Positions 1 through 64,000 of a stretch of 64,000 nucleotides of DNA are shown piece after piece. The translations under genes were made by a program, and so were the position numbers. The stretch spans positions 31,615 to 95,614 of the forward strand of contig CAWILD010000014.1 in assembly GCA_963836815.1 (NCBI GenBank), in the 5' to 3' direction. The DNA is from an uncultured Gemmatimonadales bacterium (GTDB taxonomy: Bacteria; Gemmatimonadota; Gemmatimonadetes; Gemmatimonadales; GWC2-71-9). The notes beneath the pieces are model-generated. The model saw only the letters and a program-made list of their open reading frames with translations, was not told the DNA's origin and did not search any database. Position 1 is the stretch's first letter; every line of letters begins with the position of its first letter.

Positions 1-338
1 TCCACTTCGCGCATCGGTTCTTTTCGCCGTCCACGAAGACGCGGTTCCGGCCCTCGTTCTTCCCGTTCACCGAGCCCTCCGCGGAGATGGACGTCGAGTG
101 CCAGCTCTGCCACGGCAGCGGGTGTCCCGCGTGCAAGGGCACGGGATGGATGGAGATTCTCGGCTGCGGGATGGTGCACCCAGCCGTGCTGGAGAACTGC
201 AAGGTGGACTCGGAGAAGTACACCGGCTGGGCGTTCGGGATGGGTCCGCATCGGATCGCGATGCTGCGGTACGGGATCCCGGACATCCGGCTGCTGATGG
301 AAGGGGACATGCGGTTTCTGGGGAAGCTGGGGGAGTAG
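1..338 (+). CDS. pheS: phenylalanine--tRNA ligase alpha subunit, C-terminal end (gene starts left of window)
   Basis: Open in frame from the window edge to TAG 336-338. The translation [52 protein letters not shown] is the conserved PheS C-terminus. pheT follows. Confidence 0.9.
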
Positions 339-361
339 GGGGTGCAACGGGAGCGACAGTG

Positions 362-435
362 ACTTCATCCCGAGCGGAGCGAGGGTTCTTGCCCGGGCCA
401 GGTCCCTCGGTCGCTTCGCTCCCTCGGGATGAAGT
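362..435. repeat. GC-rich intergenic hairpin repeat, family H1 (CATCCCGAGCG.AGCGAGGG arms)
   Basis: Inverted arms cttcatcccgagcggagcgaggg / ccctcggtcgcttcgctccctcgggatgaag. Related copies lie at 8441, 11351 and 13186, each just after a gene end. Confidence 0.7.
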
Positions 436-472
436 GTGGTACGAATCCTAGACCTGGTGGCCAATCGCTTTC

Positions 473-2883
473 ATGAACGTCTCACTCCGCTGGCTCGAAG
501 CCTTTCTCCGCCGCCCGCTCGACCCGAAGGACGTGTCCGAGCGTCTCGTCATGCTCGGCGCTCCCGTGGACGCCATCGAGTCGCTCCATGGCGACCTCGA
601 AGGTCTCGTGGTCGGCCTGGTGGAGGAGGTGCGCCAGCACCCCAATGCCGATCGGCTCCGGGTCTGCCTGGTGAACGACGGGACGGCTGAGCGACTCCAC
701 GTGGTCTGCGGGGCGCCGAACGTCACCGCGGGCAGGAAGTATCCGTTCGCCCGCGTCGGCACGAGCGTCCCGCACGGCAAGGGCGGCGCTCCGATGAAGA
801 TCGAGAAGGCCAAGCTCCGCGGCGAGCTGTCCGAAGGGATGCTCTGCTCCGCCGCGTGAGCTGGGACTCGGTCAGGATCACGACGGCATTCTCGAGCTCG
901 ACACCGACGCCGCCCCGGGCACCCCTCTCCTCGAGGCGGTGCCGCTGGCGGATCACCGGCTGGTGGTGGACGTCACCCCCAATCGTCCGGACCTGCTCTG
1001 TCACAAGGGAATCGCCCGCGAGCTCTCGGCATCGTACAAGACGCCGTTCCGCCTGCCGACCATTCCGGGGGCGGAAACCGTGGACGTCCCACCGTCGCGC
1101 CGTTCCGCCGATACCGGCGTAGTCGGCGGCATCACCATCACAATCGAAGACACCGAGTCCTGCCCGCGCTTCCATGGCGCGCTGATCCGGGGCGCCAAGG
1201 TCGGCCCGTCGCCCGAGTGGCTCCGGCGGAGGCTCGAAGCGGTCGGGGTGCGCTCGATCAACAACGTGGTGGACGCGACCAACTACGTGATGTTCGAGCT
1301 GAACCAGCCGATGCACGCCTACGACGCCGCCACGCTGCGGGGTGCGAAGCTCGTCGTCCGCCGGGCGAGGGCCGGCGAGCGGCTGGTGACGCTCGACGGC
1401 GTCGAGCGCGAGCTGTCGCCCGAGATGATCGCCATCGGGGATGCCGAGGGGGTCATCGGGTTGGCCGGCGTGATGGGCGGCGCCACCACCGAGGTGGGCA
1501 ACGAGACTCGCGACGTGCTGCTCGAGGGCGCCTACTGGAATCCGTCCCGGATCCGGCGCGCCCGTCGCACGCTCGGCATGACCAGCGAGGCGAGCTATCG
1601 GTTCGAGCGCGGCATCGACCGGTGGGGCGGGACGGATGCGATGCGCCGCTGCATCCAGATCCTGCTGGCCACGGCAGGCGGCGAGCTGGCCGAGGCGCCG
1701 CTCGACCTCTGGCCCGAACCGTCGCATCCGCCGCGGATCTTTCTCCGGCCCGCGCGGGTCACGCAGGTGCTCGGCGTGGAGGTGCCCTGGGCGGCTATCG
1801 AGCAGTACCTCGTCGCCATCGGCGCGACGGTGGTCTCCAAGCCGGACGACGGCCGGATCGCGGTGGACGTGCCGGGCTGGCGTCCCGACCTGGTGCGCGA
1901 GATCGACCTGATCGAGGAGATCGCGCGGCTACACGGCTACGACTCGTTCCCCGCCGATCTTCGTCCTTTCCGGCTCGGCAGCCTGCCGGATGCGCCCGAG
2001 GAGGCAGCCATTCGCGCGGTTCGGCGCGGCATGGTGAACCAGGGCCTCTACGAAGTCTCCCGACTTCCGATGGGGCCGCAGGACGGCGACGACAGCGTGC
2101 GTCTCGCCAATCCGCTGTCCGCGGAAGATGCGTGGCTCCGCCGACGGCTCCTCCCTGGGCTGGTTCGACTGGTCGAGGCGAACTGGGCGAATCACGTGTC
2201 CGACGTGCGCCTCTTCGAGATCGGCACCGCCTGGACGGCCGGCGCCCCCTGGCGAGCGCCCTCGGGAGGAGCAACGGGTGGCCGCCGTGCTGACCGGGAG
2301 ACGGGAGCCCGAGCATTGGACAGGCAGTGGAGAGGCCCAGCTCGACCTCTGGGACCTGAAGGGCCGGTTCGAGGCCGCCGTCGCTCTGGCGATTCCCGGT
2401 GGGGAGATACAAGTTGAGGGCGGCGCTTGGGTTGCCCGGGACGCCGGCGGCCGGATCGTGGGCGAAGCATCGCCTCTCATAGCCGACGCGCCGCCATGGG
2501 CCGCCCCGCTGTTCGGATTCGAGCTGGTCCTCGACCCGTCGCCTCGACAGGCTCCCCAATTCGCGCCGCTCCCGACGACTCCCGCCGTGGATCGGGTGTT
2601 GGCGTTGCTCCTGCCCGCGGGCGTCCGGGTTGGCGCGGTCGAGGAGCTGCTCCGGCGGGTCGGCGGAGCGCTGCTGGAGCAGGTGAGGGTCGAGAGCGAC
2701 TACCGCGGTCCTGAGCTGCCTCCCGAGACCCGAAGCGTGGCCTTCCGGCTCACCTTCCGGGCGCCGGACCGGACCCTCCGGGATGCGGAGGTGGATGCCG
2801 TGGAGACCAGGCTGCTGGCCGTGCTGGCCTCGGAGCTCGGAGTGCGGCGCCGCGACGCCGGGACTTCCCGCGCGGGAGAGTGA
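473..2883 (+). CDS. pheT: phenylalanine--tRNA ligase beta subunit; reading frame broken twice
   Basis: ORFs 473-859, 939-2417 and 2128-2883 in three frames are colinear with PheT: N-terminal tRNA-binding domain MNVSLRWLEAFL.., ..GMLCSA|ELGLGQDHDGILEL.., C-terminal RSVAFRLTFRAPDRTL. The breaks are near 850 and at C-run 2245-2249. Confidence 0.85.
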
Positions 2884-2884
2884 C

Positions 2885-3196
2885 GTGACATACGCGTACG
2901 AGCGACCCGATCTCAAGGCGCTGAACGAGCTGGAGCACCTGCTGCGCCACACCACGGAGGAGCTGGCCGCCTGGCGGCGGCGCACGCTCCGGGCCGAGGC
3001 CGAGCTGGGCGAGGCGCGGGCGAGCGGGGGCGTGGTCGCGGGGCCCGAGCTCAAGGAGGCTCGGCAGAAGATCGGCGAGCTGGAGAGTGAGAACCAGGCC
3101 CTGCGGCAGCGGATCGAGGCGGCCAAGGAGCGGCTCCGGGTGCTGTCCGCGCGGCTCTCGTTCCTCGAGCAGCACGGTGGGGGGACCGCCGCATGA
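2885..3196 (+). CDS. coiled-coil protein upstream of zapA (function unknown)
   Basis: GTG 2885 lies 2 nt after the pheT stop. The 103 codons are heptad-rich (ELEHLLRHTTEELAAWRRRTLRAEAELGE..ENQALRQRIEAAKERLRVL). The stop overlaps the zapA ATG (ATGA). Confidence 0.5.
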   Translation: MTYAYERPDLKALNELEHLLRHTTEELAAWRRRTLRAEAELGEARASGGVVAGPELKEARQKIGELESENQALRQRIEAAKERLRVLSARLSFLEQHGGGTAA

Positions 3197-3504
3197 GCGC
3201 CGCCAAGAACGCGGTCCGCGTAGTGATCGGCGGCGAGGAATTCACGGTTCGCTCGGAGCTTCCGCCGGAGTACACCCGTGAAGTGGCGGCCTATCTGGAC
3301 GCGGCGCTCAAGCGGGTGCGGGATTCGCTTCCCATGATGGAAACCCACAAGGCGGCGATTCTCGCCGCCCTCGCCATCACCGACGAGCTGTTTCAGGCTC
3401 GCCGGGGCGATCGCGAGATCGCCTCCCGTTTGTCGGGGATGGCCGACGACCTGGCCCGCCTGCTTCCGCCCGCCAAGCGGGGCAGCCGCGCCGCCGTGTC
3501 CTAA
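3193..3504 (+). CDS. zapA: cell division protein ZapA
   Basis: 103 aa; VRVVIGGEEFTVRSELPPEYTREVAAYLDAALKRV...HKAAILAALAITDELF matches the ZapA fold pattern. Positioned before rny, as in many bacteria. Confidence 0.75.
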   Translation: MSAAKNAVRVVIGGEEFTVRSELPPEYTREVAAYLDAALKRVRDSLPMMETHKAAILAALAITDELFQARRGDREIASRLSGMADDLARLLPPAKRGSRAAVS

Positions 3505-3517
3505 CGGAGAACTCTCG

Positions 3518-5098
3518 ATGCCTCAGTCCCTGCTCCTCCCCGTTCTCGCGGGGGTGGCTGCCGGACTCGTAGTCGCATTGGTGTTCGTGCTGTACTACGT
3601 CCGGGCCCAGCGACGCTCGGCAACGGGAATTCTCGCGGCCGCCCGGGCAGAGGCCAACCGGCTCCGCGCGGACACGGTGCGTGAGGCCGAGTCCGCCAAG
3701 GCGGAAGTGCTGGTCGCCGCCAAGATGGAATCGCTCAAGTTGCGCGAGGACCTGGATCGCGAGATCCAGCGCCGGCGCGAGGAGTGGGAGCGACTCGAGC
3801 GCCGGGCCGAGGAGCGCAGCCGGGTCCAGGACCGGAAGCTGGAGGAGATCGAGGGCCGGGAACGGAATTTCGGCAAGCGCGAGGAGTCGCTGAGCCAGCG
3901 GGAGAACGCGCTCCGCGCTCGCGAGGGCGAGGCCGACCGCCTCGCGCAGGAGCAGCGGGTCAAGCTCGAGCGGATCGCGGGGCTCACCGCCGAGGACGCC
4001 CGGCGCGAGATCCTTCAGCGGGTGGAGGACGAGGCCCGCACCCAGGCGGCCGCGCTCGTGCGCGAGATCAAGGAGCAGGCCCGGAAGAGCGCCGACCGCG
4101 ATGCCCGACGGATCATCTCGATCGCGATCCAGCGCCTCGCCGCGGAGCACACCGCGGAGAGCACCGTCGCCGCCGTCCCCCTCCCGAGTGACGAGATGAA
4201 GGGGCGGATCATCGGCCGCGAGGGCCGCAACATCCGCGCGTTCGAGACCGCGACCGGCGTGGACGTGATCATCGACGATACGCCGGACACCGTCATCGTC
4301 TCCTGCTTCGACCCGATCCGGCGCGAGGTCGGCCGCCGCGCGCTCGAGGCCCTGATCCAGGACGGCCGGATCCACCCGGGACGGATCGAAGAGGTGGTCG
4401 GGAAGGTGCAAAAGGAGCTGGACACGCAGCTGGTGGAGCTCGGCGAGCAGGCGGCGTACGACACCGGCATCCACGGCATGCACCCCGAGCTGATCAAGCT
4501 GGTCGGCCGGATGCGCTACCGGACGTCCTACGGGCAGAACATCTACGACCACTCGAAGGAAGTGGCGTGGCTGGCCGGCATGATGGCGGCCGAGCTGCAC
4601 CTCGACGTGCAGCTCGCCAAGCGGGGCGGGCTGCTGCACGACGTGGGCAAGGTGCTCACCCACGACAGCGAGGGCACCCACGTCGAGCTCGGCGTGGAGG
4701 TCGCGAGGCGCTACGGCGAGACCGCGCTGGTGATCAACTGCATCCAGGCGCACCACGACGACGTGCCGCACGAGACCACCGAGTCGGTGCTGGTGCAGGC
4801 GGCCGACGCGATCAGCGGGTCGCGGCCGGGCGCGCGGCGCGAGGCGTTCGAGACCTACGTGAAGCGGCTCACCCGGCTCGAGGAGATCGCCAACGGCTTC
4901 CCCGGCGTGGAGAAGTGCAACGTGATCCAGGCCGGCCGCGAGGTCCGCGTGGTGGTGACGCCGGACCGGATCGACGACGCGGCGGCAGCGGCGCTGTCCG
5001 AGACCATCGCCCGCAAGGTCGAGAACGAGCTGCAGTATCCGGGACAGATCAAGGTGGTCGTGATTCGGGAGACGAGAGCAGTGGACTACGCTCGATGA
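3518..5098 (+). CDS. rny: ribonuclease Y
   Basis: 526 aa with an N-terminal TM helix, a long charged coiled coil, a KH domain ([15 protein letters not shown]) and an HD domain (LLHDVGK...HH). This is the RNase Y architecture. Confidence 0.92.
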
Positions 5099-5982
5099 GT
5101 GCTCGCATTCTGGATGGAACGGCGCTGGGCAAGACGATCCGCGCCGAGGTGGCTGCAGAGGTCGCGAGGTTGGGAGGAAACGGCACCAGGCCGGGACTGG
5201 CCGCGGTACTGGTCGGGGAGGATCCGGCGAGCGCCGTCTACGTGCGCTCCAAGGGGAAGGCCACCGAGGAAGCGGGCATGCACTCGGAGACGATCCGCCA
5301 GCCGGCGACGATCTCCGAGGACGAGCTGCTCGGCATCGTGGACCGCCTCAACGCCGACCGGAAGATCCACGGCATCCTGGTGCAGCTTCCGCTGCCCAAG
5401 CACATCGACAGCGAGAAGGTGCTGCGCCGGATCGATCCGGCAAAGGACGTGGACGGGTTCCACCCGGTGAACGTCGGCAAGCTGGTGACCGGCGACCGCA
5501 CCGCGTTTCGTCCGGCCACGCCGTACGGCGTGCAGCAGATGCTGGTCCGCTCCGGGATCGAGACCAAGGGCGCCCACGCGGTGATCGTCGGCCGGTCGAA
5601 CATCGTGGGCAAGCCGATGGCGAACATCCTGATCCAGCAGGGGCCGGGCGGCGACGCGACGGTGACGGTGTGCCATTCGCGCACGCGCGATCTGCCCGGC
5701 GTCACCCGGAGCGCCGATATTCTCATCGCGGCGATCGGGAAGGCGGAGTTCGTCACGGCGGACATGGTGCGGCCGGGCGCGGTGGTGATCGACGTCGGGA
5801 TCAACCGGGTGGACGACGCGTCGCAGCCCAAGGGCTATCGCCTGGTCGGCGACGTCGCCTACGGCCCCGTCTCGGAGGTCGCCTCCGCCATCACTCCGGT
5901 CCCCGGTGGCGTCGGCCCGATGACGATCGCCATGCTGCTGCAGAACACCCTGCAGGCTTGGCGGCAGCTGGAGTCTCGATGA
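5095..5982 (+). CDS. folD: bifunctional methylenetetrahydrofolate dehydrogenase / methenyl-THF cyclohydrolase
   Basis: ATG 5095 overlaps the rny stop. [73 protein letters not shown] is the FolD signature. Confidence 0.92.
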
Positions 5983-6000
5983 AGGTTGGATTGTGCGGAA

Positions 6001-6115
6001 GTGTTTACCACGAGGCACGAAGGACACGAAGGGCACGGAGCAAGCACTATGGGGGTGTGCTGTTACCTACCGTCTTCCTCTGTGCCTTGCTCTCCGTGCC
6101 TCTGTGGTGAAAACA
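6001..6115. repeat. imperfect palindromic repeat, family H2 (CACGAAGGACACGAAGG type)
   Basis: gtgtttaccacgaggcacgaaggacacgaagggcacggagcaagcac pairs with gtgccttgctccgtgcctctgtggtgaaaacac. It lies between folD and xseA. Confidence 0.6.
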
Positions 6116-6152
6116 CTTTCGGAGCCTCTGAACACTCAGGAGCTATGCGGCG

Positions 6153-7315
6153 ATGGCACTCTCTTTTCAATTCGGCAGCCCCTCGGCCCCACGGATGAGG
6201 TCTGGTCCGTCAGCCGGCTCACGCACATGGTGAAGCGGCTGGTGGAGGGGGAGATGATGCCGCTGTGGATCCGGGGCGAGGTGGTGCAGTTCAAGGCCTG
6301 GCCCGGCAGCGGGCATTGGTACTTCAACCTGCGCGACCGGAACTGCCAGGTCCGCTGCTGCATGTGGAGTCGGGACGTGCCTCGGAGAGCCACGCCGCCC
6401 AAGGATGGCACCGAGGTCTTCGTGCTCGGCCAGCCAGTGATCTACGAGGCCAAGGGCGAGTTCCAGCTCAAGGTCACGCGGATCATTCCCACCGCGGAGG
6501 TCGGCGCCGCGCAGCAGGAGCTCGAGCGGGTCCGGGCGCTGCTGCAGCAGGACGGGCTCTTCGACGTCGCGCGGAAGCGGCCGATTCCCAAGCTCGCGAG
6601 CACCGTCGCCGTCGTCACCAGCGTCGCGGGAGCGGCGCTGCACGACATCATCACGGTCGTGCGCAGCCGGTGGCCCTGCTGCCGGCTCCTCGTGGTGAAT
6701 GCGCGGGTGCAGGGCGACGGCGCCTCCGCCGCGCTGGTGAGCGCGCTTCGGCTGGTGAACCGAATCCCCGACGTGGAGCTGTGCATCGTCGGGCGAGGCG
6801 GCGGTGGAAGGGAGGACCTGGCGGCCTTCAACACCGAGGCGGTCTGCCGCGCGCTCGCCGCGGTCCGGGTGCCGACGATCTCCGCTGTCGGGCACGAGAC
6901 CGATATCTCGCTCACCGACCTCGTCGCGGACTTGCGCGCGGCGACGCCGTCCGCCGCGGCCGAGCAGGCGGTCGCCGACCGGCGCGAAGTCCTCCGCCAG
7001 GTCGCCGACCTCGCCGCGCGACTCGCCCACGGACTGGCCTCGCGCTCGCGGCTCGCCGACGAGCGCCTGGCTCGCACCGCCGACCGGCTTCACGCCGGCA
7101 TGGATGCCGCGCTCCAGCGCGAGCGGCACCGGCTGGACCGTCTCGGCGCCCAGCTCGACGCGCTGAGCCCGCTGCGCGTGCTCGACCGCGGGTACGCCGT
7201 TCCCCGAGACGCCGACGGCCGGGTGCTCAAGCGCGTGGCGGACTTCGCCCCTGGCTCCTCGTTTCACCTCCGCGTCGCCGATGGCGACGTCCCCGCCCGC
7301 GTGGAGCCCGCGTGA
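6153..7315 (+). CDS. xseA: exodeoxyribonuclease VII large subunit (start uncertain)
   Basis: VWSVSRLTHMVKRLVE..LWIRGEVVQFKAWPGSGHWYFNLRD (OB fold), then VAVVTSVAGAALHDI..GRGGGGREDLAAFN..ISAVGHETD. There is no in-frame canonical start after the H2 repeat. ATG 6153 would need a 1-nt shift near 6190. Confidence 0.8.
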
Positions 7316-7527
7316 CCAGCATCGCCGACGAGCTTGCCCGCCTCGAGGAGATCGTCCGCAAGCTCGAGGCCGACGACGTCGAGCTCGACGCGGCGCTCGC
7401 GCTCTTCGAGGAGGGCGTGGCGAGACTTCGCGTCGCCCGCGAGCGGCTCGTCGCCGCCGAGCTCAAGGTCCAGGCCGTCCTCGACCAGGCGGGCGGAGAT
7501 CTCCGGTACACCGATCTCGATGGCTGA
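7312..7527 (+). CDS. xseB: exodeoxyribonuclease VII small subunit
   Basis: GTG 7312 overlaps the xseA stop. The 71 aa include LARLEEIVRKLEADDVELDAALALFEEGVARLRVARERL, typical of XseB. Confidence 0.85.
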   Translation: MTSIADELARLEEIVRKLEADDVELDAALALFEEGVARLRVARERLVAAELKVQAVLDQAGGDLRYTDLDG

Positions 7528-8432
7528 GGCCGCGGCCGCGCCGGTGTCGGATCTGCTCGCCGAGGCGCGGGAGCAGACCGATCGCCTGCTCGGTGAGTGG
7601 GCCGACCGGTTGCGCGCCGAGGTCGGCGGGCGCGAGGGCGAGGCCCTCGACTACGCGCTGAGGACGCCCGGCAAGCGGGTGCGAGCGGCGCTGGTGCTCG
7701 CCGCCTACCGCGCGGTCGGCGGACAGCTCGCCGGCGATCGCCGGTGTCGGCGCCGCGGTCGAAACGGTGCACACGTACTCCCTCGTGCACGACGACCTGC
7801 CCTGCATGGATGACGACGACCTGCGTCGCGGGCGGCCCACCACACATCGCCGGTTCGACGTCCCCACCGCGACCCGGGTCGGCTTCCTGCTCGTTCCCGT
7901 GGCCGCCCGCGTGCTCGCCGCCGCGGCGAAGGACCTCGAGCTTCCGCCGGCCACCCTGGGACGCATGGCCGTCGAGCTCTTTCAGGCCGGCGGAATCGAG
8001 GGCATGGTGGGCGGTCAGTGGCTGGACCTCGAGGCCGAAGGCCGGCAGCTCGCGCTCTCCGAGCTGGTCGAGGTCCACGGCGGCAAGACCGGCGCCTTGA
8101 TCCGCGCGGCGTGCACCCTCGGCGGCATCGCGGGCGAGGCCAATCCGGACCAGGTCGCGGCCCTCACGGCCTACGGTGAGGACGTGGGTCTGGCTTTCCA
8201 GATCGCCGACGACGTGCTCGACGCCACCGCCACGAGCGAGACGCTCGGCAAGACGGCCGGGCGCGATGCCGAGCTGGCCAAGTCCACGTACGTGAGCGTG
8301 TTGGGCGTGGAGGCGGCGCGAGCGGAGGCGGAGCGGCTCGCGCGGCGGGCGGTGGGATTTCTCGACGCGGGCGGCGTCCCCAGCGGGGCACTTGGGGCCT
8401 TGGCCGGGTATATTGTAACGAGGAATTCGTAG
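7520..8432 (+). CDS. ispA: polyprenyl (farnesyl/geranylgeranyl) diphosphate synthase; one frame break
   Basis: ATG 7520 overlaps the xseB end. N-terminal part ..LRTPGKRVRAALVLAAY, then after a shift near 7720 ..VETVHTYSLVHDDLPCMDDDDLRRGRPT (first DDxxD) and FQIADDVLD (second). Confidence 0.85.
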
Positions 8433-8440
8433 CAGTGACG

Positions 8441-8513
8441 TCTGTCACCCTGAGCGCAGCGAAGGGGGCATACTCCCGGGCATGGCCCCCTTCGCTGCGC
8501 TCAGGGTGACAGA
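8441..8513. repeat. GC-rich intergenic hairpin repeat, family H1
   Basis: tctgtcaccctgagcgcagcgaaggggg ... cccccttcgctgcgctcagggtgacaga. Lies between ispA and dxs. Confidence 0.7.
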
Positions 8514-8538
8514 ACCTGTCCCATAGACCGAGCACCCG

Positions 8539-10436
8539 ATGACCCTGCTCTCGTCCATCCGGTCCCCGGCCGACCTCAAGCGGCTCCACCGCGACCAGCT
8601 TCCCCAGCTGGCCGAGGAGATCCGCCAGCGGCTGATCGAGTGCGTGTCCCAGACGGGCGGCCACATCGGTGCCAGCCTCGGCGTGGTGGAGCTGAGCATC
8701 GCGCTGCTCTACGAGTTCGACTCGCCCCAGGACAAGATCGTCTGGGACGTCGGTCACCAGGCGTACGCGTGGAAGCTGCTGACCGGGCGGAACGAGGTGT
8801 TCCCCACCTTGCGGCAGCGCGACGGCGTCTCCGGTTTCCTCAAGCGCACCGAGAGCGAGCACGACCAGTTCGGCGCGGGCCACGCCGGCACCGCGATGTC
8901 GGCCGCGTTGGGCATGGCGACCGCGCGCGACCTCAAGGGCGGGCACAACAAGGTCGTCGCCGTGGTGGGCGACGGCGCGCTGACCTGCGGCCTCTCCTAC
9001 GAGGGCATGAACAACGCGGGTCACTCCGACCGCGACATCATCCTCATCGTCAACGACAACGGGATGTCCATCTCGCCCAACGTCGGCGCCATCAGCAAGA
9101 CGCTCGGCCGCATCGTCGCGGATCCGCGCACCAACCGCCTGCGCGAGAAGATCAAGGGAATGACCTTCGCCCTCGGCGGGGTGTTCGGCGAGGGCGTGGT
9201 AGACTTCGCCAAGAATGTCGAGGAGAGCGTCAAGAACCTGTTCTCGCCCGGGATGCTGTTCGAGGAGCTCGGGCTTCCGCTACTTCGGCCCGATCGACGG
9301 CCACGACCTCCCCAAGCTCTGCGACACCCTCCGCTTCGTGCGCGGCATGACCGGCCCGCGGGTGATCCACGTGATGACGCAGAAGGGGAAGGGCTTCTCG
9401 TTCGCCGAGTCGAATCAGGAGAAGTGGCACGGCCTCGCCGCCTACGATCCGGTGACGGGCGAGGCACGCAAGAAGGCCAGCGGCCCGCCGACCTGGACCC
9501 AGGTCTTCGGCGACGGGCTCACCGCGCTCGCCGGCGAGCATCCCGAGGTCGTCGCGATCACCGCGGCGATGCCGTCGGGCACCGGGACCAACATCTTCGA
9601 GAAGAAGTATCCCGACCGGTTCTTCGACGTGGGGATCGCGGAGGGCCACGCGGTCACCTTCGCCGGCGGGCTCGCGACCCAGGGCATCCGTCCCGTCGTC
9701 GCGATCTACAGCACCTTCCTCCAGCGCGCCTACGACAACGTGATCCACGACATCGCCGTGCAGCACCTGCCGGTGACGTTCTGCATGGATCGCGCGGGGC
9801 TCGTGGGCGAGGACGGCCAGACCCACATGGGGCTGTACGACATCGCCTACATGCTCGCGGTGCCGGGGATGACGGTGACGGCGCCCAAGGACGGCGACGA
9901 GCTCATCGGACTGCTCCGCACCGCGCTCAGCCACGACGGGCCGTTCTCGACCCGCTACCCGCGGGACAAGGCGCCCGCCGAGCCGCGTCCCGCGGCGGAG
10001 ATTCCCGCGGTGCCGTACGGCACGTGGGAGCAGCTTCGCCGGGGCGGCGAGGTCGGCCATCCTGGCCGCGGGGACGATGGTGCTGCCGGCGGTGCAGGCC
10101 GCTGAGCTGCTCGCCGCCGACGGCATCGAATGCGGCGTGGTGAACTGCCGGTTCCTCAAGCCGCTCGACACCGCGATGCTGGAGTCGCTGGCGCAGCGCT
10201 GCCGCGTGCTGGTGACGGTGGAGGAGGGGACCATCGTGAACGGCTTCGGCGCCTTCCTCGCCGAGACGCTGCAGACCACCCACCCGGAAGTGCGCGTCGT
10301 CGCGCTCGGCGTGCCCGACCGGCTGATCGAGCAGGCGCCCCGCGCGGAGCAGCTCGAGGCCTTCGGCCTGACCGCGGCCGGCATCGCGCGCCGCATCACC
10401 GCCCTGCAGCACGAGGAGAGCCTCGAGGCCCGATGA
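8539..10436 (+). CDS. dxs: 1-deoxy-D-xylulose-5-phosphate synthase; reading frame broken twice
   Basis: ORFs 8539-, 9215-10105 and 10077-10436 are colinear with Dxs (GGHIGASLGVVEL, DVGHQAYAWKLLTGR, GDGALTCG, FDVGIAEGHAVTFAGG, DRAGLVGEDGQTHMG). The breaks are an extra G at 9271-9273 and another near 10055. Confidence 0.9.
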
Positions 10437-11302
10437 AGGTAGGCATCGTCGGGAACCCGCGGTATCCGGACCTGCGGGGCGTGCTGGAGCAGGTTGCGGC
10501 CCAGTCGCCCGACCGCGGCATCACGCTCTACAGCGAGGACCGGCTGGCGCCGTTCTGGCGGCGGCAGGTGCCGACGTTCGAGGACACGGAGCTCGATGCC
10601 CTCGTCACCTTCGGCGGCGACGGCACCCTCCTTCGCGGCGCCCGCCTCCTCGGCGGACGCGAGACACCGATCCTCGGCGTAAATCTCGGCCGCGTCGGCT
10701 TCCTCACCACCGCCACTCGCGAGACCCTCGACACCGCGCTCGATTGCCTGGTGGCGGGCCGTTACGTCACCGAGCGGCGCCAGGCACTCGAGGCGGCGAT
10801 CCGCGACGACAGCGGGAATTCCCGCGCCGTGCAGATGGCGGTCAACGACGTGGCGATCCACAAGGGCGGCGTCGCGCGGGTCGTGCGGGTCAACGTGTTC
10901 ATCAATGGCGAGAACGTAGGCCCCTACAGCGCCGACGGCCTGGTCATCGCCACGCCGACAGGCTCGACGGCGTACAGTCTGAGCGCGGGTGGGCCGATCG
11001 TCGTGCCCGGGGTCGAGGCGATGGTGGTGACCCCGATCGCCGCCCACACGCTTGCGGTGCGTCCGCTCGTGGTCCCCGCGACCTATCACATCGTGGTCGA
11101 GCCGATCTCGGGCTGGGCGGACGATCTGCTGGTGTCGTTCGATGGGCAGACCGGGACCACGCTCGCGCCGGGCGAGAAGGTGGATGTCCGCCGGGCCGAC
11201 GCGCGGGTATGCCTGATCCGCCTCGGCGGTGACGGGTTCTTCAGCCGCATGCGGCACAAGCTGCACTGGGGGGATCTGTCGGATCGGGAGGCGAAGCGGT
11301 AG
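10433..11302 (+). CDS. nadK: NAD(+) kinase
   Basis: ATG overlaps the dxs stop. DALVTFGGDGTLLRGARL..ILGVNLGRVGFL..NDVAI..DGLVIATPTGSTAYSLSAGGPIV is the NAD kinase signature. Confidence 0.9.
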   Translation: MKVGIVGNPRYPDLRGVLEQVAAQSPDRGITLYSEDRLAPFWRRQVPTFEDTELDALVTFGGDGTLLRGARLLGGRETPILGVNLGRVGFLTTATRETLDTALDCLVAGRYVTERRQALEAAIRDDSGNSRAVQMAVNDVAIHKGGVARVVRVNVFINGENVGPYSADGLVIATPTGSTAYSLSAGGPIVVPGVEAMVVTPIAAHTLAVRPLVVPATYHIVVEPISGWADDLLVSFDGQTGTTLAPGEKVDVRRADARVCLIRLGGDGFFSRMRHKLHWGDLSDREAKR

Positions 11303-11350
11303 GCGGCGTTACGACGCAACCGGCGTACTTCAACCGCGGAGGGAGCGAAC

Positions 11351-11437
11351 GCGTCATCCCGAGCGCAGCGAGCCACCTCACCCGGGGTATCGAACCCCGG
11401 TAGAGTAGGTCCCTCGCTGCGCTCGGGATGAAGTACG
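11351..11437. repeat. GC-rich intergenic hairpin repeat, family H1
   Basis: gcgtcatcccgagcgcagcgagcc ... ggtccctcgctgcgctcgggatgaagtacgc. Lies between nadK and recN. Confidence 0.7.
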
Positions 11438-11468
11438 CATGGCATCACTCCATCAACTAACTTCCCCC

Positions 11469-13142
11469 ATGCTCACCGAGCTCCGCGTCCGCGACCTCGC
11501 CACCATCGCCGACGTCACTCTCGTCCTCGGCCCTGGCCTCAACGTCCTCACGGGCGAAACCGGTGCCGGGAAGTCCATGCTGGTGGACGCGCTGGCGCTG
11601 CTGCTGGGCGAGCGCGCGGCCAGCGGGAGCGTCCGTCCCGGGGCAGGGAAGACCATCGTCGAAGGCGCGTTCGAGGGCATCGACAAGCCGACCCGGCTGC
11701 GGATCGAATCCCTCGGCCTCGATGTCGAGGACGGCCGAGTGGTGGTGCGCCGCGAGGTGTCGGCCGAAGGCCGTTCCCGCGCGTGGGTGAACGGCAGTCC
11801 GACGACGGCCGCGGTCCTCGCGCAGCTCGGCGCCCTGCTGGTGGACCTGCACGGACAACACGAGACCCAGTCCCTCCTCCACGCGGACGCGCAGCGCGAC
11901 ATTCTGGACGCCTTCGCCCACGCCGAAGCGGAGAGCGCGTCGGTCGCTGAGGCGCATCGGGCGCTGGCGGCGCTGAAAGCCGAAGAAGCGGCACTGGTCT
12001 CCCGGCGCGACGAGGTGCGCCGGCGGGCCGACTACCTGCGGCACGTCGTCTCCGAGATCGACAACGCGAAGCTCAAGGTGGGGGAAGACGAGAGCCTGCA
12101 GATCGAGGCTCGGCGACTGAGCCAGGCCGGCGCGCTCGCCGAGCTGGCCCAGCGCATCGCGGACGCTCTGGAGTCGGGTGAGGAGAACGCGCTGGGGGCG
12201 GTGTCTGTCGCCGACCGCGCGCTGACCTCGCTGGAGAAGACGGACCCCTCGACCGCGGCATGGCGCGAGATGCTCGACGCGGCGTACGCCAACCTGGCCG
12301 AGCTGGCGAGGCTCGCGGCGGAGTACGCCGAGGAGACCCAGGAGGATCCGGAGCGGCTGGCGGAGGTCGAGCGGCGACGGGACCTCCTGTTCCGCCTGAC
12401 CGGGAAGTACGGGGCCACGGTCGAAGCGGTCCTCGCCACTCGCGGCGAGTCGGCTGGCGAGCTGGACCTGCTGGACACGGCGGACATGGACCTTCGGGCA
12501 ATCGCCGCGCGGCGTGTCGCCGCGGAAAGCGCTCTCCGGACGGCGGCGGATGCGCTCACCGCCCGGCGTCGAGAGGCTTCGGACCGCCTGGCGCGCGGCG
12601 TCAATCGCCTGCTCCCTCAGCTCGGGATGCCGGGCGGGAAACTCCGGGTCGGTCTGAATCCGCTGACCGAGACGGGGTCACACGGCCAGGAGAGCGTGCA
12701 GCTCGACGTGCAGCTCAACGTGGGGCTCGAGGCGAAGCCGCTCGCCCGGGTGGCTTCCGGTGGGGAGCTCTCGCGGCTGATGCTCGCGCTCAAAGTCGTG
12801 CTCGCGAAGCACGACGCTATCGCTACGCTGGTGTTCGACGAGGTGGACCAGGGCATCGGTGGTGAGGTCGGCGCACAGGTCGGCGCGGCGTTGGCCGAGG
12901 TGGCGGAGCGACACCAGGTGCTCGTCATCACCCACCTGCCGCAGATCGCCGCCCGGGCGGACCAGCACCTCGTCGTCTCCAAGGAGCCGCGGGGCGGGAT
13001 CGCGACCAGCGACGTGCAGCAGATCCATGGCGAGGATCGCGTCGGCGAGGTGGCGCGGATGCTGGGGGACGCGGAGGGTGTGGCGGCGCGGAGGCATGCG
13101 CAGGAGCTGCTGGGAAGGGAGCCGGTGCGGAAGCGGAGGTAG
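11469..13142 (+). CDS. recN: DNA repair protein RecN
   Basis: MLTELRVRDLATIADV..LNVLTGETGAGKSMLVDAL (Walker A), a long coiled coil, and ASGGELSRLMLALK..LVFDEVDQGIGG (signature/Walker B). ATG 11439 is possible but abuts the hairpin repeat. Confidence 0.9.
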   Translation: MLTELRVRDLATIADVTLVLGPGLNVLTGETGAGKSMLVDALALLLGERAASGSVRPGAGKTIVEGAFEGIDKPTRLRIESLGLDVEDGRVVVRREVSAEGRSRAWVNGSPTTAAVLAQLGALLVDLHGQHETQSLLHADAQRDILDAFAHAEAESASVAEAHRALAALKAEEAALVSRRDEVRRRADYLRHVVSEIDNAKLKVGEDESLQIEARRLSQAGALAELAQRIADALESGEENALGAVSVADRALTSLEKTDPSTAAWREMLDAAYANLAELARLAAEYAEETQEDPERLAEVERRRDLLFRLTGKYGATVEAVLATRGESAGELDLLDTADMDLRAIAARRVAAESALRTAADALTARRREASDRLARGVNRLLPQLGMPGGKLRVGLNPLTETGSHGQESVQLDVQLNVGLEAKPLARVASGGELSRLMLALKVVLAKHDAIATLVFDEVDQGIGGEVGAQVGAALAEVAERHQVLVITHLPQIAARADQHLVVSKEPRGGIATSDVQQIHGEDRVGEVARMLGDAEGVAARRHAQELLGREPVRKRR

Positions 13143-13185
13143 GGTGGGACGCGCCAGGGCCGTCGCGGACCTACTTCTCCACCTA

Positions 13186-13222
13186 GGTCCCTCGGTCGCT
13201 TCGCTCCCTCGCGATGAGGTAC
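13186..13222. repeat. half copy of hairpin repeat family H1
   Basis: ggtccctcggtcgcttcgctccctcgcgatgaggtac matches the right arm of the copy at 362-435. No left arm is present. Confidence 0.5.
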
Positions 13223-13250
13223 TACGAACAGAGCATTTCTCTGCGTTCCC

Positions 13251-14777
13251 TTAGAACAACCCGAAATACAGCCTGAACCTCGCCCGGATCCGATGCACGT
13301 CCGGCACGATCCCCCGTGACGAGCTCACCACCCGCTCGTAGGTCCAGCCCGCGTCCACCGGGAGCCCGCGGCCGCCCGGGTGGCGCACCCCCGGATTGGA
13401 GTAGCTGACGCCGATCCCAACGTATGTGGCCTCGCCGTCGGTGCCCTCGGCCAGCACGCTCGGGTCCACTCCGGGGATCGAGTCGGCCTCGCTCGCGTAG
13501 GTCACCTTGTCGAGCTGGCGCGACTGGAGCTCCACCTGGCCGATCAGCGCGAAAGTCCGGGCGAGCCGAACGAAGGGCCGCACGCCCAAGGTCGTAACGT
13601 CCCCGGGATCGCGACGGATGTTCGCCAGCCGGTCGAGCCCCGCGAACGGCTCCGTCGGCGCCGCGACCCGGTCCACGTAGTCGGCGGCGAGCTGGCGATT
13701 GTAGCCCGCCTCGAGCCTGGCCCCGATCGCTCCGGTGCCCACGTCCAGGGTGCCCCGCACCTCGACGTCGGTCTGCCCGTCGCCGGTCCCGAGAGCGAGG
13801 AGTTGATTGCTGCGCGGAATAGAGCCGGTCGGAAAGCGGACGAGTCCCTCGACCGCCGCACGAAGGCCGCCGCGTTTGGTTCCTCGATCCCAGCCGTCAA
13901 CCAGTGTGATGGCGGCCCCCGCCTCCGCGTCCCCGCGGAACGTCACCACGGACTCGCCGGTGCTGAGGCTGACGGGCCCTCCCGGAGCATTGAGGAACGC
14001 CTCGACGTCGGAGCCGGTGACCGGGGTCGTGGGCAGCACCGGCGTCGCCGTGAACCCGGCAACCCCGAGACTTCCCGAGAGCGTGCCTTGCAACGCAGTG
14101 ACCTGTTGCGTGATGGCGCCACCGGCCACGCTCGAGGCGACCGGTACGAAAGGCGAGGCCGTCTCCGGGTCGGCGAGCAGGAGGAAGAGGTTGTCGCGCA
14201 GCGTCGTTCCCGAGGCCAGCGTGGCCTCCGCCAGCGCGCGCTGTGCCGGGTCGCCGTCATAGAACCCGGAGCTGATCTGCGCGCCGAGAGTATTGATCGC
14301 GTTGTCGAACTCCTGGAAGAACGGGTCCTGCTGCAGCGAGCTCGGCGTGACCCCGGCATCCGCCGTGGTGTCGAAGTCCAGGTTCGTCTGCACTCTCGCG
14401 CGTACCAGCGGGATCCGGCCGAAGATGGTGAGCCAGTGGGTGAGGCCGATGCTGGCGCCGAACACGGCGGTGCCGCGGTCGGAGATGACGTCGCCGGTGA
14501 GGCCGCCAAGACTCAGTTGATAGTCGCTGATCCCGGTGATCGAGCGGATGAGGGCGTCGGAGGGGGCGAGGGAGGGAATGAGTGAGCTGCCGAGGGCGGG
14601 CGTCGTGATTCTGGCACCGACCGGCCGCTTGTCGCCCTCGACGAACTCGTTGTCCCAGATCTCGAAGGCGCCGTCCACCTCCAGACGTGCGGCACCCGCG
14701 GGCACCCCGACCGGGGCCAGCTGCGCCCACGCCGACGAAGGCGCGAGCAGGGCGAGGATCGTCCCCAATCGCCGCAC
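13251..14777 (-). CDS. putative outer-membrane beta-barrel protein
   Basis: GTG 14777 preceded by GAGGGA. Signal peptide VRRLGTILALLAPSSAWAQ, alternating beta-strand-like composition, and C-terminal ..RFRLYFGLF ending in Phe. The longer ORF to 15014 overlaps galK. Confidence 0.6.
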   Translation of the reverse strand: MRRLGTILALLAPSSAWAQLAPVGVPAGAARLEVDGAFEIWDNEFVEGDKRPVGARITTPALGSSLIPSLAPSDALIRSITGISDYQLSLGGLTGDVISDRGTAVFGASIGLTHWLTIFGRIPLVRARVQTNLDFDTTADAGVTPSSLQQDPFFQEFDNAINTLGAQISSGFYDGDPAQRALAEATLASGTTLRDNLFLLLADPETASPFVPVASSVAGGAITQQVTALQGTLSGSLGVAGFTATPVLPTTPVTGSDVEAFLNAPGGPVSLSTGESVVTFRGDAEAGAAITLVDGWDRGTKRGGLRAAVEGLVRFPTGSIPRSNQLLALGTGDGQTDVEVRGTLDVGTGAIGARLEAGYNRQLAADYVDRVAAPTEPFAGLDRLANIRRDPGDVTTLGVRPFVRLARTFALIGQVELQSRQLDKVTYASEADSIPGVDPSVLAEGTDGEATYVGIGVSYSNPGVRHPGGRGLPVDAGWTYERVVSSSRGIVPDVHRIRARFRLYFGLF

Positions 14778-14877
14778 GCCATCCCTCAAAGAGCCTCCCG
14801 AGCCTGATGATGGTGCCAGGGTGTCAATCCGGTGGACCGGGAAGTTCGCCTGATCCGGGCAGCTTTTCCAGCCGCCG

Positions 14878-16050
14878 ATGTCGGGTAGATTCTCCGGGGT
14901 GAATCGCACCTCGCCGGCACGGCTCGCCGCCTCCCTCTTCGCCACCGGCTTCTCCGCCCATCCCCACGTCGTCGCGTCGGCGCCCGGCCGGGTGAACCTC
15001 ATCGGCGAACACACCGACTACAACGGTGGGCCGGTTCTGCCGGTGGCCGTTCAGCGCCGCACGGCGGTGGCGGTGTCTCATGCGGACGACTGGCTCGTCG
15101 CTTCGACTGTGGACAACAAGATCCGCGCCATCGGCGTGGACGCTCCGCCCAGGAAGTCCTGGACCGACTATCTGGTCGGGGTCGTGCGCGAGCTGCGGGC
15201 GATCGGTGCTGCTCCGGGGGGTGCCCATGTCACCATCGCCTCCAGCATTCCCCTCGGCGCTGGCCTTTCGTCCTCGGCGGCGCTCACGGTGGGTGCCGCG
15301 AAGGCACTGAGCCTGCTCGCCGGCCGCCGGCTCACGCCCGCGCAGCTGGTGGACGTCGCCTATCGCGCGGAGCACGACCATGTCGGCGTCCGCTGTGGCA
15401 GGATGGATCAGACCATCTCCGCGCACGCGGAGCCGGGAACGGCGCTGCTGTACGAGACGGGAACCGGCGCCATCATGCGGGTGACGTGCTCGGCGCGGCT
15501 GTGGATCGTAGAGACGGGCGTGTCGCACAAGCTGACCGGTGGGGCGTACAATCGCCGTCGCGAGGAATGCGAGCAGGCGCTGGCGCTCTGCCGGGAGGCT
15601 CAGCCGGATCTTGCCCACCTGGCCGATCTCGCGCCCGGCGATCTCCCCCAGGTAATGCGGCGGCTTCCGAAGGAGCTGGCGCCGAGGGTCCGACACGTCG
15701 TGAGCGAGACCGCTCGCACTCGGCAGGCGGCGGCCGCCCTGGCTGCCGGCGAGCTGGCGCAGCTCGGCCGGCTGCTGGTCGAAGGGCACGAGTCGCTGCG
15801 GAAGGATTACGAGTCCAGTGTTCCCGAGGCGGACTTTCTGGTCGAATCGGCGGTGAAGCGCGGGGCCTTTGGGGCGCGGCTCACCGGCGCGGGGTGGGGC
15901 GGCGCCGTCATCGTCCTGGCCCCGGAGGATCGGCAGCACACGGTCCTCGGCGATGTGGCGCGCGATTTCCGAGGGCGGTTCGGGCGCGAGGCGGCGATGT
16001 GGAGCACGCGCGCATCGTCCGGCGTGCGCCGGGAGTCGCTTCGCGACTAG
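14878..16050 (+). CDS. galK: galactokinase
   Basis: APGRVNLIGEHTDYNGGPVLP (galactokinase signature), GHMP motif PLGAGLSSSAAL, and ARLTGAGWGGAVIVL. Confidence 0.88.
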   Translation: MSGRFSGVNRTSPARLAASLFATGFSAHPHVVASAPGRVNLIGEHTDYNGGPVLPVAVQRRTAVAVSHADDWLVASTVDNKIRAIGVDAPPRKSWTDYLVGVVRELRAIGAAPGGAHVTIASSIPLGAGLSSSAALTVGAAKALSLLAGRRLTPAQLVDVAYRAEHDHVGVRCGRMDQTISAHAEPGTALLYETGTGAIMRVTCSARLWIVETGVSHKLTGGAYNRRREECEQALALCREAQPDLAHLADLAPGDLPQVMRRLPKELAPRVRHVVSETARTRQAAAALAAGELAQLGRLLVEGHESLRKDYESSVPEADFLVESAVKRGAFGARLTGAGWGGAVIVLAPEDRQHTVLGDVARDFRGRFGREAAMWSTRASSGVRRESLRD

Positions 16051-16072
16051 GCGGTATATTGTGGACTGCCTG

Positions 16073-16156
16073 GCTCCGGTGGCGAAACTGGCAAACGCTA
16101 CAGACTTAAAATCTGTTGGGAGCAATCCCTTGTGGGTTCGATCCCCACCCGGAGCA
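16073..16156 (+). tRNA. tRNA-Leu (anticodon TAA)
   Basis: Acceptor GCTCCGG/CCGGAGC, anticodon stem-loop cagaCTTAAAAtctg (TAA), long variable arm, T arm gtgGGTTCGATCCccac, discriminator A. CCA is not encoded. Confidence 0.85.
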
Positions 16157-16157
16157 T
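16105..16157 (+). repeat. attL core (3' part of tRNA-Leu), direct repeat 1
   Basis: cttaaaatctgttgggagcaatcccttgtgggttcgatccccacccggagcat is identical to 31122-31174. Confidence 0.85.
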
Positions 16158-16192
16158 AGACTTAGCTGCAACCCCCTCTTTGACCTCGGCCG

Positions 16193-16220
16193 TTTGCACC
16201 ACCGTTTGCACTACGACCCC
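16193..16220 (+). repeat. tandem GTTTGCAC motif, putative integrase arm-type site (left)
   Basis: tttgcaccaccgtttgcactacgacccc lies 36 bp inside attL. A near-identical copy at 31015-31043 lies about 80 bp inside attR. Confidence 0.5.
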
Positions 16221-17437
16221 TATCTGACTTTCCGCCGCTGCTCGGCTTTAGTCACCTGCTTCTCCCAGTATGCGCGGTCGGCTCCGGTTGGGATGAACAC
16301 GCCGTACGTCGTCAACGTGAGCATTGGGGTCGAGTGGCCGAGCTGCGTCTGCACGACGGCGATGGGCACGCCAGCCCGGAGCCGCATCACGGCCCAGTGG
16401 TGGCGGGCCGCGTGGACTTTGAGCTTGCGGGTCAGCTCGAGCCTCTCGGCCGCGATCCAGCGGTGCCAGTGGTTGACCTGATAGGGCTTCCACTCGGCAG
16501 GGAAGAGCCGCGCGGTGGGCAGCATCCGCTTGACGTGCGCCGCGATGATGGGCCACGCCCAATCGGCTACCATGCACACCCGGTCCCTGGTATGCGTCTT
16601 GGTGCCTGCGGCTCGTATCTCCCGGCTCGCGTCCCACACATCGGCTCGGGTAAGACGCAGGGCTGTGCTCACTTCGATGCCGGTCCCGTACAGAATCGCG
16701 AAGAGTGCCCGCCTTTCGGGCGTCGCTTGTGCGTCCACGATCCGCCGCACCTCACCTAACTCATAGAACTCCACCGGCGCCTTCCCCTCGGCCGGTCGGC
16801 TCACAGCATCCATCGGGTTGGCGGAGAAGTGGCCGTGAACTCGGGTCACATATTCGAAAAACAGTGACCAAGCCGAATGAACCCGCCGAAGCGTATTCCG
16901 CTTACCGGGGTAAGCCGCCGACCTCTCCGTGAGCCACGCTGTGGTGACCCGGCTCAGGGAGCGCGGCCCGCCCTCAGGCAGCAGCCAGCGGACATGCACG
17001 AGGATCTGGTCGCCATAACCCGCGGAGACGCCCCGGCTGTGCGCCGTGTGCCATGGCTTCACGAGCGGCTCCAGGTCCACGTCGGCCAGGAGCCGCCGCA
17101 TCTCGACCACGTTGTAGCGAGTGGAGACCCACAAGTCGTAGAGCCGCCCGAGTCGCGCCGGTCGATCTCGTCGGCGTGCCATGAGGACAGGCTCGAGCAG
17201 GTCCCAGGCGCGGTGCTCGGCGGCGAGGCATTCCCACATCGCCGCGATCCGTTGGGCCAGCGCCTTCCCCCCAGCGGTGAGGGGAGCTACGGTCTGCAGT
17301 TGCCTGAACCTGCGTTGGGAAGATGCAGCCGCGCGGGGCCTCTCAGAAACGTGATGTGATGCCGCCGGGTGGTCTACTACCACCTCGCCCGCACTACCTG
17401 CGTTCCTGTTAGCGCTCATGGAGGGCACCGCCCTCAC
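16220..17437 (-). CDS. tyrosine-type site-specific integrase
   Basis: 405 aa. The C-terminal catalytic region carries R (LRLTRAD), HAARHHWAV (HxxR) and LGHSTPMLTLTTYGVF (catalytic Y). Adjacent to the tRNA. Confidence 0.85.
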   Translation of the reverse strand: MRAVPSMSANRNAGSAGEVVVDHPAASHHVSERPRAAASSQRRFRQLQTVAPLTAGGKALAQRIAAMWECLAAEHRAWDLLEPVLMARRRDRPARLGRLYDLWVSTRYNVVEMRRLLADVDLEPLVKPWHTAHSRGVSAGYGDQILVHVRWLLPEGGPRSLSRVTTAWLTERSAAYPGKRNTLRRVHSAWSLFFEYVTRVHGHFSANPMDAVSRPAEGKAPVEFYELGEVRRIVDAQATPERRALFAILYGTGIEVSTALRLTRADVWDASREIRAAGTKTHTRDRVCMVADWAWPIIAAHVKRMLPTARLFPAEWKPYQVNHWHRWIAAERLELTRKLKVHAARHHWAVMRLRAGVPIAVVQTQLGHSTPMLTLTTYGVFIPTGADRAYWEKQVTKAEQRRKVR

Positions 17438-17527
17438 GGAGCCCAGCGCCCGTCTAGTCTGTCGACTGCATGCGCAGGTTAAGCGGCCAGCCGGATCGAG
17501 GCGTTCGCCGAGCAGCGCTGATCGAGC

Positions 17528-18016
17528 CTAGCGCACCACGACCCTCTTGTGCATGCCGAGCATCACATGAGGTGGCTGGCCCTCTCCATCGCGGAACTGG
17601 CACACGATCGCGTACGTTCGCCCGGGTAAGAGATCCACCATCAGCTCGCCGCCGCTGGCCTGGGCTGGACGCGCGATGAGCACACCAATCAATGCGTCGA
17701 GGAGCTCTTGGGGATCACCATCGGTGCGCAGTCGTTCCAGCAGCTGTTCAAAGCTGATGCCGGGCTTCAGCAGCGCCATGACCAATTCATGGGGCACTCG
17801 TCCTCGGTTCTGGAACGAGATTAGCGTGCGCCCACCCGAGAGTGTGTCGGAAGCCTGAAAGGCGTAGTCTGTTCCGGCAACCGTCACCGTGCTGACCCGT
17901 TGGCGGCAGCTGGGGCTGACAGTCACGAGGGCAACGAGCGCAGCGGTCCGCGCGAGGCGCTCGCGAGCACTTCGAGGGACTCGCAAACAACGCATCGTAC
18001 CTTCCTTCGCGAGCAC
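17528..18016 (-). CDS. secreted hypothetical protein, possibly cupredoxin-like
   Basis: Signal or lipoprotein leader ALVALVTVSPSC. The C-terminal GRTYAIVCQFRDGEGQPPHVMLGMHKRVVV resembles Cys/His/Met copper-site strands. The assignment is weak. Confidence 0.45.
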   Translation of the reverse strand: MLAKEGTMRCLRVPRSARERLARTAALVALVTVSPSCRQRVSTVTVAGTDYAFQASDTLSGGRTLISFQNRGRVPHELVMALLKPGISFEQLLERLRTDGDPQELLDALIGVLIARPAQASGGELMVDLLPGRTYAIVCQFRDGEGQPPHVMLGMHKRVVVR

Positions 18017-18061
18017 TGGCCGAAGCCAATAGCGCCGCAGCGGCCAAGGTAGGGGGTGGCC

Positions 18062-18115
18062 GCCTAACTAGAATTAGACTGCGACCGCAGCAGTCTAAAT
18101 CCGCTCGTGTCAGGG
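18062..18115 (+). repeat. possible short diverged attC-like site
   Basis: GCCTAAC-tagaa-TTAGACTGC-gaccgca-GCAGTCTAA-atccgctcgt-GTCAGGG. The 9-bp inner stem is perfect, but the outer boxes are complementary at only 5/7 positions. Confidence 0.3.
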
Positions 18116-18377
18116 GACCAGCCGGTTGCCCAACTTACTATAACGATTCGCGCGATGCGGACGTACGCCCTCGACCATAATCGGGGGCCGTCAGAATGAC
18201 GCTGTGGAACAAGGGATAGCGTGGGCTGGCTCTCCATGCAGGCGGCCTGCCCAGCGTCTGCTGTCGCACTTTCAACGGACCGCGACAATTCTGCATCTCA
18301 TGCCGCCCCGCGTGGCCCGGTGTATGCGGTTCCCGACTTGACCCGAGGAAATCCGTATCGAGCCGCGCGCTGGTCGC

Positions 18378-18503
18378 TTGACAGCCCCGGTACGGCACCG
18401 TACATCAGGGGTACTCCACGACAAAGGCACACCCGGCGAAAGCCGGGGCCGCAACGCGCCGAGATGCGCTCGTGCGAAGATCCCCCTCGCAGAGGAGGTT
18501 TCC
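18378..18503 (+). promoter_or_regulatory. promoter + conserved hairpin leader, copy A
   Basis: TTGACA-17 nt-TACATC, then cacgacaaaGGCACACCCGGCGAAAGCCGGGGCCGCAacgcgcc (CCCGGC/GCCGGG stem, GAAA loop), a CCCCTC..GAGGAGG stretch and GTG 18504. Repeated at 26644 and 28333. Confidence 0.5.
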
Positions 18504-18834
18504 GTGTCCACACGCCTGCCTGCCCTTCTGCTTCCGGTCATCCTCGCCTGCTCCCGGTCCACAGCCGAGAGCGCCTCTAGCGCCGCTCCTGTTAGCAGTG
18601 AGAACGATGAAGCGGCGCGCCGGGGCCGTTTCGCAGCTGGAGGATGAATGGGCAAACGCCCTCGAGGCGCACGACACGACGTTCTTGGCTCGGGTGGTTG
18701 CTCCCGACTTAACCACATCGAGTGTCACGCAGGGCCCCCTGCAGAACTCCACGTTCCACGCGCATCCCTGGAGAACGCTCTACTCGAGCGGGCCTCCGCG
18801 CCCGTCCGGCCTGTCGGCTGCATTTGCGGGTTAG
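18504..18834 (+). pseudogene. DUF4440/SnoaL-like lipoprotein, frameshifted and truncated by an attC half-site
   Basis: The lipoprotein signal VSTRLPALLLPVILAC is in one frame and ..QLEDEWANALEAHDTTFLARVVAPD.. in another, with at least two shifts. The 3' end runs into the inverted attC half-site at 18806-18838. Confidence 0.55.
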
Positions 18835-18838
18835 GCGG
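18806..18838 (-). repeat. solo attC left half (R''-L''), inverted orientation
   Basis: The reverse complement reads CCGCCTAACCCGCAAATGCAGCCGACAGGCCGG, the conserved attC left end. No matching right end was found. Confidence 0.6.
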
Positions 18839-18855
18839 CGTGCATGAATGTTCGA

Positions 18856-19056
18856 TTACATCTGCCTCTCGACCTGGCGCACGAGGCGAAAAGCCCAGAT
18901 GGCAAGCGCTGCCGGGAGGAGGAGGCCGATCACGGAGACCCAGAGCGGTACGACCCAATCGCCTAGTTCGGCCGGTACCCGGTACACAAGCCGAAGAAGG
19001 TGGCCGAGCGCGATGAGCCCGAACAAGGTGCCCGAGATTTGCAGATAGTACCTCAT
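18856..19056 (-). CDS. small membrane protein (2 TM), unknown function
   Basis: 66 aa with two hydrophobic helices (ISGTLFGLIALGHLL, VSVIGLLLPAALAIWAF). GGAAGGAAA lies 6 nt upstream of the ATG. Confidence 0.5.
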   Translation of the reverse strand: MRYYLQISGTLFGLIALGHLLRLVYRVPAELGDWVVPLWVSVIGLLLPAALAIWAFRLVRQVERQM

Positions 19057-19113
19057 TGGCTGTTTCCTTCCAGGGGCGGGCGAAGCCCCCTTTCTGACCG
19101 GGCTGGTGCTGCC

Positions 19114-19265
19114 GCCTAACGAAAATGCGCATCAGCCGCGGGGCCATCGTGCCGATGCCCGCACAAACCTACGCTCCATACGTCCCACAGCGCGCTCCAG
19201 GTGCGCTGCGACCGAGCGGAGGGCAGCGCTACCTCCGGCCCGTCGGCTGCATGCGCGGGTTGGGC
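19114..19265 (-). repeat. attC site, inverted orientation (152 bp)
   Basis: The minus strand reads GCCCAAC-ccgcgcatgcagccgacgggccgg ... gcggctgatgcgcattttc-GTTAGGC. It belongs to the long-class family found in the main array. Confidence 0.75.
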
Positions 19266-19366
19266 CGCACCCGGCGCAGCTGCGAACTATGAACCTTCGG
19301 GCCGCCGTCTTGGGCGGACTTACAGCTCCAATGAGCGCGCCTGCCACAATGCCTACCGGGTTTATC

Positions 19367-22274
19367 TCACTGCTCCTGAGTGAGGCGCTCGAGCGCCCCT
19401 CGTGCCTCGGCCACATACGGCTGAAGCTCCGGGTCAGCATGTCGCCACGCATCGGCTACGAACTGGTAGGCCCGGATGGCGGCCCTGCGCTCGCCCAGCC
19501 GCTCCGCCGCCCGCGCCCCTTCGAGGACACCGATGACGCGCAAGCACTGAAATGGGAGACACTGCCGTCAATTCCGATCTCTCGAGCACGGTCCGATCAT
19601 CCCCGCGGGTGGCCTGCAGCCCCAACCTGACAAGGGGCTCGAAATAGCAGACGGCACACAGGGAATCGGGAAGCTGCTCGAATCGCCGAAGTGCATCGGC
19701 CGTATCATGCCGCACCAGCGCGAGGTACGCGTGCGCGGCCTCGCCTCCGAATACGGCCTCCTCGCGCAGTACCGGGTCCGGGCTCGACCTCAACAGTGAG
19801 TCGGCGAGCTCCCGGAATCGCAGGATCGAGCGGGCGTCACCATGGCTCGCCCACCAGGGGAGCGCGACGCGCGCGGTCCGGAGATCGCCAGCGCGTAGCC
19901 ATCGGTCGAAGTAGAACCCGGCGGTGTCGGCGGGGTAGAGACCCTGGAGGGCTAGTTCCGCGAACACTCCGGGAGCGGCGATGGGATCAGGGCTCAACGC
20001 CGCGGCTGCTTCACGCAGATGTCCGCGGAAATGAAGCGTGCTGGCCAGCTTCCTGCGACGCATCTCGCTCGTGAGCCAGGCGGCGGAGCTGTCGGGACTT
20101 GCCGCCAGGGCCCGCGCGACGCGCACGGCGACCTCCCCGGTGTCGGCCGCGTTCACCCCTGCGTACCAGGCCTTGTGGAGCGTGATGGCCGACGCCAGCT
20201 CGAGCCGTCGCTGCATCGCCGATCCGGATTGCCTGGGGTCGGGCAGATCGAGTCCGAGGCGCGCCCCGTCGGCGGTCACGTCGCCGGGGGCAAGCTTGAG
20301 GTACTCCACCGCGTAGCGCCGTGCTGCGTCGAGACCACGAGCGGCGGATGCCATCTCGAAGGGGTGGATGTAGGCCGGGGCGTAGGCGGAATCCAGCGCG
20401 ATTGCACGATCGAAGGCAGCAATCGTCTCGGAGATCGGGATCGCTCGGCCCTGGTGACGGTAGACCTCACCAAGTGTGTACCAGGCATCGGTGTCATTGG
20501 GGTACCGGCGCACGGCCTCTTGCGCGGTCGCGAGAAGTCGTCGGTAGGCCGCCCACGTCAGCATCCCCTCCAGCTGGTTGGAGTCCACCGCGACGAGGAG
20601 GCTGTCACGCGGCGCGAGACCATGATTCAGCGCCCCGGCCCGGAGCGAGAGTGCGACGGACAGAGATTCGCCGTCGGCTCGTTGCCAGCCCACCACGCGG
20701 CCGAGCCGCCAGAGCGCCAGCGCGAAGCTGCTGTCGAGGGCTGCAGCGCGCTCGTAGGAAGCCAGCGCCGAGTCCCACGCGCCGTGGCGGAACCACTGCT
20801 CACCCTGCAGAAACGCCTTCATCGCGGCCGGCGAGGTCGAGCCGAGCGATGCGATGCCCGTGAGCTCGACGCGTCTGGCACGGCCGAGCGCACCGAGGAC
20901 TCGCACCGCGAGCGAGTCGCCCAGTCGGTCGATCCTGCTCACCTCGTCCTGCAGCTCGAACTCTCCCAGCGGTCGTCCGGTCTCGACGTCCAGCAGGGTG
21001 GCGCGGACACGGGCCGAGTCCCTGCCGGCGGGTACCAGGCTCCCGAAGAGGCTCAGCCGCGCACCGGTCCGCCGGCCGAGCTCGGCGGCCGCCAACGGAT
21101 CAGCGTGCCCGGACCAGCGCCGTACGACGGCCGTGGGCGGTACCGTGCGAATCGGGCCCGCGCCATCGAGGTTGCGGGAGAGCAGGTCTACCAGCCCCTC
21201 GCGCCACAACTCGAATGAGGGTGAGAGGACGTCGAATGGAGCAACCGCGAGAAGATCAGTATCGAGCGCGCGGGGCGCCGCCTTCTGACGCCACAGCAGC
21301 GCCACCGCCGCTGCGCCCACGGCGATCGCGAGTCCCAGGCCGACCAGGACCGCCCGGCCCGGTCGACGAACTCTTGACGACGGCGGCGGCGCGGACAGCG
21401 CCCGCAGGAATTCCGCGACTGTGGCGAACCGATCGGCCGGGACGACCGCCAATGCCTTTTGAACGGCCGCATCCACGGCCGGGGGCACCGTCGGGCGCAG
21501 CCGACTCAATGCCGGAGCGGGTTGGATGAACCGCTTCGCCACGACCGCCTGCGGCGTCGGCCCGGTGAAGGGCGGCTCTCCAGCGAGCATCTCGTGGAGC
21601 ACGCATCCCAACGCATAGATGTCAGTCCGGGCGTCCACCAGCCCGGCGCCGGCCTGTTCCGGGCTCATGTACGTCGGCGTGCCGACGGCGAGGCCGGTAC
21701 CGGTGAGCTCCTCGCCACCAGCCGCCTCGACCGCACGCGCGATCCCGAAATCCCCCACCCGGGCGTGCCCATGGGCGAGCAGGATGTTTTCGGGCTTGAT
21801 GTCCCGGTGGATCACGCCGTGGCGGTGAGCGTAGTCCAGCGCGTCCCCTACCTCCCGCGCAATCGCGAGCGCGTCGTCCAGCGGCAGCTGCGGCTCCCTT
21901 CGGAGCCGATCCCGGAGACTTTCCCCCTCGACGAATGGCATCGTGTACCACAGGCGACCGAGGGTCTCGCCCGAGTCCAGCACCGGCAGGATATGGGGGT
22001 GATCCAGGCGTGCCGTCAGCTTGATCTCGCGGAGGAAGCGCTCCGGTCCCAGTGCCGCCGCGAGCTCCCCGTGTAGCAGCTTCAGGGCGACGTGACGGTC
22101 GTGTTTCTCGTCGCGGGCGAGATAGACCGTCGCCATGCCACCGCGCCCGAGCTCCCGGTCAATCATGTAGCGGCCCCGAAGGGCATCAGTCAGAGACGAA
22201 TCAATCGCGGTCACGAGACTGCCAGGTGGGAGACTACTAGAAGGTGATGACAGGATCCCGATGAATATTAGCAA
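19367..22274 (-). CDS. Ser/Thr protein kinase with large TPR-like C-terminal region; one frame break near the 3' end
   Basis: Hanks kinase motifs GRGGMATVY, VALK, HRDIKPENIL, DFG, TPTYMSPE, followed by a TM segment and a helical-repeat region. The last ~70 codons continue in another frame (..LRVIGVLEGARAAERLGERRAAIRAYQFVADAWRHADPELQPYV..) to the stop at 19367. Confidence 0.85.
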
Positions 22275-22301
22275 GGTTCACCGGGTGACACAGGCCAGCT
22301 G

Positions 22302-22385
22302 GGTGAACAGCGGCAGGCTATCTATCTCTTAACCCTTCGAAGCTCCACGGGGTTAAGAGAGAGAGATAGAGCTGAGCTGTTCACC
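22302..22385. repeat. 84-bp near-perfect palindrome (MITE-like or terminal-repeat pair)
   Basis: ggtgaacagc-ggcagg-ctatctatctcttaaccc / gggttaagagagagagatag-agctga-gctgttcacc. One arm recurs at 62165-62204. Confidence 0.6.
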
Positions 22386-22715
22386 TTTCCCTTAGAGCTC
22401 AAGTCTGACCAACAGCGTCATTACGGCAGCTATCGAGCACCCTTGAGCGCGAACGCGCCCTCAGCGCATAGAATTAGAGCGCAGGTCACAGGAAGTTTGG
22501 ATCTGACACGACGTGATTTGGGCTGGCGGGCACCGCAGTCTACTTCTAGTTGGGCAGCAGGGGAGGAGTTCAAGTCACGGCCGGGATACGCAGGAACAAC
22601 AGCGTGCCGCGACTCACACTTGAAGGCACCATGTTTGGTCATGTAATCGGCTTGCCCCTCCTCGCTCTCGTGGCCACTCCGTTTACATTGCCTATACACT
22701 CCGCATCCAAGTCTT

Positions 22716-23549
22716 ATGAGTGACCCATTAGCAGCGGCCAAGCTCAAGGCTGAGACAGCCTACAATGCTGCCGCAGACTACTTCGACGCCGAGCCCTTGG
22801 GGTTCTGGGCGCGGTATGGCCGGCGGACCGTCGATCGGCTGCGGCTGCATCGTGGGGCGCACGTACTGGATGTGTGCTGTGGCACCGGTGCCTCCGCGTT
22901 ACCTGCGGCGGAAGCCGTCGGCCCCGAGGGCCACGTCATCGCAGTTGATCTTGCGGGCGAACTCCTCGCCCTTGGCCAGGCCAAGGCCCAGGCCGCAGGG
23001 CTGCAGTGCGTGGAGTTCCGTCGTGGGGACATGACAGACTTGGGCTTTCCCGATCGTCATTTTGACGCGGTGGTCTGTGTGTTTGGGATTTTCTTTGTCC
23101 CGGACATGGAGCACCAGGTGGCGGAGCTATGGCGCATGGTGCGGCCCGGCGGGCAGCTGGCGATCACCACGTGGGGCACACGATTTTGGAGCCCGGCGTA
23201 CGAGATTTGGTTGGAAGCCGTGCGCCGAGTGCGCCCCGATCTGTATACCGCATTTAACCCTTGGGACCGCATCACGACACCGGAGGCGGTCCGCACGCTC
23301 CTCCACGACGGTGGTGCTCAGAGTATCGATGTTGCTGCAGAAGAGGGGTACCAGAAACTGCGCACGCCAGAGGATTTCTGGATCATGGCACTGGGGAGTG
23401 GCCTGCGGTGGACGATCGATAAGATGGGCTCCGAGTTGGCACGCGAGGTGAAGCACGAGATCCTAGACCGGCTTGCTGCCGCGGGGGTCGATCGCGTTGC
23501 AACCAACGTCATCTATGCCACCGCCGAGAAGCCGTCAGGCCCGGCCTAA
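22716..23549 (+). CDS. class I SAM-dependent methyltransferase
   Basis: VLDVCCGTGASALPAAEAV (motif I), VIAVDLAGELL, and FDAVVCVFGIFFV. The stop TAA lies inside the R''-like box of the following attC. Confidence 0.8.
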   Translation: MSDPLAAAKLKAETAYNAAADYFDAEPLGFWARYGRRTVDRLRLHRGAHVLDVCCGTGASALPAAEAVGPEGHVIAVDLAGELLALGQAKAQAAGLQCVEFRRGDMTDLGFPDRHFDAVVCVFGIFFVPDMEHQVAELWRMVRPGGQLAITTWGTRFWSPAYEIWLEAVRRVRPDLYTAFNPWDRITTPEAVRTLLHDGGAQSIDVAAEEGYQKLRTPEDFWIMALGSGLRWTIDKMGSELAREVKHEILDRLAAAGVDRVATNVIYATAEKPSGPA

Positions 23550-23703
23550 TATCGCTTGGGCCGACCGCACTAGTTCTAGCATCCCCTGGCTGCCGCCCGC
23601 CCCCGACCACCGCTCGGCCACAGCGCGCCCTGGCGCGCTGTGGAAGGAAGGTTTGTGCGCGGGGAACGATGATGCCCGGTAACTGATGCGCAAGTCGCTA
23701 GAC
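23544..23703 (+). repeat. degenerate attC site (160 bp)
   Basis: GCCTAAT..gggccgac ... ggaaggtttgtgcgcgggg..ggtaactgatgcgcaagtc-GCTAGAC. The interior matches the long-class attCs, while both outer boxes are mutated. Confidence 0.55.
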
Positions 23704-23963
23704 CCCGAAGGAGAGCCTATGCCGCGTTGGGAATACGCATCCGGAGTCTCCCAGGAGCGCCAGCCCGGTCCATGGCGACGAGTAAAGAGCCTGCCACCCA
23801 TCGGGCGTGACCTGGAGGGTACTGTAGTACGCTTCGAACCACACCGCGGCGACTCCTGGGAGAGGCGCTCGGCCCCGACCACCGGGGGAGGCGTGGACTG
23901 GCCTTCGAGAGGGACTGCGACGGCAGCGCGGGATAGCGCAAGGGTGACGCACAGGAGACGCAT
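23698..23963 (-). CDS. small secreted hypothetical protein (frame break; weak call)
   Basis: The signal-like start MRLLCVTLALSRAAVAVPLEG is in one frame and ..VWFEAYYSTLQVTPDGWQALYSSPW.. in another, ending at 23698. Confidence 0.25.
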
Positions 23964-24185
23964 ACTCTCCTCCATCCATCAGCTGGTTGGCAAGGGAGCT
24001 CGCGCTCGAGCGTGTAGCGGTCGCCAGGGCGGCCTTGAACCTTTCTAGGTCTCGCTCGGAGAGACCTGTCGGACTGGGGTATGTTAGGCTACAGGCCCCA
24101 GGTCCCTGTCGGACCAGACACGCCCGCCGGAGGTTGGTCGAGAAAGAGAGGACAGTTGGGAAAGCGGCCCTGCTCGGGATCGACG

Positions 24186-24510
24186 CTACCCCGAATCGAG
24201 TGCCCGGATCGGCCCAGTCTCCCGGATCTCGACCGGTACCCCTTCGAGTTTGGAGGGGATCGCGCGTGCCAGCTCTGAAGGTCTTCCGCACCACCAGCAC
24301 CAGGATGCAGGGCCGGCCGCCGCACACACCCTCGGCCGTGCCGACCACTCCCGGGCGCGCCATGAGCCGCTCGGTGTGGCGGCCGAGCACCTGGGCGACA
24401 GTGTCGTGCTGGATAGTCCGCCCCTCGGGTCCGCGCGGCGGCCCTGCCGACAACCGGCACCCGCTCGCGGTGGCGAGCGCGAGGAGCGCCGGGAGCACGA
24501 GCCCACGCAC
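24186..24510 (-). CDS. stand-alone protease-propeptide-like lipoprotein; one frame break
   Basis: The lipoprotein signal LLALATASGC and HTERLMARPGVVGTAEG..ILVLVVRKT | SELARAIPSKLEGVPVEIRETGPIRAL parallel the pro-region of the adjacent S1 protease (HTDRLLRSEGVVGTAIG..VQIFTKT..RGLPISLDGVPV). The shift is near 24282. Confidence 0.5.
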
Positions 24511-24517
24511 CGCGCGA

Positions 24518-25611
24518 TCAGGTGCCGTCGATCGTCACCCCGAGGGCGTTGAGCACGGCGCCGATCGGATTGGCGATGGTGTACCCGTTCGAGCTCCCGG
24601 CGAAGAGCAGGGCGACGGGCCGCTTGCTGGAATTGTTGGTGACGATGAGCGAGCCCGAGTCGCCCGCGCGGGAGAACTGCCCCGGCCCTCGGACCACCAC
24701 CTGGCCGACGAAACGCGCGGTCCCATGGCTGTAGGCGACGTTGACGGTGGCGTTGATGCCGACCACCGCGCCAGTGGTGCGCCCCGTAGTCCGGCCGTAC
24801 TTCTGCACCGGCTGATTGAGCACGGCAGCAATGATCGCGGAGCTGGGGACTCCATACCCGTCGGATGGCGTGCGCCGGCCCAGATTGGCGGTGCTGCTGA
24901 TAGCCATGGCGGCATCGACCTTGTTGTTCGCCGTGGTGGAGAAGACGATCCTGACGAACTTGCTGAGGCTGCCGATGATGGCGTCTGACCCGCTGGCGCA
25001 GGCCAGATCGTACCGGCCGGGCTGGAGGACCTTGCTGCCGATCGGGGCCGAGTTCTCCAAGGCGTAGACGTGGTTGTTACTCACCGCATAGACCGCGGTG
25101 CCGGACTTGCCCCTAAAGCCGATGGTTCCGGCGGAGCACTGGCCCTTGTTTCCGGTGGAGACCCCGATTGGCACCGGCCGGGGAAACCTCGACTTGGGGT
25201 TGATGCTGAGGGCCGCGGCGGCCGGAGCGGCGGACGGCCGCGGGGATCGCGCGGATCCTCGCCCAGTAACGACTGGAGAGACGGGCACCCCGTCCAAGCT
25301 GATCGGCAGCCCGCGGATCACGCGGCGGTCTTGGTGAAGATCTGGACGGCGACCCGGCCGTTCGGCGCGAGCCCGATCGCGGTGCCGACCACGCCCTCGC
25401 TCCGGAGCAGTCGGTCGGTATGCCGGCCCTGGGCCGCGAGCGCCTGGGCCAGTCCGGGCGGCTCGGCCCCGACGGCGGCGAGGTTAGGCGGCGCGGTATC
25501 GGGAGGCTCGGTTGCGTCGTGGGTGCAGCTGAGGACCGGAAGGGCGAAGGCGAGGAGCAGCATCCACGGGGAAAGAACCCGGCCCCGGAGGCCGCGGAAG
25601 ATACTGCGCAT
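24518..25611 (-). CDS. secreted S1 (chymotrypsin/alpha-lytic-type) serine protease with pro-region; one frame break
   Basis: ATG 25611, signal MLLLAFALPVLSC and a pro-region. After a 1-nt break at 25318-25321 comes the protease domain with ..SNNHV.., ..NKVDAAM.., GDSGS (catalytic Ser). Confidence 0.8.
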
Positions 25612-25768
25612 ATCTGGAGACCTCTCGGGAGCGCAGGGAAGTGAGTTGAGATCTTGAAGATAGACCGAGTCGATCAGCAGGCTAGAGGTTTCAGACGGCC
25701 GGTGGAAAGGGCGCGGAGAATGGTGCGGAGACACGGGTACACGGCGAACAGCACGATCACTCGTCAAC

Positions 25769-26173
25769 TCAAGGCGTCGAGCCGGTGCGCGGGTCGTCCT
25801 TCGGGTCGACGTAGGTGATCGCAAAGGGACCTGTGCTCTGGACCTCCAACATGACGCGGCTGGCCGCATGTACGAAGTGAGGCTCCTTCGCGCCGATCGT
25901 GACGGGATCGTTGGGGGCCATCGCCTTCATGGCCTTCTCATGCCACTTCGCTCCGTGGCCCAGGTGCAGCGTGCCCTCGAGCAGGCGGAGCGTCTTGTTC
26001 GTGGGCGTGACAAGCACAGCGCCATAGCCGGGAAGAGCTCCCCCATAGTCCTTGACTCCTGAAAAGTGACCGCGGCTATACTGCGGCCATGCCTTCAACC
26101 GATCGTCCCAACCGAAGGCCTCGCTTTCGCGAGCAGCTAGGCTGGAGCCATGTGCTGCTCGCATGGGGCGCAC
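25769..26173 (-). CDS. hypothetical protein (possibly cupin-fold)
   Basis: 134-codon ORF with beta-rich sequence LRLLEGTLHLGHGAKWHE..PHFVHAASRVMLEVQSTGPFAITYV. The N-terminal boundary is uncertain. Confidence 0.4.
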   Translation of the reverse strand: MRPMRAAHGSSLAARESEAFGWDDRLKAWPQYSRGHFSGVKDYGGALPGYGAVLVTPTNKTLRLLEGTLHLGHGAKWHEKAMKAMAPNDPVTIGAKEPHFVHAASRVMLEVQSTGPFAITYVDPKDDPRTGSTP

Positions 26174-26550
26174 TCCTCTGTGCCTGTCAGGTCGACCCGC
26201 GGCGCTCGCCGGGGGACAGCCTGGTCACCTGGTCTGGCGAGGAACTTCGCGACGCACCGCCGCCGCCGCCGCCGCGCGATACCTCGCCTTTCAAGAAGGT
26301 GGAGCGTCTACCGCTAGCCACGGACTCAACACGGGTGCTCGCCGTTGCGGAACAACCGCCGGATGATCGCTGGTGCCGTGGAGACACCCTTGTCTGGTTC
26401 TGGCACGAGGGGCTGGAGGTGTCCTTCTTGGACGGCTACATCGTGGAGAGCCATCTCGCTTTCCCAGCAGGTTTCGAGGGCAACAGGCACGTTCACAGGC
26501 CGGTTGCGGAACGCCGATGCACGGTTGTCGGCGCGAGGCGTGGCTCTTGA
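26152..26550 (+). CDS. hypothetical lipoprotein
   Basis: GTG 26152 gives VLLAWGALLCACQ (lipobox), followed by a Pro-rich linker and a beta-rich body. The ATG 26089 alternative overlaps the neighbouring gene. Confidence 0.35.
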   Translation: MLLAWGALLCACQVDPRRSPGDSLVTWSGEELRDAPPPPPPRDTSPFKKVERLPLATDSTRVLAVAEQPPDDRWCRGDTLVWFWHEGLEVSFLDGYIVESHLAFPAGFEGNRHVHRPVAERRCTVVGARRGS

Positions 26551-26643
26551 CCCATGAAAGGTCGATGCTGCTAGACTAGCGGCATGACCCCTTCATATTG
26601 GCCCTGAGCGCTGGGAGGTCCCCCTGCTGATCGCACCATAGCA

Positions 26644-26824
26644 TTGCGTGATATAGCGCAACGCTATATACTGTACCTGCCAACCGAGAGAGCACACCCG
26701 GCGAAAGCCGGGGTCGCAAAGCCACGGATCCTCGCCTCCTCCGCGACGCCGGCCTTCGGCCAGCCACCACCGAGGTCCCAAGATCGCCGAGCTGCTGCTA
26801 TTGCAGGCTCGGCGTTTTCTTGTT
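26644..26824 (+). ncRNA. candidate small RNA: promoter + hairpin-leader module (copy B) ending in an intrinsic terminator
   Basis: TTGCGT-17 nt-TATACT; core GCACACCCGGCGAAAGCCGGGGTCGCA at 26692-26718; CCTCGCCTCCTCC stretch; stem GCCGAGC[tg]CTGC-TATT-GCAGGCTCGGC followed by GTTTTCTTGTT (26786-26824). No start codon follows at the position seen in copies A and C. Confidence 0.35.
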
Positions 26825-27011
26825 CCGGTGGGCTTCATAACACTCGCCCACCCCGCCGTCTTGCCGAACCCGAACAGCTAGCTGCACCGACCAGATCGAG
26901 CAGCGTCTACCACGCTCGGAGGTTGCAAGCACGACGAGGGCCACGGGCGTAATGACCCAGACCGCTGAGCCTGCCACGAGACGGGTCTCACTCTACCCCT
27001 AGGAGGCTTCC

Positions 27012-28012
27012 ATGAAGCCAATTGCCATTAGCAGTCTGAGGTGCTCAATGCGGAAAATGGCGCTTGGATTTCCTATCCCCTTGGGAGGGAGCATGCACGT
27101 CCCGTTACATGCGCTCGAAGCCTGGAGCGCTCCGCGGCTCGCCCGCAGCGCGCACACCGCCGTCCGTGTCTCGCTTGGGATTGTCCTCGGATCAGGTGCC
27201 GCCCTGCTCACGGCGTGCGGAGATTCACCGGGCCGCCCCCTCCCTCGCCTGCCGCCGAAAATCCAGCATTTGTTGTGGGCGGCACGAGCGACGCGGCGAA
27301 CCGGTACGCGAACGTCGGCGTCCTGCAGCTCAACGTCGGCGGCGACGACTGGTTCGACTTCTGCTCGGGGACGCTGGTCCGCCCGAACGTCGTCCTCACG
27401 GCCGCCCACTGCACGGACTTCCTGGTCGAGGAGGGGGAGGACGGGTTCGGCCCCGCCGACCTGCGGATCTCGTTCGATCCGGAAGGCGACGCTCCGTACT
27501 CGACGGTCGACCACATCGTCGTGCATCCGGACTGGTTCACGAGGCAGGAGCCGTGCCGAGGCAACTCGAAGCAGCTCTGCCTGGCGCCTCCGGCCGAGGA
27601 CATAGGGCTCGTCTTCCTGGACGCTCCGGTCGGCGGCATCACCCCGGCGCCCATCGCCGATCCGACGTACCTGGCCGGGCTCAGCCTCACTGGCGAGACG
27701 TTCACCGTCGTGGGATACGGCGTCGATGCGTTCATCACCGGGAGCACGTTCGCCAACCATCCGGTCGTGTTCGTCGACGGCATCCGGAGCTACCGGGACG
27801 TCTCGGTGATCACGACGCACGACGCGTTCCCGGATCGGTTCCTGAAGATCACGCAGAGCATGTGCTTCGGCGACTCGGGCGGCCCGCTCTTCCACGGGGC
27901 CACGCTCGTCGGAATCAACACCTGGACGTTCAGCCTGCGGTGCTCGGGGCCGAACTTCGCGTACCGCGTCGACTCGCCGGCAGCGCAGAGCTTCCTCGCG
28001 GCGAACCTCTAA
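27012..28012 (+). CDS. secreted trypsin-like S1 serine protease; one frame break
   Basis: AGGAGG precedes ATG 27012 (ATG 27093 also has GGGAGGGAG). Lipobox AALLTAC. After a shift in C-run 27236-27240: VVGGT.., TAAHC (His), DIGLV (Asp), GDSGGP (Ser). Confidence 0.8.
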
Positions 28013-28332
28013 GTGACGATCTAGTCACCCAGCCTGGGCAGCACCCAGGCGACTCTTCCGAGCCCGCCTGCTTCCGCGGGCTCAGCATCACTAGTTTGCC
28101 TTCTTGGTCGGTCACCAGCGGACGGCCAGCCCGACAAGCCGGAGGATCTGTCAGCCCGTCGAGCTCGAGTCTTGGGGACACGCCCCGGAGTGTTGAGAAG
28201 CCGCGTGGTCTGGCACTAGCCCGGCACTATGAAGCACGGCGCACGGGGATATTCTGCGGTGCACCGCGTGTGATGCCACAAGCACTTGGCGAAGGGCAGG
28301 CGGCCGCCAGTCCTCATAATGCCGGCCCGCTC

Positions 28333-28456
28333 TTGACGGCCCCTGTACCGCGTCCTATCTCAGGGCCTACCATCCCTCGACAAAGGCACACCCGGCGAAA
28401 GCCGGGGCCGCAGCGCCACGGGTCCTCACGCTCGGTCAGACGGACGGGAGGAGGGC
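28333..28456 (+). promoter_or_regulatory. promoter + conserved hairpin leader, copy C
   Basis: TTGACG-17 nt-TATCTC, ctcgacaaaGGCACACCCGGCGAAAGCCGGGGCCGCAgcgcc (core 28385-28412), then a TCCTC...GGGAGGAGGG pairing and ATG 28457. Confidence 0.5.
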
Positions 28457-28714
28457 ATGCACAAGCCAGGGAAACGAGGCGAGCGCCAAGTGCGCCTCAA
28501 GCCACAATACGCACACCTGTACCGAGGCATCCCCCCGAACGAGTGGTGGCCGGCGTGGCTGCTGGCAGAGCAACTACTTGCCAGGGCGGAAGCCGAGGGC
28601 GTTCCCGAGCAGCAACGGATTTGCGATCCCAGCCATTTTGTGTTTCGGGGTGGGCAGAGCCGGGAGCCGCGTCTCCAGGATCTGCGAACCCGGCGATCAG
28701 ACGTCACTCCGTGA
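28457..28714 (+). CDS. small hypothetical protein downstream of leader copy C
   Basis: 85 aa with a strong SD (GGGAGGAGGG) 4 nt upstream of the ATG. MHKPGKRGERQVRLKPQYAHLYRGIPPNEWWPAWLLAEQLLARAE... No family recognised. Confidence 0.5.
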   Translation: MHKPGKRGERQVRLKPQYAHLYRGIPPNEWWPAWLLAEQLLARAEAEGVPEQQRICDPSHFVFRGGQSREPRLQDLRTRRSDVTP

Positions 28715-28753
28715 ACGCGTGGTAAGAGACGGAGGAAACACAGGCGGGTGCCA

Positions 28754-30835
28754 CTACTGGATCTGGACGATCTTGGCGACGGACGGCACGCCGTTCTCGT
28801 CGAGCACGAACATCATGTAATGTCCCGGCGGCGCGAGGGTGGCCCTGAGGGGCGCCGTCACCGTGACGCTGGACGCGTCGCGGGTGGTGATCGGGAGGTA
28901 GTTGAGCCGCTGGTTCATGTTCGTGGCGTGTGTGACGCTCGAAAGCCGGATGAACGTGACCTTGGCGATGCCCGCGGCGTTCGGCGTCCCAATCGCGAAG
29001 CTCTGCCCATACGTCACGCTGGCAGGTGCCGTGCTAATCGTCGGGCGGGTAGCGTCGGTGCCATCCAGGTTGAACAGGTAGGGGGGCGAGAAGATCTCGC
29101 CGGAGTAGTCGTTCTGCAAGCCGCTCGCGAACGGTTGCCCGCTGCCGACCGACAGGACCCGGCCGTCGGGGAGCAAGAGCGCATTGGAGTGGTACAGCCG
29201 GTAGTGGGTCTGCCGTGCGAGTTGAGTCCATCCGCCCGTCGGACTCCACCGTTCGGCCGCCAGCACGTTGGCATTGGTGGGCGGGCTGTTGAAGCCGCTG
29301 GCGTTGGTACCGCCAGTCACAAGCACCGTCCCGTCCGCCAGGAGCGTGGCGTTCATCTGCCGGCGCGCGACTCTCATCGCCCCGGCCGGCTGCCAAGTGG
29401 CCCCCACGTTCAGGTCGATCCTCTCTGCCGTGCTGGTGGGTCCTCCGCCACCGACGAGGAGGATCTTGCCGGGCTCGTACATCACCGCCGAGCCGTAGTC
29501 TCGGTATCCGTACGCGCTGGAGGGCCCCGTGCTCTTGCCGCCCGCTCCCTCGGTGGTCAGATACCCGGTGGCCTGGGCCGGACCGGCGATGAACACCGAG
29601 CCGCTCGGCGCCACGAACATCATCGGATAGTAGTTGATGCTCGAGGCGGCGGCGGTCAGGGAGCGCAAGGAGGTACCCGAGGCGCTCAGCACCTCGGGAA
29701 TCGTGTTGAGCGTCCCATCGGTGCCGCCGCCTGACACCACGAGCGCTTCGCCGTTGGGGAGAGCCAGGACGCTGGGATACCACCGCCCGTTCTGCATCGT
29801 CGGGCCGGGAGACCAAGTCTTCGACACGTAATCAAAGAGATTGGTCACCGCGATCCCGATGTTGTCGGTGCCGCTGTGCCCGCCCATCACCATGAGCCTG
29901 CCGTCGGGAAGCAGCGCGTGTCCGCTGCAGAACAGGTCGGCGGGCCTGGTAATGCTCTCGAACGAGCCGGTGGTCGGATCCCAGAGCGTCTGATGCCGGT
30001 CGCTCCTGCCCCACGTCAGGACCTCGCCGTCCGGCAGGACGCTCGCATGGATCGACAGGACCGGCCAGTCGAACGGATTCCCCCACTCTCCCACCAGGGC
30101 CTTGTTGGCGGGCTTGTCGAAGCTCACGACCACCGACGTGGACTGCGCGAGCGTCACCGCGCAGCTCCCCGAGCTCTTGCCGATTCCGGTTCCCGCGGTT
30201 TGACAGCTGCCGCCTGCCCACGCCTTGAGGTAACTGCCGGTCGACGCCGTGGCCGTGACCGTGACGAGCGTGTTGAGCGCGTAGTTGGCGCTGCAGCCGG
30301 TCGCCGCCGCAGTGCCCCCGCTGATGCTGCAGGCGATCCCCAAGGGGCTGGACGAGACCGTCCCATCACCGGCGGCACCGCCCGTGATACTCAGCGTCGC
30401 GACATTGGTCTGCGGACGGAAGTTGATCGTCACGACCGCATCGCTCGTCATCGGGATGACGCAGGCCAGCACATTCTCGGGAGAAGGCGGACAGTTCCCG
30501 CTGACGATCGTGAAGGTGGCGCCGGCGGCAGGCGCGATGTGGAGGGTCACGATGGCCGTGGACTTGTACCCCTGCTCGCACTTGCCGCTGGACGCGCCGC
30601 CGGGCACGATCGTGCAGCTGATACCGCCCCGCTCCGAGGTAACGACACCCCCCATCGCGCTGCCCGTACCGCTGACGCGGAGCTGGTAGCGGGCCCCGAC
30701 TCGGGCAAACTCCGGCTCGGTGGCCTGGTCCTGGCAGCCGAAAAGGAGGAGCAGCGCGGCGCCGGCGCCGGGGAGACACCGTGCGCCGCGGGCGACGAAC
30801 GAACCACACATGTGAGCGCTCAGGGTATGGGGCAA
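28754..30835 (-). CDS. glyoxal/galactose-oxidase-like lipoprotein (kelch propeller + DUF1929-type C-terminal domain)
   Basis: Lipobox ALLLLFGC and N-terminal Ig-like repeats, then ..LPDGEVLTWG..FCSGHALLPDGRLMVMGGH..RWYPSVLALPNGEALVVSGG..YHSNALLLPDGRVLSVGSG..PPGHYMMFVLDENGVPS. Confidence 0.8.
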   Translation of the reverse strand: MPHTLSAHMCGSFVARGARCLPGAGAALLLLFGCQDQATEPEFARVGARYQLRVSGTGSAMGGVVTSERGGISCTIVPGGASSGKCEQGYKSTAIVTLHIAPAAGATFTIVSGNCPPSPENVLACVIPMTSDAVVTINFRPQTNVATLSITGGAAGDGTVSSSPLGIACSISGGTAAATGCSANYALNTLVTVTATASTGSYLKAWAGGSCQTAGTGIGKSSGSCAVTLAQSTSVVVSFDKPANKALVGEWGNPFDWPVLSIHASVLPDGEVLTWGRSDRHQTLWDPTTGSFESITRPADLFCSGHALLPDGRLMVMGGHSGTDNIGIAVTNLFDYVSKTWSPGPTMQNGRWYPSVLALPNGEALVVSGGGTDGTLNTIPEVLSASGTSLRSLTAAASSINYYPMMFVAPSGSVFIAGPAQATGYLTTEGAGGKSTGPSSAYGYRDYGSAVMYEPGKILLVGGGGPTSTAERIDLNVGATWQPAGAMRVARRQMNATLLADGTVLVTGGTNASGFNSPPTNANVLAAERWSPTGGWTQLARQTHYRLYHSNALLLPDGRVLSVGSGQPFASGLQNDYSGEIFSPPYLFNLDGTDATRPTISTAPASVTYGQSFAIGTPNAAGIAKVTFIRLSSVTHATNMNQRLNYLPITTRDASSVTVTAPLRATLAPPGHYMMFVLDENGVPSVAKIVQIQ

Positions 30836-31014
30836 GCTATCTTAGCTCCGCCTTTCCCGGTGCGTAAGAGGGACCTTCGATGTTGGTGCGGGCTGTGTGT
30901 GGCAGGCCGTTGTTGGCAGGGTCAGGTCTACCGACCCTGCGCTCCGGAGCAAGAGGTCGCGGAACAGGGGGAAGGGTAGGGGAGTGGATCGGCCGAAGCC
31001 TACTCGGGAGAACC

Positions 31015-31043
31015 TTTGCACCACCGTTTGCACTATAGACCCC
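31015..31043 (+). repeat. tandem GTTTGCAC motif, putative integrase arm-type site (right)
   Basis: tttgcaccaccgtttgcactatagacccc, compared with 16193-16220. Confidence 0.5.
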
Positions 31044-31121
31044 ACGATTCCACGGGTTTTCGCGGCGCTTCTCGAAAGCCTTCCCCTCGGAAGAGTCCCA
31101 CTTTCCGAGGCCCACAGGCCC

Positions 31122-31174
31122 CTTAAAATCTGTTGGGAGCAATCCCTTGTGGGTTCGATCCCCACCCGGAGCAT
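31122..31174 (+). repeat. attR core: duplicated 3' part of tRNA-Leu, direct repeat 2
   Basis: Identical to 16105-16157. It lacks the 5' half of the tRNA, so it is not a gene. Confidence 0.85.
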
Positions 31175-31556
31175 GGAGTTGGCCGCAGTAGTCTTCGTTA
31201 CCGCACCCCTTCGCACCACCGGCTGCTTCAACGAGGTGTAACTTGGCCGAGGACGATGTCGACCGCAGCACGGGCGAAACCCGCAACCAAGCCCAGGCGG
31301 TGATTCACAGTCCCGAAGCCAACCTGCTGTGGCCCCAGAGCACCTAAGGATCATCGCAACTATCCTCGCCGGCGTGAGCCTCCAGTGTCTCACGCTGGCG
31401 GCGCGTGCGTGGTTGCAGCCCGACGCAGCACCCGGCGCAGCGAGCCCGGAGCGGACCGCCTTTCGCGGAGGCTTGATACTCTTCGTTGTTTAACTCGGCG
31501 TACTCGGCGCGCTGTGGCTGATCTCGGTTCCCCTCGGCTGGAGGCCCGATCGTGTC

Positions 31557-31844
31557 TTGTGGGTAGGGCTCGGCTCCTTCCTTGCCCTCATGACCGTAGC
31601 TCGACCTTGGTGGTTTTGGGAGAACTACAGGGCGCGATGGCTGCGAGGTGCCATTGGGGACGAAGCGACGGCCGCCATCTATCTGGTCATCGCTGGGCTG
31701 ATGATCTGGGTGGGCCTCTTCACCGACTGGAGGTTCGGACGGCATCATGTCGCATGGGCAGGCCGCATGGGCAGGCCAACCTTCCTGCCTTCCGAGCCTG
31801 GCTGCATTTGGAATGGGATTGGCGGATCAGGTCCCGGGAGCTAG
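31557..31844 (+). CDS. small membrane protein, unknown function
   Basis: TTG start, 95 aa, two hydrophobic segments (VGLGSFLALMTVA, AAIYLVIAGLMIWVGLF). Confidence 0.4.
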   Translation: MWVGLGSFLALMTVARPWWFWENYRARWLRGAIGDEATAAIYLVIAGLMIWVGLFTDWRFGRHHVAWAGRMGRPTFLPSEPGCIWNGIGGSGPGS

Positions 31845-31885
31845 ACTAGAGATCACCCGGCAACACCGACGTCCCCGAGAATCAT

Positions 31886-32953
31886 ATGCTGATAGTGCAA
31901 CTGCGCGAGATCTCCGTTCTCGCCTTGGTAGCAACTGTTGGCTGCGCTCCCAATTCCAGCCCGCCGGCCCCGCGCACAGCGACTTTCAATTCCTCCGAAT
32001 ACGCCGCTTATGACCAGACCGGAAACGGCGTGATCTCCGGCCAGGCCTTCCTACGGACTCAGGGCGGGGAGGTCCGGTATGGCGCAGGGCGTGAGGTTTA
32101 TCTCCACCCAGTCACTTCCTACTCCAGAGAATGGTGGAACCGATTCGTTCTCGGTGGAAAGCGTCTGGAGTCTGGTGACCCTCGGGACCAAGCCTACCAA
32201 CGCACGGCGGTCGCTGACGGAGAGGGTCGCTTCGTCTTCGCGGACTTACCGGCCGGCGAGTACTACGTTGCGTCCTCGGTATCCTTGGAATCCCATGCCG
32301 GTACTTACACAAACTCCACCACCGACAGCCTCGTGGGCCAGGAAGTCCGGCTGCGAGCCGGCATGCGCGTGGATCTCGTGCTCGACGACGTGCACACCAC
32401 GGTCGCAACTTCTTGGGGGCCTGCAACGCCACCACCGACCGGGACGGCCGGCGCAGCGACCCAGATCCCAGCGGCTGAGGCGGCGAGTACTGATTCGCCC
32501 CTGATCGGCAGTCCACAGCACCAGACCGCGCCTGCGCGGTTCACCCCCACCGCGGCCGTGCGCCCCCCTGAGGAACCAGTGCCTGGTACCCACGGGAGCG
32601 TCCCTACGTCACCTTCACCAGGTGGTAATGCGGACAGCTTGCCCTCCGAGCCCTCCAGCCGGGCTTTCACGCGCGATCCACTGGTGCGGCTACTAATCGG
32701 TGATCTCCGACGGCTGGGAATTGCTCAGTCGGTGCAGGAGAAGGCTGTTGGGCTCCTCCGCGTGGAGCTCGCCGGTGGACCGAGCGCAGCGACTTCGGGA
32801 GAATACCAATTGGCAGCGCTATACGGTGCCTATCGCCGCGCCGTGTTCGGGTCACCGGAAGCGATCCTCGAGCTGTTCTCAGCTGGGGCGAAGTTTGGCG
32901 AATATAACAGGGACGGCCTCCTCATCGGACCCGAATTTGCCGTTCCGCGCTAG
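31886..32953 (+). CDS. lipoprotein with carboxypeptidase-regulatory-like beta-sandwich domain
   Basis: Lipobox LALVATVGC; GEGRFVFADLPAGEYYVAS is the typical CarboxypepD_reg-like strand pair; Pro/Thr-rich linker; helical C-terminal domain. Confidence 0.5.
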   Translation: MLIVQLREISVLALVATVGCAPNSSPPAPRTATFNSSEYAAYDQTGNGVISGQAFLRTQGGEVRYGAGREVYLHPVTSYSREWWNRFVLGGKRLESGDPRDQAYQRTAVADGEGRFVFADLPAGEYYVASSVSLESHAGTYTNSTTDSLVGQEVRLRAGMRVDLVLDDVHTTVATSWGPATPPPTGTAGAATQIPAAEAASTDSPLIGSPQHQTAPARFTPTAAVRPPEEPVPGTHGSVPTSPSPGGNADSLPSEPSSRAFTRDPLVRLLIGDLRRLGIAQSVQEKAVGLLRVELAGGPSAATSGEYQLAALYGAYRRAVFGSPEAILELFSAGAKFGEYNRDGLLIGPEFAVPR

Positions 32954-33143
32954 CTAGTCCCGCCGGTCAGCGAGGCTTAGGGGTTCCCGGATGGAGGAGT
33001 GAGTAGCTCGGCTGTAACGGCTGCCTGCTCCTCGCGGGCCCTGAGACGTAGCCGTCCCAGGCCTTGCATTGTTTGCGCTCGCAAGAAAGATTGCTTACCC
33101 CCTACATTTAGTTGCTTGCCGGATCGTGGTCCGGGGAGACACA

Positions 33144-33308
33144 ATGGATCGGCACTGTCCTCGCTGCGGCATTCCAGTCGGTGAGCAAATCCGCTGTCCT
33201 CTCTGCGACACCAGCATGGTCCGCGTCAACCTTCGGCGCACTCTGCTCTGGGCACTGGTTGTGGAGGAATACCTCGTAGCCCTGGTCGTTCTGCTGCGCT
33301 TTCGATGA
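33144..33308 (+). CDS. zinc-ribbon membrane-anchored small protein
   Basis: GGGGAG precedes ATG 33144. The CPRC..(10)..CPLC ribbon is followed by the TM helix LLWALVVEEYLVALVVLL. Confidence 0.45.
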   Translation: MDRHCPRCGIPVGEQIRCPLCDTSMVRVNLRRTLLWALVVEEYLVALVVLLRFR

Positions 33309-33419
33309 CCTGCGGAGCTCCGGCTCAGCTCTCGTAGACTCACACACCTTGGCATCAAACGAACGAAGGCAGGCGGTGTCGGGGATTCTAGTAAGCGTCC
33401 ACCCGCTCACTTCCGGCGC

Positions 33420-34130
33420 ATGACCCACTCCCGGCGCGACGCGGTCCCGTTCGATCCGCGGCATTTCGAGCGCCTGGCGATGGCGGGCGGCACCCTGTCG
33501 CCCGAGGAAGTGTTTCGGGACATCCACCAGCGCCACCATTGGACCGGGAGCGCCTCGCCCTCCGGTGCGGGAGCGGCCGAAGAGCAGACGGCCCGGGTGC
33601 GGACAGCGCTTCCCGCACTGCTGGAGGAGCTCGGCGTCAGGACGCTCCTCGACCTGCCCTGCGGCGACCACAGCTGGATGGCGACGGTGGACCTGCGGGT
33701 CGTGCAGTATATCGGCGGCGATCTCCTCCCCGAGCTGATCGCGCCCCTCCAGCAGCGCTTCGGCGACTCCAGCCGGAAGTTCATGGTGCTGGATCTCACC
33801 CGCGACCCTCTGCCCTCGTCCGATCTGCTCCTCTGCCGCGATTGTCTCGTCCACCTGTCTCATGCGGACATCCGCCTCGCGCTTCGGAACATCCTGCGGA
33901 GCGGGATCCCCTACCTGCTGACGACTACGTTCCCCGACGGCGCCGAGAACGAGGACATCGTCACCGGCGACTGGCGGGTGCTGGATCTGCAGCGTCCGCC
34001 CTTTTCGTTCCCGTCTCCGCTCCGCATGCTCACCGAGGGATGCACCGAGGGCGACGGTCGCTTCGCCGACAAGGGTCTCGGACTCTGGCGAACGGTGGAT
34101 CTCGCGCGGGTGCCGATGCTGGCCGGCTGA
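33420..34130 (+). CDS. class I SAM-dependent methyltransferase-like protein
   Basis: 236 aa. LLDLPCGDHSWM (motif I-like), DLLLCRDCLVHL, and a cofactor-fold length. Confidence 0.55.
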   Translation: MTHSRRDAVPFDPRHFERLAMAGGTLSPEEVFRDIHQRHHWTGSASPSGAGAAEEQTARVRTALPALLEELGVRTLLDLPCGDHSWMATVDLRVVQYIGGDLLPELIAPLQQRFGDSSRKFMVLDLTRDPLPSSDLLLCRDCLVHLSHADIRLALRNILRSGIPYLLTTTFPDGAENEDIVTGDWRVLDLQRPPFSFPSPLRMLTEGCTEGDGRFADKGLGLWRTVDLARVPMLAG

Positions 34131-34257
34131 TCGGACGGCCAAGAAGGCCGAAGTCACGACTACTACGCCCCCCTGGCCCAACTCCTGCGGTATTCACAGG
34201 CCCAGTCGAGGGCGCGCTCCGCCCGAGTCGGCACGCTCAAATCTCCCGGGGTCCACC

Positions 34258-34479
34258 ATGACGAGTCCGATGCTCGAGGCCGGCTGTACGCTGGCGGTAC
34301 TACTTGGTCTGTACGGTTTCCTCTGCTACTGGGAGGCGTCACGGGCCGATCTCGTGGCGGGTGCCCGGCGGACGGCCCACTCTCCGGATGCGGAGGTACC
34401 GAGCTATCGGACCCGCGCGCGGGTGGCGCTGGCGGCGAGCGGAGCCATCGCGCTGGGGCTGATCGCTACGGCGCTCTAG
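34258..34479 (+). CDS. small membrane protein, unknown function
   Basis: 73 aa with two hydrophobic helices. Followed by an attC-like site. Confidence 0.4.
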   Translation: MTSPMLEAGCTLAVLLGLYGFLCYWEASRADLVAGARRTAHSPDAEVPSYRTRARVALAASGAIALGLIATAL

Positions 34480-34596
34480 GTATGTAGCGCGCGCGACGAC
34501 AGTCGCGGCACGCGCAGATTCTTGCAGTTCGAAACACCCCACCGCTCATCTACTCGATTTCGCAGCTTCCGCCATCCCCGCACTACATACGAGCTC

Positions 34597-34753
34597 GCCT
34601 TATCCGGTTGTCGTGCCCCCGGGCAACAGCCGACAGGCCAGGGTGGGGCGGCGCTCCGCTCGGGCGCGTCGCTCCTGGGGGCCATCGAACGGAGGCGTTG
34701 AATTGTACTGGCGGCAGGCCGATCGCCTGCAGCTGATGCGGCATCCGTTAGGC
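34597..34753 (+). repeat. attC site with degenerate left end (157 bp)
   Basis: GCCTTAT..caacagccgacaggcc ... gatcgcctgcagctgatgcggcatcc-GTTAGGC. Confidence 0.6.
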
Positions 34754-34877
34754 CGATGCCCGGGCACCCAGCGACGCGGGCTAGGGCGTGTAGATCTGCC
34801 CATTGACGAGGATTGGCCCTTGCCACAGTTCTTCGACGTGGGCGACATGCCAGCCTTGCGGGAGGCGACGCCACACC

Positions 34878-35237
34878 TCACTGTCGGGTGTGGACCGTGG
34901 CCGTATCTCCCTGTAGCGTAAGGCTGTCAATCTGGATGTCGATCGTGCCATTCTCCGCGATCACCGACCAATCTCGCAAGAGGTTGGCCCGGAGCTGCTC
35001 TTGGGTGAGGAGTTCGCTATGCTCGTCCCCGGCAGTGTCGTTCTGCAGGGTGAAATCGGGTGTCTGCACTGAGAGCAACGCGTCGATGTCCTTATCCCGG
35101 GTTGCCTGCACGCTACGCGCGATCTGGGCCGCGATGGCCGCCCGCGCGATCCCGACTTCCTGAGCCGGGCCAGAGGGCCTCGGCGTGCAGGCTGCGGCGA
35201 CCCAGATGGGCACACTCCAGCAGCGGCTCAGTGCCAT
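34878..35237 (-). CDS. DUF4440/SnoaL-like lipoprotein
   Basis: ATG 35237; signal MALSRCWSVPIWVAAAC; ..AIAAQIARSVQATRDKDIDALLSVQTPDFTL.. The longer ORF upstream is read-through of an attC remnant. Confidence 0.55.
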   Translation of the reverse strand: MALSRCWSVPIWVAAACTPRPSGPAQEVGIARAAIAAQIARSVQATRDKDIDALLSVQTPDFTLQNDTAGDEHSELLTQEQLRANLLRDWSVIAENGTIDIQIDSLTLQGDTATVHTRQ

Positions 35238-35308
35238 GTGGGGCTCTCCTCGAGGCGTGACACAGTGTCGGACACCGAGCAGAGCGAAACGGTTGCCTAC
35301 GCTGCACG

Positions 35309-35354
35309 GCCTAACCCGCGCATGCAGCCGGCAAGCGCCGCCACAGGCGGTAGG
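35309..35354 (+). repeat. truncated attC (left end only)
   Basis: GCCTAACCCGCGCATGCAGCCGGCAAGCGCC then divergence. The only R'-like box is GGTAGGA. Confidence 0.5.
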
Positions 35355-35362
35355 AAGGCGAC

Positions 35363-35851
35363 GTGAGTCGCGGTACGGTCTCTCGTCGCGTGCGCATTGT
35401 GCTGCTGGCATTGCTTAGTGCCGGGTACTTCCTGGCGCTCTACGTGTTCTTCCGACCGGTCCAAGTGCGCATCTGGAATTACTTCAGCGCCGTCGATGTC
35501 TTCATGATGGCGTGCCTGATTCTCCCCTTCATGGTAGTGCCTCTGCTCGTCCCCCCACGTCACCGTGTGACCCGATATGCTTGGGCCGTCAGCGCCGTGA
35601 TGGCGCTGGATCTCGTGTTTTTCGCGGTGGCCGAGTTTGGACCGCTGGGGACCGGCCATCCGTCATTGGAATCGATGGGCTCGTACTTCCTGGCGATGGC
35701 CAAGCCGGTACTCGTCCCCGTGGCACTGGCCCTGCTGAGTGTCGCGTGTGTCAAAGGCGAACATATAGCCCTCGTCGCGACTGGGTTTCTCTGTTTGGCC
35801 GGGGAGACGCTATACGGGACGTACCCGACGGCGTGGTGGGGAACCGCCTGA
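35363..35851 (+). CDS. integral membrane protein, unknown function
   Basis: 162 aa with 4-5 hydrophobic helices. Bounded by attC sequences on both sides. Confidence 0.5.
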   Translation: MSRGTVSRRVRIVLLALLSAGYFLALYVFFRPVQVRIWNYFSAVDVFMMACLILPFMVVPLLVPPRHRVTRYAWAVSAVMALDLVFFAVAEFGPLGTGHPSLESMGSYFLAMAKPVLVPVALALLSVACVKGEHIALVATGFLCLAGETLYGTYPTAWWGTA

Positions 35852-35922
35852 ATGAAGCCGGAGCGATGTTGCACGCTGGCCCAGGGCCAAGGGGGGCGCT
35901 CTCGCGCCCTGCGTGACGTGCT

Positions 35923-36028
35923 GCCTAACCCGCGCATGCAGCCGACGAGCGCTGGCGCTAGACTCCGTTCGGGTGGCACCCTCCTGCGCGAGCTTGATTG
36001 CCCGCGCCTGATGCGCAATTCGTTAGGC
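35923..36028 (+). repeat. attC site (106 bp)
   Basis: GCCTAAC-ccgcgcatgcagccgac ... cgcgcctgatgcgcaattc-GTTAGGC. Confidence 0.8.
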
Positions 36029-36068
36029 GGACCCGACGACTCGCCTGTGACTTAGTAGGAGTCTGGTA

Positions 36069-36428
36069 ATGCCCCGCATAGCCCCCGAGATTTTCCGGAA
36101 GCGGCTCCTCATCGAGGGGTACTTCGCACGTCAGGACCTGAATGCCGAGATCATCCGAGACTATTTCAAGCTCATCACTGGCCAATTGGGCCTGCGCACC
36201 TATGGGGACCCGATCGTCCACCACACCAGCGGGCAGGGCAAGGCGATCAATGAGGGGTATGACGCCTTCGTGCCGCTGATCGACTCCGGTATCTATGTCT
36301 GCATCTGGTCTGGTCCGCGCTTCGCCTCGGTGATTCTCTACACCTGCGCGGAGTTCGATGAAACGCGTGCAACCGATCTGACGCGGGAGTTCTTCGCGAT
36401 GACTGAGTGGGAGACCACGCTGTTCTAG
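36069..36428 (+). CDS. S-adenosylmethionine decarboxylase-related family protein
   Basis: 119 aa. ..VHHTSGQGKAINEGYDAFVPLIDSGIYVCIWSGPRFASVILYTCAEFD parallels the SpeH-type ..LAESHISIHTWPE..D.FTCG core. Recognised from memory. Confidence 0.5.
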   Translation: MPRIAPEIFRKRLLIEGYFARQDLNAEIIRDYFKLITGQLGLRTYGDPIVHHTSGQGKAINEGYDAFVPLIDSGIYVCIWSGPRFASVILYTCAEFDETRATDLTREFFAMTEWETTLF

Positions 36429-36660
36429 TCCACCAGTCCAGGTCCGTGGGCGGGTGACTCCTGGGCGCTGCATGCCGGTGGGTCAAGCCGTCAGCACCTG
36501 CACATCGACTATTACACCAAGCTCATGCTCACCCTCCTCGGAGGTTGTCTGCTCATGATTGTATTCCGAAGTGACTCCTGGGTTGACAAGGCAGTCGCGC
36601 AAGCTGCCATTACCTGTAAGGGCGAGCTAAAGGCGAACGCACACGGGGGCACTGAGGCGA

Positions 36661-37230
36661 ATGTCGGTGGATATCAGATCCAGGTCAGCTGTCGCTGAGC
36701 GTTCGGGCGTGAAAGCCTCCGTATTCATTGGCACCAGTGTCGACGGCTTCATCGCGCGAACCAATGGTGACCTCGATTGGCTGCCGGCCGGCGGAGGCGA
36801 AGAGCACGGGTATGAGGCGTTCATCGCCTCCGTCGATGCGCTGGTGATCGGCCGCAAGACGTTCGAGACCGTGTTGACCTTCGATGCGTGGCCATACGGT
36901 GAGAAGCCCGTCTACGTGTTGAGCACCCACGAACTGGCGCCCGCTCCCGTCGGGGCGGTGGTGGAGCGACTGGAGGGCCCTCCGGCCGACGTCGTGTCGC
37001 AACTCAGCGCTCGCGGCGTCCGCCATGCGTACGTCGATGGCGGCATCACGATTCAGCGCTTCCTTCAGGCCGGCTTGATTCAGCGCCTCATCATCACGCG
37101 CGTGCCGGTGCTGCTCGGAACCGGGATTCCACTGTTCGGGGTCACGGGGCGTGACATCATCCTCACCCACGTCGGAACGCGCCAGTACGCCAGTGGCCTC
37201 GTCCAGAGCGAGTATACGGTCGCCACTTAG
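36661..37230 (+). CDS. dihydrofolate reductase-like (RibD C-terminal domain) protein
   Basis: ..VFIGTSVDGFIARTNGDLDWL..VDALVIGRKTFE..PVYVLS..VDGGITIQRFLQAGLIQRLIITRVPVLLGTGIPLF. GTG 36709 is a likelier start than ATG 36661. Confidence 0.75.
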   Translation: MSVDIRSRSAVAERSGVKASVFIGTSVDGFIARTNGDLDWLPAGGGEEHGYEAFIASVDALVIGRKTFETVLTFDAWPYGEKPVYVLSTHELAPAPVGAVVERLEGPPADVVSQLSARGVRHAYVDGGITIQRFLQAGLIQRLIITRVPVLLGTGIPLFGVTGRDIILTHVGTRQYASGLVQSEYTVAT

Positions 37231-37358
37231 CCCAGATGGCAATGCAGTCGGCAACCGCGGACCGGCCGGAGCTCCCTGGAAGGCGGCTCTCGACCAGGCG
37301 GTACCCCGCGTAGGTTCACCAGCCTGCCGAGGGGATCCACAACGGAGCCGTCGAGCTC

Positions 37359-37844
37359 ATGACCTACATTCCCCCGGATGCGGGCGAAGCCCTTTGGATC
37401 GGCACCTTTGGCGTCATCTATAAGGTACCGGCCGAGACCACCGCGAGCGCCGTTGCCGTCGTCGAGCATGTGCTTGGCCCCCTACAGCTCGGCGCCCCCT
37501 TCCATCGCCACAGCCGCGAGGACGAGATCTCCTACGTGCTCGATGGCGTGCTCACCGTCCAGCAGGGTGAGCAGATCGAAACGGCCGGTCCTGGCGGCAC
37601 GATCGTGAAGCCCCGAGGCGTCTTCCACGCCTTCTGGAATACTGGTGCGACGCCGGTCCGCTTCTTGGAGGTGATCGCACCAGGTGCTTTCGCCCAGTAC
37701 TTTCGAGAGCTTGCTCCGCTGCTGGCACAGCCCGGCGCTCCCGACCTCGAGGGCGTGGTCGCCCTGGCGGGCCGCTATGGCATGGAGTTCGACTTGGCCA
37801 GTCTGCCGGGGCTGCTCGAGCGCCACGGCCTGCGGGCCGGCTGA
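37359..37844 (+). CDS. cupin domain protein
   Basis: G(x)5H.H..E motif region APFHRHSREDEISYVLDGVLTV and the second motif GTIVKPRGVFHAFWN. Confidence 0.7.
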   Translation: MTYIPPDAGEALWIGTFGVIYKVPAETTASAVAVVEHVLGPLQLGAPFHRHSREDEISYVLDGVLTVQQGEQIETAGPGGTIVKPRGVFHAFWNTGATPVRFLEVIAPGAFAQYFRELAPLLAQPGAPDLEGVVALAGRYGMEFDLASLPGLLERHGLRAG

Positions 37845-37884
37845 CGGCAGGAGCTCCAAGGCGGACGCGCACGAGGATGGTCCC

Positions 37885-38268
37885 ATGCTCGAGGAGTGGA
37901 CTGAGCCGCCTCCGATGAGCCCGGTGGCACCTGCGCCGGCCGTCCTTTCTTCTGATAGCACGCTCTGGCTGGCCTACCGGATCGCACGCGATCCGCACCA
38001 CTGCGCGGTGATCCGGTTTCACCACGTGCAACAGTACGCGTGGGGCGCACCGCCCGCCGTCTATGGCCTGGAGAGCCTGGGCGCGCTCTCGCAGGGCAGT
38101 TTCTACGAGGTCCCGGTGGCGAGCGGGGAGACGGGCGGTGTCGGCCGTCGCTGGCTGATCACTTTTCCCGATGCGATGCTCGAGGTACGGGCCGCTGACG
38201 CTGAGGTCGTTCTCCGAGCTGCCGCGGCGCTCGGCCCGGCCCACGCTCTGGCGGCCCTGCTCAGCTAA
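37885..38268 (+). CDS. hypothetical protein
   Basis: ATG 37885, 127 aa, coding-like composition. No family recognised. Confidence 0.4.
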   Translation: MLEEWTEPPPMSPVAPAPAVLSSDSTLWLAYRIARDPHHCAVIRFHHVQQYAWGAPPAVYGLESLGALSQGSFYEVPVASGETGGVGRRWLITFPDAMLEVRAADAEVVLRAAAALGPAHALAALLS

Positions 38269-38321
38269 GTGGCGGCGCAGACGCGACGAGTTCAGGATGC
38301 GATTCCGTCCGGAGAACCAAC

Positions 38322-38789
38322 ATGGCATCAATCGACGAAGTGCTCGCACAACAGGATCCTACGACCTTCGCTATCGCACTCAGCGATCTGGTGTTTCCCC
38401 GGTGCGATCGGGATGGGTTCGACGCCCTCAGCCCGGCTGAGCGAGTGGCCTACTGCGTAGATGCGCTCGAGCGCGAGGTCAACAACGGCGGGTTTCATCA
38501 GTTCTTTCTGAACTCCTCCGGTGACACGACCGCAGAGACCGCGGCTGCACTTCAGGCGATCGGTGCGGCCGCGGCAGGGAGTCTCTTGGCGCGAGCAGTT
38601 GTCGCTTTTCCCGGCGGCCAGCCACCGAAGGACCGCGAGCAGCGAGTGAAGATCCTCGAGGGCGTCTCCGAAGAAACACGGGAGACTTGGTTGGCCCTGG
38701 ACGACGAGTTCTACACCTATCCCGATGACCTGACGGCGCTCATGCGCCGCTTTGTGGAGCTCCATCGGGGAGAGTTCCGGGCGTGGTAG
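38322..38789 (+). CDS. DUF4375 (DMP19-like) domain protein
   Basis: The hallmark LEREVNNGGFHQFFLNSSGD plus ..LDDEFY.. are typical of this family. Confidence 0.7.
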   Translation: MASIDEVLAQQDPTTFAIALSDLVFPRCDRDGFDALSPAERVAYCVDALEREVNNGGFHQFFLNSSGDTTAETAAALQAIGAAAAGSLLARAVVAFPGGQPPKDREQRVKILEGVSEETRETWLALDDEFYTYPDDLTALMRRFVELHRGEFRAW

Positions 38790-38811
38790 GGGTCGGAGCT
38801 CGGCGCGCGGT

Positions 38812-39615
38812 CTAGCAAGGGCCCCCGCCGGCCGACAACCTGGTGGTATCCGGCGCCACCGGCGCGGAAGGGTCCGCGGGTAGGCCGATGCTGGCCGCAT
38901 GCGCCGCAGCCGCCATGGCGTCGATTCGGGCTTGTGACAGCGCCACGCCGGGTATGGTCGCGAGGGCGGCCGCCGGGATGCTCCGGGCATCCCGACCGAA
39001 CAGCCTGTCATACACGGTCAGCGCCGCCAGCAGCGTGCCGGCGGGGGCCGGGTGGTAGCCGTCCGAACTGTACAGTGGCAGTTCTGGATCCGCGTCCAAC
39101 GCATCTTTCCACGCGATGCCGACTGGTATCACCACCCCGCCGACCGCCCGCGCGGCGGCCGTTGCCGACTCACCTGCGAATCCAAGGGATTGGGGAAACG
39201 CCTGTCGGGCCCATGGCAGAAACATGGCCGGCCGTCCTCCACCCGCGCGGATACTCGGCGCGAGACGCATGGCCGCGATGACCAGCGTGTCGCGGCAGAT
39301 ACCCGCCGGCGTGGGCCCCTGCTGCAGCACGACGAACGCCCAGTGGCCCTCATGTATCTCTGCCAATGCCTCCGTGGCACCGCCGGTGTGGTCGATGACG
39401 GCCATATTCGGCCCGGCCACCATCCCGACGCGAACGGAATCGCCTGCCGCCTCAGCAATACTCTCGACCATGGCGGGAAGATCGTTGGTGTAGGTCAGAC
39501 TGTTCCCTACGAACAGAATCGAATGACCGGAAACACCCTCCGCCGACGTGACAGGGGAGCAACCTGGCTCGATGGAGAGGAGCGCGGTGACGAAGAGCAC
39601 CCGAACTGGTCTCAT
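38812..39615 (-). CDS. SGNH/GDSL-type hydrolase lipoprotein
   Basis: Signal ..LLSIEPGC. Block I ILFVGNSLTY (Ser), block V SDGYHP (Asp/His). Confidence 0.65.
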   Translation of the reverse strand: MRPVRVLFVTALLSIEPGCSPVTSAEGVSGHSILFVGNSLTYTNDLPAMVESIAEAAGDSVRVGMVAGPNMAVIDHTGGATEALAEIHEGHWAFVVLQQGPTPAGICRDTLVIAAMRLAPSIRAGGGRPAMFLPWARQAFPQSLGFAGESATAAARAVGGVVIPVGIAWKDALDADPELPLYSSDGYHPAPAGTLLAALTVYDRLFGRDARSIPAAALATIPGVALSQARIDAMAAAAHAASIGLPADPSAPVAPDTTRLSAGGGPC

Positions 39616-39784
39616 ACTCCGCTCCTTGAGGAAACCGTCGGTGGGCAGCGCACAGGTAAATCGCTCCTCCTAAGACGGCGATGGCGAGACCGACAGCACA
39701 CCGTCGTCCCCGCCGAGCCGCTGTCCCGAGGCCGCCACCCTTATCATTCGGATGACGTACTCGACACCTACTCCGGATGTGTAG

Positions 39785-40363
39785 ATGCGATTGTGGTCTT
39801 CGCTAGTTTGGATGGTTCTCGTCACTACCGCGCTTCGGCCGGCTTGGTCCCAGAGCGCCGCCTCCGGTCCCCGAGAACCGCCCGGCGCTCGGGTCGCGGC
39901 GCTCGAGGTGGCGCTGTACAACGCGCAGGCGAATGTTCAGGAGCAGTCGGACGCCGATAAGCCGAAGCTGGCCACCGAGGTTCTGCATTCCACGCTGGCC
40001 GAACTGCTGCCTGGCCAACTCGCCGACAGCGGTGCGGTTCGGGCCGCTGTCCGTTCGAAGGCAGCAGTGGCCATCGCGGGCGGGCAGGCATGCAATGTGG
40101 TCCTGGCGTGCGCGCGAGCGGTGGCCAAAGCGGTCGACGCGCCCTGGGTCGTGCTGGCCAAGGTCAGCAAGACCAGCAACCTGATCTGGCTGCTCACTGC
40201 TCAGCTCGTGCACGTTCCTTCGGGGACCATCATCCTCGACGATTCCACTGAGCTCAAGGGCGAGCCCGAGGCGATGGTGCGAGCGGGAGCGCGCATTTTC
40301 GCCGAGCGAGTGGCACGCACTGTTCGAGCTGGAGGCGTCACCACCAATTTTCCGACGCCGTGA
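39785..40363 (+). CDS. secreted hypothetical protein
   Basis: Signal MRLWSSLVWMVLVTTALRPAWSQ. 192 aa. No family recognised. Confidence 0.45.
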   Translation: MRLWSSLVWMVLVTTALRPAWSQSAASGPREPPGARVAALEVALYNAQANVQEQSDADKPKLATEVLHSTLAELLPGQLADSGAVRAAVRSKAAVAIAGGQACNVVLACARAVAKAVDAPWVVLAKVSKTSNLIWLLTAQLVHVPSGTIILDDSTELKGEPEAMVRAGARIFAERVARTVRAGGVTTNFPTP

Positions 40364-40392
40364 GCTCCCTTCGAATTCCGAGCCTGGCTCCT

Positions 40393-40420
40393 GCCTAACC
40401 AAGGGCTGTGCGGTCGGCGG
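40393..40420 (+). repeat. eroded attC left end
   Basis: GCCTAACCAAGGGCTGTGCGGTCGGCGG resembles the left end of the attC at 52274 (GCCTAACCAAGCGTTGGAGCGGTCCGCCGG). No R' is present. Confidence 0.4.
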
Positions 40421-40438
40421 ACATCGCCAGGAGAAGAC

Positions 40439-40840
40439 ATGCTTGAAAACAGCGACGTCGCGACCAGGCTCCCGGCCCAGGACTTGAATCGAGCCAGATT
40501 GTTCTACGCCGAAAAGCTGGGGCTGGAGCCCGTCGAGGAGCGGCCGGGAGGCCTGCTGTATCGCTGCGGAAGCGGATCCTTCGTCCTCTTCCAGTCGGCT
40601 GGAGCCCCCGCCGGAACCCACACCCAGATGGCCTGGGAGGTCGCGGACATCGTGACCACAGTGGCGGCGCTCCGCTCGCGTGGAGTGGTATTCGAGGAGT
40701 ATGATCTTCCTGGAATGAAGACGAGCGACGGCATCGCCACGATCTCAGGGAACTATCCCAGCAAGGGCCGCGGAGAGAAGGGCGCGTGGTTCAAGGACAG
40801 CGAGGGCAATCTCCTCGGTATCGGCCAGCCCGTGCGCTGA
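40439..40840 (+). CDS. VOC (glyoxalase/bleomycin-resistance fold) family protein
   Basis: 133 aa. ..LPAQDLNRARLFYAEKLGL..FEEYDLPG..AWFKDSEGNLLGI is the typical VOC pattern. Confidence 0.75.
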   Translation: MLENSDVATRLPAQDLNRARLFYAEKLGLEPVEERPGGLLYRCGSGSFVLFQSAGAPAGTHTQMAWEVADIVTTVAALRSRGVVFEEYDLPGMKTSDGIATISGNYPSKGRGEKGAWFKDSEGNLLGIGQPVR

Positions 40841-40844
40841 GGCC

Positions 40845-41570
40845 GTGAGACACCTTTCATCGTCCGCGAGCTGCCTTTCGGCAGCCCTCCTCCTGCTCCC
40901 CGCGCTGGCGTGCAGCCATTCTCCTCCGCAGGGCGCCCCGGGCCCTTCCGTCGGTGAAGTCCTGCCAGTGTTCGAAGAACCCAGGCACCGGCTCGTGTTC
41001 TCCAGTCCCGTGGTGCGCGTGCTGGATGTACGTCTGCCTGCGGGCGATACCACTGCTTACCATGTTCACGCCGCCCGCATGGTCGGGATAGCGGTCCAGG
41101 GCGCCCGAATCTGGACACAGACCCCAGGCGCGCCGCCTGGCCCGATCGCAGTGCCGCAGGCAGTGCCCTACGTGTTCGACAACTGGTCGGAGACCTTACC
41201 GTACACCCACCGAGTCGTGAATGTGGACACGCTGCCACTTCACTACGTCGTGGCCGAATGGCTGTCTCGCACTGGTCCGGAAGCCCCGGCGCTGCCCGAC
41301 GAGCCCGCCCGCCGCCTCCTCAAGGACGGACCGACTGCACGAGTCTACGAGATCACACTGGACGCCGGATCGGCGACCGATGCCCACACCCATGCCGCTC
41401 CCGGGCTGACGGTGCAGGGGACCGCGGGCACTCTGTCTGAGGAGGGTAGGCCGCGAGCCAAGGGAGGGGTCGGCGCGGGAAGCTGGAGCTGGAGGGAGGC
41501 GCAGTATCGTCATGTGCTGCGAAATGCTGGATCCACCCGTCTCACGATCTATGAGATCGACTGGCGCTAG
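40845..41570 (+). CDS. hypothetical lipoprotein (two cupin-like halves)
   Basis: Lipobox LLLLPALAC, with two repeats of beta-rich ..VRVLDVRLPAGDTTAYHVH.. / ..RVYEITLDAGSATDAHTH.. Confidence 0.5.
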   Translation: MRHLSSSASCLSAALLLLPALACSHSPPQGAPGPSVGEVLPVFEEPRHRLVFSSPVVRVLDVRLPAGDTTAYHVHAARMVGIAVQGARIWTQTPGAPPGPIAVPQAVPYVFDNWSETLPYTHRVVNVDTLPLHYVVAEWLSRTGPEAPALPDEPARRLLKDGPTARVYEITLDAGSATDAHTHAAPGLTVQGTAGTLSEEGRPRAKGGVGAGSWSWREAQYRHVLRNAGSTRLTIYEIDWR

Positions 41571-41696
41571 GCTGCACGGGGCCGTCCGACGCACCTGGAA
41601 GCCAATGCTGGCGCTGACGCTCAGTCTCGTGGCTGCAGGGCTCATCTTACAGTGGCTTACGCCGGCCGCGGACTCCATTGGAGACTTCGTGCGGCC

Positions 41697-41978
41697 ATGA
41701 AGGACTGGCCATTCGAGGATGCGCCCAACACCGCGTCCATCACCACTCGCCAGGTCCTCGAGGCCGGCGCGCCGATTCTTAGGGTGGCGCATGATGCCGA
41801 CGATGGGAGCTGGCAGTTCCTGTGCGGCACCACTGACGACCCGGCCGACGCTCGGGTCGTCGGACTAGGCCAGATGTATGCCCGAGATGCCACGCTCGGC
41901 GAGCTCGCGGACTTGCCGGAAGGGTGGCAGGCTTGGCGCGCCGCGCCGGACCAACCCTGGCAGCGCGGCCCCAGCTGA
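41697..41978 (+). CDS. DUF2185 domain protein
   Basis: MKDWPFEDAPNTASITTRQVLEAGAPILRVAHDADDGSWQFLCG matches the DUF2185 signature as I recall it. Confidence 0.6.
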   Translation: MKDWPFEDAPNTASITTRQVLEAGAPILRVAHDADDGSWQFLCGTTDDPADARVVGLGQMYARDATLGELADLPEGWQAWRAAPDQPWQRGPS

Positions 41979-42040
41979 GAACACTCACCCTGAACGCCCA
42001 CGGCGATGCGCATGACGTTGTGCGATAGCGCGAGACTGCG

Positions 42041-42556
42041 ATGAACCCGAGCTATCTACTTGTTCGCCGGCCGCTGAACGATGCGATCGCGCGCTACGGC
42101 GCCTGGATCGATCAGCCCGAGCTCGCCCCGCCGCAGGAGGTCGCGGAGGACGATGCCTTCGATCTGGCATTGGAGGATGACCAATGGAAGGGCCTCGCGG
42201 TGTACATCTTTGCCTCCGGCCCCTGGACCGTGTTCGAAGAAATCTCCGGCGGTCTCGGCGCACGTCCAGCCGAAGCCTGGGTGCGGCTCGCGGACGGCGG
42301 CGATCTCATTTACGCGGCGTGCAACGACGCGATCGGCTACGGTGAGCTCGTCCGAGTGGATCGCGGGCAGCTGGTGCGGCAGTTTCTGCAGGATGAGCAG
42401 GATCCCAGCGCGGATGTGGATATCGGGAAGCTCCCCGAAGAGGCCGACGAGCCCATCTCAGACTGGACGGACGTGGCGAAGTGGGTGGAGGAAGAGGAAG
42501 ATAAATTCACGGGGAGGCAGCGAGGTTGGCTGTGGATCCACCGTGCCGCCGGCTGA
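42041..42556 (+). CDS. hypothetical acidic protein
   Basis: 171 aa with coding-like composition. No family recognised. Confidence 0.45.
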   Translation: MNPSYLLVRRPLNDAIARYGAWIDQPELAPPQEVAEDDAFDLALEDDQWKGLAVYIFASGPWTVFEEISGGLGARPAEAWVRLADGGDLIYAACNDAIGYGELVRVDRGQLVRQFLQDEQDPSADVDIGKLPEEADEPISDWTDVAKWVEEEEDKFTGRQRGWLWIHRAAG

Positions 42557-42622
42557 CAGGGGCCTCGCGACGCGTGGAGCGTCCGGGGCCATAAGGGCTG
42601 CCGCAACTCAGGAGAACCCATC

Positions 42623-43474
42623 ATGCCGACAGTGAAAGCCAACGGGCTCACAATAAACTTCGATGAGCAAGGAAGCGGCGAGCCTCTCCTTCTCATCCCC
42701 TATCTGGCCGCCGATCACGCATGCTATGCCTTTCAGGTGGCCGAATATGCCAAGCATTTCACCTGTATCTCGCTCGACCTGAGAGGCGCCGGCGAAACCG
42801 ACAAACCTGAAGGCTCGTACTCCACCGAGCTGTTCGCGGACGACGTCGCCGCCTTCATGCAGGCCCTGGGAATCCAGAAGGCCCACGTCTCCGGCCTGTC
42901 GCTCGGGGCAGCCACCGGGATGTGGCTGGCAGCCAAGTATCCCGGGCGAGTGAAATCGTTGTCGCTCCACGCAGCCTGGATCAAGACCGACTACTTCCTG
43001 CAGACGGTGGTCGGAACGTGGCAGGTCCTGGCCAAGGCGCTCGGCAGTGTGCACGAGACCATCATCCAGGGGATCTTTCCCTGGTGCTTGACGCCCGAAC
43101 TGTACGCCGCCAGGCCGGAATTCATCGGGTCCTTGATGGACTTCGTGCGGTCTCGCCCCGCGCAGCCGCTGGCCGCCTTCATCCAGCAGTCGAATGCCGT
43201 ACTTGCCCACGACCTCGAGGCTCAGTTGGGACGGATCACCGCGCCGACCCAGATCACCTGCGGGCGGCGCGACTTGCTGTGCTCGACGCGATTCGCCGAG
43301 CCCATCCACCACAGCATTCCGGGGTCCGAAGTCGTGGTGTTCGAGGACTGCGCGCACGCGCCGATCTATGAGAAGGTGGAAGAGTTCAATCAGAAGACGT
43401 TGGAGTTCTTGAAGCGGCACGCCGGCCTGACCGCGCGCTTCCCCCGAGGCGTCCCCGGAGTCGCCACCACCTAG
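42623..43474 (+). CDS. alpha/beta hydrolase
   Basis: ..GEPLLLIP.., nucleophile elbow VSGLSLGA, C-terminal ..FEDCAHAPIYE (His). Confidence 0.8.
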   Translation: MPTVKANGLTINFDEQGSGEPLLLIPYLAADHACYAFQVAEYAKHFTCISLDLRGAGETDKPEGSYSTELFADDVAAFMQALGIQKAHVSGLSLGAATGMWLAAKYPGRVKSLSLHAAWIKTDYFLQTVVGTWQVLAKALGSVHETIIQGIFPWCLTPELYAARPEFIGSLMDFVRSRPAQPLAAFIQQSNAVLAHDLEAQLGRITAPTQITCGRRDLLCSTRFAEPIHHSIPGSEVVVFEDCAHAPIYEKVEEFNQKTLEFLKRHAGLTARFPRGVPGVATT

Positions 43475-43546
43475 CGCGGACCGCCCTCCGGCCCTACCGT
43501 CGTGTCTGGTGCCCGCGGCAATCCCCGATCCCAGGTCTTCGACCGC

Positions 43547-45208
43547 ATGGCCAAGCCCGTCCTGTTGACCGTCGATGACGATCCCGAAGTGCTGAACGCC
43601 ATCGAGCGCGACCTCCGGCAGCATTTCCGAGGCGACTACCGGGTGGTGAAGGCGTCGTCCGGCGCCCAGGCGCTCGAGACCGTCCACCAGCTCCTCCAGC
43701 GCGGCGCCCAGGTCGCGCTCTTCCTCGTGGACGAGCGCATGCCGCACATGAGCGGCACCCAGTTCCTGCTCGAGGCGATCAAGGTCTACCCCGACGCGCG
43801 GCGCGTGCTGCTCACCGCCTACGCCGATACCGAGACCGCCATCACCGCCATCAACGAGGTCGGCCTCGACCATTACCTCCTCAAGCCATGGGAGCCGCCG
43901 ACGGTGCGGCTCTATCCGATCCTCGAGGACCTCCTCTCCGACTGGTTCGCCCGCGCCCGCCCGATGTTCGACGGGATCCGCGTGGCCGGCACGGCGCTCT
44001 CACCGGCGAGTTTCGCGGTGAAGGACTTCCTCGCGTCGAACCAGGTGCCGTACCAGTGGGTCGACTTGGAGAACGACCCGACCGGGCGTCAGCTCCTGTC
44101 GGACCCGAGCGACGGCGACGTGCGGCTCCCGAAGGTGCTCTTCCCCGACGGGACCACGATGGTGCAGCCTACCCTGCGCCAGCTGGCCGAGAAGATCGGG
44201 CTGCAGACCCAGGCGCAGAAGCCGTTCTACGATCTGATCGTCGTCGGCGGTGGTCCGGCAGGTCTCGCGGGTGCGGTGTATGGCGCGTCGGAAGGGCTGC
44301 GCACGATCCTCGTCGAAAAGAGCGCTCCGGGGGGTCAGGCCGGGACCAGCTCGAAGATCGAGAACTACCTCGGCTTCCCGAACGGCGTCACTGGCGCCGA
44401 CCTCGCGCGACGCGCTAAGGACCAGGCCAAGCGCTTCGGCGCCGAGATCATCACCACGCAGGAGGCGGTCGAGATCAGGCGCGAGGATCCGTACCGGAAG
44501 GTCATCCTGTCCGATGGGGCGGAGCTGACCGGCTACGCCCTCCTGATCGCGCCGGGGATGGAGGTGCGGCAGCTCCAAGCCGAGGGTATCGAGCCGCTGC
44601 TCGGGTCGGGCGTGTACTACGGCTCATCGCTCACGGAGGCCGCGACCTACCGCGGCAAGGATGTGATCGTCGTCGGCGGCGCGAACTCGGCAGGCCAGGG
44701 AGCGATATTCTTCTCGAAGACCGCCCGCAAGGTCACGATTCTCGTGCGCGGACCCGACATCCAGGCCGGGATGTCCCGCTACCTCGTGGACAGGATTCGA
44801 GAGACGCCGAACGTCGAGGTGCTGGTGAACACCTGCGTGGTCGCCGCGCGCGGCGAGGGGCGGCTCGAGGCCGTGACGGTGGTCGACCGGGTGAGCGGCG
44901 AGCACCGGGAGCTGTCCGCCGCCGCCATGTTCATCTTCATCGGGACCGCGCCGCGAACGGGACTGTGCAAGGAGCTCGTGATGCGCGACTCGCACGGCTT
45001 CGTGCTCACCGGCCGCGACGTGATGACCGACGGACACCGCCCAGCCGGCTGGACCGCCGAGCGCGACCCTTACCTCTTCGAGACGAACGTGCCGGGAATC
45101 TTCTGCGCCGGCGACGCCCGCCACGGCTCCGGCAAGCGCGTCGCGGCCGCCGTCGGCGAGGGATCGGCGACCGTGAGCATGATCCACCAGTACCTGCAGA
45201 CGGTGTAG
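43547..45208 (+). CDS. fused response-regulator receiver / thioredoxin-reductase-like FAD oxidoreductase
   Basis: REC: VLLTVDDDPEVL..LFLVDERMPHMSG..LLTAYAD..YLLKPW. FAD/NAD: YDLIVVGGGPAGLAGA, GGQAGTSSKIENYLGFP, VVGGANSAGQGA, FCAGDARHGS. GTG 43502 is an alternative start. Confidence 0.85.
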   Translation: MAKPVLLTVDDDPEVLNAIERDLRQHFRGDYRVVKASSGAQALETVHQLLQRGAQVALFLVDERMPHMSGTQFLLEAIKVYPDARRVLLTAYADTETAITAINEVGLDHYLLKPWEPPTVRLYPILEDLLSDWFARARPMFDGIRVAGTALSPASFAVKDFLASNQVPYQWVDLENDPTGRQLLSDPSDGDVRLPKVLFPDGTTMVQPTLRQLAEKIGLQTQAQKPFYDLIVVGGGPAGLAGAVYGASEGLRTILVEKSAPGGQAGTSSKIENYLGFPNGVTGADLARRAKDQAKRFGAEIITTQEAVEIRREDPYRKVILSDGAELTGYALLIAPGMEVRQLQAEGIEPLLGSGVYYGSSLTEAATYRGKDVIVVGGANSAGQGAIFFSKTARKVTILVRGPDIQAGMSRYLVDRIRETPNVEVLVNTCVVAARGEGRLEAVTVVDRVSGEHRELSAAAMFIFIGTAPRTGLCKELVMRDSHGFVLTGRDVMTDGHRPAGWTAERDPYLFETNVPGIFCAGDARHGSGKRVAAAVGEGSATVSMIHQYLQTV

Positions 45209-45213
45209 GGACG

Positions 45214-46639
45214 ATGACCGAGCCGCGACCAGCATCGGTGACTGCGGGAGACGGGTCCGACCTGCTCGCGCGCTTGGCCGCGCACCGGGTGATCGGCAAG
45301 GTGCCGCCCCGCGAGCTGGAGTGGCTGGCGGCGCACGGTACGCTCGAGCGCTACGAGCCGGGGCACATGATCGCGCGAAAAGGCGAGGTGGTGGAGGCGC
45401 TGTACATCCTTCTCAAGGGTCATGTCTCGCACGTGATCGATCAGGGGGGCGCGTGGCGCAAGTCCATGGACTGGCACGACGGTGACGTGACCGGGCTTCC
45501 TCCCATACTCGCGGCTCGTCGCCCCACCGGGCAACTCCGTGGTCCAGGAGCCGACCGAGCTGCTGCGAGTCGCCCGGGAGCACGTGCCGGTGCTTCCGAT
45601 CGAGTGTCCGCACGTGACCGCCGAGCTGGTGCACGCGATGGTGGACCGCGCGCGGGCATTCAAGGCCAGCGACCTGCAGGTGGAGAAGATGGCGTCGCTC
45701 GGCAAGCTGGCGGCCGGCCTGGCTCACGAACTGAACAACCCGGCGTCTGCCGCCGCGCGCAGCGCCCACCTCATTTCCGAGGCGCTGGCCGAGTCCGAGG
45801 AGGCGTCACGCGCGCTCGGCGCGGCGGGTCTCGACGCGCGGGCGCTCGCGGCGGTCGAGCGCGTCCGTTACGTCTGTGCCACCAGGGTGACTACGGGTGT
45901 GTTCTCGCCGCTCGACCGCGCGGATCGGGACGAGGCTTTGAGCGACTGGCTGCTGGATCACGGCGCGGATGATGCACTTGCCGCTCCGCTCGCCGAGACG
46001 AACGTCACGCTCGCACTGCTCGACGAGCTCGCGGCGGAGGTCGATGGCGACCAGCTTCGCGCGTCGCTCCGCTGGGTGGCGGCCGGGTGCACGGTCGGCG
46101 GGCTGGCGCGCGACATCGAGCGGGCGGCGTCGCGGGTGCACGAGCTGGTCAGCGCCGTGAAAGGCTTCACGTACATGGACCGCGCGCCGTCGCCCGAGCC
46201 GGTGGACGTCGGGAAGGGACTTTCGGATACCCTTGCCGTGATGACCGCGAAGGCGCGCGCGAGGTCGGCGTCCTTGACGGTGGACGTGCCGGCGGAGCTC
46301 CCGCGCGCGCGCGGTTTCGGGGGCGAGCTGAATCAGGTATGGGCGAACCTGATCGACAACGCGCTCGACGCAGTGAGCGACGGCGGGCGGGTGACCGTGA
46401 CGGCGCGCGCCGAGGGACCGAAGGTCGTGGTGCGGGTGACCGACGACGGGGCGGGGATCCCGGCTGAGGTGAAGAGCCGGATCTTCGATCCCTTCTTCAC
46501 CACGAAGCCCGTGGGCAAGGGCACCGGGCTCGGTCTCGACATCGTCCGGCGCCTGGTGGATCACAACGACGGCTCCATCGAGGTGCAGTCCGAGCCCGGA
46601 CGGACGGAATTCCGCGTGGCGCTCCCCGTGTCCGAGTGA
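45214..46639 (+). CDS. cyclic-nucleotide-binding-domain sensor histidine kinase; one frame break
   Basis: The cNMP-binding-like N-terminal part (..YEPGHMIARKGEVVEALYILLKGHV..) is joined, after an extra G at 45493-45495, to ..GFLPYSRLVAPPGNSVV... H-box LAAGLAHELNNP. N/G boxes NLIDNALDA, DDGAGIP, GKGTGLGL. Confidence 0.85.
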
Positions 46640-46651
46640 GTCGGTAGTCCC

Positions 46652-47119
46652 ATGCGAAGTCACGTAACCTTCAAAACACCGCGCTTCAATCAGACCGAGG
46701 TGCGGCAGCACTTCATCAACGATTGCTGCTTCGGCGAGGACTGCATCGCCTGGCTCATTGGCGAGCTGCGCGGCCGAGGGTGGACCGACCTCACCGAGGC
46801 CTGGCAGGAGGACTGGGGTTGGCAGACCAGCGGGCAGCGCGACGGCCGCCGGTACCTCCTCAGCGTTGGACTGATCCCCGAGGATGAACCGGAATGGCTC
46901 GTCCACATCGGGGAGAAGGCGCCGCTACTGGATCGCCTCCGCGGCCGGGGTGAGCTCAAGGTCCTGCCAAAGTTGGCTCCGGCGCTGCATGAGGTGCTGC
47001 GGTCCGCGTCAGACGTCGGGGACGTGAGCTGGCATTTCGAAGATGAATTCATGCGAGGGACGAGCACCGGTGGGGCTGATCCGGCCGCGCCCCGAACCGG
47101 CGGCGGGGTCACCACCTAG
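46652..47119 (+). CDS. hypothetical protein
   Basis: 155 aa with coding-like composition (..FINDCCFGEDCIAWLIGELRGRGW..). No family recognised. Confidence 0.45.
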   Translation: MRSHVTFKTPRFNQTEVRQHFINDCCFGEDCIAWLIGELRGRGWTDLTEAWQEDWGWQTSGQRDGRRYLLSVGLIPEDEPEWLVHIGEKAPLLDRLRGRGELKVLPKLAPALHEVLRSASDVGDVSWHFEDEFMRGTSTGGADPAAPRTGGGVTT

Positions 47120-47134
47120 CTTTCGCGAGGCCCG

Positions 47135-47551
47135 ATGCTCCTTCCTATCCTTGGGGGCGCTGCGCTCGGAGCACTGTTCGCAGTGCTCGCAGCCAACCGT
47201 GGGGCGGCCGGCGAGCGGCGCTTGCTCGCGCTCGGCCTGGTCGTGGCCGCCCTCATCTACGTGGGTCTCGCACTGCCCAGCGCCGACTCGCACTGGCTGG
47301 CGGTCGAGGCGATCGGCGTCATCATGTTCGGAGGGCTGGCCTGGGTCGGCAGCCGCGCGGCGGGATGGTTGGCACTGGGCTGGGCCGCACACGTGGCATG
47401 GGACGTCGGGCTTCACCTCGACCGCGCTCAACCTGTCGTCGGGGGCTGGTACCCGTTGGCCTGCGTCGGGTTCGACCTGGTGATTGCCGGTTTCGTTCTG
47501 CACGCTGCCGTGCAGGCAGTGCGATCGCGCGCCGGCGCGCCGGTGAAGTGA
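47135..47551 (+). CDS. integral membrane protein, unknown function
   Basis: 138 aa with four hydrophobic helices. Confidence 0.5.
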   Translation: MLLPILGGAALGALFAVLAANRGAAGERRLLALGLVVAALIYVGLALPSADSHWLAVEAIGVIMFGGLAWVGSRAAGWLALGWAAHVAWDVGLHLDRAQPVVGGWYPLACVGFDLVIAGFVLHAAVQAVRSRAGAPVK

Positions 47552-47579
47552 TCGCTCGCAGCTCACCTGAGGATCACCG

Positions 47580-48320
47580 ATGGACGGCAAGACGACGCTC
47601 CTGATTCTCGTCCTCGTGGTGGGTGAGCAGCTCGGCCGCCGGTTCATCCATCCGTATTTCGGAGTCGTCTACGTCCCGCTGGTCCTGGCCGCACAGCTCG
47701 TCTATTCCCGTGTGGCTGATCGCGGACGGCGGCAGCGGCTCGCCGCGATCGCGGAGATGCCGGAGGACCAGCGACGAGCCGCCGCGGACGCCCTCCCTGA
47801 TGAGGACGAGCGCGTCCGCGCGAGGCTCGCGCTCGGCCTGGTGGATCCGGTGGCCGACGGGCCACAGGGCGCGGAGGAGGAGGTGTTCGGCTACCCCCGG
47901 AGCTGGCGCCGCTCGGTCGTGTGGACCTACTGGATGTGTCTCGCCATGGCGGGCTTCATTCTGGCCATCGGATACAGCCAGAACGTGGTCGCCAGGCCCG
48001 ATTTCCTGCCGTGGCTCGGACTGATCCTGGGGTTCGGTGGAGGTGCCGTCGCCGTCCGATGGTCCGAGCGCCACGTGCTCACCCGCGTCTTCATCAACGT
48101 GAGCGGGATCGGGTCCATCGATCCCTCGGGACAGCGGCAGATCATCCTCTGGAGCGAGCTCATCGGCCTCCGGCCGCGGCCGTGGCTTTCGCAGGTCGAC
48201 TTCCATGGACGGGGGAGCACGGGCAGGATCGTGGCCTCCTACCACCTGGAGCGGTTTCCCCGGCTGATGGAGCTAGTCTCGGCACGACTCCAAACCATGA
48301 ACCCGGAGGATGCTGCCTGA
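47580..48320 (+). CDS. membrane protein, unknown function
   Basis: 246 aa with N-terminal and central TM pairs and a soluble C-terminal domain. Confidence 0.5.
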   Translation: MDGKTTLLILVLVVGEQLGRRFIHPYFGVVYVPLVLAAQLVYSRVADRGRRQRLAAIAEMPEDQRRAAADALPDEDERVRARLALGLVDPVADGPQGAEEEVFGYPRSWRRSVVWTYWMCLAMAGFILAIGYSQNVVARPDFLPWLGLILGFGGGAVAVRWSERHVLTRVFINVSGIGSIDPSGQRQIILWSELIGLRPRPWLSQVDFHGRGSTGRIVASYHLERFPRLMELVSARLQTMNPEDAA

Positions 48321-48331
48321 CGGAAGCTTCA

Positions 48332-48718
48332 ATGCCCTGGTGGGCACTTGGCTACGTCATCCTCTACGCCGGCATCGGCGTCGCGGCCGCGATCGATGAG
48401 TACCGCAGTGGCAACGGCCTCGGTTGGGCTGTGGGAGAGCTGCTCGCCACCGTCCTCGGGTCGCTCTTCGTGTGGGCGCTCTGGCACCGGAGTCTTCAGT
48501 CGGGCTTGGGGAAGGCCGTGCTTCCGCTCTTCGTGGGTGTGCTCGTGTGGGAGATCGTTTCGGCAGCGCACGACCTATCCGCCGAGCAGCCCAACGGGGA
48601 GCTGTCGCCGGCTGCCGATCGGGCAGCTCACCGCCTCGGCGTACTGCTCGCCCTTCTTCTCGTTGCCCCGGCTCTCGCGGCGGGTGCGTGGCTCTGTTGG
48701 CGCGCACTCAACGCATGA
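48332..48718 (+). CDS. integral membrane protein, unknown function
   Basis: ATG 48332, 128 aa, four hydrophobic helices. Confidence 0.5.
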   Translation: MPWWALGYVILYAGIGVAAAIDEYRSGNGLGWAVGELLATVLGSLFVWALWHRSLQSGLGKAVLPLFVGVLVWEIVSAAHDLSAEQPNGELSPAADRAAHRLGVLLALLLVAPALAAGAWLCWRALNA

Positions 48719-48836
48719 AGGGAGTCGCCATGCTTCACAGCCAGCTGATGCTCTTCGGGCTTCGGTGCCCTGAGCCTGATCGGCTGTGAGCGGCGGCTAC
48801 CCGGAAACATCACCGCGTGCCAGGTGTACCGGCGCA

Positions 48837-48976
48837 GTCTAACCCGCGCATGCAGCCGACAGACCGGATAAGCGCAGAGTTCCGCTCGGGCGGCACCCTC
48901 TGCGAGTGCTCTAAGGAACGAAGGTTTGTGCGGGCGGTAGCATGAGGGCCTGCAGCTGATGCGCAAGGCGCTAGGC
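48837..48976 (+). repeat. attC site (140 bp)
   Basis: GTCTAAC-ccgcgcatgcagccgac ... ggcctgcagctgatgcgcaaggc-GCTAGGC. Confidence 0.8.
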
Positions 48977-49008
48977 GGGCTCGCTATTGAGTTCTGGGAG
49001 GTGCCAAC

Positions 49009-49416
49009 ATGACCAGTCGGGATCAAACCCCCGTTGCCGAGGATCGGGACGCGGAGCTCCTCCGCTCGACCGAGCGCGAGCGACTCCGTGCGCTGGTCAC
49101 TGGTGATGTTGATCGGGCACGTCAGCTGCACTCCGAGGACTTTCAACTCATTAACCCTCTGGGCGGAGCGCTTTCGAAAGAGCAGTACCTGGGCGGCATC
49201 AGCGCCGGACAGATCCATTACCTGTACTGGGCGCCTGAATCGATCGCGGTTCGCCTCTACGGAGATGTGGCGGTGATCCGGTATCGGTCAGAGCTCGAAA
49301 TCGTTGTGCAGGGCCGCCACATTCCGCGTCAGCGGTATTGGCATACCGATCTATACGAGCGGCACGGGATGCAGTGGCAGGTCGTGTGGTCGCATGCGAC
49401 TGCCGCCGACTACTGA
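49009..49416 (+). CDS. DUF4440/SnoaL-like protein (cassette)
   Basis: GGGAGGTG precedes the ATG. ..ERLRALVTGDVDRARQLHSEDFQLINPLGGALSKEQYL..VAVIRY..YWHTDLYERHGMQWQVVWSHAT. Confidence 0.7.
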   Translation: MTSRDQTPVAEDRDAELLRSTERERLRALVTGDVDRARQLHSEDFQLINPLGGALSKEQYLGGISAGQIHYLYWAPESIAVRLYGDVAVIRYRSELEIVVQGRHIPRQRYWHTDLYERHGMQWQVVWSHATAADY

Positions 49417-49441
49417 TGGCGAACATCACGCCCAGCTCGCC

Positions 49442-49585
49442 GCCTAACCCGCGCATGCAGCCGGCAGGCCGGGGTGGGCCCAGAACTCCGCTCGGGCGCG
49501 GGGCTCCTGGAGGCGAGTCAGCGGAAGCGTAGGTTTGTGCGGGCGGTAGGATGATCGCCTGCAGCTGATGGCAAAGTCGTTAGAC
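49442..49585 (+). repeat. attC site (144 bp)
   Basis: GCCTAAC-ccgcgcatgcagccggc ... cgcctgcagctgatggcaaagtc-GTTAGAC. Confidence 0.8.
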
Positions 49586-49599
49586 GGACGCGGAAAGGC

Positions 49600-50076
49600 T
49601 CAGGCCGAGGCGGCGCGCCGATCGATCCGAGCTATGAAGCAGCCGGCCTCGGCGTTCCGCAAATGCGCATACTGAGCGGCTGGGAGCTCGAAGACCACAT
49701 CGAGGACGTCTTCGAAGCGGGCGGTGCCGACCCGCCGCTGAGCCAGGAGGGTCCCGGCCGCACCGTAGCCTTCGATCACGAGGGGTAGGGGTCTCAGCGC
49801 CTCGGGGAGTCCCCCGTCATCGTACCGCTCACAGGGGACGCGATGGATGAACACCGGCCCCGGTGCGGGCAAGGCTCCGGGATCCGTGAAAGGTTGGTAG
49901 GTGAAGAGCAGGCGCTCATCAGTCCCGACGGTGAAGGTTTGCAGGCATAGTCGGCACGGGCCGTATCCCGTTGCTACCTCGACATGGGCGGGATGGCCGT
50001 ACTGCGGCGAGCGGAGGGCGGCTCGCGCCGCCGTCGCCAGGCTGTCGGGAATGCCTTGAATCCGGTAGCGGTGCAT
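49600..50076 (-). CDS. DUF1203 domain protein (reverse-oriented in its cassette)
   Basis: MHRYRIQGIP..GYGPCRLCLQTF..ERLLFTYQPF..GPVFIH match the DUF1203 pattern as I recall it. Confidence 0.65.
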   Translation of the reverse strand: MHRYRIQGIPDSLATAARAALRSPQYGHPAHVEVATGYGPCRLCLQTFTVGTDERLLFTYQPFTDPGALPAPGPVFIHRVPCERYDDGGLPEALRPLPLVIEGYGAAGTLLAQRRVGTARFEDVLDVVFELPAAQYAHLRNAEAGCFIARIDRRAASA

Positions 50077-50149
50077 GCGGGAGCCCGGGAAGAGGTGCGA
50101 CGAAGCTAGATGCTTCGGCACGGGCGTGCCTCCCAAGTCATGCGCTCAA

Positions 50150-50270
50150 ATCGCGCGGCGCGCCACCGGTGCCGCGGGCGCGGGCGCCCGTGCGACTCCC
50201 GGTCGTCCTGACGCCGGAGGAGGTGCGCCGGGTGCTGGAGCAGATGTGGGGCACTACGCGGCTAGCGTTT
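50150..50270 (+). pseudogene. integron-integrase-like (IntI) fragment, ~40 codons
   Basis: ..[34 protein letters not shown] parallels the IntI1 segment ..[28 protein letters not shown] (from memory). No catalytic region follows, and it is cut off by the attC at 50310. Confidence 0.55.
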
Positions 50271-50309
50271 CAAGCGAGCGCTTCGCTTGGGTCAAAGGTC
50301 CCAGGTGCC

Positions 50310-50447
50310 GCCTAACCAGCGCATGCAGCCGGCAAGCGCTTCCAGGCAAGTCTCCGGTGCCCGCCACCCGCCGATGGCGGGCGGCGGAACGTAGGGTTGC
50401 TGCATGAGCGGGCGAGTCGCTTGCGGCTGATGCGCATTTCGTTAGGC
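50310..50447 (+). repeat. attC site (138 bp)
   Basis: GCCTAAC-cagcgcatgcagccggc ... cgcttgcggctgatgcgcatttc-GTTAGGC. Confidence 0.8.
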
Positions 50448-50495
50448 AGCCTTGAGATTCATTGATGCGAATCGGGTGATCAAGGAGGTGAAACA

Positions 50496-51206
50496 ATGTC
50501 GTACGTGGCAGTCGTCTTCGTCGTCGGGTTGCTCATCGCGATTCACGAGTATGGCCACCTGTTGGCGGCGAAACTGTGCGGGATCCCCGTCAAGCGATTC
50601 TCCATTGGCTTCGGGCCTAAGGTCCTCGAGGTCAAACACGGAGAAACATCGTATTGGCTCTCCTGGATTCCGATAGGCGGTTACGTCCTGCCGGCAATCG
50701 AGCAGGACGACTTCCGCGAACTTCCGGCGTATAAGCGAATCACATTTGCCCTTGGCGGTCCGATGGCCAACGTGATCGCGGCGTTCATGGGTTTATTCCT
50801 CCTCGGGCTCGCCCAGTTCAACTTGCCAGTATTCGGGGCCACATCGTTTGCCGCTACCCAACTGTGGACGGGACTGCAACAACAGATCTCTGGGCTTTCG
50901 GCGCTGGTTACTGATGTCGAGCAACTCACCGGGATCGTCGGAATCGTTGCTGTTGGAGGTGCCCAGTTCGGATCCACGCTCACCAGCTTGCTGACGTTCT
51001 CGGTGCTGATAAACCTCAGCCTGGCTGTCATGAACCTGTTGCCGCTACCTCCGCTCGACGGTGGGCGAATTCTCTTCTGCGTTCTCGAGAAGATCTACCG
51101 GCCTGTGGTCAGGGCCGAAGCTCCCTTGACCTTAGCCGGCTGGACGATGGTCTTGGCGTTGATGGTCTATCTGACGGTTCAGGATGTCGGCAGGATCTTG
51201 GCCTAG
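50496..51206 (+). CDS. M50 (site-2 protease) family membrane metalloprotease without PDZ domain (cassette)
   Basis: AAGGAGG precedes the ATG. HEYGH (HExxH) sits in the first TM region and NLLPLPPLDGG in a later TM region. 236 aa. Confidence 0.8.
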   Translation: MSYVAVVFVVGLLIAIHEYGHLLAAKLCGIPVKRFSIGFGPKVLEVKHGETSYWLSWIPIGGYVLPAIEQDDFRELPAYKRITFALGGPMANVIAAFMGLFLLGLAQFNLPVFGATSFAATQLWTGLQQQISGLSALVTDVEQLTGIVGIVAVGGAQFGSTLTSLLTFSVLINLSLAVMNLLPLPPLDGGRILFCVLEKIYRPVVRAEAPLTLAGWTMVLALMVYLTVQDVGRILA

Positions 51207-51255
51207 AGAGTATTCCAGCAGAAAACTGGATGGCGTCGTATCGGACCTGAGCGCT

Positions 51256-51341
51256 GCCTAACAGGCGCTTGCAGCCGACGGCGCGGGTATCATCGTGTGA
51301 AAGATCTGGGAGCGCGCCGCGGCTGAAGCGCGACGTTAGGC
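51256..51341 (+). repeat. attC site (86 bp)
   Basis: GCCTAAC-aggcgcttgcagccgac ... gcggctgaagcgcgac-GTTAGGC. Confidence 0.8.
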
Positions 51342-51354
51342 CTGCGAGAGACCA

Positions 51355-51783
51355 ATGATGACCACTAAGACCTATCTAGAGCCGACACAAGAGTCGGGCC
51401 GCGCATTCTTCACTCGCGGTATTTCCGGCAGCGTCGTAATGCTCAACTTGCTGCGGTTTCGTCCCGTTGCGGACTACTCAGCCACACCCGACCTCGCTCC
51501 GGCTTCGCCCATATCCGGAGAGACCGCCTACCGCCTATATATGGAGCACACTCTTCCGTACCTGAAGCAGTCCGGGGGTGAAGTGCTCTTTTTCGGCAAG
51601 GGCGGCGAGTTCCTGATTGGCCCGAGCGATGAGCGCTGGGACGCCGCCATGCTTGTGCGCCAAACCAACGTAGCTTCGTTCCTAGAGTTCGCCTCAAACC
51701 AAGAGTACCTCTCCGGCCTCGGGCATCGCCTCGCCGCGTTAGAGGATTCACGCTTGCTCCCGCTTATCGGGGAACAGGCCTAA
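51355..51783 (+). CDS. DUF1330 domain protein (cassette)
   Basis: ..VVMLNLLRFRPVADY..YRLYMEHTLPYLKQSGGEVLFFG.. The stop TAA lies inside the next attC R'' box. Confidence 0.65.
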   Translation: MMTTKTYLEPTQESGRAFFTRGISGSVVMLNLLRFRPVADYSATPDLAPASPISGETAYRLYMEHTLPYLKQSGGEVLFFGKGGEFLIGPSDERWDAAMLVRQTNVASFLEFASNQEYLSGLGHRLAALEDSRLLPLIGEQA

Positions 51784-51837
51784 CAAATCCATGCAGCCGA
51801 CGTGCGAAGCCGCACGCGGCTGATGGTGTCGTTAGGC
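51778..51837 (+). repeat. attC site, minimal 60-bp form
   Basis: GCCTAAC-aaatcc-ATGCAGCCG-acgtgcg-aagc-cgcacg-CGGCTGAT-ggtgtc-GTTAGGC. All boxes pair, with one unpaired G in the left inner box. Confidence 0.85.
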
Positions 51838-51851
51838 CGCGATCGGAAACT

Positions 51852-52247
51852 ATGGACTATGCCATCAAGCTCGTAGTTCTATCGGCGGCGACACTCGCTG
51901 CTCTCGCCGTCGGCGTCTCCGTGCTCGCGATGTATCGTCTTGTTGAGCCGCGGCGCCTCGCCATCATCTCGCTGGTATCGGCAGCCATCGCCGCGACGGT
52001 GTATCCTTGGCACGGGCTTCGGGCAGAATCCCTTCCTGCGTCGTTTCTTGTGTTCCTTTTCCTCGCCGTAACAGCTGCAGCTTCTGGTATCGCATGCCTG
52101 GCGTTGACCCGTCGGAGCGAGCACCCAGGGCTTGGGGGCCTAGAGATCGTCGTTGTGGTGGCCGTAATCGCCGCGTTGGTGCCGATGGTTCAGTTCTGGT
52201 TCGCAGGGGGCTTCGTTGCGCTTGCCCTCATCTTCGGCATGCACTAA
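51852..52247 (+). CDS. integral membrane protein, unknown function (cassette)
   Basis: 131 aa with four hydrophobic helices. Confidence 0.5.
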   Translation: MDYAIKLVVLSAATLAALAVGVSVLAMYRLVEPRRLAIISLVSAAIAATVYPWHGLRAESLPASFLVFLFLAVTAAASGIACLALTRRSEHPGLGGLEIVVVVAVIAALVPMVQFWFAGGFVALALIFGMH

Positions 52248-52273
52248 CGGTGCTGGCTATCGTCGGAACCGCA

Positions 52274-52369
52274 GCCTAACCAAGCGTTGGAGCGGTCCGC
52301 CGGAGTGCGGCGTTCGAAGGTAGTCCGCGGCATTCCGTCCGCCGGCCGCTCAACGCTCGGTCGTTAGGC
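52274..52369 (+). repeat. attC site (96 bp)
   Basis: GCCTAAC-caagcgttggagcggtccgccgg ... ccggccgctcaacgctcggtc-GTTAGGC. Confidence 0.8.
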
Positions 52370-52497
52370 GGTCGACATATGTCTTGGTCCAGGACCTCGC
52401 CGCCTGTACTTCTCTACAGCGTGCCACGCGTCGGGCATTTCTTGCGCGTTTCCCGCGATTGAGCTGGAGTCGGGGGGCAACGACCACTGGAGGCCGT

Positions 52498-52953
52498 ATG
52501 AAGGGACCTCGATATCCGGTCGGGCTTCTCCTCGTTTTGGTGGCGGCGGCATGTGGCGGCGCGCGCTCCGCGCGTACACCCACCCCGAGCCCAGGTGCTG
52601 CGCCTTTCATCGCGATCAAGGTCGACACCATGGCGTGGGGAGAGGCGAACATGCATCCGACGCTGCAGTGGTTCCGCAAGCGCCTGGTGAACGATACGAG
52701 TGCGCAGGGCATCTACGTCTCCCTGCTCCGCTATCCGGCGGGAGTGATTAACCCAAGTCACAGGCATCCGCATCCGCATGGGTTCTACGTTCTGCAGGGG
52801 CAACTAGTGACGAGTCGTGGCACCTTTGGGCCGGGAACGTTCGTCTGGTTCCCAGCTGGCGAAGTCATCGAACACGGCGCCGGCATCAAGGAGGACATGG
52901 TGGCGATCTTCATCAGCGGCGCGCCGTTCCAGATCGATTACGTGAACAGGTGA
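52498..52953 (+). CDS. cupin-domain lipoprotein (cassette)
   Basis: GGAGG precedes ATG 52498. Lipobox LVLVAAAC. ..INPSHRHPHPHGFYVLQGQLV..FVWFPAGEVIEHG. Confidence 0.7.
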   Translation: MKGPRYPVGLLLVLVAAACGGARSARTPTPSPGAAPFIAIKVDTMAWGEANMHPTLQWFRKRLVNDTSAQGIYVSLLRYPAGVINPSHRHPHPHGFYVLQGQLVTSRGTFGPGTFVWFPAGEVIEHGAGIKEDMVAIFISGAPFQIDYVNR

Positions 52954-53003
52954 GCCAGAGCACTGGGCGCTCCTACACAAGGCGGCGATTGGCCAAAGTC
53001 GCC

Positions 53004-53145
53004 GCCTAACCCGCTCATGCAGCCGACGGGCCGGAGGGGCGCGGAGTTCCGCGCGGGCGGCACCCTCCCACAGCGCCGCTAGGGAGGCCTAAGTTTGTGC
53101 GGGCGCCAGCACGAGGGCCCTCAGCTGATGCGCAAGTCGTTAGGC
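53004..53145 (+). repeat. attC site (142 bp)
   Basis: GCCTAAC-ccgctcatgcagccgac ... ggccctcagctgatgcgcaagtc-GTTAGGC. Confidence 0.8.
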
Positions 53146-53233
53146 GGCCGCCCGGCTTCCCCTCTAGGGCGCCTCTCTCTTCAGGAGGAGCTGGTCTGGC
53201 TGGTCCGTTCACCACACTGATTTCGGAGATCCA

Positions 53234-53614
53234 ATGGGTCGGCAGATTGTCTCTACATCGAAGGCGGCCAAGCCACCCGCAACCTACAGCCAGGCAGTGA
53301 AGGCCGCGGGCCTTGTGTTCGTCTCGGGCACAGCCCCGGCCGACCCTGCAACGGGCGGTTTGGTCGGCGCAACCATCCAAGAGCAAACACGGCAGTGTCT
53401 GACCAACATTGCCGCCATCCTACAAGAGGCCGGCAGCTCGCTTGAGAAGATTGTGAGTGCGACGGTGATTCTGGCGGAAGAGGAGGATTTTGGAGGCATG
53501 AATGAGGAATGGGTCCGATGGTTTCCCTCTAACCCTCCGGCTCGCCAAGGCGCCAAACTGCCTGTGCGGGTTCCCGGTCTGAAGGTCTCGATTGCCGCCA
53601 TTGCCGAGGCATAG
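53234..53614 (+). CDS. ridA: RidA/YjgF family reactive-intermediate deaminase (cassette)
   Basis: ..YSQAVKAAGLVFVSGTAP..TIQEQTRQCLTNIAAILQEAGSSLEKIV..PARQGAKLPV.. is the typical RidA pattern. Confidence 0.8.
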   Translation: MGRQIVSTSKAAKPPATYSQAVKAAGLVFVSGTAPADPATGGLVGATIQEQTRQCLTNIAAILQEAGSSLEKIVSATVILAEEEDFGGMNEEWVRWFPSNPPARQGAKLPVRVPGLKVSIAAIAEA

Positions 53615-53705
53615 GGGCCTTGATCCGCGTCTGGGCGGTCCCACTCGGCACTATCGGTCGCATTCGCTTCGGGTAAAGCGAGGGCGGGTATCCCCAACCG
53701 CGGCC

Positions 53706-53834
53706 GCCTAACCCGCAAATGCAGCCGACAAACGCGGCCTGGCCCGAACTCCGGTGATTGGCAGCCCTCCCAGAGGCGGTAAGGAACGTAGGTTTTTCTC
53801 AGGTCGTTTGCAGCTGATTTGCATTTCGTTAGGC
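53706..53834 (+). repeat. attC site (129 bp)
   Basis: GCCTAAC-ccgcaaatgcagccgac ... gtttgcagctgatttgcatttc-GTTAGGC. Confidence 0.8.
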
Positions 53835-54211
53835 GGCGCAGTCACCGCTCGTGGCAAGTACCAACGGTCGAATGATTCATCCTCGCGTTCGGCAGTAACC
53901 TTCTCTGCTCCGCGAAGCGACATCCGAAGCAGCCTCTCAACGACCGCGCCAAGCTCTGGGTACCTTCCCCGGTCTCGCATCATCCAGGCTCTGCTCAGCT
54001 CTCGTCCATTGCGCCAGATCGTGAAGGTTCGAACGTCCTCATCGCTGTCCAACACGTATCGAGGCTGAGCTGCTGCTAGTTCATCTGCATGTGCATCTAC
54101 CCGCAACCAGAACGCAGCCAACTCTGCTTCTTCCGCCTTCCCCTGCACGTACGTTGTGACCAACCGAGACGGACACCGGAGAGGGACGATCGTTCCGTCG
54201 TCCCAAAGCAC
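53708..54211 (-). CDS. hypothetical protein; 3' end of ORF reads through the attC
   Basis: 167-codon ORF. The first ~120 codons look coding (..FTIWRNGRELSRAWMMRDRGRYPELGAVVERLL..). The last ~40 are antisense attC sequence. Confidence 0.4.
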   Translation of the reverse strand: MLWDDGTIVPLRCPSRLVTTYVQGKAEEAELAAFWLRVDAHADELAAAQPRYVLDSDEDVRTFTIWRNGRELSRAWMMRDRGRYPELGAVVERLLRMSLRGAEKVTAEREDESFDRWYLPRAVTAPPNEMQISCKRPEKNLRSLPPLGGLPITGVRARPRLSAAFAG

Positions 54212-54277
54212 GGCGAGCGGCTGGTATCGCGGTCCAGACCGGAGCCCGGGTGGCCCAGAGAGCGCCGGCGTGATGCC

Positions 54278-54901
54278 TTAGACGGTGCGGGGTCGCCACG
54301 GCTCGTGCTCGTGCGCGAGCCAGACCAGCTCGGGGTCGAGCGCGCGCACCCGCAGCTGGCCTTCGGTGTGCGGCTCGTCGAGCTCGCCAAACCAAACCGC
54401 CACGTCGCCGCCAACGACGACCGGGCGCCCGCCAGTCTCGACGACGACGACCTGCATGCCGCGTGTGTGGCCCGGCGCCGGGACGAGCCGGAGCCCGGGA
54501 AGCAGCTCGAGTTCGCCGTCGACCGGCACGTACCGCACGCCGGGCGCCTCGACCCACTCGCGAATGGTGTAGTCGTCCTCGTTGCGCGCGTCGTCGAGCT
54601 CCCGACGCTGGACGTAGATCGGCCTGCCGGCGAAGAGGTGGTTGCCGCCGCAGTGGTCGAAGTGCAGGTGTGTGTTGACGACGATGTCGATGCCGGCGAG
54701 GTCGAAGTTCTGATTGCTCAGTGGACGGAGGCGGGGATCGAGGTCGGCCACCGCCGGGTGCAGCTCCGTCATGCCGGTGTCGACCAGCACGCGCGCATCG
54801 GGATGGTCGATGACGTGCACGTAGACCGGCATCCGCTCGCCCTCGGCGAGCAGGTCGGCAACGCGGACTGGCGTGATGGTGATTGAGGCGAGGGCGTTCA
54901 T
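54278..54901 (-). CDS. MBL-fold metallo-hydrolase (lactonase-like)
   Basis: THLHFDHCGG (HxHxDH), ..PAPGHTRG.., ..GDV... 207 aa. Confidence 0.8.
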   Translation of the reverse strand: MNALASITITPVRVADLLAEGERMPVYVHVIDHPDARVLVDTGMTELHPAVADLDPRLRPLSNQNFDLAGIDIVVNTHLHFDHCGGNHLFAGRPIYVQRRELDDARNEDDYTIREWVEAPGVRYVPVDGELELLPGLRLVPAPGHTRGMQVVVVETGGRPVVVGGDVAVWFGELDEPHTEGQLRVRALDPELVWLAHEHEPWRPRTV

Positions 54902-55416
54902 TGAGGACCGACCGCCGTGGTGGTGGCTGATTTCATCGCGATCACGTGCTCCACGAACTGATCGACGGCGATCTCGGTGCCCTGGTAGAAGCCCGACGCT
55001 TTGTTGTTCTCGAGGTCCGCTTCATCCCGGTGCAGCGCCGTGAAGACGTAGCGAGTGCCGGTTCCCACGGTTTCCATCGTAATGATGGCGGTAATCGGAA
55101 TGTCGTCAAAGACAGCCGGACGATAGCCGGGGAACAACATGGAGGTCCAGACAAGTCGCTCCATCGGAAGCACTTCCAGGAAACAGCCGAGGTTGGGAAC
55201 CTCCTGACCGTCTGCCATTGCGATGTCGATGCTGAAGATGCCGCCCGGTCGCACGTCCATTTCGGTTCGCGACACACGCCCCCAAGGCTTGGGCATGTAC
55301 CACTCCTTCAGATGCTCCGGTTTGGTCAACGCTTCCCAGACGAGCCGCGTGGGAGCGTCGATGAACCGTTCGATAGCGAAATCAAGTTTCGGATTGAGCG
55401 TGAATTGCTTGCTCAT
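54898..55416 (-). CDS. SRPBCC (AHSA1/START-like) domain protein
   Basis: ATG 55416 overlaps the arsR-like stop. ..IERFIDAPTRLVWEALTKPEHLKEWY..GGIFSI... ArsR-SRPBCC is a common gene pair. Confidence 0.7.
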   Translation of the reverse strand: MSKQFTLNPKLDFAIERFIDAPTRLVWEALTKPEHLKEWYMPKPWGRVSRTEMDVRPGGIFSIDIAMADGQEVPNLGCFLEVLPMERLVWTSMLFPGYRPAVFDDIPITAIITMETVGTGTRYVFTALHRDEADLENNKASGFYQGTEIAVDQFVEHVIAMKSATTTAVGPQ

Positions 55417-55766
55417 GATTCTGATTCCTTGTCCTTGAGTTGTTTGACGTATTGGTCGAACCGGTCCAGTCGAGCTTCCCACAACTGACGACGCGCGGTC
55501 AGCCAGTCTTCAACGACCTTGAACCGTTCGGGTGCGATCTCATACGTCCGCACTCGGCCGCGCTTTTGCGACCGCACCAGTCGGCTCTGTTCGAGCACCG
55601 AGAGGTGCTGCACGAACGACGGGAGTTGCATGTCGAACGGTGCCGCCAGTTCGCTGACGGTGGCTGGTCCGACAGACAGTCGCTCCAGGACTTTCCGCCG
55701 CGTCGGGTTGGACAAGGCGTGAAACACGTCGTCAGCGGCTGCGGAGTGAACCATTTGCGACACCAT
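55413..55766 (-). CDS. ArsR/SmtB family transcriptional regulator
   Basis: ..VFHALSNPTRRKVLERLSVGPATVSELAAPFDMQLPSFVQHLSVLEQSRLVRSQKRGRVRTYEI is a winged HTH of the ArsR type. Confidence 0.85.
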   Translation of the reverse strand: MVSQMVHSAAADDVFHALSNPTRRKVLERLSVGPATVSELAAPFDMQLPSFVQHLSVLEQSRLVRSQKRGRVRTYEIAPERFKVVEDWLTARRQLWEARLDRFDQYVKQLKDKESES

Positions 55767-55975
55767 CCAAATGCTCGGGTTATCCGATCTGACCGAGAGA
55801 TTCTACAGCCATGGAATACTTCTGTCAATACCTAAGTATTTGCCATGATGGAAGCGCGGCCCCCCACGCAGAGACAAGAGCTCCGGCGAAGCCGGTTTCC
55901 CTTCATCGACTGGACTGCGACCTTTGCTGGCCGGGATGCAGTCAGGGCCGCGCATGGCGAGCGCTTCGCTCTGCG

Positions 55976-56074
55976 GCCTAACGAACGTTGCAGCTGACAA
56001 GCGATCTGATGATTGCGCCACGCTGCGCGCGGCGCTTCTATTGACTCGCTTGCAGCTGAACTTGGGCGTTAGGC
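55976..56074 (+). repeat. attC site (99 bp)
   Basis: GCCTAAC-gaacgttgcagctgac ... cgcttgcagctgaacttgggc-GTTAGGC. Confidence 0.8.
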
Positions 56075-56205
56075 CGACACTACGGACATCTTGTCTTCGC
56101 AAGCGCGCTATAGCAGCGGAAGTCCGCCCCACGGTAGGCGACACGCCAGATCACTGACCGCCACGTTGAATAACTCGCACGGGCAGGCGAGTAGGGAGAT
56201 GGATC

Positions 56206-56532
56206 ATGCCGCTCTATCTATCGCGCTTCAGCTATACGCCGGAGACATGGGCCAGATTGATTCGGAAGCCCGAGGACCGCCGAAAGGCCGCTCAGACGTA
56301 TATCGAGTCGGTTGGTGGAAAACTCCATGGGTTCTGGTACGCCTTCGGGACACATGACGGCTACAACCTCTGGGAGGCCCCCGACAACGTGTCCATGGCC
56401 GCGGTTGCGATTGCGATCAGTGGCGGTGCTGCGCTCAGCTCCTTCGAAACGACGGTCCTCCTAACCGTCGACGAAGCGATAGCCGCCCTTCGGAAGGCCG
56501 AGCAAGTCAGCTACCGGGCACCCGGTGCGTAG
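56206..56532 (+). CDS. GYD domain protein (cassette)
   Basis: MPLYLSRFSYTPETWARL..ESVGGKLHGFWYAFGTHDGYNLWEAPDN matches the GYD family pattern. Confidence 0.7.
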   Translation: MPLYLSRFSYTPETWARLIRKPEDRRKAAQTYIESVGGKLHGFWYAFGTHDGYNLWEAPDNVSMAAVAIAISGGAALSSFETTVLLTVDEAIAALRKAEQVSYRAPGA

Positions 56533-56549
56533 CGTATCAGGCGCGTGCG

Positions 56550-56689
56550 GCCTAACCCGCGCATGCAGCCGACGGGCCGGAAATGTCCCGGGGCTCCGCC
56601 CGGGCGCAGCGTCCCGTGAGGACGCTGCGGAACGTAAGTTTGTGTGGCACGGGCATGATGGCCCGCAGCTGATGCGCAAGTCGTTAGAC
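56550..56689 (+). repeat. attC site (140 bp)
   Basis: GCCTAAC-ccgcgcatgcagccgac ... ggcccgcagctgatgcgcaagtc-GTTAGAC. Confidence 0.8.
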
Positions 56690-56740
56690 GGCGCGTCCCC
56701 CCTTCTTGCTCGCCCGTGCTGACAGAGTGACTTTGCCCTC

Positions 56741-57299
56741 ATGGCGCGAACCATCCTCGTGATTCACGGTGCTGGGGAGCCCCGGCGGCGGCGAGGCAAG
56801 GTGTATTGGGAGTCGCTACTCGAGGAAACTCTGGGGCGGGGCTATCGCGTCCAGGCACCACGCATGCCCCGGCCAGAGCACCCACACTACTGGACTTGGG
56901 CTCGCCGTATCGATGAACTCATGGGGAGTACTCGCGCGCCTATCCTTGTGGGTCATTCCTTCGGAGCTTCGGTGCTTCTAAAATATCTCGCGGAGACTGT
57001 GCGCCGCCCTGCTTTGGCTGGCCTGTTTCTGATCGCCACGCCATTTCTGGGGGCCGGACTTCCCGGAGTTTGCGCTACCGCCTGACTTCGGGACGCGCCT
57101 CGGTGACCTATCGCCTATCTATCTGTACCACAGCCGGGACGACGCCGAGGTACCGTTCGAGCATCTGGAGCGCTATCGGCGTGCCCTCCCTTACGCCACG
57201 GTGCGGGCTCTGGACGATCGCGGCCACGAGTTCAATCAGGCGCAGTTCCCGGAACTTGCGGCCGATATTCGCGGCCTCGGGCCGCGGCGCGCCGTCTAA
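56741..57299 (+). CDS. alpha/beta hydrolase (YdeN/RBBP9-like) cassette; one frame break
   Basis: ILVIHGAGE.., nucleophile elbow VGHSFGA. After a shift at 57044-57053: ..YLYHSRDDAEVPFEHLERY..DDRGHEF... The stop TAA lies inside the next attC R'' box. Confidence 0.7.
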
Positions 57300-57426
57300 C
57301 CCGCGCATGCAGCCGACAAACGCGGGGCGCCGCAGTGGCGGCCCGCGAGCCACGCTCCGCGTGGCCATTCAGTGGAAGCGTTTGTTTGTAGGGTGTCGTT
57401 TGCAGCTGATGCGCATTGCGTTAGGT
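57294..57426 (+). repeat. attC site (133 bp)
   Basis: GTCTAAC-ccgcgcatgcagccgac ... gtttgcagctgatgcgcattgc-GTTAGGT. Confidence 0.8.
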
Positions 57427-57501
57427 GGCCACGAGCAACCGTGGCCAGGTGAGCGGTTGTGACGTTTCGGCGCCGCTCTGACTCTGAAGCAGGAAGGCAC
57501 C

Positions 57502-57879
57502 ATGAACCACTTCGCTTGGCCGGAGCAGGTGGCCACCCTGAACAACATGCTAGATATCCTTGAAGGACAGGTGACGGCCGGGGATGTGGGCACGCCCGGC
57601 TTAGCTGAGTTCAAGAGCGCTCTCGACGATTTGCGGCTCCGGACTTGGGGTCTGCTCACGGCGATCAACGCGGATGATCCCCACGCGTTTCAAGAGCGGT
57701 TTCGCACCCACCGGGGAATCGAGATGTGCCGTGCCCTCACCACCGACCTGCGGACGGGCAAGCTGAGCAGTCGCCAACCGGACCTGCCGGCCCTGGGCGG
57801 CGCAGCGCGGGATCTATCGGCCGCAGTGAAGGAGGCGACGCGCAAACCTTCGAAGCGACGCGGCAAAGGCGCCGTCTGA
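57502..57879 (+). CDS. hypothetical helical protein (cassette)
   Basis: AGGAAGG precedes the ATG. 125 aa. No family recognised. Confidence 0.45.
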   Translation: MNHFAWPEQVATLNNMLDILEGQVTAGDVGTPGLAEFKSALDDLRLRTWGLLTAINADDPHAFQERFRTHRGIEMCRALTTDLRTGKLSSRQPDLPALGGAARDLSAAVKEATRKPSKRRGKGAV

Positions 57880-57888
57880 GCGCCGGCG

Positions 57889-58029
57889 GCCTAACCCGCG
57901 CATGCAGCCGACGGGCCGGACCTGTCCCAGGCTCCGCCCATGCGCTTCGTCCCTTGAGGACGAAGCGGAACGAATGTGTGTGTGGGCGCGAGCATGGATC
58001 GCCTGCAGCTGATGCGCATTTCGTCAGGC
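57889..58029 (+). repeat. attC site (141 bp)
   Basis: GCCTAAC-ccgcgcatgcagccgac ... cgcctgcagctgatgcgcatttc-GTCAGGC. Confidence 0.8.
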
Positions 58030-58050
58030 TGACCCAAACAGGTGGACTCA

Positions 58051-58488
58051 ATGGATGAGTTTCTCCAGGCCGCTCTCGAGGAAGCGAGGCAGGGCCTTGC
58101 CGAGGGCGGCATCCCAATCGGCGCTATCCTCGTGCATTCTCGGGGGATCCTCGGGCGTGGACACAATCAGCGAGTGCAGCGTGGCAGCGCCGTTCTTCAC
58201 GCGGAAATGGACGCGCTGGAGCGAGCCGGCCGACTGGCAGCGCCTGTGTATCGGGCAAGCACTCTGTACACCACACTTTCACCCTGCGCGATGTGCAGCG
58301 GGGCCATCCTCCTCTACGGCATTCGGCGCGTGGTGATCGGCGAAAACCGCACGTTCCGGGGCGAGGAGGAGCTGCTGCGCTCGCGCGGGGTGCTGGTGGA
58401 AGTTGTCGATGATCCTAGCTGTGCCGCCCTGCTTGCGGCTTTCGTGCGCGCGCACCCGGAGTTGTGGAACGAAGATATCGGCCACTAG
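58051..58488 (+). CDS. CMP/dCMP-type zinc deaminase (cytosine/guanine deaminase-like) cassette
   Basis: HAEMDAL (zinc His/Glu) and SPCAMCSGA (PCxxC). ATG 58051 is preceded by AGGTGG. GTG 58042 is an alternative start. Confidence 0.8.
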   Translation: MDEFLQAALEEARQGLAEGGIPIGAILVHSRGILGRGHNQRVQRGSAVLHAEMDALERAGRLAAPVYRASTLYTTLSPCAMCSGAILLYGIRRVVIGENRTFRGEEELLRSRGVLVEVVDDPSCAALLAAFVRAHPELWNEDIGH

Positions 58489-58499
58489 TGAAGCGGGCA

Positions 58500-58524
58500 G
58501 CCTAACCCGCGCATGCAGCCGACG
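58500..58524 (+). repeat. attC site, left part (split by insertion)
   Basis: GCCTAAC-ccgcgcATGCAGCCGACG is followed directly by the left terminal inverted repeat. It continues at 62261. Confidence 0.8.
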
Positions 58525-58557
58525 GGGGTATAAAGATAACTCGAAAAAATGTCAGTA
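58525..58557 (+). repeat. left terminal inverted repeat
   Basis: ggggtataaagataactcgaaaaaatgtcagta. A second GATAACTC lies 20 bp inside. Confidence 0.75.
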
Positions 58558-58663
58558 GCGCTATTCGGATAACTCATCACGCTCCAGCAGCTACCGCGGT
58601 GTATGCTGGCGATCTCATGCCGGCGAAGACAGATTTCGAGCATCCCCTTCATATGGCTTGGCC

Positions 58664-58940
58664 GTGACCGACGTGACGGCCTCCGCATTGGCCAACGCCC
58701 TTCGCGATCGCTACCGCCTTGAGCGTGGCTGCGGACGCGGCGGGATGGCGACGGTGTATCTTGCCGAGACCTGAAGCACGGCCGCGAGGTCGCGCTCAAG
58801 GTCCTTCGCCCGAAGTGGCCGCGGCGCTCGGTACCGAGCGGTTCCTGCAAGATCCATATCAGCGCCCGGCTCGACCACCCCCACATCCTCACCTTGATAG
58901 ACTAGGGCCAGAAGACGGTTGGTGTGGTACGTACTGCGGT
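58664..58940 (+). pseudogene. Ser/Thr kinase N-terminal fragment (frameshifted, stop-containing)
   Basis: ..[22 protein letters not shown]|..[23 protein letters not shown].. is readable only by switching frames. It is paralogous to the N-terminus of the kinase at 19367-22274. Confidence 0.65.
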
Positions 58941-58989
58941 TAGGCATCTTTTAGGAACGGTAGCAGCGATGCAGGGGTAGTGAAGCTCT

Positions 58990-59870
58990 ACTGATGCACG
59001 GCAGGCGGAGCGATCCATCCTGGCCGCGGCGAGCTGGTTGGCGAAGGGCCGCTGGACGTGGTAGCGCCAGGTATCAGCAATACAGCCTTCGTTGGGGTCT
59101 TTCTCGGGCTAGTGCTCGTGCTCGTGCTCTTCCACCTGTTCTCATCAATGGGGTACTCAGGACTCGGATAGTGTGCTCAGCACGTGCTCTGAGGCCTTCG
59201 AATGACCACTCTCCCTTCTTCATCGAGGAAATACAAGCAGTAGCGCTTTGCGGAGATCATGTAGCCGCAGAGGTCACGCGTTTGCTCGCGTACGTGTTCT
59301 CTTTCTCGAGCTTCAGGAGAGAACCACTCACCACGGGCCGTACGGGTTGAGGCTGTCCAGGCGCTTGATGATCTTGTTGACGCAGCCCAGCTAAGGGCAC
59401 GTATCGCTGGCCGACCATCGCGCTTCTTGTAAGGCCGACAGGGACAGGGTACGAGCTCACCCCGCCGGGAGGCTACAATGGCTATGGAATCTCTGTCGGT
59501 GAACAGGTAGGTCCCACGGCGGCTGTCACCATCCGCTCGATAATCGCGAGCATGAGCCGCGCCGCGCGTTCGTGATCCAGGCTGCCAGCGGCGTGGAAAC
59601 AGAACTCCCCCGGATCCTCCGGGTGCTGGGTTTGACAGCTGAAGGCCCCCTCTCTCTCCATGGCCCCGGACTCGGGCCGGTTTCCCTGGGGCGAGCGATC
59701 GCGGATCGAACTGGGCAAAGACGCCGTAGCTGCCGCTGTTAGCTATCACCTTCAGCAACTTCTCCACCCGCTGGCGCTCACGCGGACTGATTTTGGCGTC
59801 GGGTAGGCTCTTGATCCGATGGCGTTCCTCGATCACATGGTCGGCGAGGAACACCTGGCCGCCGCTAAGC
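58990..59870 (-). pseudogene. family B DNA polymerase remnant (protein-primed type), palm/thumb region only, multiple frame breaks
   Basis: In N-to-C order on the minus strand: KLLKVIANSGSYGVFAQ (motif B, Kx3NSxYG), ..AARLMLAIIERMV..GTYLFTDRDSIAIV (motif C, degenerate YxDTDS), ..GYMISAKRYCLY.. (KxY), ..KASEH... At least 5 frame switches are needed. The N-terminal exonuclease half is absent. Confidence 0.65.
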
Positions 59871-59926
59871 GTGAGCTGGACGAGGGGCTGCGGGACCAAT
59901 TTCTCCATCACCCCCCAGGAGGAGCT

Positions 59927-60400
59927 ATGCGTGCCGAACAACAACTTGCTGATCACCTCTGGTTTCTCAACTCGCTTGTGCGCATCCGAGTGGCCCATTC
60001 CGCCGGAGCCGACGGATTCTCCGTCATCGAATTCCAGGCCCCATTCGGCGATTCACCACCCCTGCACATTCACTACATGGAGGACGAGTTGTTCCATGTC
60101 TTGGAGGGTGAGTTCCGCTTCACGATCGGAGGCGAGGAAATGCGCGCTGGCCCGGGTGAGCTGATTCTGGCTCCGAAGGGCGTACCTCACACCTTTCGAA
60201 TCGAATCCGCCGCTGGAGGTCGCTATCTAATCGTGACCACGCACGGCGATTTCGAACGCTTTGTCCGGGAGCTGAGCCGCCGGGCCGAGCGTGCGGAATT
60301 GCCAGCACCTTCAGGACCACCTACTCCAGAGCAGATCCAGGCGCTGGGTGCCGCGGCCATGCGCCACAACGCCGAGATTGTGGGCCCCCCGCTCACTTGA
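59927..60400 (+). CDS. cupin domain protein (cassette captured inside the element)
   Basis: CAGGAGGAG precedes ATG 59927. ..SPPLHIHYMEDELFHVLEGEF..LILAPKGVPHTFRI.. Followed by an attC lacking its left end. Confidence 0.7.
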   Translation: MRAEQQLADHLWFLNSLVRIRVAHSAGADGFSVIEFQAPFGDSPPLHIHYMEDELFHVLEGEFRFTIGGEEMRAGPGELILAPKGVPHTFRIESAAGGRYLIVTTHGDFERFVRELSRRAERAELPAPSGPPTPEQIQALGAAAMRHNAEIVGPPLT

Positions 60401-60416
60401 TCTCGACCCTGTGTTT

Positions 60417-60527
60417 CGGACGGTCCCGAGCTCCGCTCGGGCGCCGCGTCCCTTTAGGACGCGGCGGAACGAAGGATTGTGCGGGCGCGGCCATGATCGC
60501 CCGCAGCTGATGCGCATTGCGTTAGGC
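60417..60527 (+). repeat. attC site lacking its left (R''/L'') end
   Basis: cggacggtcccgagctccgctcggg..ggaacgaaggattgtgcgggcg..cgcccgcagctgatgcgcattgc-GTTAGGC. Confidence 0.65.
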
Positions 60528-60613
60528 GGACGCGCGAGCATCTTGGTAGGATAAGACACGACTCGCATCACTATCGCGGATACGTGCATGCATTCAGGCC
60601 TAATCGTTTCTGA

Positions 60614-62041
60614 TTGCGACGGCACCTTGGTCGACAGCAAACCCGGCGCGAACACGGTCTGGCTGGAAGTCGCTGCCGAGTGACTCATATTCCATTTGCC
60701 ACCACCGGCGCCTACCCGGTACGTGCGGGCAATCGCGTCCACCCGCTCATTGATGGCGAGCCTGCATTTCGCCGGGTTTGTGACGCCATTGATCAGGCCC
60801 TAGCGCGCGTGTGGGTCGCCGTCACGTTTCTCTGGGCCAGCTTTCAGATGCCCGATGGTCGCGGTTCGTTCTTTGACGTACTGACACGAGCGCGCCAGCG
60901 TGGACTCGACGTCCGGGTGCTATTTTGGCGACCCGATGATGCGACCGCACATCTGCGGACTAATGCGTTCTGGGGGTCGCCCGCGCATGTCGCGCTGCTG
61001 GAGCAGCAGGCATCGGAGATCAGCATTCGCTGGGATCGCGCGCACCCTGGATTCTGTCAACATCAAAAACTCTGGCTCATCGACGTTGGGTTGGAAACGG
61101 CCTGTGCGTTTGTCGGTGGCATCAATCTCAATCCCCATTCGGTGGTTGCCCCCGGCCATCGTGGCGCTAAACACAATCACGACATGTATCTCGAGATCAG
61201 CGGTTCGGCAGTCACAGACGTCCACCACAACTTTGTGCAACGCTGGAACGAGGCCAGCGAACGGGACGAGGCGGACGGTCGGTGGGGACCCGATGCTGAT
61301 CGCGATCTCGCCTTTCCAGACCGGGTCGCGGCGGTACGTGGATCCACCGTCGCCCAAGTGCAACGGACGATCCATCCTGGCCGCTACGCCAACACCCACC
61401 CCACTCCCGGCGGGGCTCCGTTTGCCATCGCCGACGGTGAGTTCTCCAATCGCGACCAGTACATCCATGCCATCCGCGCTGCCCGTGAGTATATCTATCT
61501 TGAGAACCAAGCCATCAGTGTGCGGCCAATCCTTGAAGAGCTTGTAGCCGCGGTGAAGCGCGGCGTGGCGGTTGTCCTAGTGTTGCCGACCGTGGCCAAC
61601 AGCATCGACGCACCTGCGGATCCCCACGGCGAGCTGTTCCGTGACGAACGCCGCACGCTGGCGCGCACGTCGCATTTCACTCTAGCAGGACTGGCCGGAC
61701 CAGATGCCAGTGGCGCACGCCAACCCGTTCACGTGCATGCCAAACTTATGATCATTGATGATGTCTGGGCGACGGTCGGCTCCTGCAACCTCCACCGATA
61801 TTCCATGTATGGTAACAGTGAGCTCAACATCGCCTTCGCCGATGCGGTGACGGTGCGCGCATTACGCTGCGAACTCCTAGCGGAGCATCTCGATCAGGAC
61901 ACATCCGCGCTCGATGGCCGATCGGCGCTCTGCGTGTTTCGGACCGTGGCTGAGCAGAATGCGGGTCGCCGGGACGGTGGAGATCCCGACTGGGAAGGAA
62001 TCGCCTGCGCGATGGATCCACTTCAGTGGTGGGCAAGCTGA
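60614..62041 (+). CDS. phospholipase D / HKD-superfamily protein (cassette inside the element)
   Basis: Two HKD motifs: CQHQKLWLIDVG..GGINL and HVHAKLMIIDD..VGSCNL. GTG 60680 is a plausible alternative start. Confidence 0.8.
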   Translation: MRRHLGRQQTRREHGLAGSRCRVTHIPFATTGAYPVRAGNRVHPLIDGEPAFRRVCDAIDQALARVWVAVTFLWASFQMPDGRGSFFDVLTRARQRGLDVRVLFWRPDDATAHLRTNAFWGSPAHVALLEQQASEISIRWDRAHPGFCQHQKLWLIDVGLETACAFVGGINLNPHSVVAPGHRGAKHNHDMYLEISGSAVTDVHHNFVQRWNEASERDEADGRWGPDADRDLAFPDRVAAVRGSTVAQVQRTIHPGRYANTHPTPGGAPFAIADGEFSNRDQYIHAIRAAREYIYLENQAISVRPILEELVAAVKRGVAVVLVLPTVANSIDAPADPHGELFRDERRTLARTSHFTLAGLAGPDASGARQPVHVHAKLMIIDDVWATVGSCNLHRYSMYGNSELNIAFADAVTVRALRCELLAEHLDQDTSALDGRSALCVFRTVAEQNAGRRDGGDPDWEGIACAMDPLQWWAS

Positions 62042-62102
62042 ACGGCGCGATCGTCGGCCGGTCAATGACAAGGAAGAGAACCCTAATATCTCGAATGGCG
62101 CC

Positions 62103-62145
62103 ACCTAACCCGCTAATGCAGCCGACAATCGCGGGCGGTTCGGAC
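62103..62145 (+). repeat. attC left end (R''/L'') truncated on the right
   Basis: ACCTAAC-ccgctaatgcagccgacaatcgcgggcggttcggac, then unrelated sequence. Confidence 0.6.
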
Positions 62146-62164
62146 TTCTTCGGATCGATAGCCG

Positions 62165-62204
62165 GGTGAACTAGCTACCCCTCTCTGTCTCTTAACCCCT
62201 CGAA
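62165..62204 (+). repeat. single arm of the 22302-22385 palindrome family
   Basis: ggtgaactagctacccctctctgtctcttaacccctcgaa, compared with ggtgaacagcggcaggctatctatctcttaacccttcgaa. Confidence 0.5.
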
Positions 62205-62227
62205 CGTTTGAAGGCTGGCTGAAGGGG

Positions 62228-62260
62228 TACTGACATTTTTCCGAGTTATCTATATACCCC
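62228..62260 (-). repeat. right terminal inverted repeat
   Basis: tactgacatttttccgagttatctatatacccc is the reverse complement of the left repeat with 2 mismatches. Confidence 0.75.
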
Positions 62261-62388
62261 ATGCAGCCGACGGGCCGGACCTGTCCCGGGCTCCGCCCAG
62301 GCGCTTCGTCCTTGGAGGATGAAGCGGAACGTAGGTTTGTGCGGGCGGCAACCTGATGGCCCCGCAGCTGATGCGCATGTCGTCAGGC
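62261..62388 (+). repeat. attC site, right part (continuation of 58500-58524)
   Basis: ATGCAGCCGACGggccggacctgtcccggg ... cccgcagctgatgcgcatgtc-GTCAGGC. Confidence 0.8.
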
Positions 62389-62496
62389 AGCGAGAAGACC
62401 CTATGATGCAATCAGGGGTCATGACAGTGAGGCTGCTTCCGACAATCACCGAACTTGGCGTCGCTAGGGCTCGGCTGTTGCAAACGAGGAGGAGCC

Positions 62497-63210
62497 GTGA
62501 CTGGCAAAGAGAAGGGGAAGTCAGTTAACCGAACCGCACGAGTCGCAGGGTTCCTGTATCTCCTTGTGTTCCCATTCGCCATCTTCAGCTTGAAGGTGCG
62601 GGACACACTCATTGTACCCGGAGATGCCGCAGCAACAGCCAGTAATATCATGGCTTCCGAAGGGCTGTTTCGTGGCGGCATTGCTGCCTGGCTCCTTAGC
62701 CAGACGATCTTCATATTCCTGCTCCTGGCCTTATACAAGCTGCTCAAGCCGGTCAACCGGAACGTTGCTTTGCATATGGTCGTACTGCTCCTGGTTGGTG
62801 TGCCTATCGCGTTGATCAACGAGCTCAACCAGTTTGCCGCCCTGCTGCTATTGAGCGGCGCCGACTACCTGACGGCGGTCGAAGCAGGTCAGTTGCATGC
62901 TCAGATGATGTTTCATCTCGATCTGCACGAATACGGGATCAACATCGCCCAGATCTTCTGGGGCCTCTGGCTGTTGCCCTTCGGTTATCTGGTTCTCAGG
63001 TCGGGTTTCCTTCCCCAAATTCTGGGCGTCCTATTAATGATTGGATGTTTCGGGCATCTGATGGATGTCGTTACAGCCGTGGTTTTTCCCAACTTCGACG
63101 TAACAGTGACTCAGTTTACCTCAATAGGGGAATTCCTACTTCCCTTGTGGTTGGTGGTTAAGGGCGTAGATGTCAAGCGGTGGGAAAGCCGTGCCCTTGA
63201 ACCTGCCTGA
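62497..63210 (+). CDS. DUF4386 family membrane protein (cassette)
   Basis: GAGGAGGAG precedes GTG 62497. ..ARVAGFLYLLVFPFAIFS.. and six hydrophobic helices. The ORF track start of 62455 is less likely. Confidence 0.65.
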   Translation: MTGKEKGKSVNRTARVAGFLYLLVFPFAIFSLKVRDTLIVPGDAAATASNIMASEGLFRGGIAAWLLSQTIFIFLLLALYKLLKPVNRNVALHMVVLLLVGVPIALINELNQFAALLLLSGADYLTAVEAGQLHAQMMFHLDLHEYGINIAQIFWGLWLLPFGYLVLRSGFLPQILGVLLMIGCFGHLMDVVTAVVFPNFDVTVTQFTSIGEFLLPLWLVVKGVDVKRWESRALEPA

Positions 63211-63297
63211 ATGGGCCGGCTGCAGAATGGACGGGGATTTTCGTTGGCAGTAAGGGAGCTGTGGGTGGACCAGCCGCGACCATCGCGCCGGCTCGCT

Positions 63298-63404
63298 GCC
63301 TAACCCGCGCATGCAGCCGGCGGGCCCGGAGGAGCGCTGGCCTCCGCTCGGCCTTGTGCGCGGGTCGGCTTGATGGCCCGCAGCTGATGCGCATTCCGTT
63401 AGGC
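63298..63404 (+). repeat. attC site (107 bp)
   Basis: GCCTAAC-ccgcgcatgcagccggc ... ggcccgcagctgatgcgcattcc-GTTAGGC. Confidence 0.8.
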
Positions 63405-63437
63405 CGCAAGTCGTAGACAGCAGCGAAGGGGGAGCTC

Positions 63438-63863
63438 GTGCTCGTTTCGGGTCGGCTGTCGCGGGATGGTGCTACGTTGCGCAGGATCGCCCTGGCCTAT
63501 CCCGAAGCCTATGAAGAGATGCCCTGGGGCCATCACGCGATCAAGGTGAAGGGGAAGGCCTTCGTCTTTCTGGCGGCGGACCAGGCGACGTTCTCGCTCT
63601 CCGCCAAGCTGCCCTCGTCGGCCGGGGTGGCCCTCCAACTCCCGTTCGCGTCGCCGACAGAGTACGGCCTAGGGCGCAGTGGGTGGGTGACGGCGCGGTT
63701 TCCCCGGACCGCCCGGTTGCCGGTCGACATCCTCGGCATGTGGATCGACGAAAGTTATCGCGCGCTCGCGCCAAAGCGCCTACACGCGCAGCTAGAGGAC
63801 GCCTCGGCACCGGGTGCACCACGCAGTCCCAGGACCAGGAAGAAGCCGGCAAGCCGCCGCTGA
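63438..63863 (+). CDS. MmcQ/YjbR family protein (cassette)
   Basis: AAGGGGGAG precedes the GTG. ..[39 protein letters not shown].. is the typical YjbR pattern. Confidence 0.7.
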
Positions 63864-63870
63864 GCTTGCA

Positions 63871-63912
63871 GCCTAACCCGCGCATGCAGCCGACTGGGCC
63901 GGCCCAACCGGG
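63871..63912 (+). repeat. truncated attC (left end only)
   Basis: GCCTAAC-ccgcgcatgcagccgactgggccggcccaaccggg. No R' is found before the next gene start. Confidence 0.55.
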
Positions 63913-63925
63913 CTTGGAGGAACGG

Positions 63926-64000
63926 GTGGATCTAAAGCAGCTTGAAACCGACATTCTCTCCTTTGTGCGTCGGGCCTACCCGAACATCGAGGTTCGGGTC
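63926..64000 (+). CDS. hypothetical protein, 5' end only (runs off window)
   Basis: GGAGGAA lies 3 nt before GTG 63926. VDLKQLETDILSFVRRAYPNIEVRV is open to the window edge. Confidence 0.35.
   Translation, partial: MDLKQLETDILSFVRRAYPNIEVRV

Follow-up and report, generated by a model that had tools for sequence, protein, structure and literature searches.

The segment 48837-63903 of the window (the whole 64-kb stretch of DNA analysed in the current study) is very probably a cluster of attC sites without an integron integrase (CALIN), carried by a Gemmatimonadales host. It contains 13 complete attC sites (60-144 bp), every one on the + strand, together with one split attC, two attC pieces inside an insertion and a truncated last site (table 1). 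The repeats, their positions and their single orientation had been described in an earlier note on this DNA, and this description was borne out. The note had also confined the repeats to 48837-63926, which proved incorrect, as seven more copies or remnants were found at 17-36 kb. Among these, a second, smaller cluster (34627-36028) is oriented like the main array, and the three copies at 17382-19265 lie in the opposite orientation. In a sister strain (99% identical) the truncation of the last attC is the same, and one further decayed site was detected about 1.2 kb beyond the position of the window end.

Table 1. attC sites, cassette genes and associated features located in the window.
Feature	Position	Strand	Remarks
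attC copy	17382-17483	-	truncated; inside tRNA-Leu island
attC copy	18737-18836	-	truncated; inside tRNA-Leu island
attC copy	19114-19265	-	complete; inside tRNA-Leu island
Isolated attC right part	23604-23702	+	model positions 41-140; after methyltransferase gene
attC copy, second cluster	34627-34753	+	without R''
attC copy, second cluster	35309-35337	+	left arm only
attC copy, second cluster	35923-36028	+	complete
attC 1	48837-48976	+	140 bp; R' mutated to GCTAGGC (48970-48976); profile E 5e-31
DUF4440 ORF	49009-49416	+	135 aa
attC 2	49442-49585	+	144 bp; R' GTTAGAC
DUF1203 ORF	49600-50136	-	178 aa; 158 aa in sister-strain gene call
IntI-like scrap	50175-50264	+	30 aa; 57% identical to Gemmatimonadales IntI residues 134-163; E 1e-3
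attC 3	50310-50447	+	138 bp; R' is left junction of strain-variable cassette block
Peptidase M50 ORF	50496-51206	+	236 aa
attC 4	51256-51341	+	86 bp; compensatory L-box changes; fold z -6.2
Cassette ORF	51355-51783	+	142 aa; no Pfam match
attC 5	51778-51837	+	60 bp; arms colinear with class 1 attC; fold z -7.0
Cassette ORF	51852-52247	+	131 aa, hydrophobic; no Pfam match
attC 6	52274-52369	+	96 bp; L-box sequence unlike other sites, pairing alike
Cupin (Cupin_7) ORF	52384-52953	+	
attC 7	53004-53145	+	142 bp; R' is right junction of strain-variable cassette block
RidA/L-PSP family ORF	53234-53614	+	126 aa
attC 8	53706-53834	+	129 bp
One long cassette	53835-55975	-	minus-strand genes
Metallo-beta-lactamase fold gene	54278-54901	-	in cassette 53835-55975
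AHSA1 gene	54898-55482	-	in cassette 53835-55975
ArsR-type HTH protein gene	55413-55766	-	in cassette 53835-55975
attC 9	55976-56074	+	99 bp; divergent arms; fold z -6.3
GYD domain ORF	56206-56532	+	108 aa
attC 10	56550-56689	+	140 bp; profile E 3.5e-33
Frameshifted alpha/beta-hydrolase cassette	56741-57462	+	ORFs 56741-57085 and 57070-57462
attC 11	57294-57426	+	133 bp; R' GTTAGGT
Cassette ORF	57502-57879	+	125 aa; no Pfam match
attC 12	57889-58029	+	141 bp; R' mutated to GTCAGGC (58023-58029)
Cytidine/deoxycytidylate deaminase fold ORF	58042-58488	+	148 aa
attC 13, left piece	58500-58526	+	model positions 1-27; site intact in sister strain
Insertion splitting attC 13	58525-62260	+	3.7 kb; bounded by 38-nt inverted repeats
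Cupin cassette in insertion	59819-60400	+	
attC right part in insertion	60421-60527	+	
PLD-like cassette in insertion	60614-62041	+	
attC left part in insertion	62104-62153	+	
attC 13, right piece	62260-62388	+	model positions 13-141; R' GTCAGGC (62382-62388)
DUF4386 (membrane protein) ORF	62455-63210	+	
attC 14	63298-63404	+	107 bp
YjbR family ORF	63438-63863	+	141 aa
Truncated last attC	63871-63903	+	model positions 1-33 only (33 positions); joined to DUF2695 gene

attC sites act as single-stranded DNA, the bottom strand folding into an imperfect hairpin in which R' pairs with R'' and L' with L'', with two bases flipped out. These extrahelical bases of the bottom-strand L'' arm lie at positions 16 and 23/24, and a 6-bp stem separates them (PMC5027507). 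Every copy in the window starts with an R'' box (GCCTAAC or GTCTAAC), and 11 of the 13 complete sites end with an R' box of GTTAGGC, GTTAGAC or GTTAGGT. The remaining two carry the single-base variants GCTAGGC and GTCAGGC, as does, likewise with one changed base, the right piece of the split attC 13; start boxes and variant ends were as the earlier note had described them. The one unpaired G that it reported corresponds to top-strand position 16, which was invariant in 15/15 aligned window sites. A second unpaired base, which it did not mention, was found at position 23 (usually A on the top strand), and both folds and alignment placed a 6-bp stem between these single-base bulges. On the bottom strand the bulged bases are C16 and T23, of which T23 is as expected, whereas C16 replaces the usual G; of the 383 members of this attC family, 380 have this C. 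The spacer between R and L boxes is unpaired (2 nt in one arm and 3-6 nt in the opposite arm), and the centre is the variable part of the sites, which measure 60-152 bp in the window as a whole.

The R helix was 95% paired and the L helix 92%. Over the aligned attC cells pairing reached 93%, compared with only 25-38% in slid controls, and 11 of 24 pairs were altered on both sides. In the L helix both sides had changed in 11 of 17 pairs, and the observed covariation was reached by none of 500 shuffles. The lone frequent top-strand mismatch, C.A at columns 21/39, corresponds on the bottom strand to a G.T wobble. A scan based on R boxes and arm pairing alone recovered 15 complete window sites (26 hits with both strands counted), against about 1.1 hits in each of ten shuffled windows. 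Bottom strands folded with DNA parameters, as the earlier note had proposed, showed R and L stems separated by an unpaired spacer, with two single-base bulges in the L stem and z-scores down to -7 for short sites; two long sites folded no better than shuffles (z +0.2 and +0.6).

An nhmmer profile was built from 200 sites of other genomes, with the window and the sister strain excluded. It matched every long window site (E 1e-16 to 3.5e-33); such a match denotes membership of this attC family, which is distinct from a hit to IntegronFinder's curated attC covariance model. An Rfam search returned only one tRNA and one riboswitch, Rfam having no attC family. The exact 24-nt left arm was present in at least 115 genome stretches, nearly all of them Gemmatimonadales MAGs, and the 200 profile sites came from these. 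In three relatives (L006, L013 and L029) the same repeats begin 0.4-1 kb downstream of an integron integrase (IntI) gene, intI lying immediately upstream of the array on the same strand, and the L006 IntI scored 424 bits against the integron-integrase model TIGR02249 (cutoff 265). By every test applied the repeats are integron attC sites, and the attC reading of the earlier note is supported by boxes, bulges, covarying pairing, profile matches and IntI-adjoining relatives.

The likeness of the 60-bp site at 51778 to class 1 attC sites, which the earlier note had pointed out, holds against a published aadA-type sequence, GTCTAAC-AATTCGTT-C-AAGCCG-A-C ... GCGGCTT...GTTAGAT (PMC2117344). The window site reads GCCTAAC-AAATCCAT-G-CAGCCG-A-C ... 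GCGGCTG...GTTAGGC. Both consist of a 7-nt R'', 8 nt, bulge 16, a 6-bp stem, bulge 23 and a variable loop, with a right arm of GCGGCT...GTTAGRY and an identical hexamer GCCGAC at 19-24. Unlike the class 1 site, which has G at bottom-strand position 16, the window site has C; most copies in the window are more than twice as long, and they have nothing to do with mobile resistance integrons in host, cargo or genomic setting.

The array is built of promoterless gene cassettes, in each of which an ORF precedes its attC. One + strand ORF per interval was found, confirming the alternation described earlier, with two exceptions: the cassette 49586-50447 has one - strand ORF, and the 2.2-kb interval 53835-56074 has three or four. 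No internal attC was detected in cassette 53835-55975 by the box and pairing scan or by the profile. The cargo had been called mostly of unknown function, which was overstated, since most cassette ORFs matched Pfam families.

Comparison with the sister strain revealed differences by whole cassettes. The two sequences diverge right after GTTAG of attC 3 and rejoin (about 99% identity) right after GTTAGGC of attC 7, the two versions of attC 7 differing at about 10 positions. IntI, a tyrosine recombinase, cuts the AAC triplet of R', that is, G|TT on the top strand, and either releases a circular cassette or integrates one (PMC5027507). The junctions of the variable block are consistent with this cut point. 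Whole-cassette differences with both junctions at R' boxes suggest, from sequence comparison, recent action on the array of an integrase encoded elsewhere in the genome. Homologous recombination between similar attC copies could be an alternative source of the differences, as the copies are 75-90% alike. A rival reading is that the array is an inert fossil, made of genuine former attC sites on which no integrase now acts, and that strain differences arose by homologous recombination or inserted elements. The R' triplet is mutated (GCT or GTC) in 3 of 14 sites of the array versus 14 of the 383 family members; at attC 1 the sister strain has GTTAGGC. The truncated terminal site, the half sites, the frameshifted cassette gene and the lack of an IntI in view within the window also favour a fossil. 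Against it, both block junctions coincide with R' boxes and not with arbitrary repeat points, and boxes, bulge geometry and compensated pairing are kept in 11 of 14 sites. Moreover, other genomes have identical cassettes in different arrays. Six other loci contain cassettes 92-98% identical to the PLD cassette, and further cassettes recur at 84-96% identity. A wholly inert array is considered unlikely, though it deserves some weight.

attC 13 is split by an unclassified mobile element of 3.7 kb, which is absent from the sister strain. ATGCAGCCGACG is duplicated on both sides of it (12-bp target duplication), and its cargo includes a Ser/Thr kinase pseudogene fragment. It occupies one fixed attC position in one orientation, and two other genomes show identical junctions. 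Insertion elements that target attC sites include the IS1111-attC group and the group IIC-attC introns, which resemble the present insertion in fixed attC position and single orientation. In contrast to these, it has 38-nt terminal inverted repeats and the target duplication, and has cassettes among its passenger genes; it was found to lack both a DEDD transposase and a reverse transcriptase, and it could be assigned to no family.

No IntI was detected in the 64-kb window, including by tblastn with the L006 IntI, apart from a 30-aa scrap that sits inside the array and is also present in the sister strain. The scrap was not counted as an intI pseudogene because it is too short for the criterion of Cury (2016), which demands more than 50% of the profile to be covered (PMC4889954). 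The only tyrosine recombinase in the window (16220-17437) was rejected as IntI, with 24.5% identity to the L006 IntI and 38.8 bits on TIGR02249 (cutoff 265); it is accounted for by the tRNA-Leu island, which has a 55-58-bp direct repeat.

The earlier note had left the choice between a sedentary chromosomal integron and a CALIN. In a complete integron an intI gene with the IntI-specific domain, together with attI and Pc, adjoins the first cassette; with intI absent from the window, attI and Pc were not recognisable. The array might still be the distal part of a complete sedentary integron with intI and attI just outside the window, as arrays in relatives can be very long (in CAVSPJ010000003.1 an intI is followed by co-oriented sites between 133 kb and at least 190 kb) and an older, longer array could have left behind the co-oriented remnants at 23.6 kb and 34.6-36.0 kb. 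However, intI would be expected upstream on the same strand, as in relatives, and none was found in the 48 kb upstream, where the note had advised looking. The 4.8 kb directly upstream is host-like (G+C 0.69), and codes for a histidine kinase and a response-regulator oxidoreductase. The downstream end of the array is a truncated attC, and the right flank, checked in the sister strain alone, contains just ordinary genes for 9 kb and no IntI within 10 kb. A complete integron is therefore very improbable, and the CALIN half of the earlier proposal stands. A REP- or MITE-like intergenic repeat family with no relation to integrons can practically be dismissed: the repeats are G+C-rich palindromes that lie between genes, with many copies per genome, but their boxes, bulge positions and spacing agree with published attC rules, their pairing covaries, each copy follows an ORF in a co-oriented array, arrays in three other genomes start beside a protein that passes the integron-integrase model, and copies in large contigs form a few clusters and are not scattered.

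With attC sites present and no integron integrase in the window, CALIN is the correct label. A cluster counts as a CALIN when a minimum of two attC sites share a strand at spacings of less than 4 kb (PMC4889954). Here 14 sites were found, with no adjacent integron integrase (64-kb window, right flank via the sister strain). Neighbouring sites are separated by 2.1 kb at most (53834 to 55976), except across the insertion, where the 3.7-kb gap is bridged by partial attC sites. As in the CALINs surveyed by Cury, most cassettes have no link to antibiotic resistance, the array is accompanied by insertion elements and rearrangements, and related genomes have IntI-bearing integrons of the same attC type; unlike most of them, the array is large (more than 10 sites occur in only 6.6%), and its IntI-like scrap falls below the survey's pseudogene criterion. 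Sedentary arrays such as the VCR of Vibrio cholerae (PMC5027507) share the long (about 130-145 bp), highly similar sites, including much of the variable terminal structure, the numerous small ORFs, with varied or unknown functions, that precede them and the lineage-specific attC type. They differ in the adjoining intI, attI and Pc and in the usual bulged G at bottom-strand position 16, and the window array is interspersed with shorter sites (60-107 bp) whose arm sequences differ.

The truncated terminal attC, the IntI scrap, the scattered remnants at 17-36 kb in both orientations and the 3.7-kb insertion suggest that the array is probably a fragment of a once larger chromosomal integron, broken by rearrangements and insertions. 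It appears to be partly decaying, judging from the mutated R' triplets and the frameshifted gene, and part of it may be inert, given three mutations in a triplet universal among attC sites and the two long sites that fold like shuffles. As no Pc promoter is in view, most cassettes probably remain unexpressed, save any with a promoter of their own. At functional sites the folded strand would be the - strand, with C16 and T23 flipped out on either side of the 6-bp stem. As no IntI is encoded nearby, any mobility of the cassettes must rely on one encoded in another part of the genome. The phylum is already listed as integron-carrying (PMC8618304), and the array is a genuine but ordinary member of a known element type, in the chromosome of a soil Gemmatimonadales bacterium.

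From 48837 to the end of the window, where the G+C content is 0.60-0.65 from 48.8 kb on (0.70 over the first 16 kb), a repeat lies on the + strand behind almost every ORF, with the left-arm consensus GCCTAACCCGCGCATGCAGCCGAC and the right-arm consensus GCAGCTGATGCGCAAGTCGTTAGGC. Thirteen complete copies of 60-144 bp were mapped, together with split and partial ones, confirming the co-oriented repeats described in an earlier note on this DNA, whose account of the R'' and R' boxes, including three one-off R' variants, was also accurate. A structural scan using only RYYYAAC...GYYRRRY boxes 50-160 nt apart and the pairing energy of adjacent arms located 15 complete sites in the window, or 26 hits when both strands are counted; shuffled windows yielded about 1.1 hits apiece.

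Coordinates of attC copies and associated features (window positions unless a related locus is named)
Feature	Position	Strand	Remark
attC 1	48837-48976	+	complete
attC 2	49442-49585	+	complete
attC 3	50310-50447	+	complete
attC 4	51256-51341	+	complete
attC 5	51778-51837	+	complete
attC 6	52274-52369	+	complete
attC 7	53004-53145	+	complete
attC 8	53706-53834	+	complete
attC 9	55976-56074	+	complete
attC 10	56550-56689	+	complete
attC 11	57294-57426	+	complete
attC 12	57889-58029	+	complete
attC 13	58500-58526 and 62260-62388	+	split
Partial copy	60421-60527		within DNA splitting attC 13
Partial copy	62104-62153		within DNA splitting attC 13
attC 14	63298-63404	+	complete
Final copy	63871-63903	+	ends after 33 positions
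tRNA-Leu	16073-16156		adjoins recombinase
Tyrosine recombinase	16220-17437	-	405 aa
Repeated tRNA end	~31121-31176		last 55-58 nt of the tRNA
c-di-GMP-I riboswitch	26681-26799		45 bits, gathering score 35
Trypsin-like protease gene	27041-28012		downstream of riboswitch
IntI-like match	50175-50264	+	30 residues, 57% identical, E 1e-3
L006 intI	869-2104	same as cassettes	upstream of array
L013 intI	7323-7997	same as cassettes	upstream of array
L029 intI	3276-4206	same as cassettes	upstream of array
L116, IS110-type transposase remnant (Pfam Transposase_20) and 66-aa ORF cassette	1961-2203, 3064-3402		variable block

Folding of the - strands with DNA parameters, a check proposed in the earlier note, gave the expected shape: the R stem has 7 bp, the spacer is unpaired and asymmetric, and two single-base bulges interrupt the L stem. 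The short sites reached z-scores of -5 to -7, but two long G+C-rich sites folded no better than shuffles. Covariation was tested on an arm alignment of the 15 window sites; 415 sites from the related loci were left out because they had been chosen by arm pairing and the test would have been circular. Pairing was found in 93% of cells, with both-side changes in 11 of 24 pairs, and none of 500 shuffles matched the observed covariation. When the partner was slid by 1-3 columns, pairing fell to 25-38%. Only one mismatch, C.A, is frequent on the top strand, and on the - strand it becomes a G.T wobble, which is consistent with the - strand being the one that folds and functions.

In attC sites the flipped-out bases of the bottom strand lie on the L'' arm, the one at position 16 being 'usually a G' and the one at position 23 or 24 a T that is conserved; efficient recombination by IntI1 requires 6 bp of stem from the first to the last flipped-out base, and the only stretch common to all sites is the AAC triplet of R' (PMC5027507). 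In the window sites a 6-bp stem separates the two bulges, which fall at positions 16 and 23, and position 23 of the bottom strand is usually T. The bulges are on the arm adjoining the ORF end, indicating that the - strand is the bottom strand and that the + strand ORFs are correctly oriented. Unlike attC sites elsewhere, where the first flipped-out base is usually G, this family carries C at bottom-strand position 16, in 15 of 15 aligned window sites and in 380 of 383 members (99%) from other genomes (loci L001-L115). The 60-bp site at 51778 is box-for-box colinear with the published class 1 attC GTCTAACAATTCGTTCAAGCCGAC...GCGGCTTAACTCAGGCGTTAGAT (PMC2117344), so that the likeness to class 1 sites suggested in the earlier note holds. 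No attC family exists in Rfam, and a scan of the window returned only the tRNA and the c-di-GMP riboswitch.

At least 115 stretches of the genome collection carry the exact 24-nt left arm, and soil or sediment MAGs of Gemmatimonadales make up nearly all of them. An nhmmer profile of 200 sites from these stretches, with the window and its sister strain left out, matched all long window sites (E = 1e-16 to 3.5e-33) and mapped partial copies too. IntI homologues were detected in several related loci by tblastn with an IntI1 sequence used as a probe only, and the L006 protein scored 424 bits on the integron integrase profile NCBIfam TIGR02249 (cutoff 265). In L006, L013 and L029 the attC array begins 0.4-1 kb downstream of intI and is co-oriented with it, whereas in class 1 integrons intI is divergent from the cassette array. 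The intI gene of L029 is frameshifted, yet stands at the head of an array of at least 57 kb; on CAVSPJ010000003.1 co-oriented sites span 133 kb to at least 190 kb. Since arrays adjoin intI in relatives, the repeats are, by sequence, the attC type belonging to a genuine integron lineage, and a REP/MITE family is excluded by the IntI genes beside them in these three loci. Boxes, folds, family and the link to IntI thus support the integron interpretation.

No integron integrase was detected in the 64-kb window with the TIGR02249 profile or by tblastn with Gemmatimonadales IntI, as the earlier reading had it, nor was intI found left of the array, where the adjoining 4.8 kb are of host-like composition and hold genes for small membrane proteins, a histidine kinase and an oxidoreductase of response-regulator type. 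The sole tyrosine recombinase in the window, 24.5% identical to Gemmatimonadales IntI by tblastn, was rejected as the missing integrase on account of its score (38.8 bits on TIGR02249), its place beside tRNA-Leu and the recurrence of the tRNA 3' end 15 kb away. It is instead the integrase of a 15-kb genomic island. The tRNA, recombinase and repeated tRNA end outline this integrative island (16073-31176). Besides inverted attC copies, the island encodes a TPR-repeat Ser/Thr kinase of 946 aa, a methyltransferase, a galactose-oxidase-like protein and the trypsin-like protease with the riboswitch upstream. The only other tblastn match lies inside the second cassette, in the sister strain as well, and may be an intI relic; it is far below the pseudogene criterion of Cury et al. 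(PMC4889954). By the definition of the same authors, an attC cluster lacking an integron integrase, the locus is a CALIN, and it is among the larger ones.

The cassette products include DUF4440, DUF1203, DUF4386, YjbR, GYD and RidA/L-PSP proteins, a peptidase M50, cupins, a deaminase fold and a PLD-like protein. One cassette carries a frameshifted hydrolase, three cassette ORFs had no Pfam match, and no match to known antibiotic-resistance families was seen among the products. A three-gene minus-strand cassette of 2.2 kb encodes a metallo-beta-lactamase fold, AHSA1 and an ArsR-type regulator, and neither the structural scan nor the profile revealed a hidden attC within it. Single window cassettes recur in the arrays of other genomes at 84-98% identity, the PLD cassette in six loci. 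Small + strand ORFs of cassette-like size and composition (AdoMet_dc-like, RibD_C, cupin and DMP19) also lie at 36069-38789, downstream of an attC at 35923-36028. No attC was found between them by scan or profile, and they may be cassettes with decayed sites.

A 77.6-kb contig of a sister strain (L116), found by exact match of the YjbR cassette protein, is 98.5-99.1% identical to the window across shared segments. Window positions 50446-53000, with four cassettes (one for the M50 peptidase, one for a cupin and two of unknown function), are represented in L116 by 1.4 kb with the IS110-type transposase remnant and the 66-aa ORF. The latter cassette is 85% identical to an inverted cassette in the tRNA-Leu island (18785-19117). 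The two sequences diverge immediately past the GTTAG of attC 3 and rejoin at about 99% identity immediately past the GTTAGGC of attC 7, the versions of which differ at about 10 positions. Both junctions are placed as exchange at the crossover between the G and TT predicts. Homologous recombination within the final 25 nt of the repeats could also account for the difference in this block. Because the difference from a 99%-identical strain is cassette-wise, recent action on the array by an IntI encoded elsewhere is somewhat favoured.

The R' box of attC 1 is GCTAGGC in the window and GTTAGGC in L116, a point mutation that arose recently within the crossover triplet. The R' triplet is mutated in 3 of 14 array sites as against 14 of 383 across the family, suggesting that the array is partly decayed. 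In L116 the terminal attC has the same truncation, and it is followed by the next gene and one more degenerate attC remnant; no integrase was present in the 9 kb of ordinary genes after this remnant. Four features agree with the array being a fragment of a once larger chromosomal integron: its last site is truncated, it holds the IntI-like scrap, it has taken up insertions, and at 17-36 kb there are attC remnants of either orientation, part of them in the tRNA-Leu island. Fragmentation is one of the CALIN origins proposed by Cury et al. (PMC4889954).

Since attC 13 is intact, with an empty site, in L116, the window's strain has gained the 3.7 kb from 58526 to 62260 by insertion. The insertion (58525-62260) ends in 38-nt inverted repeats (58525-58562 and 62223-62260, 89% complementary) containing GGGGTATAWAGATAAC..., and ATGCAGCCGACG flanks it on both sides as a 12-bp duplication within the L'' box. 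It holds a kinase pseudogene fragment and two cassettes, one cupin and one PLD, whose attC sites are incomplete. Frameshifted pieces of a Ser/Thr protein kinase N-terminus (…RYRLERGCGRGGMATVYLAE…) occupy 58650-58900, immediately inward of the left end, and similar DNA is found in L031 and L096.

The left junction, attC...ATGCAGCCGACG joined to GGGGTATAAAG, also occurs in L024 (~1377-1445) and the right junction, TATATACCCC joined to ATGCAGCCGACGGG..., in L114 (1111-1284), in the same orientation relative to attC as in the window. Both copies are known as single ends only, L114 being a 4-kb contig, and no right end was found in L024 within 9 kb of the left end. An exact search of metagenome contigs with the full 33-nt inverted repeat gave no match, and a shorter pattern gave one, a 1.2-kb contig (L117, 1073-1179) in which both ends abut across ATGCAGCCGACG plus 1-2 nt, the pattern expected of a circle or a tandem junction. 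Neither a transposase nor a recombinase was found in the inspected sequence of the insertion and the partial L024 and L114 copies. The insertion is the least ordinary feature of the region, on thin evidence. It is possible, if rather doubtful, that it represents an undescribed mobile-element family that would enter the L'' box of this Gemmatimonadales attC family at a fixed position and orientation, after ATGCAGCCGACG, and could have cassettes as passengers. If so, the element would be an IntI-independent route for integron cassettes between arrays.

The phylum of the Gemmatimonadales is abundant in soil, and a literature search found no paper on the anatomy of its integrons. CALINs are already a defined class and integrons are already known in the phylum, Gemmatimonadota being on record as carriers (PMC8618304), and general understanding of integrons is unchanged by these results. 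What they provide is an attC array in Gemmatimonadales that is well preserved and polymorphic in its cassettes and, in the related loci, a lineage-specific attC type whose first flipped-out base is C rather than G and arrays that extend to at least 57 kb, all of use in tuning integron finders and in assigning hosts to soil metagenomic cassettes.

Follow-up and report, generated by a model that had tools for sequence, protein, structure and literature searches.

We find that a 101-bp piece of an integron integrase gene (intI) lies in a gene cassette from an uncultured Gemmatimonadales bacterium, where it is almost certainly an inert, intI-derived scar. The cassette carries a reverse-oriented DUF1203 gene and belongs to an attC array in the window, by which we mean the whole 64,000-nucleotide stretch of DNA that was analysed. 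Comparison with sister cassettes indicates that the native attC of this cassette, ~75 bp in length, has been exchanged for the intI piece, a 43-bp tail and a different attC of 138 bp. The best explanation, which we hold with somewhat better than even confidence, is a scar of illegitimate recombination, most likely from one complex templated event, in which the fragment is inert. The features of the cassette, by window position, are:

49442..49585 (+): upstream attC, 144 bp, whose R' (GTTAGAC) is where the DUF1203 cassette begins, at ~49581
49600..50076 (-, reverse relative to the array): DUF1203 gene, 158 aa (Pfam PF06718, E=2e-23)
50077..50165 (-): conserved DUF1203 leader (5' non-coding), delimited by alignments with L010, L011-13, L014 and L019
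50166..50266 (+): intI-derived piece, 101 bp, equivalent to codons ~93-126 (34 codons) of the lineage integron integrase
50168..50175 (+): 8-bp direct repeat GGTGCCGC, left copy, inside the intI piece (read from the sequence)
50267..50309 (+): 43-bp tail between the intI piece and the attC (GTTTCAAGCGAGCGCTTCGCTTGGGTCAAAGGTCCCAGGTGCC), containing the short hairpin motif GCGAGCGCTTCGCT (50274-50287)
50304..50311 (+): GGTGCCGC repeat, right copy, across the junction of tail and attC
50310..50447 (+): downstream attC, 138 bp, with pairing of R'' GCCTAAC and R' GTTAGGC; 3' boundary of the cassette

The fragment derives from an integron integrase gene

The original prediction described an integron-integrase-like fragment and proposed alignment to IntI profiles as the check, with an equally good match to generic XerC/D or phage integrases as the contrary outcome. 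Both the identity and the check hold up. When the 57-aa stretch was compared with 18,950 NCBIfam models (E<=10), two of them matched and both describe integron integrases: TIGR02249 (E=4.2e-5, profile positions 89-123 of 315) and NF011946 (E=1.1e-4, profile positions 105-141 of 337). No XerC, XerD or XerA model of NCBIfam matched even at E<=10, and IntI is thus the nearest family of the fragment, ahead of XerC/XerD and phage integrases. A Pfam search of the stretch returned nothing. With an intact IntI from a related locus (L009) as the query, tblastn aligned IntI residues 90-126 with window positions 50157-50267 (34/37 identities, E=5e-15) and detected no other intI segment in the window.

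At the nucleotide level, blastn matched the piece to nine intI loci with 91-99% identity (E 1e-34 to 4e-46). The best of these is the intI of the MAG CAVRRH010000015 (L002), with 98-99% identity, the other eight being 91-97% identical. The end points of the homology are identical for all nine (50165/6-50266/7); outside them the nine loci still co-align on both sides, and the window diverges completely. A search of 5.8 billion proteins returned one match (P0001), the N-terminal part of a frameshifted integrase from an ENA soil contig, and a DNA search with a codon-level pattern for PVVLTPEEV[RG]RVLEQM led to two Gemmatimonadales MAGs (CAVRRH010000015 and DASWIX010000033) and six JGI metagenome contigs. 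The alignments indicate a match that is specific to IntI and far beyond chance.

The + strand frame that had been put at about 40 codons is real: it lies in an ORF at 49971..50315 (+), whose TAA stop (50313-50315) falls within the GCCTAAC core of the next attC. The homologous stretch itself is shorter, however, with 34 codons (101 bp), or 37 at the protein level. Nor is it cut off by the attC, as had been thought, since the homology already ends at 50266, which leaves 43 bp of unrelated sequence (50267-50309) in front of the R'' core at 50310.

The piece covers the linker that joins the N-terminal domain to the catalytic domain, together with the first helix of the latter. It corresponds to residues ~92-125 of VchIntIA (..RKLPVVLTRDEIRRLLE..) and to residues 112-147 of an IntI1 sequence, with 47% identity. 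It has neither a start codon nor catalytic residues, and tblastn with the L009 IntI detected neither the IntI-specific extra domain (..ALARKYPRAGRSLQWQWVFP..) nor the catalytic domain; apart from the piece, the one place in the window that this IntI matched is an Xer-like gene at 16.2-17.4 kb, with a gap across the extra domain. Its score on TIGR02249, 23 bits against a cutoff of 265, is not that of a whole IntI protein. An intact frame under purifying selection is likewise lacking, with no start codon in the window, a frameshift in one close relative (L017) and a 6-bp deletion in another (L018). Judged by its sequence, the fragment is derived from an IntI gene and is not itself an intI gene, as all gene-level features fail.

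In the parent integrons, intI is co-oriented with the cassettes

All nine matching loci (L001-L009) contain a whole or nearly whole intI, and in L004, L005 and L009 the gene is intact and encodes 331 aa. The IntI of L009 reaches 442 bits on TIGR02249, against a cutoff of 265, and its alignment with VchIntIA (PDB 2A3V) is end to end (residues 6-319, E=4e-87). With full-length relatives of this kind and homology specific to intI, the earlier description of the fragment as a relic of intI is borne out.

In L001, L002, L004-L007, L009 and L020-25, intI, an attI of ~70 bp and the cassettes are all on one strand, in the order intI -> attI -> cassettes. The lineage attI is conserved and ends ..CAGGTCCAATACAAG|TTAG (..CAAG|TTAG), after which the loci differ in their first cassettes; the attCs of these relatives are of the same family as those of the window. 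No attCs were found upstream of intI in the intI loci examined. The upstream flanks of intI vary between genomes among the closest loci, and in one sub-lineage the integron follows mreBCD-PBP2-rodA-accD-folC-hisS-cupin-proS.

Members of this IntI family are numerous in soil metagenomes and most of them are intact; more than 100 have 90% identity or above, many of them named 'integron integrase'. The source contig was not among the members listed for the IntI protein clusters (15 per cluster). A literature search for integron integrases and gene cassettes in Gemmatimonadetes returned just an unrelated paper.

Six of the nine closest intI copies are frameshifted, internally deleted or rearranged: L001 (intI at 9870-10930), L002, L003, L006, L007 and L008. 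Two of these, L003 and L007, share the same disrupted reading, and part of the disruptions may be long-read sequencing error.

The fragment is a component of a gene cassette

As first reported, a reverse-oriented DUF1203 gene shares the inter-attC interval with the fragment, between the attCs at 49442-49585 and 50310-50447. Among the 1891 DUF1203 homologues that a search returned at E<1e-20, most of the close ones have 154-158 aa, with 158 aa the commonest length, and the extent of the gene was set at 49600-50076 on this basis. In other contigs the DUF1203 gene is typically the only one on its strand among small genes of the opposite strand, i.e. it is a reverse-oriented cassette there as well.

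The bottom strand of the attC at 50310-50447 is predicted to form the hairpin of a gene-cassette boundary: it is long and imperfect, its R'/R'' core ends pair, and a few stem bases are unpaired (dG -50.2 kcal/mol, z=-4.9). In searches, this attC matched only generic attC ends. Colinearity of the window with L017 persists to ..CGTTAG (about 50445), beyond which their cassettes differ. As their homology extends to the GTTAG of R' and ends there, the attC is a genuine cassette boundary and the scar is cassette-borne. On the left, the upstream neighbour is the same in all three assemblies that contain the cassette. The attC-bounded DUF1203 cassette spans about 49581-50441, with the piece in its non-coding end, and the piece is a component of the cassette.

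The tail (50267-50309) matched nothing in any intI locus or elsewhere, save for 14 nt at 55957-55970. These 14 nt are the hairpin-forming GCGAGCGCTTCGCT, which is identical at 50274-50287 and 55957-55970 (blastn-short E=0.015). Both copies stand just upstream of an attC in cassettes with reverse-oriented genes (DUF1203 in one, ArsR/AHSA1/metallo-beta-lactamase-fold in the other), and the shared motif may be due to chance or may be a common tail element.

Sister cassettes reveal an attC replacement

In the window, the leader, ending ..GGCGCGCC, is followed by the intI piece ((A)CCGGTGCC...GGCTAGC), the 43-bp tail and the attC. Homology of the leader to scar-free sister cassettes stops at 50154-50165. 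The closest of these, L010 and L019, are 92-93% identical to the window over 49556-50154/50162; they share the DUF1203 gene and ~85 bp of leader, and contain no intI piece. Their leader runs directly into an attC of ~75 bp (GTYTACTCCTCGTGYCCAGAC...GCGTRGGCC), which is unrelated to the 138-bp attC at 50310. In L011-13, ..GGCGCGCC also runs directly into an attC R'' core. Because L010 and L019 lack the piece and have another attC after the same leader, the native attC was replaced by the piece, the tail and a foreign attC. This agrees with the proposal of the original prediction that the fragment marks a rearrangement.

The left junction of the patch reads GGCGCGCC|ACCGGTGCC (GGCGCGCC|ACCGGTG) and the right junction of the intI piece reads GCTAGC|GTTTCAA; a GTTRRRY core is present at neither. 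The two copies of GGTGCCGC bracket 136 bp. Their significance is weak and suggestive only (p~0.03 in a shuffle test), and the right copy is not at the intI/tail junction. Based on this repeat, we considered a plain 136-bp insertion before the cassette's own attC, and dropped it because the native attC in L010 and L019 is a different site of ~75 bp.

The DUF4440 cassette that adjoins DUF1203 in L019 is not the same as that of the window, so the adjacency of DUF4440 and DUF1203 is uninformative on ancestry. Another decayed boundary occurs in the same cassette family: at about 3866-4000 of L011, and also in L012 and L013, the attC of the DUF1203 cassette ends after its R''-L'' half (GTCTAACCCGCGCATGCA), and the next gene begins within ~30 bp of the cut attC.

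The scar is inherited and shows no sign of selection

Three assemblies share this cassette, junctions included: the source of the window, ERZ25039531 contig_154148 (L017; 77.6 kb, colinear with window positions 43455-50445) and ERZ14708982 (L018). The scar is therefore not an assembly artefact or chimera, and it is older than the split of these populations. The piece in L017 has a 1-nt deletion, which shifts the frame, and one substitution; that in L018 has a 6-bp deletion. The substitution density in the piece is the same as in its flanks, with differences equally frequent. Given the indels and this flank-like mutation density, the piece is not under selection as coding sequence, a pattern that indicates neutral drift of the scar.

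The array in the window lacks an integrase and attI

Three clusters of attC sites are present in the window, at 17464-19265 (-), at 35309-36028 (+) and from 48837 to the window end (+), the last with at least 15 sites. The attCs of this main cluster lie at 48837, 49442, 50310 and onwards to 63871, and the DUF1203 cassette is thus the third from its upstream edge, not in the middle of the array as had been stated. Upstream of the first attC are genes for a response regulator/oxidoreductase, a histidine kinase and small membrane proteins.

A search for attI-like sequence had been suggested, and the lineage attI is absent from the window. Targeted tblastn with the proteins encoded beside the intact intI of L020-L025 (mreC to proS, from L020) and with the genes upstream of the L001 intI detected none of them in the window. 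A tblastx comparison of synteny between the intI loci and the window gave high-GC noise only and was discarded. A complete integron, i.e. an intact intI and attI beside the attCs, is not found within the window, where the upstream end of the array was tested and the array continues past 64000. With no intI and no attI, the array within the window is a CALIN, which is defined as a cluster of attC sites without an integrase (Cury et al. 2016, PMC4889954). The suggestion that the fragment marks a former array start is therefore unproven, as the window holds no lineage attI, no other intI segment and no intI-neighbour genes; the location of the scar within a cassette that is bounded by attCs and shared whole among relatives also bears on it.

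The fragment had been considered the only integrase-related sequence near the cassettes, which is incorrect: a gene for a 405-aa non-IntI tyrosine recombinase at 16220-17437 (-) lies 27 bp from an attC (17464-17484). It follows a tRNA-Leu(taa) gene at 16073-16156 (+). The recombinase resembles Xer proteins, its alignment has a gap at the IntI-specific domain, and in none of its NCBIfam matches does the score come near the cutoff. The small inverted attC cluster beyond it has R'' cores at 17484, 18836 and 19265 (-). In its layout, the region 16073-19265 resembles a tRNA-linked island integrase next to a CALIN.

The cluster at 35309-36028 consists of two attC cores on the + strand, 12.8 kb upstream of the main array. 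For the first of them, at 35309, there is no R' partner in the next 160 bp, where apparent coding sequence follows, and this attC looks truncated.

Cassette content differs between very close relatives, as seen when window positions 50446-53000 are compared with L017 8199-9632. The M50-peptidase cassette of the window and the next cassettes to about 53000 are absent from L017, which instead has ~1.4 kb with a Transposase_20 (IS110-type) fragment and one cassette. That cassette (L017 8144-8482) matches window positions 18785-19117, in the inverted cluster, with 85.5% nucleotide identity, which indicates that cassettes have moved between clusters. A large reverse-oriented multi-gene cassette at 53835-56074 is 98.5% common with L017. 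It encodes an ArsR-family regulator (55413-55766, -), an AHSA1-domain protein (about 54898-55482, -) and a metallo-beta-lactamase-fold protein (54278-54901, -) that the sources name 'N-acyl homoserine lactone hydrolase'. Elsewhere in the window, 26681-26799 (+) is a c-di-GMP-I riboswitch aptamer (Rfam RF01051; 45 bits, gathering score 35).

Origin of the scar

In the mechanism that we propose, replication or repair would break, or a fork would stall, at the base of the native attC hairpin. Synthesis would then switch template to a putative resident intI elsewhere in the genome, from which ~100 nt would be copied, take a further ~40 nt from a second short template, and resume before another attC, with deletion of the interval between. 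The 8-bp sequence GGTGCCGC would have served as microhomology at both ends of the patch. We are fairly sure that the formation of the scar was not catalysed by IntI, and we regard a one-step templated patch, rather than decay in situ, as an about even to marginally favourable proposition. The patch is favoured because the remnant is so short, because no attI or other part of intI survives, because no intI locus examined has cassettes upstream of intI, and because the end repeat fits the use of microhomology.

Decay in situ is less likely. A complete, co-oriented intI-attI would once have stood directly after the DUF1203 cassette, at the head of the array whose start is now at 50310. One deletion would then have taken out codons 1-92 along with the native attC, and another would have taken out codons 127-331, attI and the proximal cassettes, thereby fusing two arrays. 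This route corresponds to the former array start or array fusion of the original prediction. The piece does have the same orientation relative to the attCs as intI has in every related integron, the native DUF1203 attC is lost and the attC at 50310 is foreign. The window contains other signs of array break-up, in its three attC clusters with one inverted, and many intI copies of the lineage are visibly decaying. The upstream context of intI also varies between genomes, so that an intI copy could once have adjoined the DUF1203 cassette. However, neither attI nor any other intI segment remains, and two independent deletions would have had to end within 101 bp inside a 1-kb gene. An earlier event would also be needed to place cassettes upstream of intI, where no examined intI locus has attCs. 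The piece shows no excess divergence from living genes, and the GGTGCCGC repeat would have to be coincidental.

We consider it very unlikely that the integrase itself captured the fragment, by recombining an attC with secondary sites in its own gene and thus packaging a slice of intI into a cassette. Cassette integration at secondary sites has been reported and is cited as one origin of CALINs (Cury et al. 2016, PMC4889954), and a preprint reports efficient insertion outside att sites (bioRxiv 10.1101/2022.09.11.507474). Products of IntI at secondary sites have G|TT core junctions and an R' end that abuts the captured DNA, neither of which is seen here. The left junction, GGCGCGCC|ACCGGTGCC, has no GTT/AAC core, and the piece abuts the cassette leader and not the R' end of an attC. 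The tail does start with GTTTCAA and so contains GTT, but this is unlike the GTTRRRY core used throughout the array (GTTAGGC/GTTAGAC), and the base before TT is not derived from intI.

A functional element, either an antisense RNA or decoy (~99% complementary to intI mRNA) or a small ORF from GTG 50169 to TAA 50315, seems more improbable still. It could account for 101 nt that are near-identical to the lineage intI, that lie upstream of and antisense to a reverse-transcribed gene, and that have been kept in three assemblies. On the other hand, a scan of 49400-50500 detected no promoter-like or terminator-like site on either strand, the indels of L017 and L018 include a frameshift, and the mutation density equals that of the flanks. 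No GGAGG-like ribosome-binding site precedes the sole in-frame start, as read from the sequence. The conserved DUF1203 leader is located downstream of the patch on the - strand, and the DUF1203 promoter therefore probably does not transcribe the patch. Also very improbable is a patch that acts in trans as a cassette-borne switch, shutting the integron down and making CALINs. If this were true, a patch transcribed leftward would be an antisense RNA that silences intI, or else the co-oriented 101-bp homology would let RecA delete the catalytic half of the integrase, attI and the proximal cassettes. Finally, chance similarity, a generic Xer or phage-integrase fragment, or an assembly chimera might be suspected because the piece is short and many tyrosine recombinases share the LPxxLT..EV motif, but these origins, whose probability is close to nil, are refuted by the IntI-only profiles, the blastn matches to nine intI loci and the identical junctions in three independent assemblies.

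A second speculative reading, related to that of the cassette-borne switch, is that the scar records template switching at a stalled attC hairpin, which would make it a candidate for a route by which foreign DNA is joined to attC sites. If so, the route would bear on the unsolved question of cassette origin.

Significance and comparison with known systems

The scar is a further example of the integrase remnants known beside CALINs and is biologically ordinary, with two small twists: the remnant comes from a non-catalytic region and is too short for the published screen, and it is embedded in a cassette with a swapped attC. Its significance is modest and leaves the general understanding of integrons unchanged. 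The results confirm the 15-kb attC cluster as part of a Gemmatimonadales-lineage integron system, whose integrase (331 aa when intact, co-oriented with the array) is common in soil metagenomes. They show that integrase remnants can shrink to 34 non-catalytic codons, and they document an attC swap on a cassette, by what we take to be non-integrase recombination. The 101 bp of identity are long enough for homologous recombination with a resident intI.

Templated-insertion or microhomology template-switch scars (MMBIR/FoSTeS-type) form a class of events that the patch resembles, in that a ~100-nt gene copy and a short filler stand at a deletion junction with 8 bp of microhomology. The breakpoints are likewise at the base of a hairpin-forming repeat; in the window the mechanism is putative.

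Compared with VchIntIA/IntI4 (2A3V) and the class 1 integrase IntI1, the fragment in the window retains neither the N-terminal nor the catalytic domain, nor the insertion specific to IntI. A closer likeness is to the integrase pseudogenes that Cury et al. found near 15 of 279 CALINs, using a C-terminal IntI profile with >50% coverage (PMC4889954). In both cases a non-functional integrase remnant accompanies an attC cluster with no intact intI nearby, which fits arrays that were parted from their integrase by loss or rearrangement (PMC4889954). Unlike those pseudogenes, the remnant in the window is only 34 codons long, comes from the inter-domain region and is enclosed in an attC-bounded cassette, not placed alongside the array. 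Being so short and inter-domain, it would be missed by the C-terminal-profile screen (PMC4889954), and some calls of a CALIN without an intI pseudogene may therefore hide scars of this kind.

Cury et al. also discuss an 'inverted integron-integrase group', in which the integrase is co-oriented with the cassettes, with Treponema as an example (PMC4889954). The window differs in holding only a 101-bp piece of such a gene, and the parent integrons differ in coming from Gemmatimonadales. They share with this group the co-orientation of integrase and cassettes, and the piece in the window has kept the same orientation relative to its attCs.

Follow-up and report, generated by a model that had tools for sequence, protein, structure and literature searches.

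A decayed family B DNA polymerase, probably from a bacterial casposon, within an insertion interrupting the attC site of an integron

Casposons and the elements known from attC sites

Casposons are transposons which integrate by means of a homologue of Cas1, the casposase, and which carry their own family B DNA polymerase (PolB) for copying themselves. The cassette arrays of integrons receive other elements: IS1111-attC insertion sequences and group IIC-attC introns insert there at a fixed position and in a fixed orientation of the attC site, using DEDD transposases or reverse splicing. To our knowledge, these have neither long terminal inverted repeats nor a 12-14-bp duplication, and carry neither a polymerase nor Cas1.

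The bacterial casposons form family 3, known from Streptomyces, Henriciella, Hyphomonas, Citromicrobium, Nitrosomonas and Acetothermum (PMC4046053, PMC4779613). Polymerases of family 2/3 casposons carry a C-terminal HTH (PMC4046053) and were classed as being of the RNA-primed type (PMC4046053, PMC4779613), while the casposon polymerase cluster has been named PolB_CDTDS and related to both the main PolB and the pPolB groups (PMC7544198, Kazlauskas et al. 2020).

We analysed a stretch of 64,000 nucleotides from an uncultured Gemmatimonadales bacterium (hereafter the window), which holds the remnant of a family B polymerase inside an attC array. The relatives of this remnant, likened here by description to the published family 3 elements (NitAL212-C1, HenMar-C1, StrAlb-C1, CitBat-C1; Krupovic et al. 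2014, 2016), have the same set of Cas1, PolB, HNH and HTH genes and the same C-terminal HTH in PolB, and their hosts overlap with the published ones (Actinomycetota; Alphaproteobacteria including Sphingomonadales and Citromicrobium). As here, the published elements have termini in GGGGTAT / GGGGATA with target duplications of about 14 bp; copies arranged head to head in tandem are known among them, and so are polymerase genes with many stops. The locus differs from them in that the window copy lacks Cas1, HNH, HTH and about 70% of polB, in that it lies in an integron attC, the location of published bacterial casposons being given as no more than 'intergenic' (PMC4779613), in that Gemmatimonadota are not among the hosts in the literature searched, and in that attC sites or cassettes, and kinase genes, form part of the cargo in relatives of the window lineage. 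With the PolB_CDTDS cluster (Kazlauskas et al. 2020), again by description, the relatives share the CDTDS motif C, a sequence too divergent for the Pfam model PF00136 and links to both PolB groups; the named published member is archaeal (the family 2 casposon of Aciduliprofundum boonei), and the window copy has TDRDS. The element type is already known; what deserves further study is its attC target and its cargo of cassettes.

The polymerase remnant and its family

The following features are needed for the polymerase and its surroundings:

58042-58488: deaminase gene, intact (Pfam)
about 58946-59880, minus strand: family B DNA polymerase pseudogene of the casposon type, PolB_CDTDS group (motifs, tblastn, frameshift-aware alignment)
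62455-63210: DUF4386 gene, intact (Pfam)

An earlier reading of the sequence alone had placed four peptide strings of a polymerase on the minus strand at 58990-59870, in the order from N- to C-terminus, and all four are found there in that order. Frameshift-aware alignment to relatives, together with tblastn, makes the remnant slightly longer (about 58946-59880). Three of the strings (KLLKVIANSGSYG, GTYLFTDRDSIAIV and GYMISAKRYCLY) lie in one frame of a 273-aa ORF (59177..59998, minus strand), AARLMLAIIERMV is in a second frame, and other homologous pieces, for example VNKIIKRLDSLNPYG, are in the third; the earlier statement that the strings were spread over at least three frames is right for the path of homology, which uses all three, and wrong for the strings themselves. 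On the minus strand, motif B (KVIANSGSYG), a degenerate motif C and the KxY motif (SAKRY) follow each other in the correct order and align with the relatives column by column, and an SEHxL motif is also present. Motif C reads FTDRDS as against FCDTDS in the family, which means that both Asp are retained and that Thr has become Arg. The portion of the protein which is kept is internal, about residues 500-800 of some 1000 aa, or about 30% of the length: homology ends near residue 500, Exo I-III and motif A (DxxSLYP) were found nowhere in the window, and the C-terminal 220 aa or so are missing from the window copy.

The internal frame breaks are real, and more numerous than the 5 or so in 0.9 kb of the earlier count. 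We obtained at least 10 frameshifts and 3 in-frame stops in the frameshift-aware alignment to relatives, roughly one frame break per 70 bp. One might suppose that the gene is functional and that these breaks are errors of sequencing or assembly, as the ratio of indels to substitutions is high and as a neighbouring kinase fragment (described below) is 75% identical to its relative and yet has 4 frameshifts in 273 bp. Against this, only about 30% of the protein is left, with neither exonuclease domain nor motif A nor C-terminal domain, motif C is altered, and the flanking genes (deaminase, cupin, PLD-like and DUF4386; 148-475 aa) are intact, with full-length Pfam matches. As the neighbouring genes are intact, the frame breaks reflect local decay and not a general assembly error, and errors in a functional gene have next to no probability. 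The earlier reading was correct in seeing a genuine pseudogene and no background of indels: the remnant is confirmed as a genuine decayed family B DNA polymerase from a mobile element, and it is without present-day function.

A hand-stitched translation of the remnant was used as the query against a database of 5.8 billion proteins. It found 33 relatives (best E = 3e-47), leaving out the ORF of the window itself (P0001, 2.8e-80), a similarity well above anything chance would give. In their alignment, motifs A (DFxSMYPTV) and B are accompanied by CDTDS, SAKRY and SEHGLG, and the C-terminus is extended by a long stretch. With a core alignment of four sequences as the query, a scan covering a single genome for each bacterial species gave 179 confirmed relatives in these species-representative genomes, in Gemmatimonadota, Actinomycetota, Chloroflexota and Alphaproteobacteria, cultured strains included. 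Their ORFs are mostly intact (about 900-1230 aa), and the intact ones have Exo I-III (FDTETT, GFNLPFD, YxxxD), motifs A (DFxSMYPTV), B and C (CDTDS), KxY and a C-terminal HTH; intact relatives match the window by tblastn with E down to 3e-26. When one full-length member was used for the search, at least 3038 proteins were found at E <= 1e-10, nearly all of them unnamed.

Neither the ORF nor the hand-stitched translation has a polymerase match in Pfam, and neither has any match at all in PHROGs. The sequence-only reading had held that the absence of a PolB HMM match in any frame would speak against it, and had named PF03175 and PF00136 as the models to compare. The fragment matches neither of the two, which is the absence foreseen; among 40 full-length relatives, however, 34 match PF03175 (the 'organellar and viral' model), mostly weakly (best E 1.1e-9), and none matches PF00136, at E <= 0.01. 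Because the full-length relatives match in 34 of 40 cases, we judged the absence of a match in the fragment too strict a ground for rejection.

This balance of 34 to 0 bears on the proposal that the polymerase is of the protein-primed type, that is, a phi29-like PolB left by a phage, a linear plasmid or a polinton-like element, and it speaks for it. So does the fold of one intact relative, modelled with AlphaFold (pLDDT 86.7, pTM 0.88): all 50 listed PDB matches of the model are family B polymerases, and phi29 polymerase is among the top ones (E 1.3e-12; TM 0.54 on target). However, Pol alpha is interleaved with it and matches at least as well (E 3.7e-13), and a PDB sequence search with the core profile gave 13 weak matches, all of them Pol alpha (the same search with the full-length alignment gave nothing useful). 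Moreover, the relatives are about 1000 aa long, have a C-terminal HTH and stand beside Cas1, the fragment has no phage match in PHROGs, and the literature puts family 2/3 casposon PolB either in the RNA-primed type or in a separate CDTDS cluster. The protein-primed type is not established, the fold being equally near Pol alpha and phi29 polymerase, and a phi29-like origin is unlikely. A fold near both agrees with the link of PolB_CDTDS to both groups (PMC7544198). We regard the family as true PolB, standing at about the same distance from the RNA-primed group as from the protein-primed one.

Pipolins, whose PolB is primer-independent (piPolB), had been named among the candidate sources as well. 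They are bacterial, they integrate into chromosomes, and their polymerases too are weakly caught by PF03175. Like the relatives described here, piPolB is a divergent, mobile-element-borne PolB of about 1000 aa; it has TTDG and KTRG and goes with tyrosine recombinases, whereas the relatives have DTDS and KxY and are linked to Cas1. More precisely, piPolB is defined by SxTTDG for motif C and KH-X8-KTRG for KxY (PMC5695915); at these places TDRDS and SAKRY are found in the window, CDTDS and SAKRY in its relatives. With D(T/R)DS and SAKRY in the window and the relatives, piPolB is excluded; the conserved neighbour is Cas1, and no tyrosine recombinase was found with Pfam in two modules of relatives (L003, L058). 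A pipolin remnant is accordingly very improbable.

We then come to the gene neighbourhood, for which all ORFs around 62 genome loci of relatives were clustered. At 52 of the 62 loci the polymerase is directly preceded by an HNH-like ORF (about 135 aa) and an HTH-like ORF (about 196 aa), with Cas1 upstream and usually transcribed divergently. Cas1 neighbours match PF01867 at 145 and 100 bits, Cas1 of the relatives often has a C-terminal extension with zinc-binding and HTH parts, and the intact elements measure 7.4-18 kb. Cas1, HNH-like, HTH-like and PolB together are the core gene set of family 2/3 casposons, the 'PolB_CDTDS' group. Of the candidate sources first put forward, pipolins fall by their motifs, and casposons are kept by this module in the relatives, by terminal inverted repeats of the casposon type and by a 12-14-bp duplication (both described below). 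We searched the whole window for remnants of Cas1, HNH and HTH and for extra termini and found only noise, so that the assignment of the window copy to a casposon rests on the homology of its polymerase and of its terminus. We consider it quite probable that the remnant is a dead internal fragment of the PolB of a bacterial (family 3-type) casposon.

The shell in the cassette array

The array consists of attC sites of about 80-150 nt on the plus strand, from 48.8 kb to the end of the window; no integron integrase was found among the ORFs of at least 200 aa to the left of it (44.5-49 kb). The features of the interrupted site and of what lies within it are, from left to right:

58500..58526, plus strand: left part (R''-L'' arm) of the interrupted attC (attC family alignment, arm map)
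58525..58562, plus strand: terminal inverted repeat, left copy, GGGGTATAAAGATAACTCGAAAAAATGTCAGTAGCGCT, whose G run overlaps the duplication
58664..58936, plus strand: N-terminal fragment (residues 1-93) of a Ser/Thr protein kinase, pseudogene (frameshift-aware alignment)
59927..60400, plus strand: cupin-domain gene, intact (Pfam Cupin_2, 58 bits)
60416..60534, plus strand: right-hand part of an attC, namely the middle and the L'-R' arm, GTTAGGC (repeat families D5, D6, D10)
60614..62041, plus strand: PLD-like (phospholipase D superfamily) gene, intact (Pfam PLDc_2, 91.6 bits)
62100..62163, plus strand: left 64 nt or so of another attC, cut off at the inner terminal repeat unit
62164..62228, minus strand: inner degenerate unit resembling the terminal inverted repeat (GGGGTTAAGAGACAGAGAGGGGTAGC...), with a 26-nt spacer CCTTCAGCCAGCCTTCAAACGTTCGA (compared with L001, L086, L113, L166, L173)
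62223..62260, minus strand: terminal inverted repeat, right copy, reverse complement GGGGTATATAGATAACTCGGAAAAATGTCAGTACCCCT
62261..62395, plus strand: right part of the interrupted attC, ending at the R' core GTCAGGC (family D11, arm map)

We read 58527-62260 as the shell of a casposon; it is about 3.7 kb long, is a mosaic inside and cannot move by itself. The attC which begins at 58500 is interrupted after its L'' arm by GGGGTATAAAGATAACTCGAAAAAATGTCAGT; the inverted copy ends at 62260, where the attC resumes, 62260-62388 having 84% identity to the complete attC at 57901-58029 (family D11). The inverted repeats measure 32-38 nt, the 38-nt form being 89% complementary, and the terminal repeat has only two copies in the window against 0 expected by chance; the terminus can be written GGGGTATA(A/T)AGA(T/C)AACTCG(A/G)AAAAATGTCAGT. 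Both ends of the shell are flanked by a target-site duplication of 12-14 nt, ATGCAGCCGACGGG, also written ATGCAGCCGACG(GG), with its first copy at 58513-58526 and its second at 62261-62274. This 14-mer belongs to the conserved arm of attC and is found again in four further attC sites of this array, and therefore the direct repeat alone is no proof of a single insertion; two insertions with a subsequent rearrangement would leave much the same picture. Compared with other contigs, the inner degenerate unit at the right end is the second unit of about 60 nt in a multi-unit end, which nhmmer matches weakly and over 62168-62199 only.

The remnant lies between the terminal repeat which splits the attC and the cupin gene, and a complete attC of its own (R''...R') is absent. 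The earlier description of a bacterial cassette array agrees with the regular attC sites over 48.8-64 kb; the remnant itself, on the other hand, is not a gene cassette, but lies inside an insertion splitting an attC. To its left, the kinase fragment is 75% identical to its relative, with 4 frameshifts and 1 stop in 273 bp, and has decayed at a rate similar to that of the adjoining polymerase remnant. A leader of about 100 nt separates it from the left terminus. The same arrangement of terminal repeat, leader and kinase is found in five metagenome contigs (L094, L112, L146, L148, L173), the kinase being intact in L112, L146 and L148, and we therefore take the kinase as cargo of the casposon lineage. 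The kinase of L022 was considered as a marker of the same terminus and rejected, as its N-terminus and leader differ.

To the right of the remnant, the cupin gene is fused to it at the end which is upstream for the polymerase, and no attC boundary separates the two; a longer cupin ORF from 59819 overlaps the remnant, and 59819 is probably not the true start. The partial attC which follows (60416-60534) is without its left 28 nt or so: its R arm is at 60503-60527, and no L arm is found at the normal 80-117 nt. The PLD-like gene is apparently a cassette carried inside the shell. Fragments of attC and two intact cassettes in the interior are not what one would expect of a simple casposon, and they count against the simple model. 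The intact casposon L007 contains attC arms too, as do L001, L086 and L113, so that the window is not the only case of cassettes within these casposons. It should be added that the left attC part (58500-58526) and the partial site at 60416-60534 would together form an attC of normal length. The cupin and PLD-like cassettes are either cargo or were brought in by a later rearrangement, and the shell results either from a single insertion with cassette cargo or from two insertions followed by deletions.

Termini, targets and the history of the insertion

The terminus of the window shares GGG(G)TA..GATA..AAA.GTC with the ends of intact Cas1+PolB elements such as L007, L008 and L079. Relatives in Gemmatimonadota and Actinomycetota which have clear ends show terminal inverted repeats starting with GGG or CGGG and a perfect duplication of 12-14 bp: in L007 the terminus is GGGTTAGTAGATAACGCGCTGAAAACGACC and the duplication CTCCAGCGTATCAC, a pattern repeated in L044, L047, L027, L008 and L079. 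The alphaproteobacterial relatives have a repeat in GGGGTATAG / GGGGGGTATAGTGATAGG... just inside a short hairpin at each end, and are inserted at the apex of GC-rich hairpins. From the published family 3, NitAL212-C1 has terminal inverted repeats in GGGGTATGTTAAC... and a 14-nt duplication (PMC4046053), and the terminus of the window has GGGGTAT in common with it. The contig of the closest polymerase relative (L001, a Logan contig fetched apart from the 14 other terminus-bearing metagenome contigs described below) contains a 13.95-kb element bounded on either side by the terminus seen in the window; in this element Cas1 and PolB are truncated at one shared junction and polB is oriented to the ends as in the window. 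A conserved CCTTCAACC..CCTTCAA outside some termini was considered as a target site and rejected, these ends being made of two or three direct units of about 60 nt.

We scanned metagenomes with 19 nt of the terminus and obtained 99 matches. About 74 of them belong to an AT-rich high-copy repeat of several related samples (Ga0056123 for the most part), in which the remainder of the terminus is lacking and which we take as a chance match to the 19-mer amplified by copy number, and about ten more are single unrelated matches. The full terminus is present in 14 of the 99, all high-GC contigs, 11 of which are shorter than 5 kb; no casposon gene was found in these 14 contigs, including L112 with its 14.5 kb. 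The sequence directly before the terminus is GCCTAACCCGCGCATGCA(G/C)C(C/T)GAC(A) in both L146 and L148, precisely what stands at 58526; the other junction, in L094 and L163, continues into ATGCAGCCGAC, which is also what the window has at 62261. These four contigs come from four different metagenomes, and the cassettes upstream of the left junctions of L146 and L148 differ from each other and from that of the window. L163 has a pair of termini in head-to-head orientation, with 13 nt of ATGCAGCCGAC-type sequence between them; such copies, 12-13 nt apart, occur in L163 and L001.

The same contigs can be turned against the casposon reading. The repeats could belong to some other transposon which targets attC, or to a regulatory module, the polymerase fragment being unrelated debris between them: none of the 14 terminus contigs has a casposon gene, only L001 having remnants of Cas1 and PolB, the repeat is often found about 135 nt upstream of kinase genes, and its reverse strand, read directly, has a sigma-70-like CTGACA-N17-TATACC. 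Yet the only two cases of an inverted pair, the window and L001, are also the two whose polymerase remnants are most closely related, and these are oriented alike; the repeat, moreover, resembles the termini of intact Cas1+PolB elements (L007, L008, L079) and of NitAL212-C1. A duplication of 12-14 bp fits casposons, whereas IS1111-attC elements, as far as we know, make none. Finally, the head-to-head copies of L163 and L001 match the tandem casposons sharing a duplication which have been described (PMC4779613). We therefore regard another kind of element as a rather unlikely source of the repeats, and keep to the casposon reading.

Taken together, these junctions suggest, but do not prove, a site-specific integration of the casposon lineage into attC. 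We see about an even chance that a casposon lineage, probably of Gemmatimonadota, has one fixed insertion point in the L'' arm of attC, produces a duplication of 12-14 bp there and carries attC-bounded cassettes as exchangeable cargo. The attC junctions in five contigs, the attC arms within casposons and the insertions of the alphaproteobacterial elements at hairpin apices are also a hint that family 3 casposases favour structured or palindromic targets. Neither a link between casposons and integrons nor an attC target is reported in the casposon literature searched.

The locus could have arisen in the following way. A casposon would have integrated at ATGCAGCCGACGGG in the L'' arm of an attC, where Cas1 would have made staggered cuts separated by about 14 bp; the original order of the element was perhaps terminus, kinase, (...), PolB, HNH, HTH, Cas1, (...), terminus. 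While the element was intact, PolB would have copied it (self-replication). Deletions would then have taken the C-terminus of the kinase together with the C-terminus of PolB, and also the N-terminal half of PolB with HNH, HTH and Cas1. What was left over would have drifted neutrally as non-coding DNA, gaining frame breaks.

The family of casposon polymerases is far more widespread among bacteria than the few family 3 elements published so far would suggest, with 179 hits in genomes and more than 3000 metagenome proteins. It includes Gemmatimonadota and Chloroflexota, and annotation misses its members ('hypothetical protein', often with no Pfam domain). The window places the remnant of a Cas1-dependent transposon inside the recombination site of an integron. 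Cassette arrays thus gather debris of other mobile elements, which matters for the automatic annotation of arrays. If the preference for attC is real, it would provide a defined, short and structured target on which the site choice of casposases could be tested, and this choice bears on how Cas1 came to recognise CRISPR repeats. If a lineage targeting attC truly exists, it would couple Cas1-based integration to the capture system of integrons.

Ends and target sites of the casposon-type elements

One end of the casposon-type elements listed below is built of two or three direct units of about 60 nt, in each of which a stretch of about 34 nt resembling the terminal inverted repeat is followed by a conserved segment of about 26 nt (CCTTCA.CCA.CCTTCAA...). 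We found this arrangement in the window and on five other contigs:

Multi-unit ends
Window, 62164-62260
L166, ~70-292
L001, 28-130
L086, ~524-615
L113
L173

These units may be multiple casposase-binding sites. They also have a repeat-spacer-like look, which is curious beside the proposal that CRISPR arrays derived from casposon termini.

The alphaproteobacterial casposons of the window's PolB family have integrated at the tips of GC-rich hairpins, of which some are terminator-like (as seen at the element ends of loci L055, L057, L058, L063, L067, L069, L071 and L078), and their 14-16-bp target-site duplication is itself palindromic, for example:

Palindromic duplications
L055, CCGGTTTTTGCCGG
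L067, CCGCAGCGATGCGG
L069, CCCGCGAAGGCGGG

These features suggest a casposase with a preference for hairpins or palindromes as targets.

The casposon terminus also shares an exact 19-mer, AACTCGAAAAAATGTCAGT, with an AT-rich repeat of at least 120 nt and very high copy number, present on about 74 contigs (within L083-L181) of several related samples, mostly Ga0056123. GTTTAAC comes next and agrees with RYYYAAC, the inverse-core pattern of attC sites. We treated the 19-mer as a probable chance match to the terminus, amplified by copy number.

Related decayed elements

On L001, the contig with the closest polymerase relative, a single junction at 7485-7487 joins a truncated Cas1, present from residue ~104 on the minus strand, to a truncated PolB, present from residue ~620 on the plus strand: one deletion took HNH, HTH and the 5' halves of both truncated genes. 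The same element also encodes a 1668-aa NACHT protein. On L002, the contig of the related polymerase fragment P0026, the PolB-family fragment is surrounded by IS66, IS110 and a tandem run of three tyrosine recombinase genes, another case in which casposon-type polymerases persist as debris where transposons abound.

attC sites of the window and cassettes as apparent cargo

Across the window, one family of attC arms forms several separate clusters, in both orientations; two RNA features passed the Rfam gathering thresholds:

Features of the window
16073-16156, tRNA gene
17461-19263, minus strand, attC arms of the common family
23679-23703, attC arms of the common family
26681-26799, c-di-GMP-I riboswitch
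34729-36028, attC arms of the common family
48839-63894, attC arms of the common family

The stretch at 44.5-49 kb, which borders the main array on its left, has no integron integrase-like ORF of at least 200 aa. The clusters may be of the integrase-less CALIN type, or the integrase may be located elsewhere.

At 60401-60417, the attC 3' of the cupin gene lacks its left ~28 nt, roughly the left arm, including the 14 nt which form the casposon duplication elsewhere; TCTCGACCCTGTGTTTC stands in their place. An insertion that was later excised could have left this footprint, or the loss could simply be a deletion.

Finally, attC-like arms lie inward of casposon termini:

Internal attC-like arms
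L007, 3255-3279 and 4636-4660
L001, 11518-12986
L086, 1467-2785
L113, 695-1088

L007 is an intact, duplication-flanked casposon, and L086 has three complete cassettes inside its terminus. In this casposon lineage, integron cassettes seem to be cargo.
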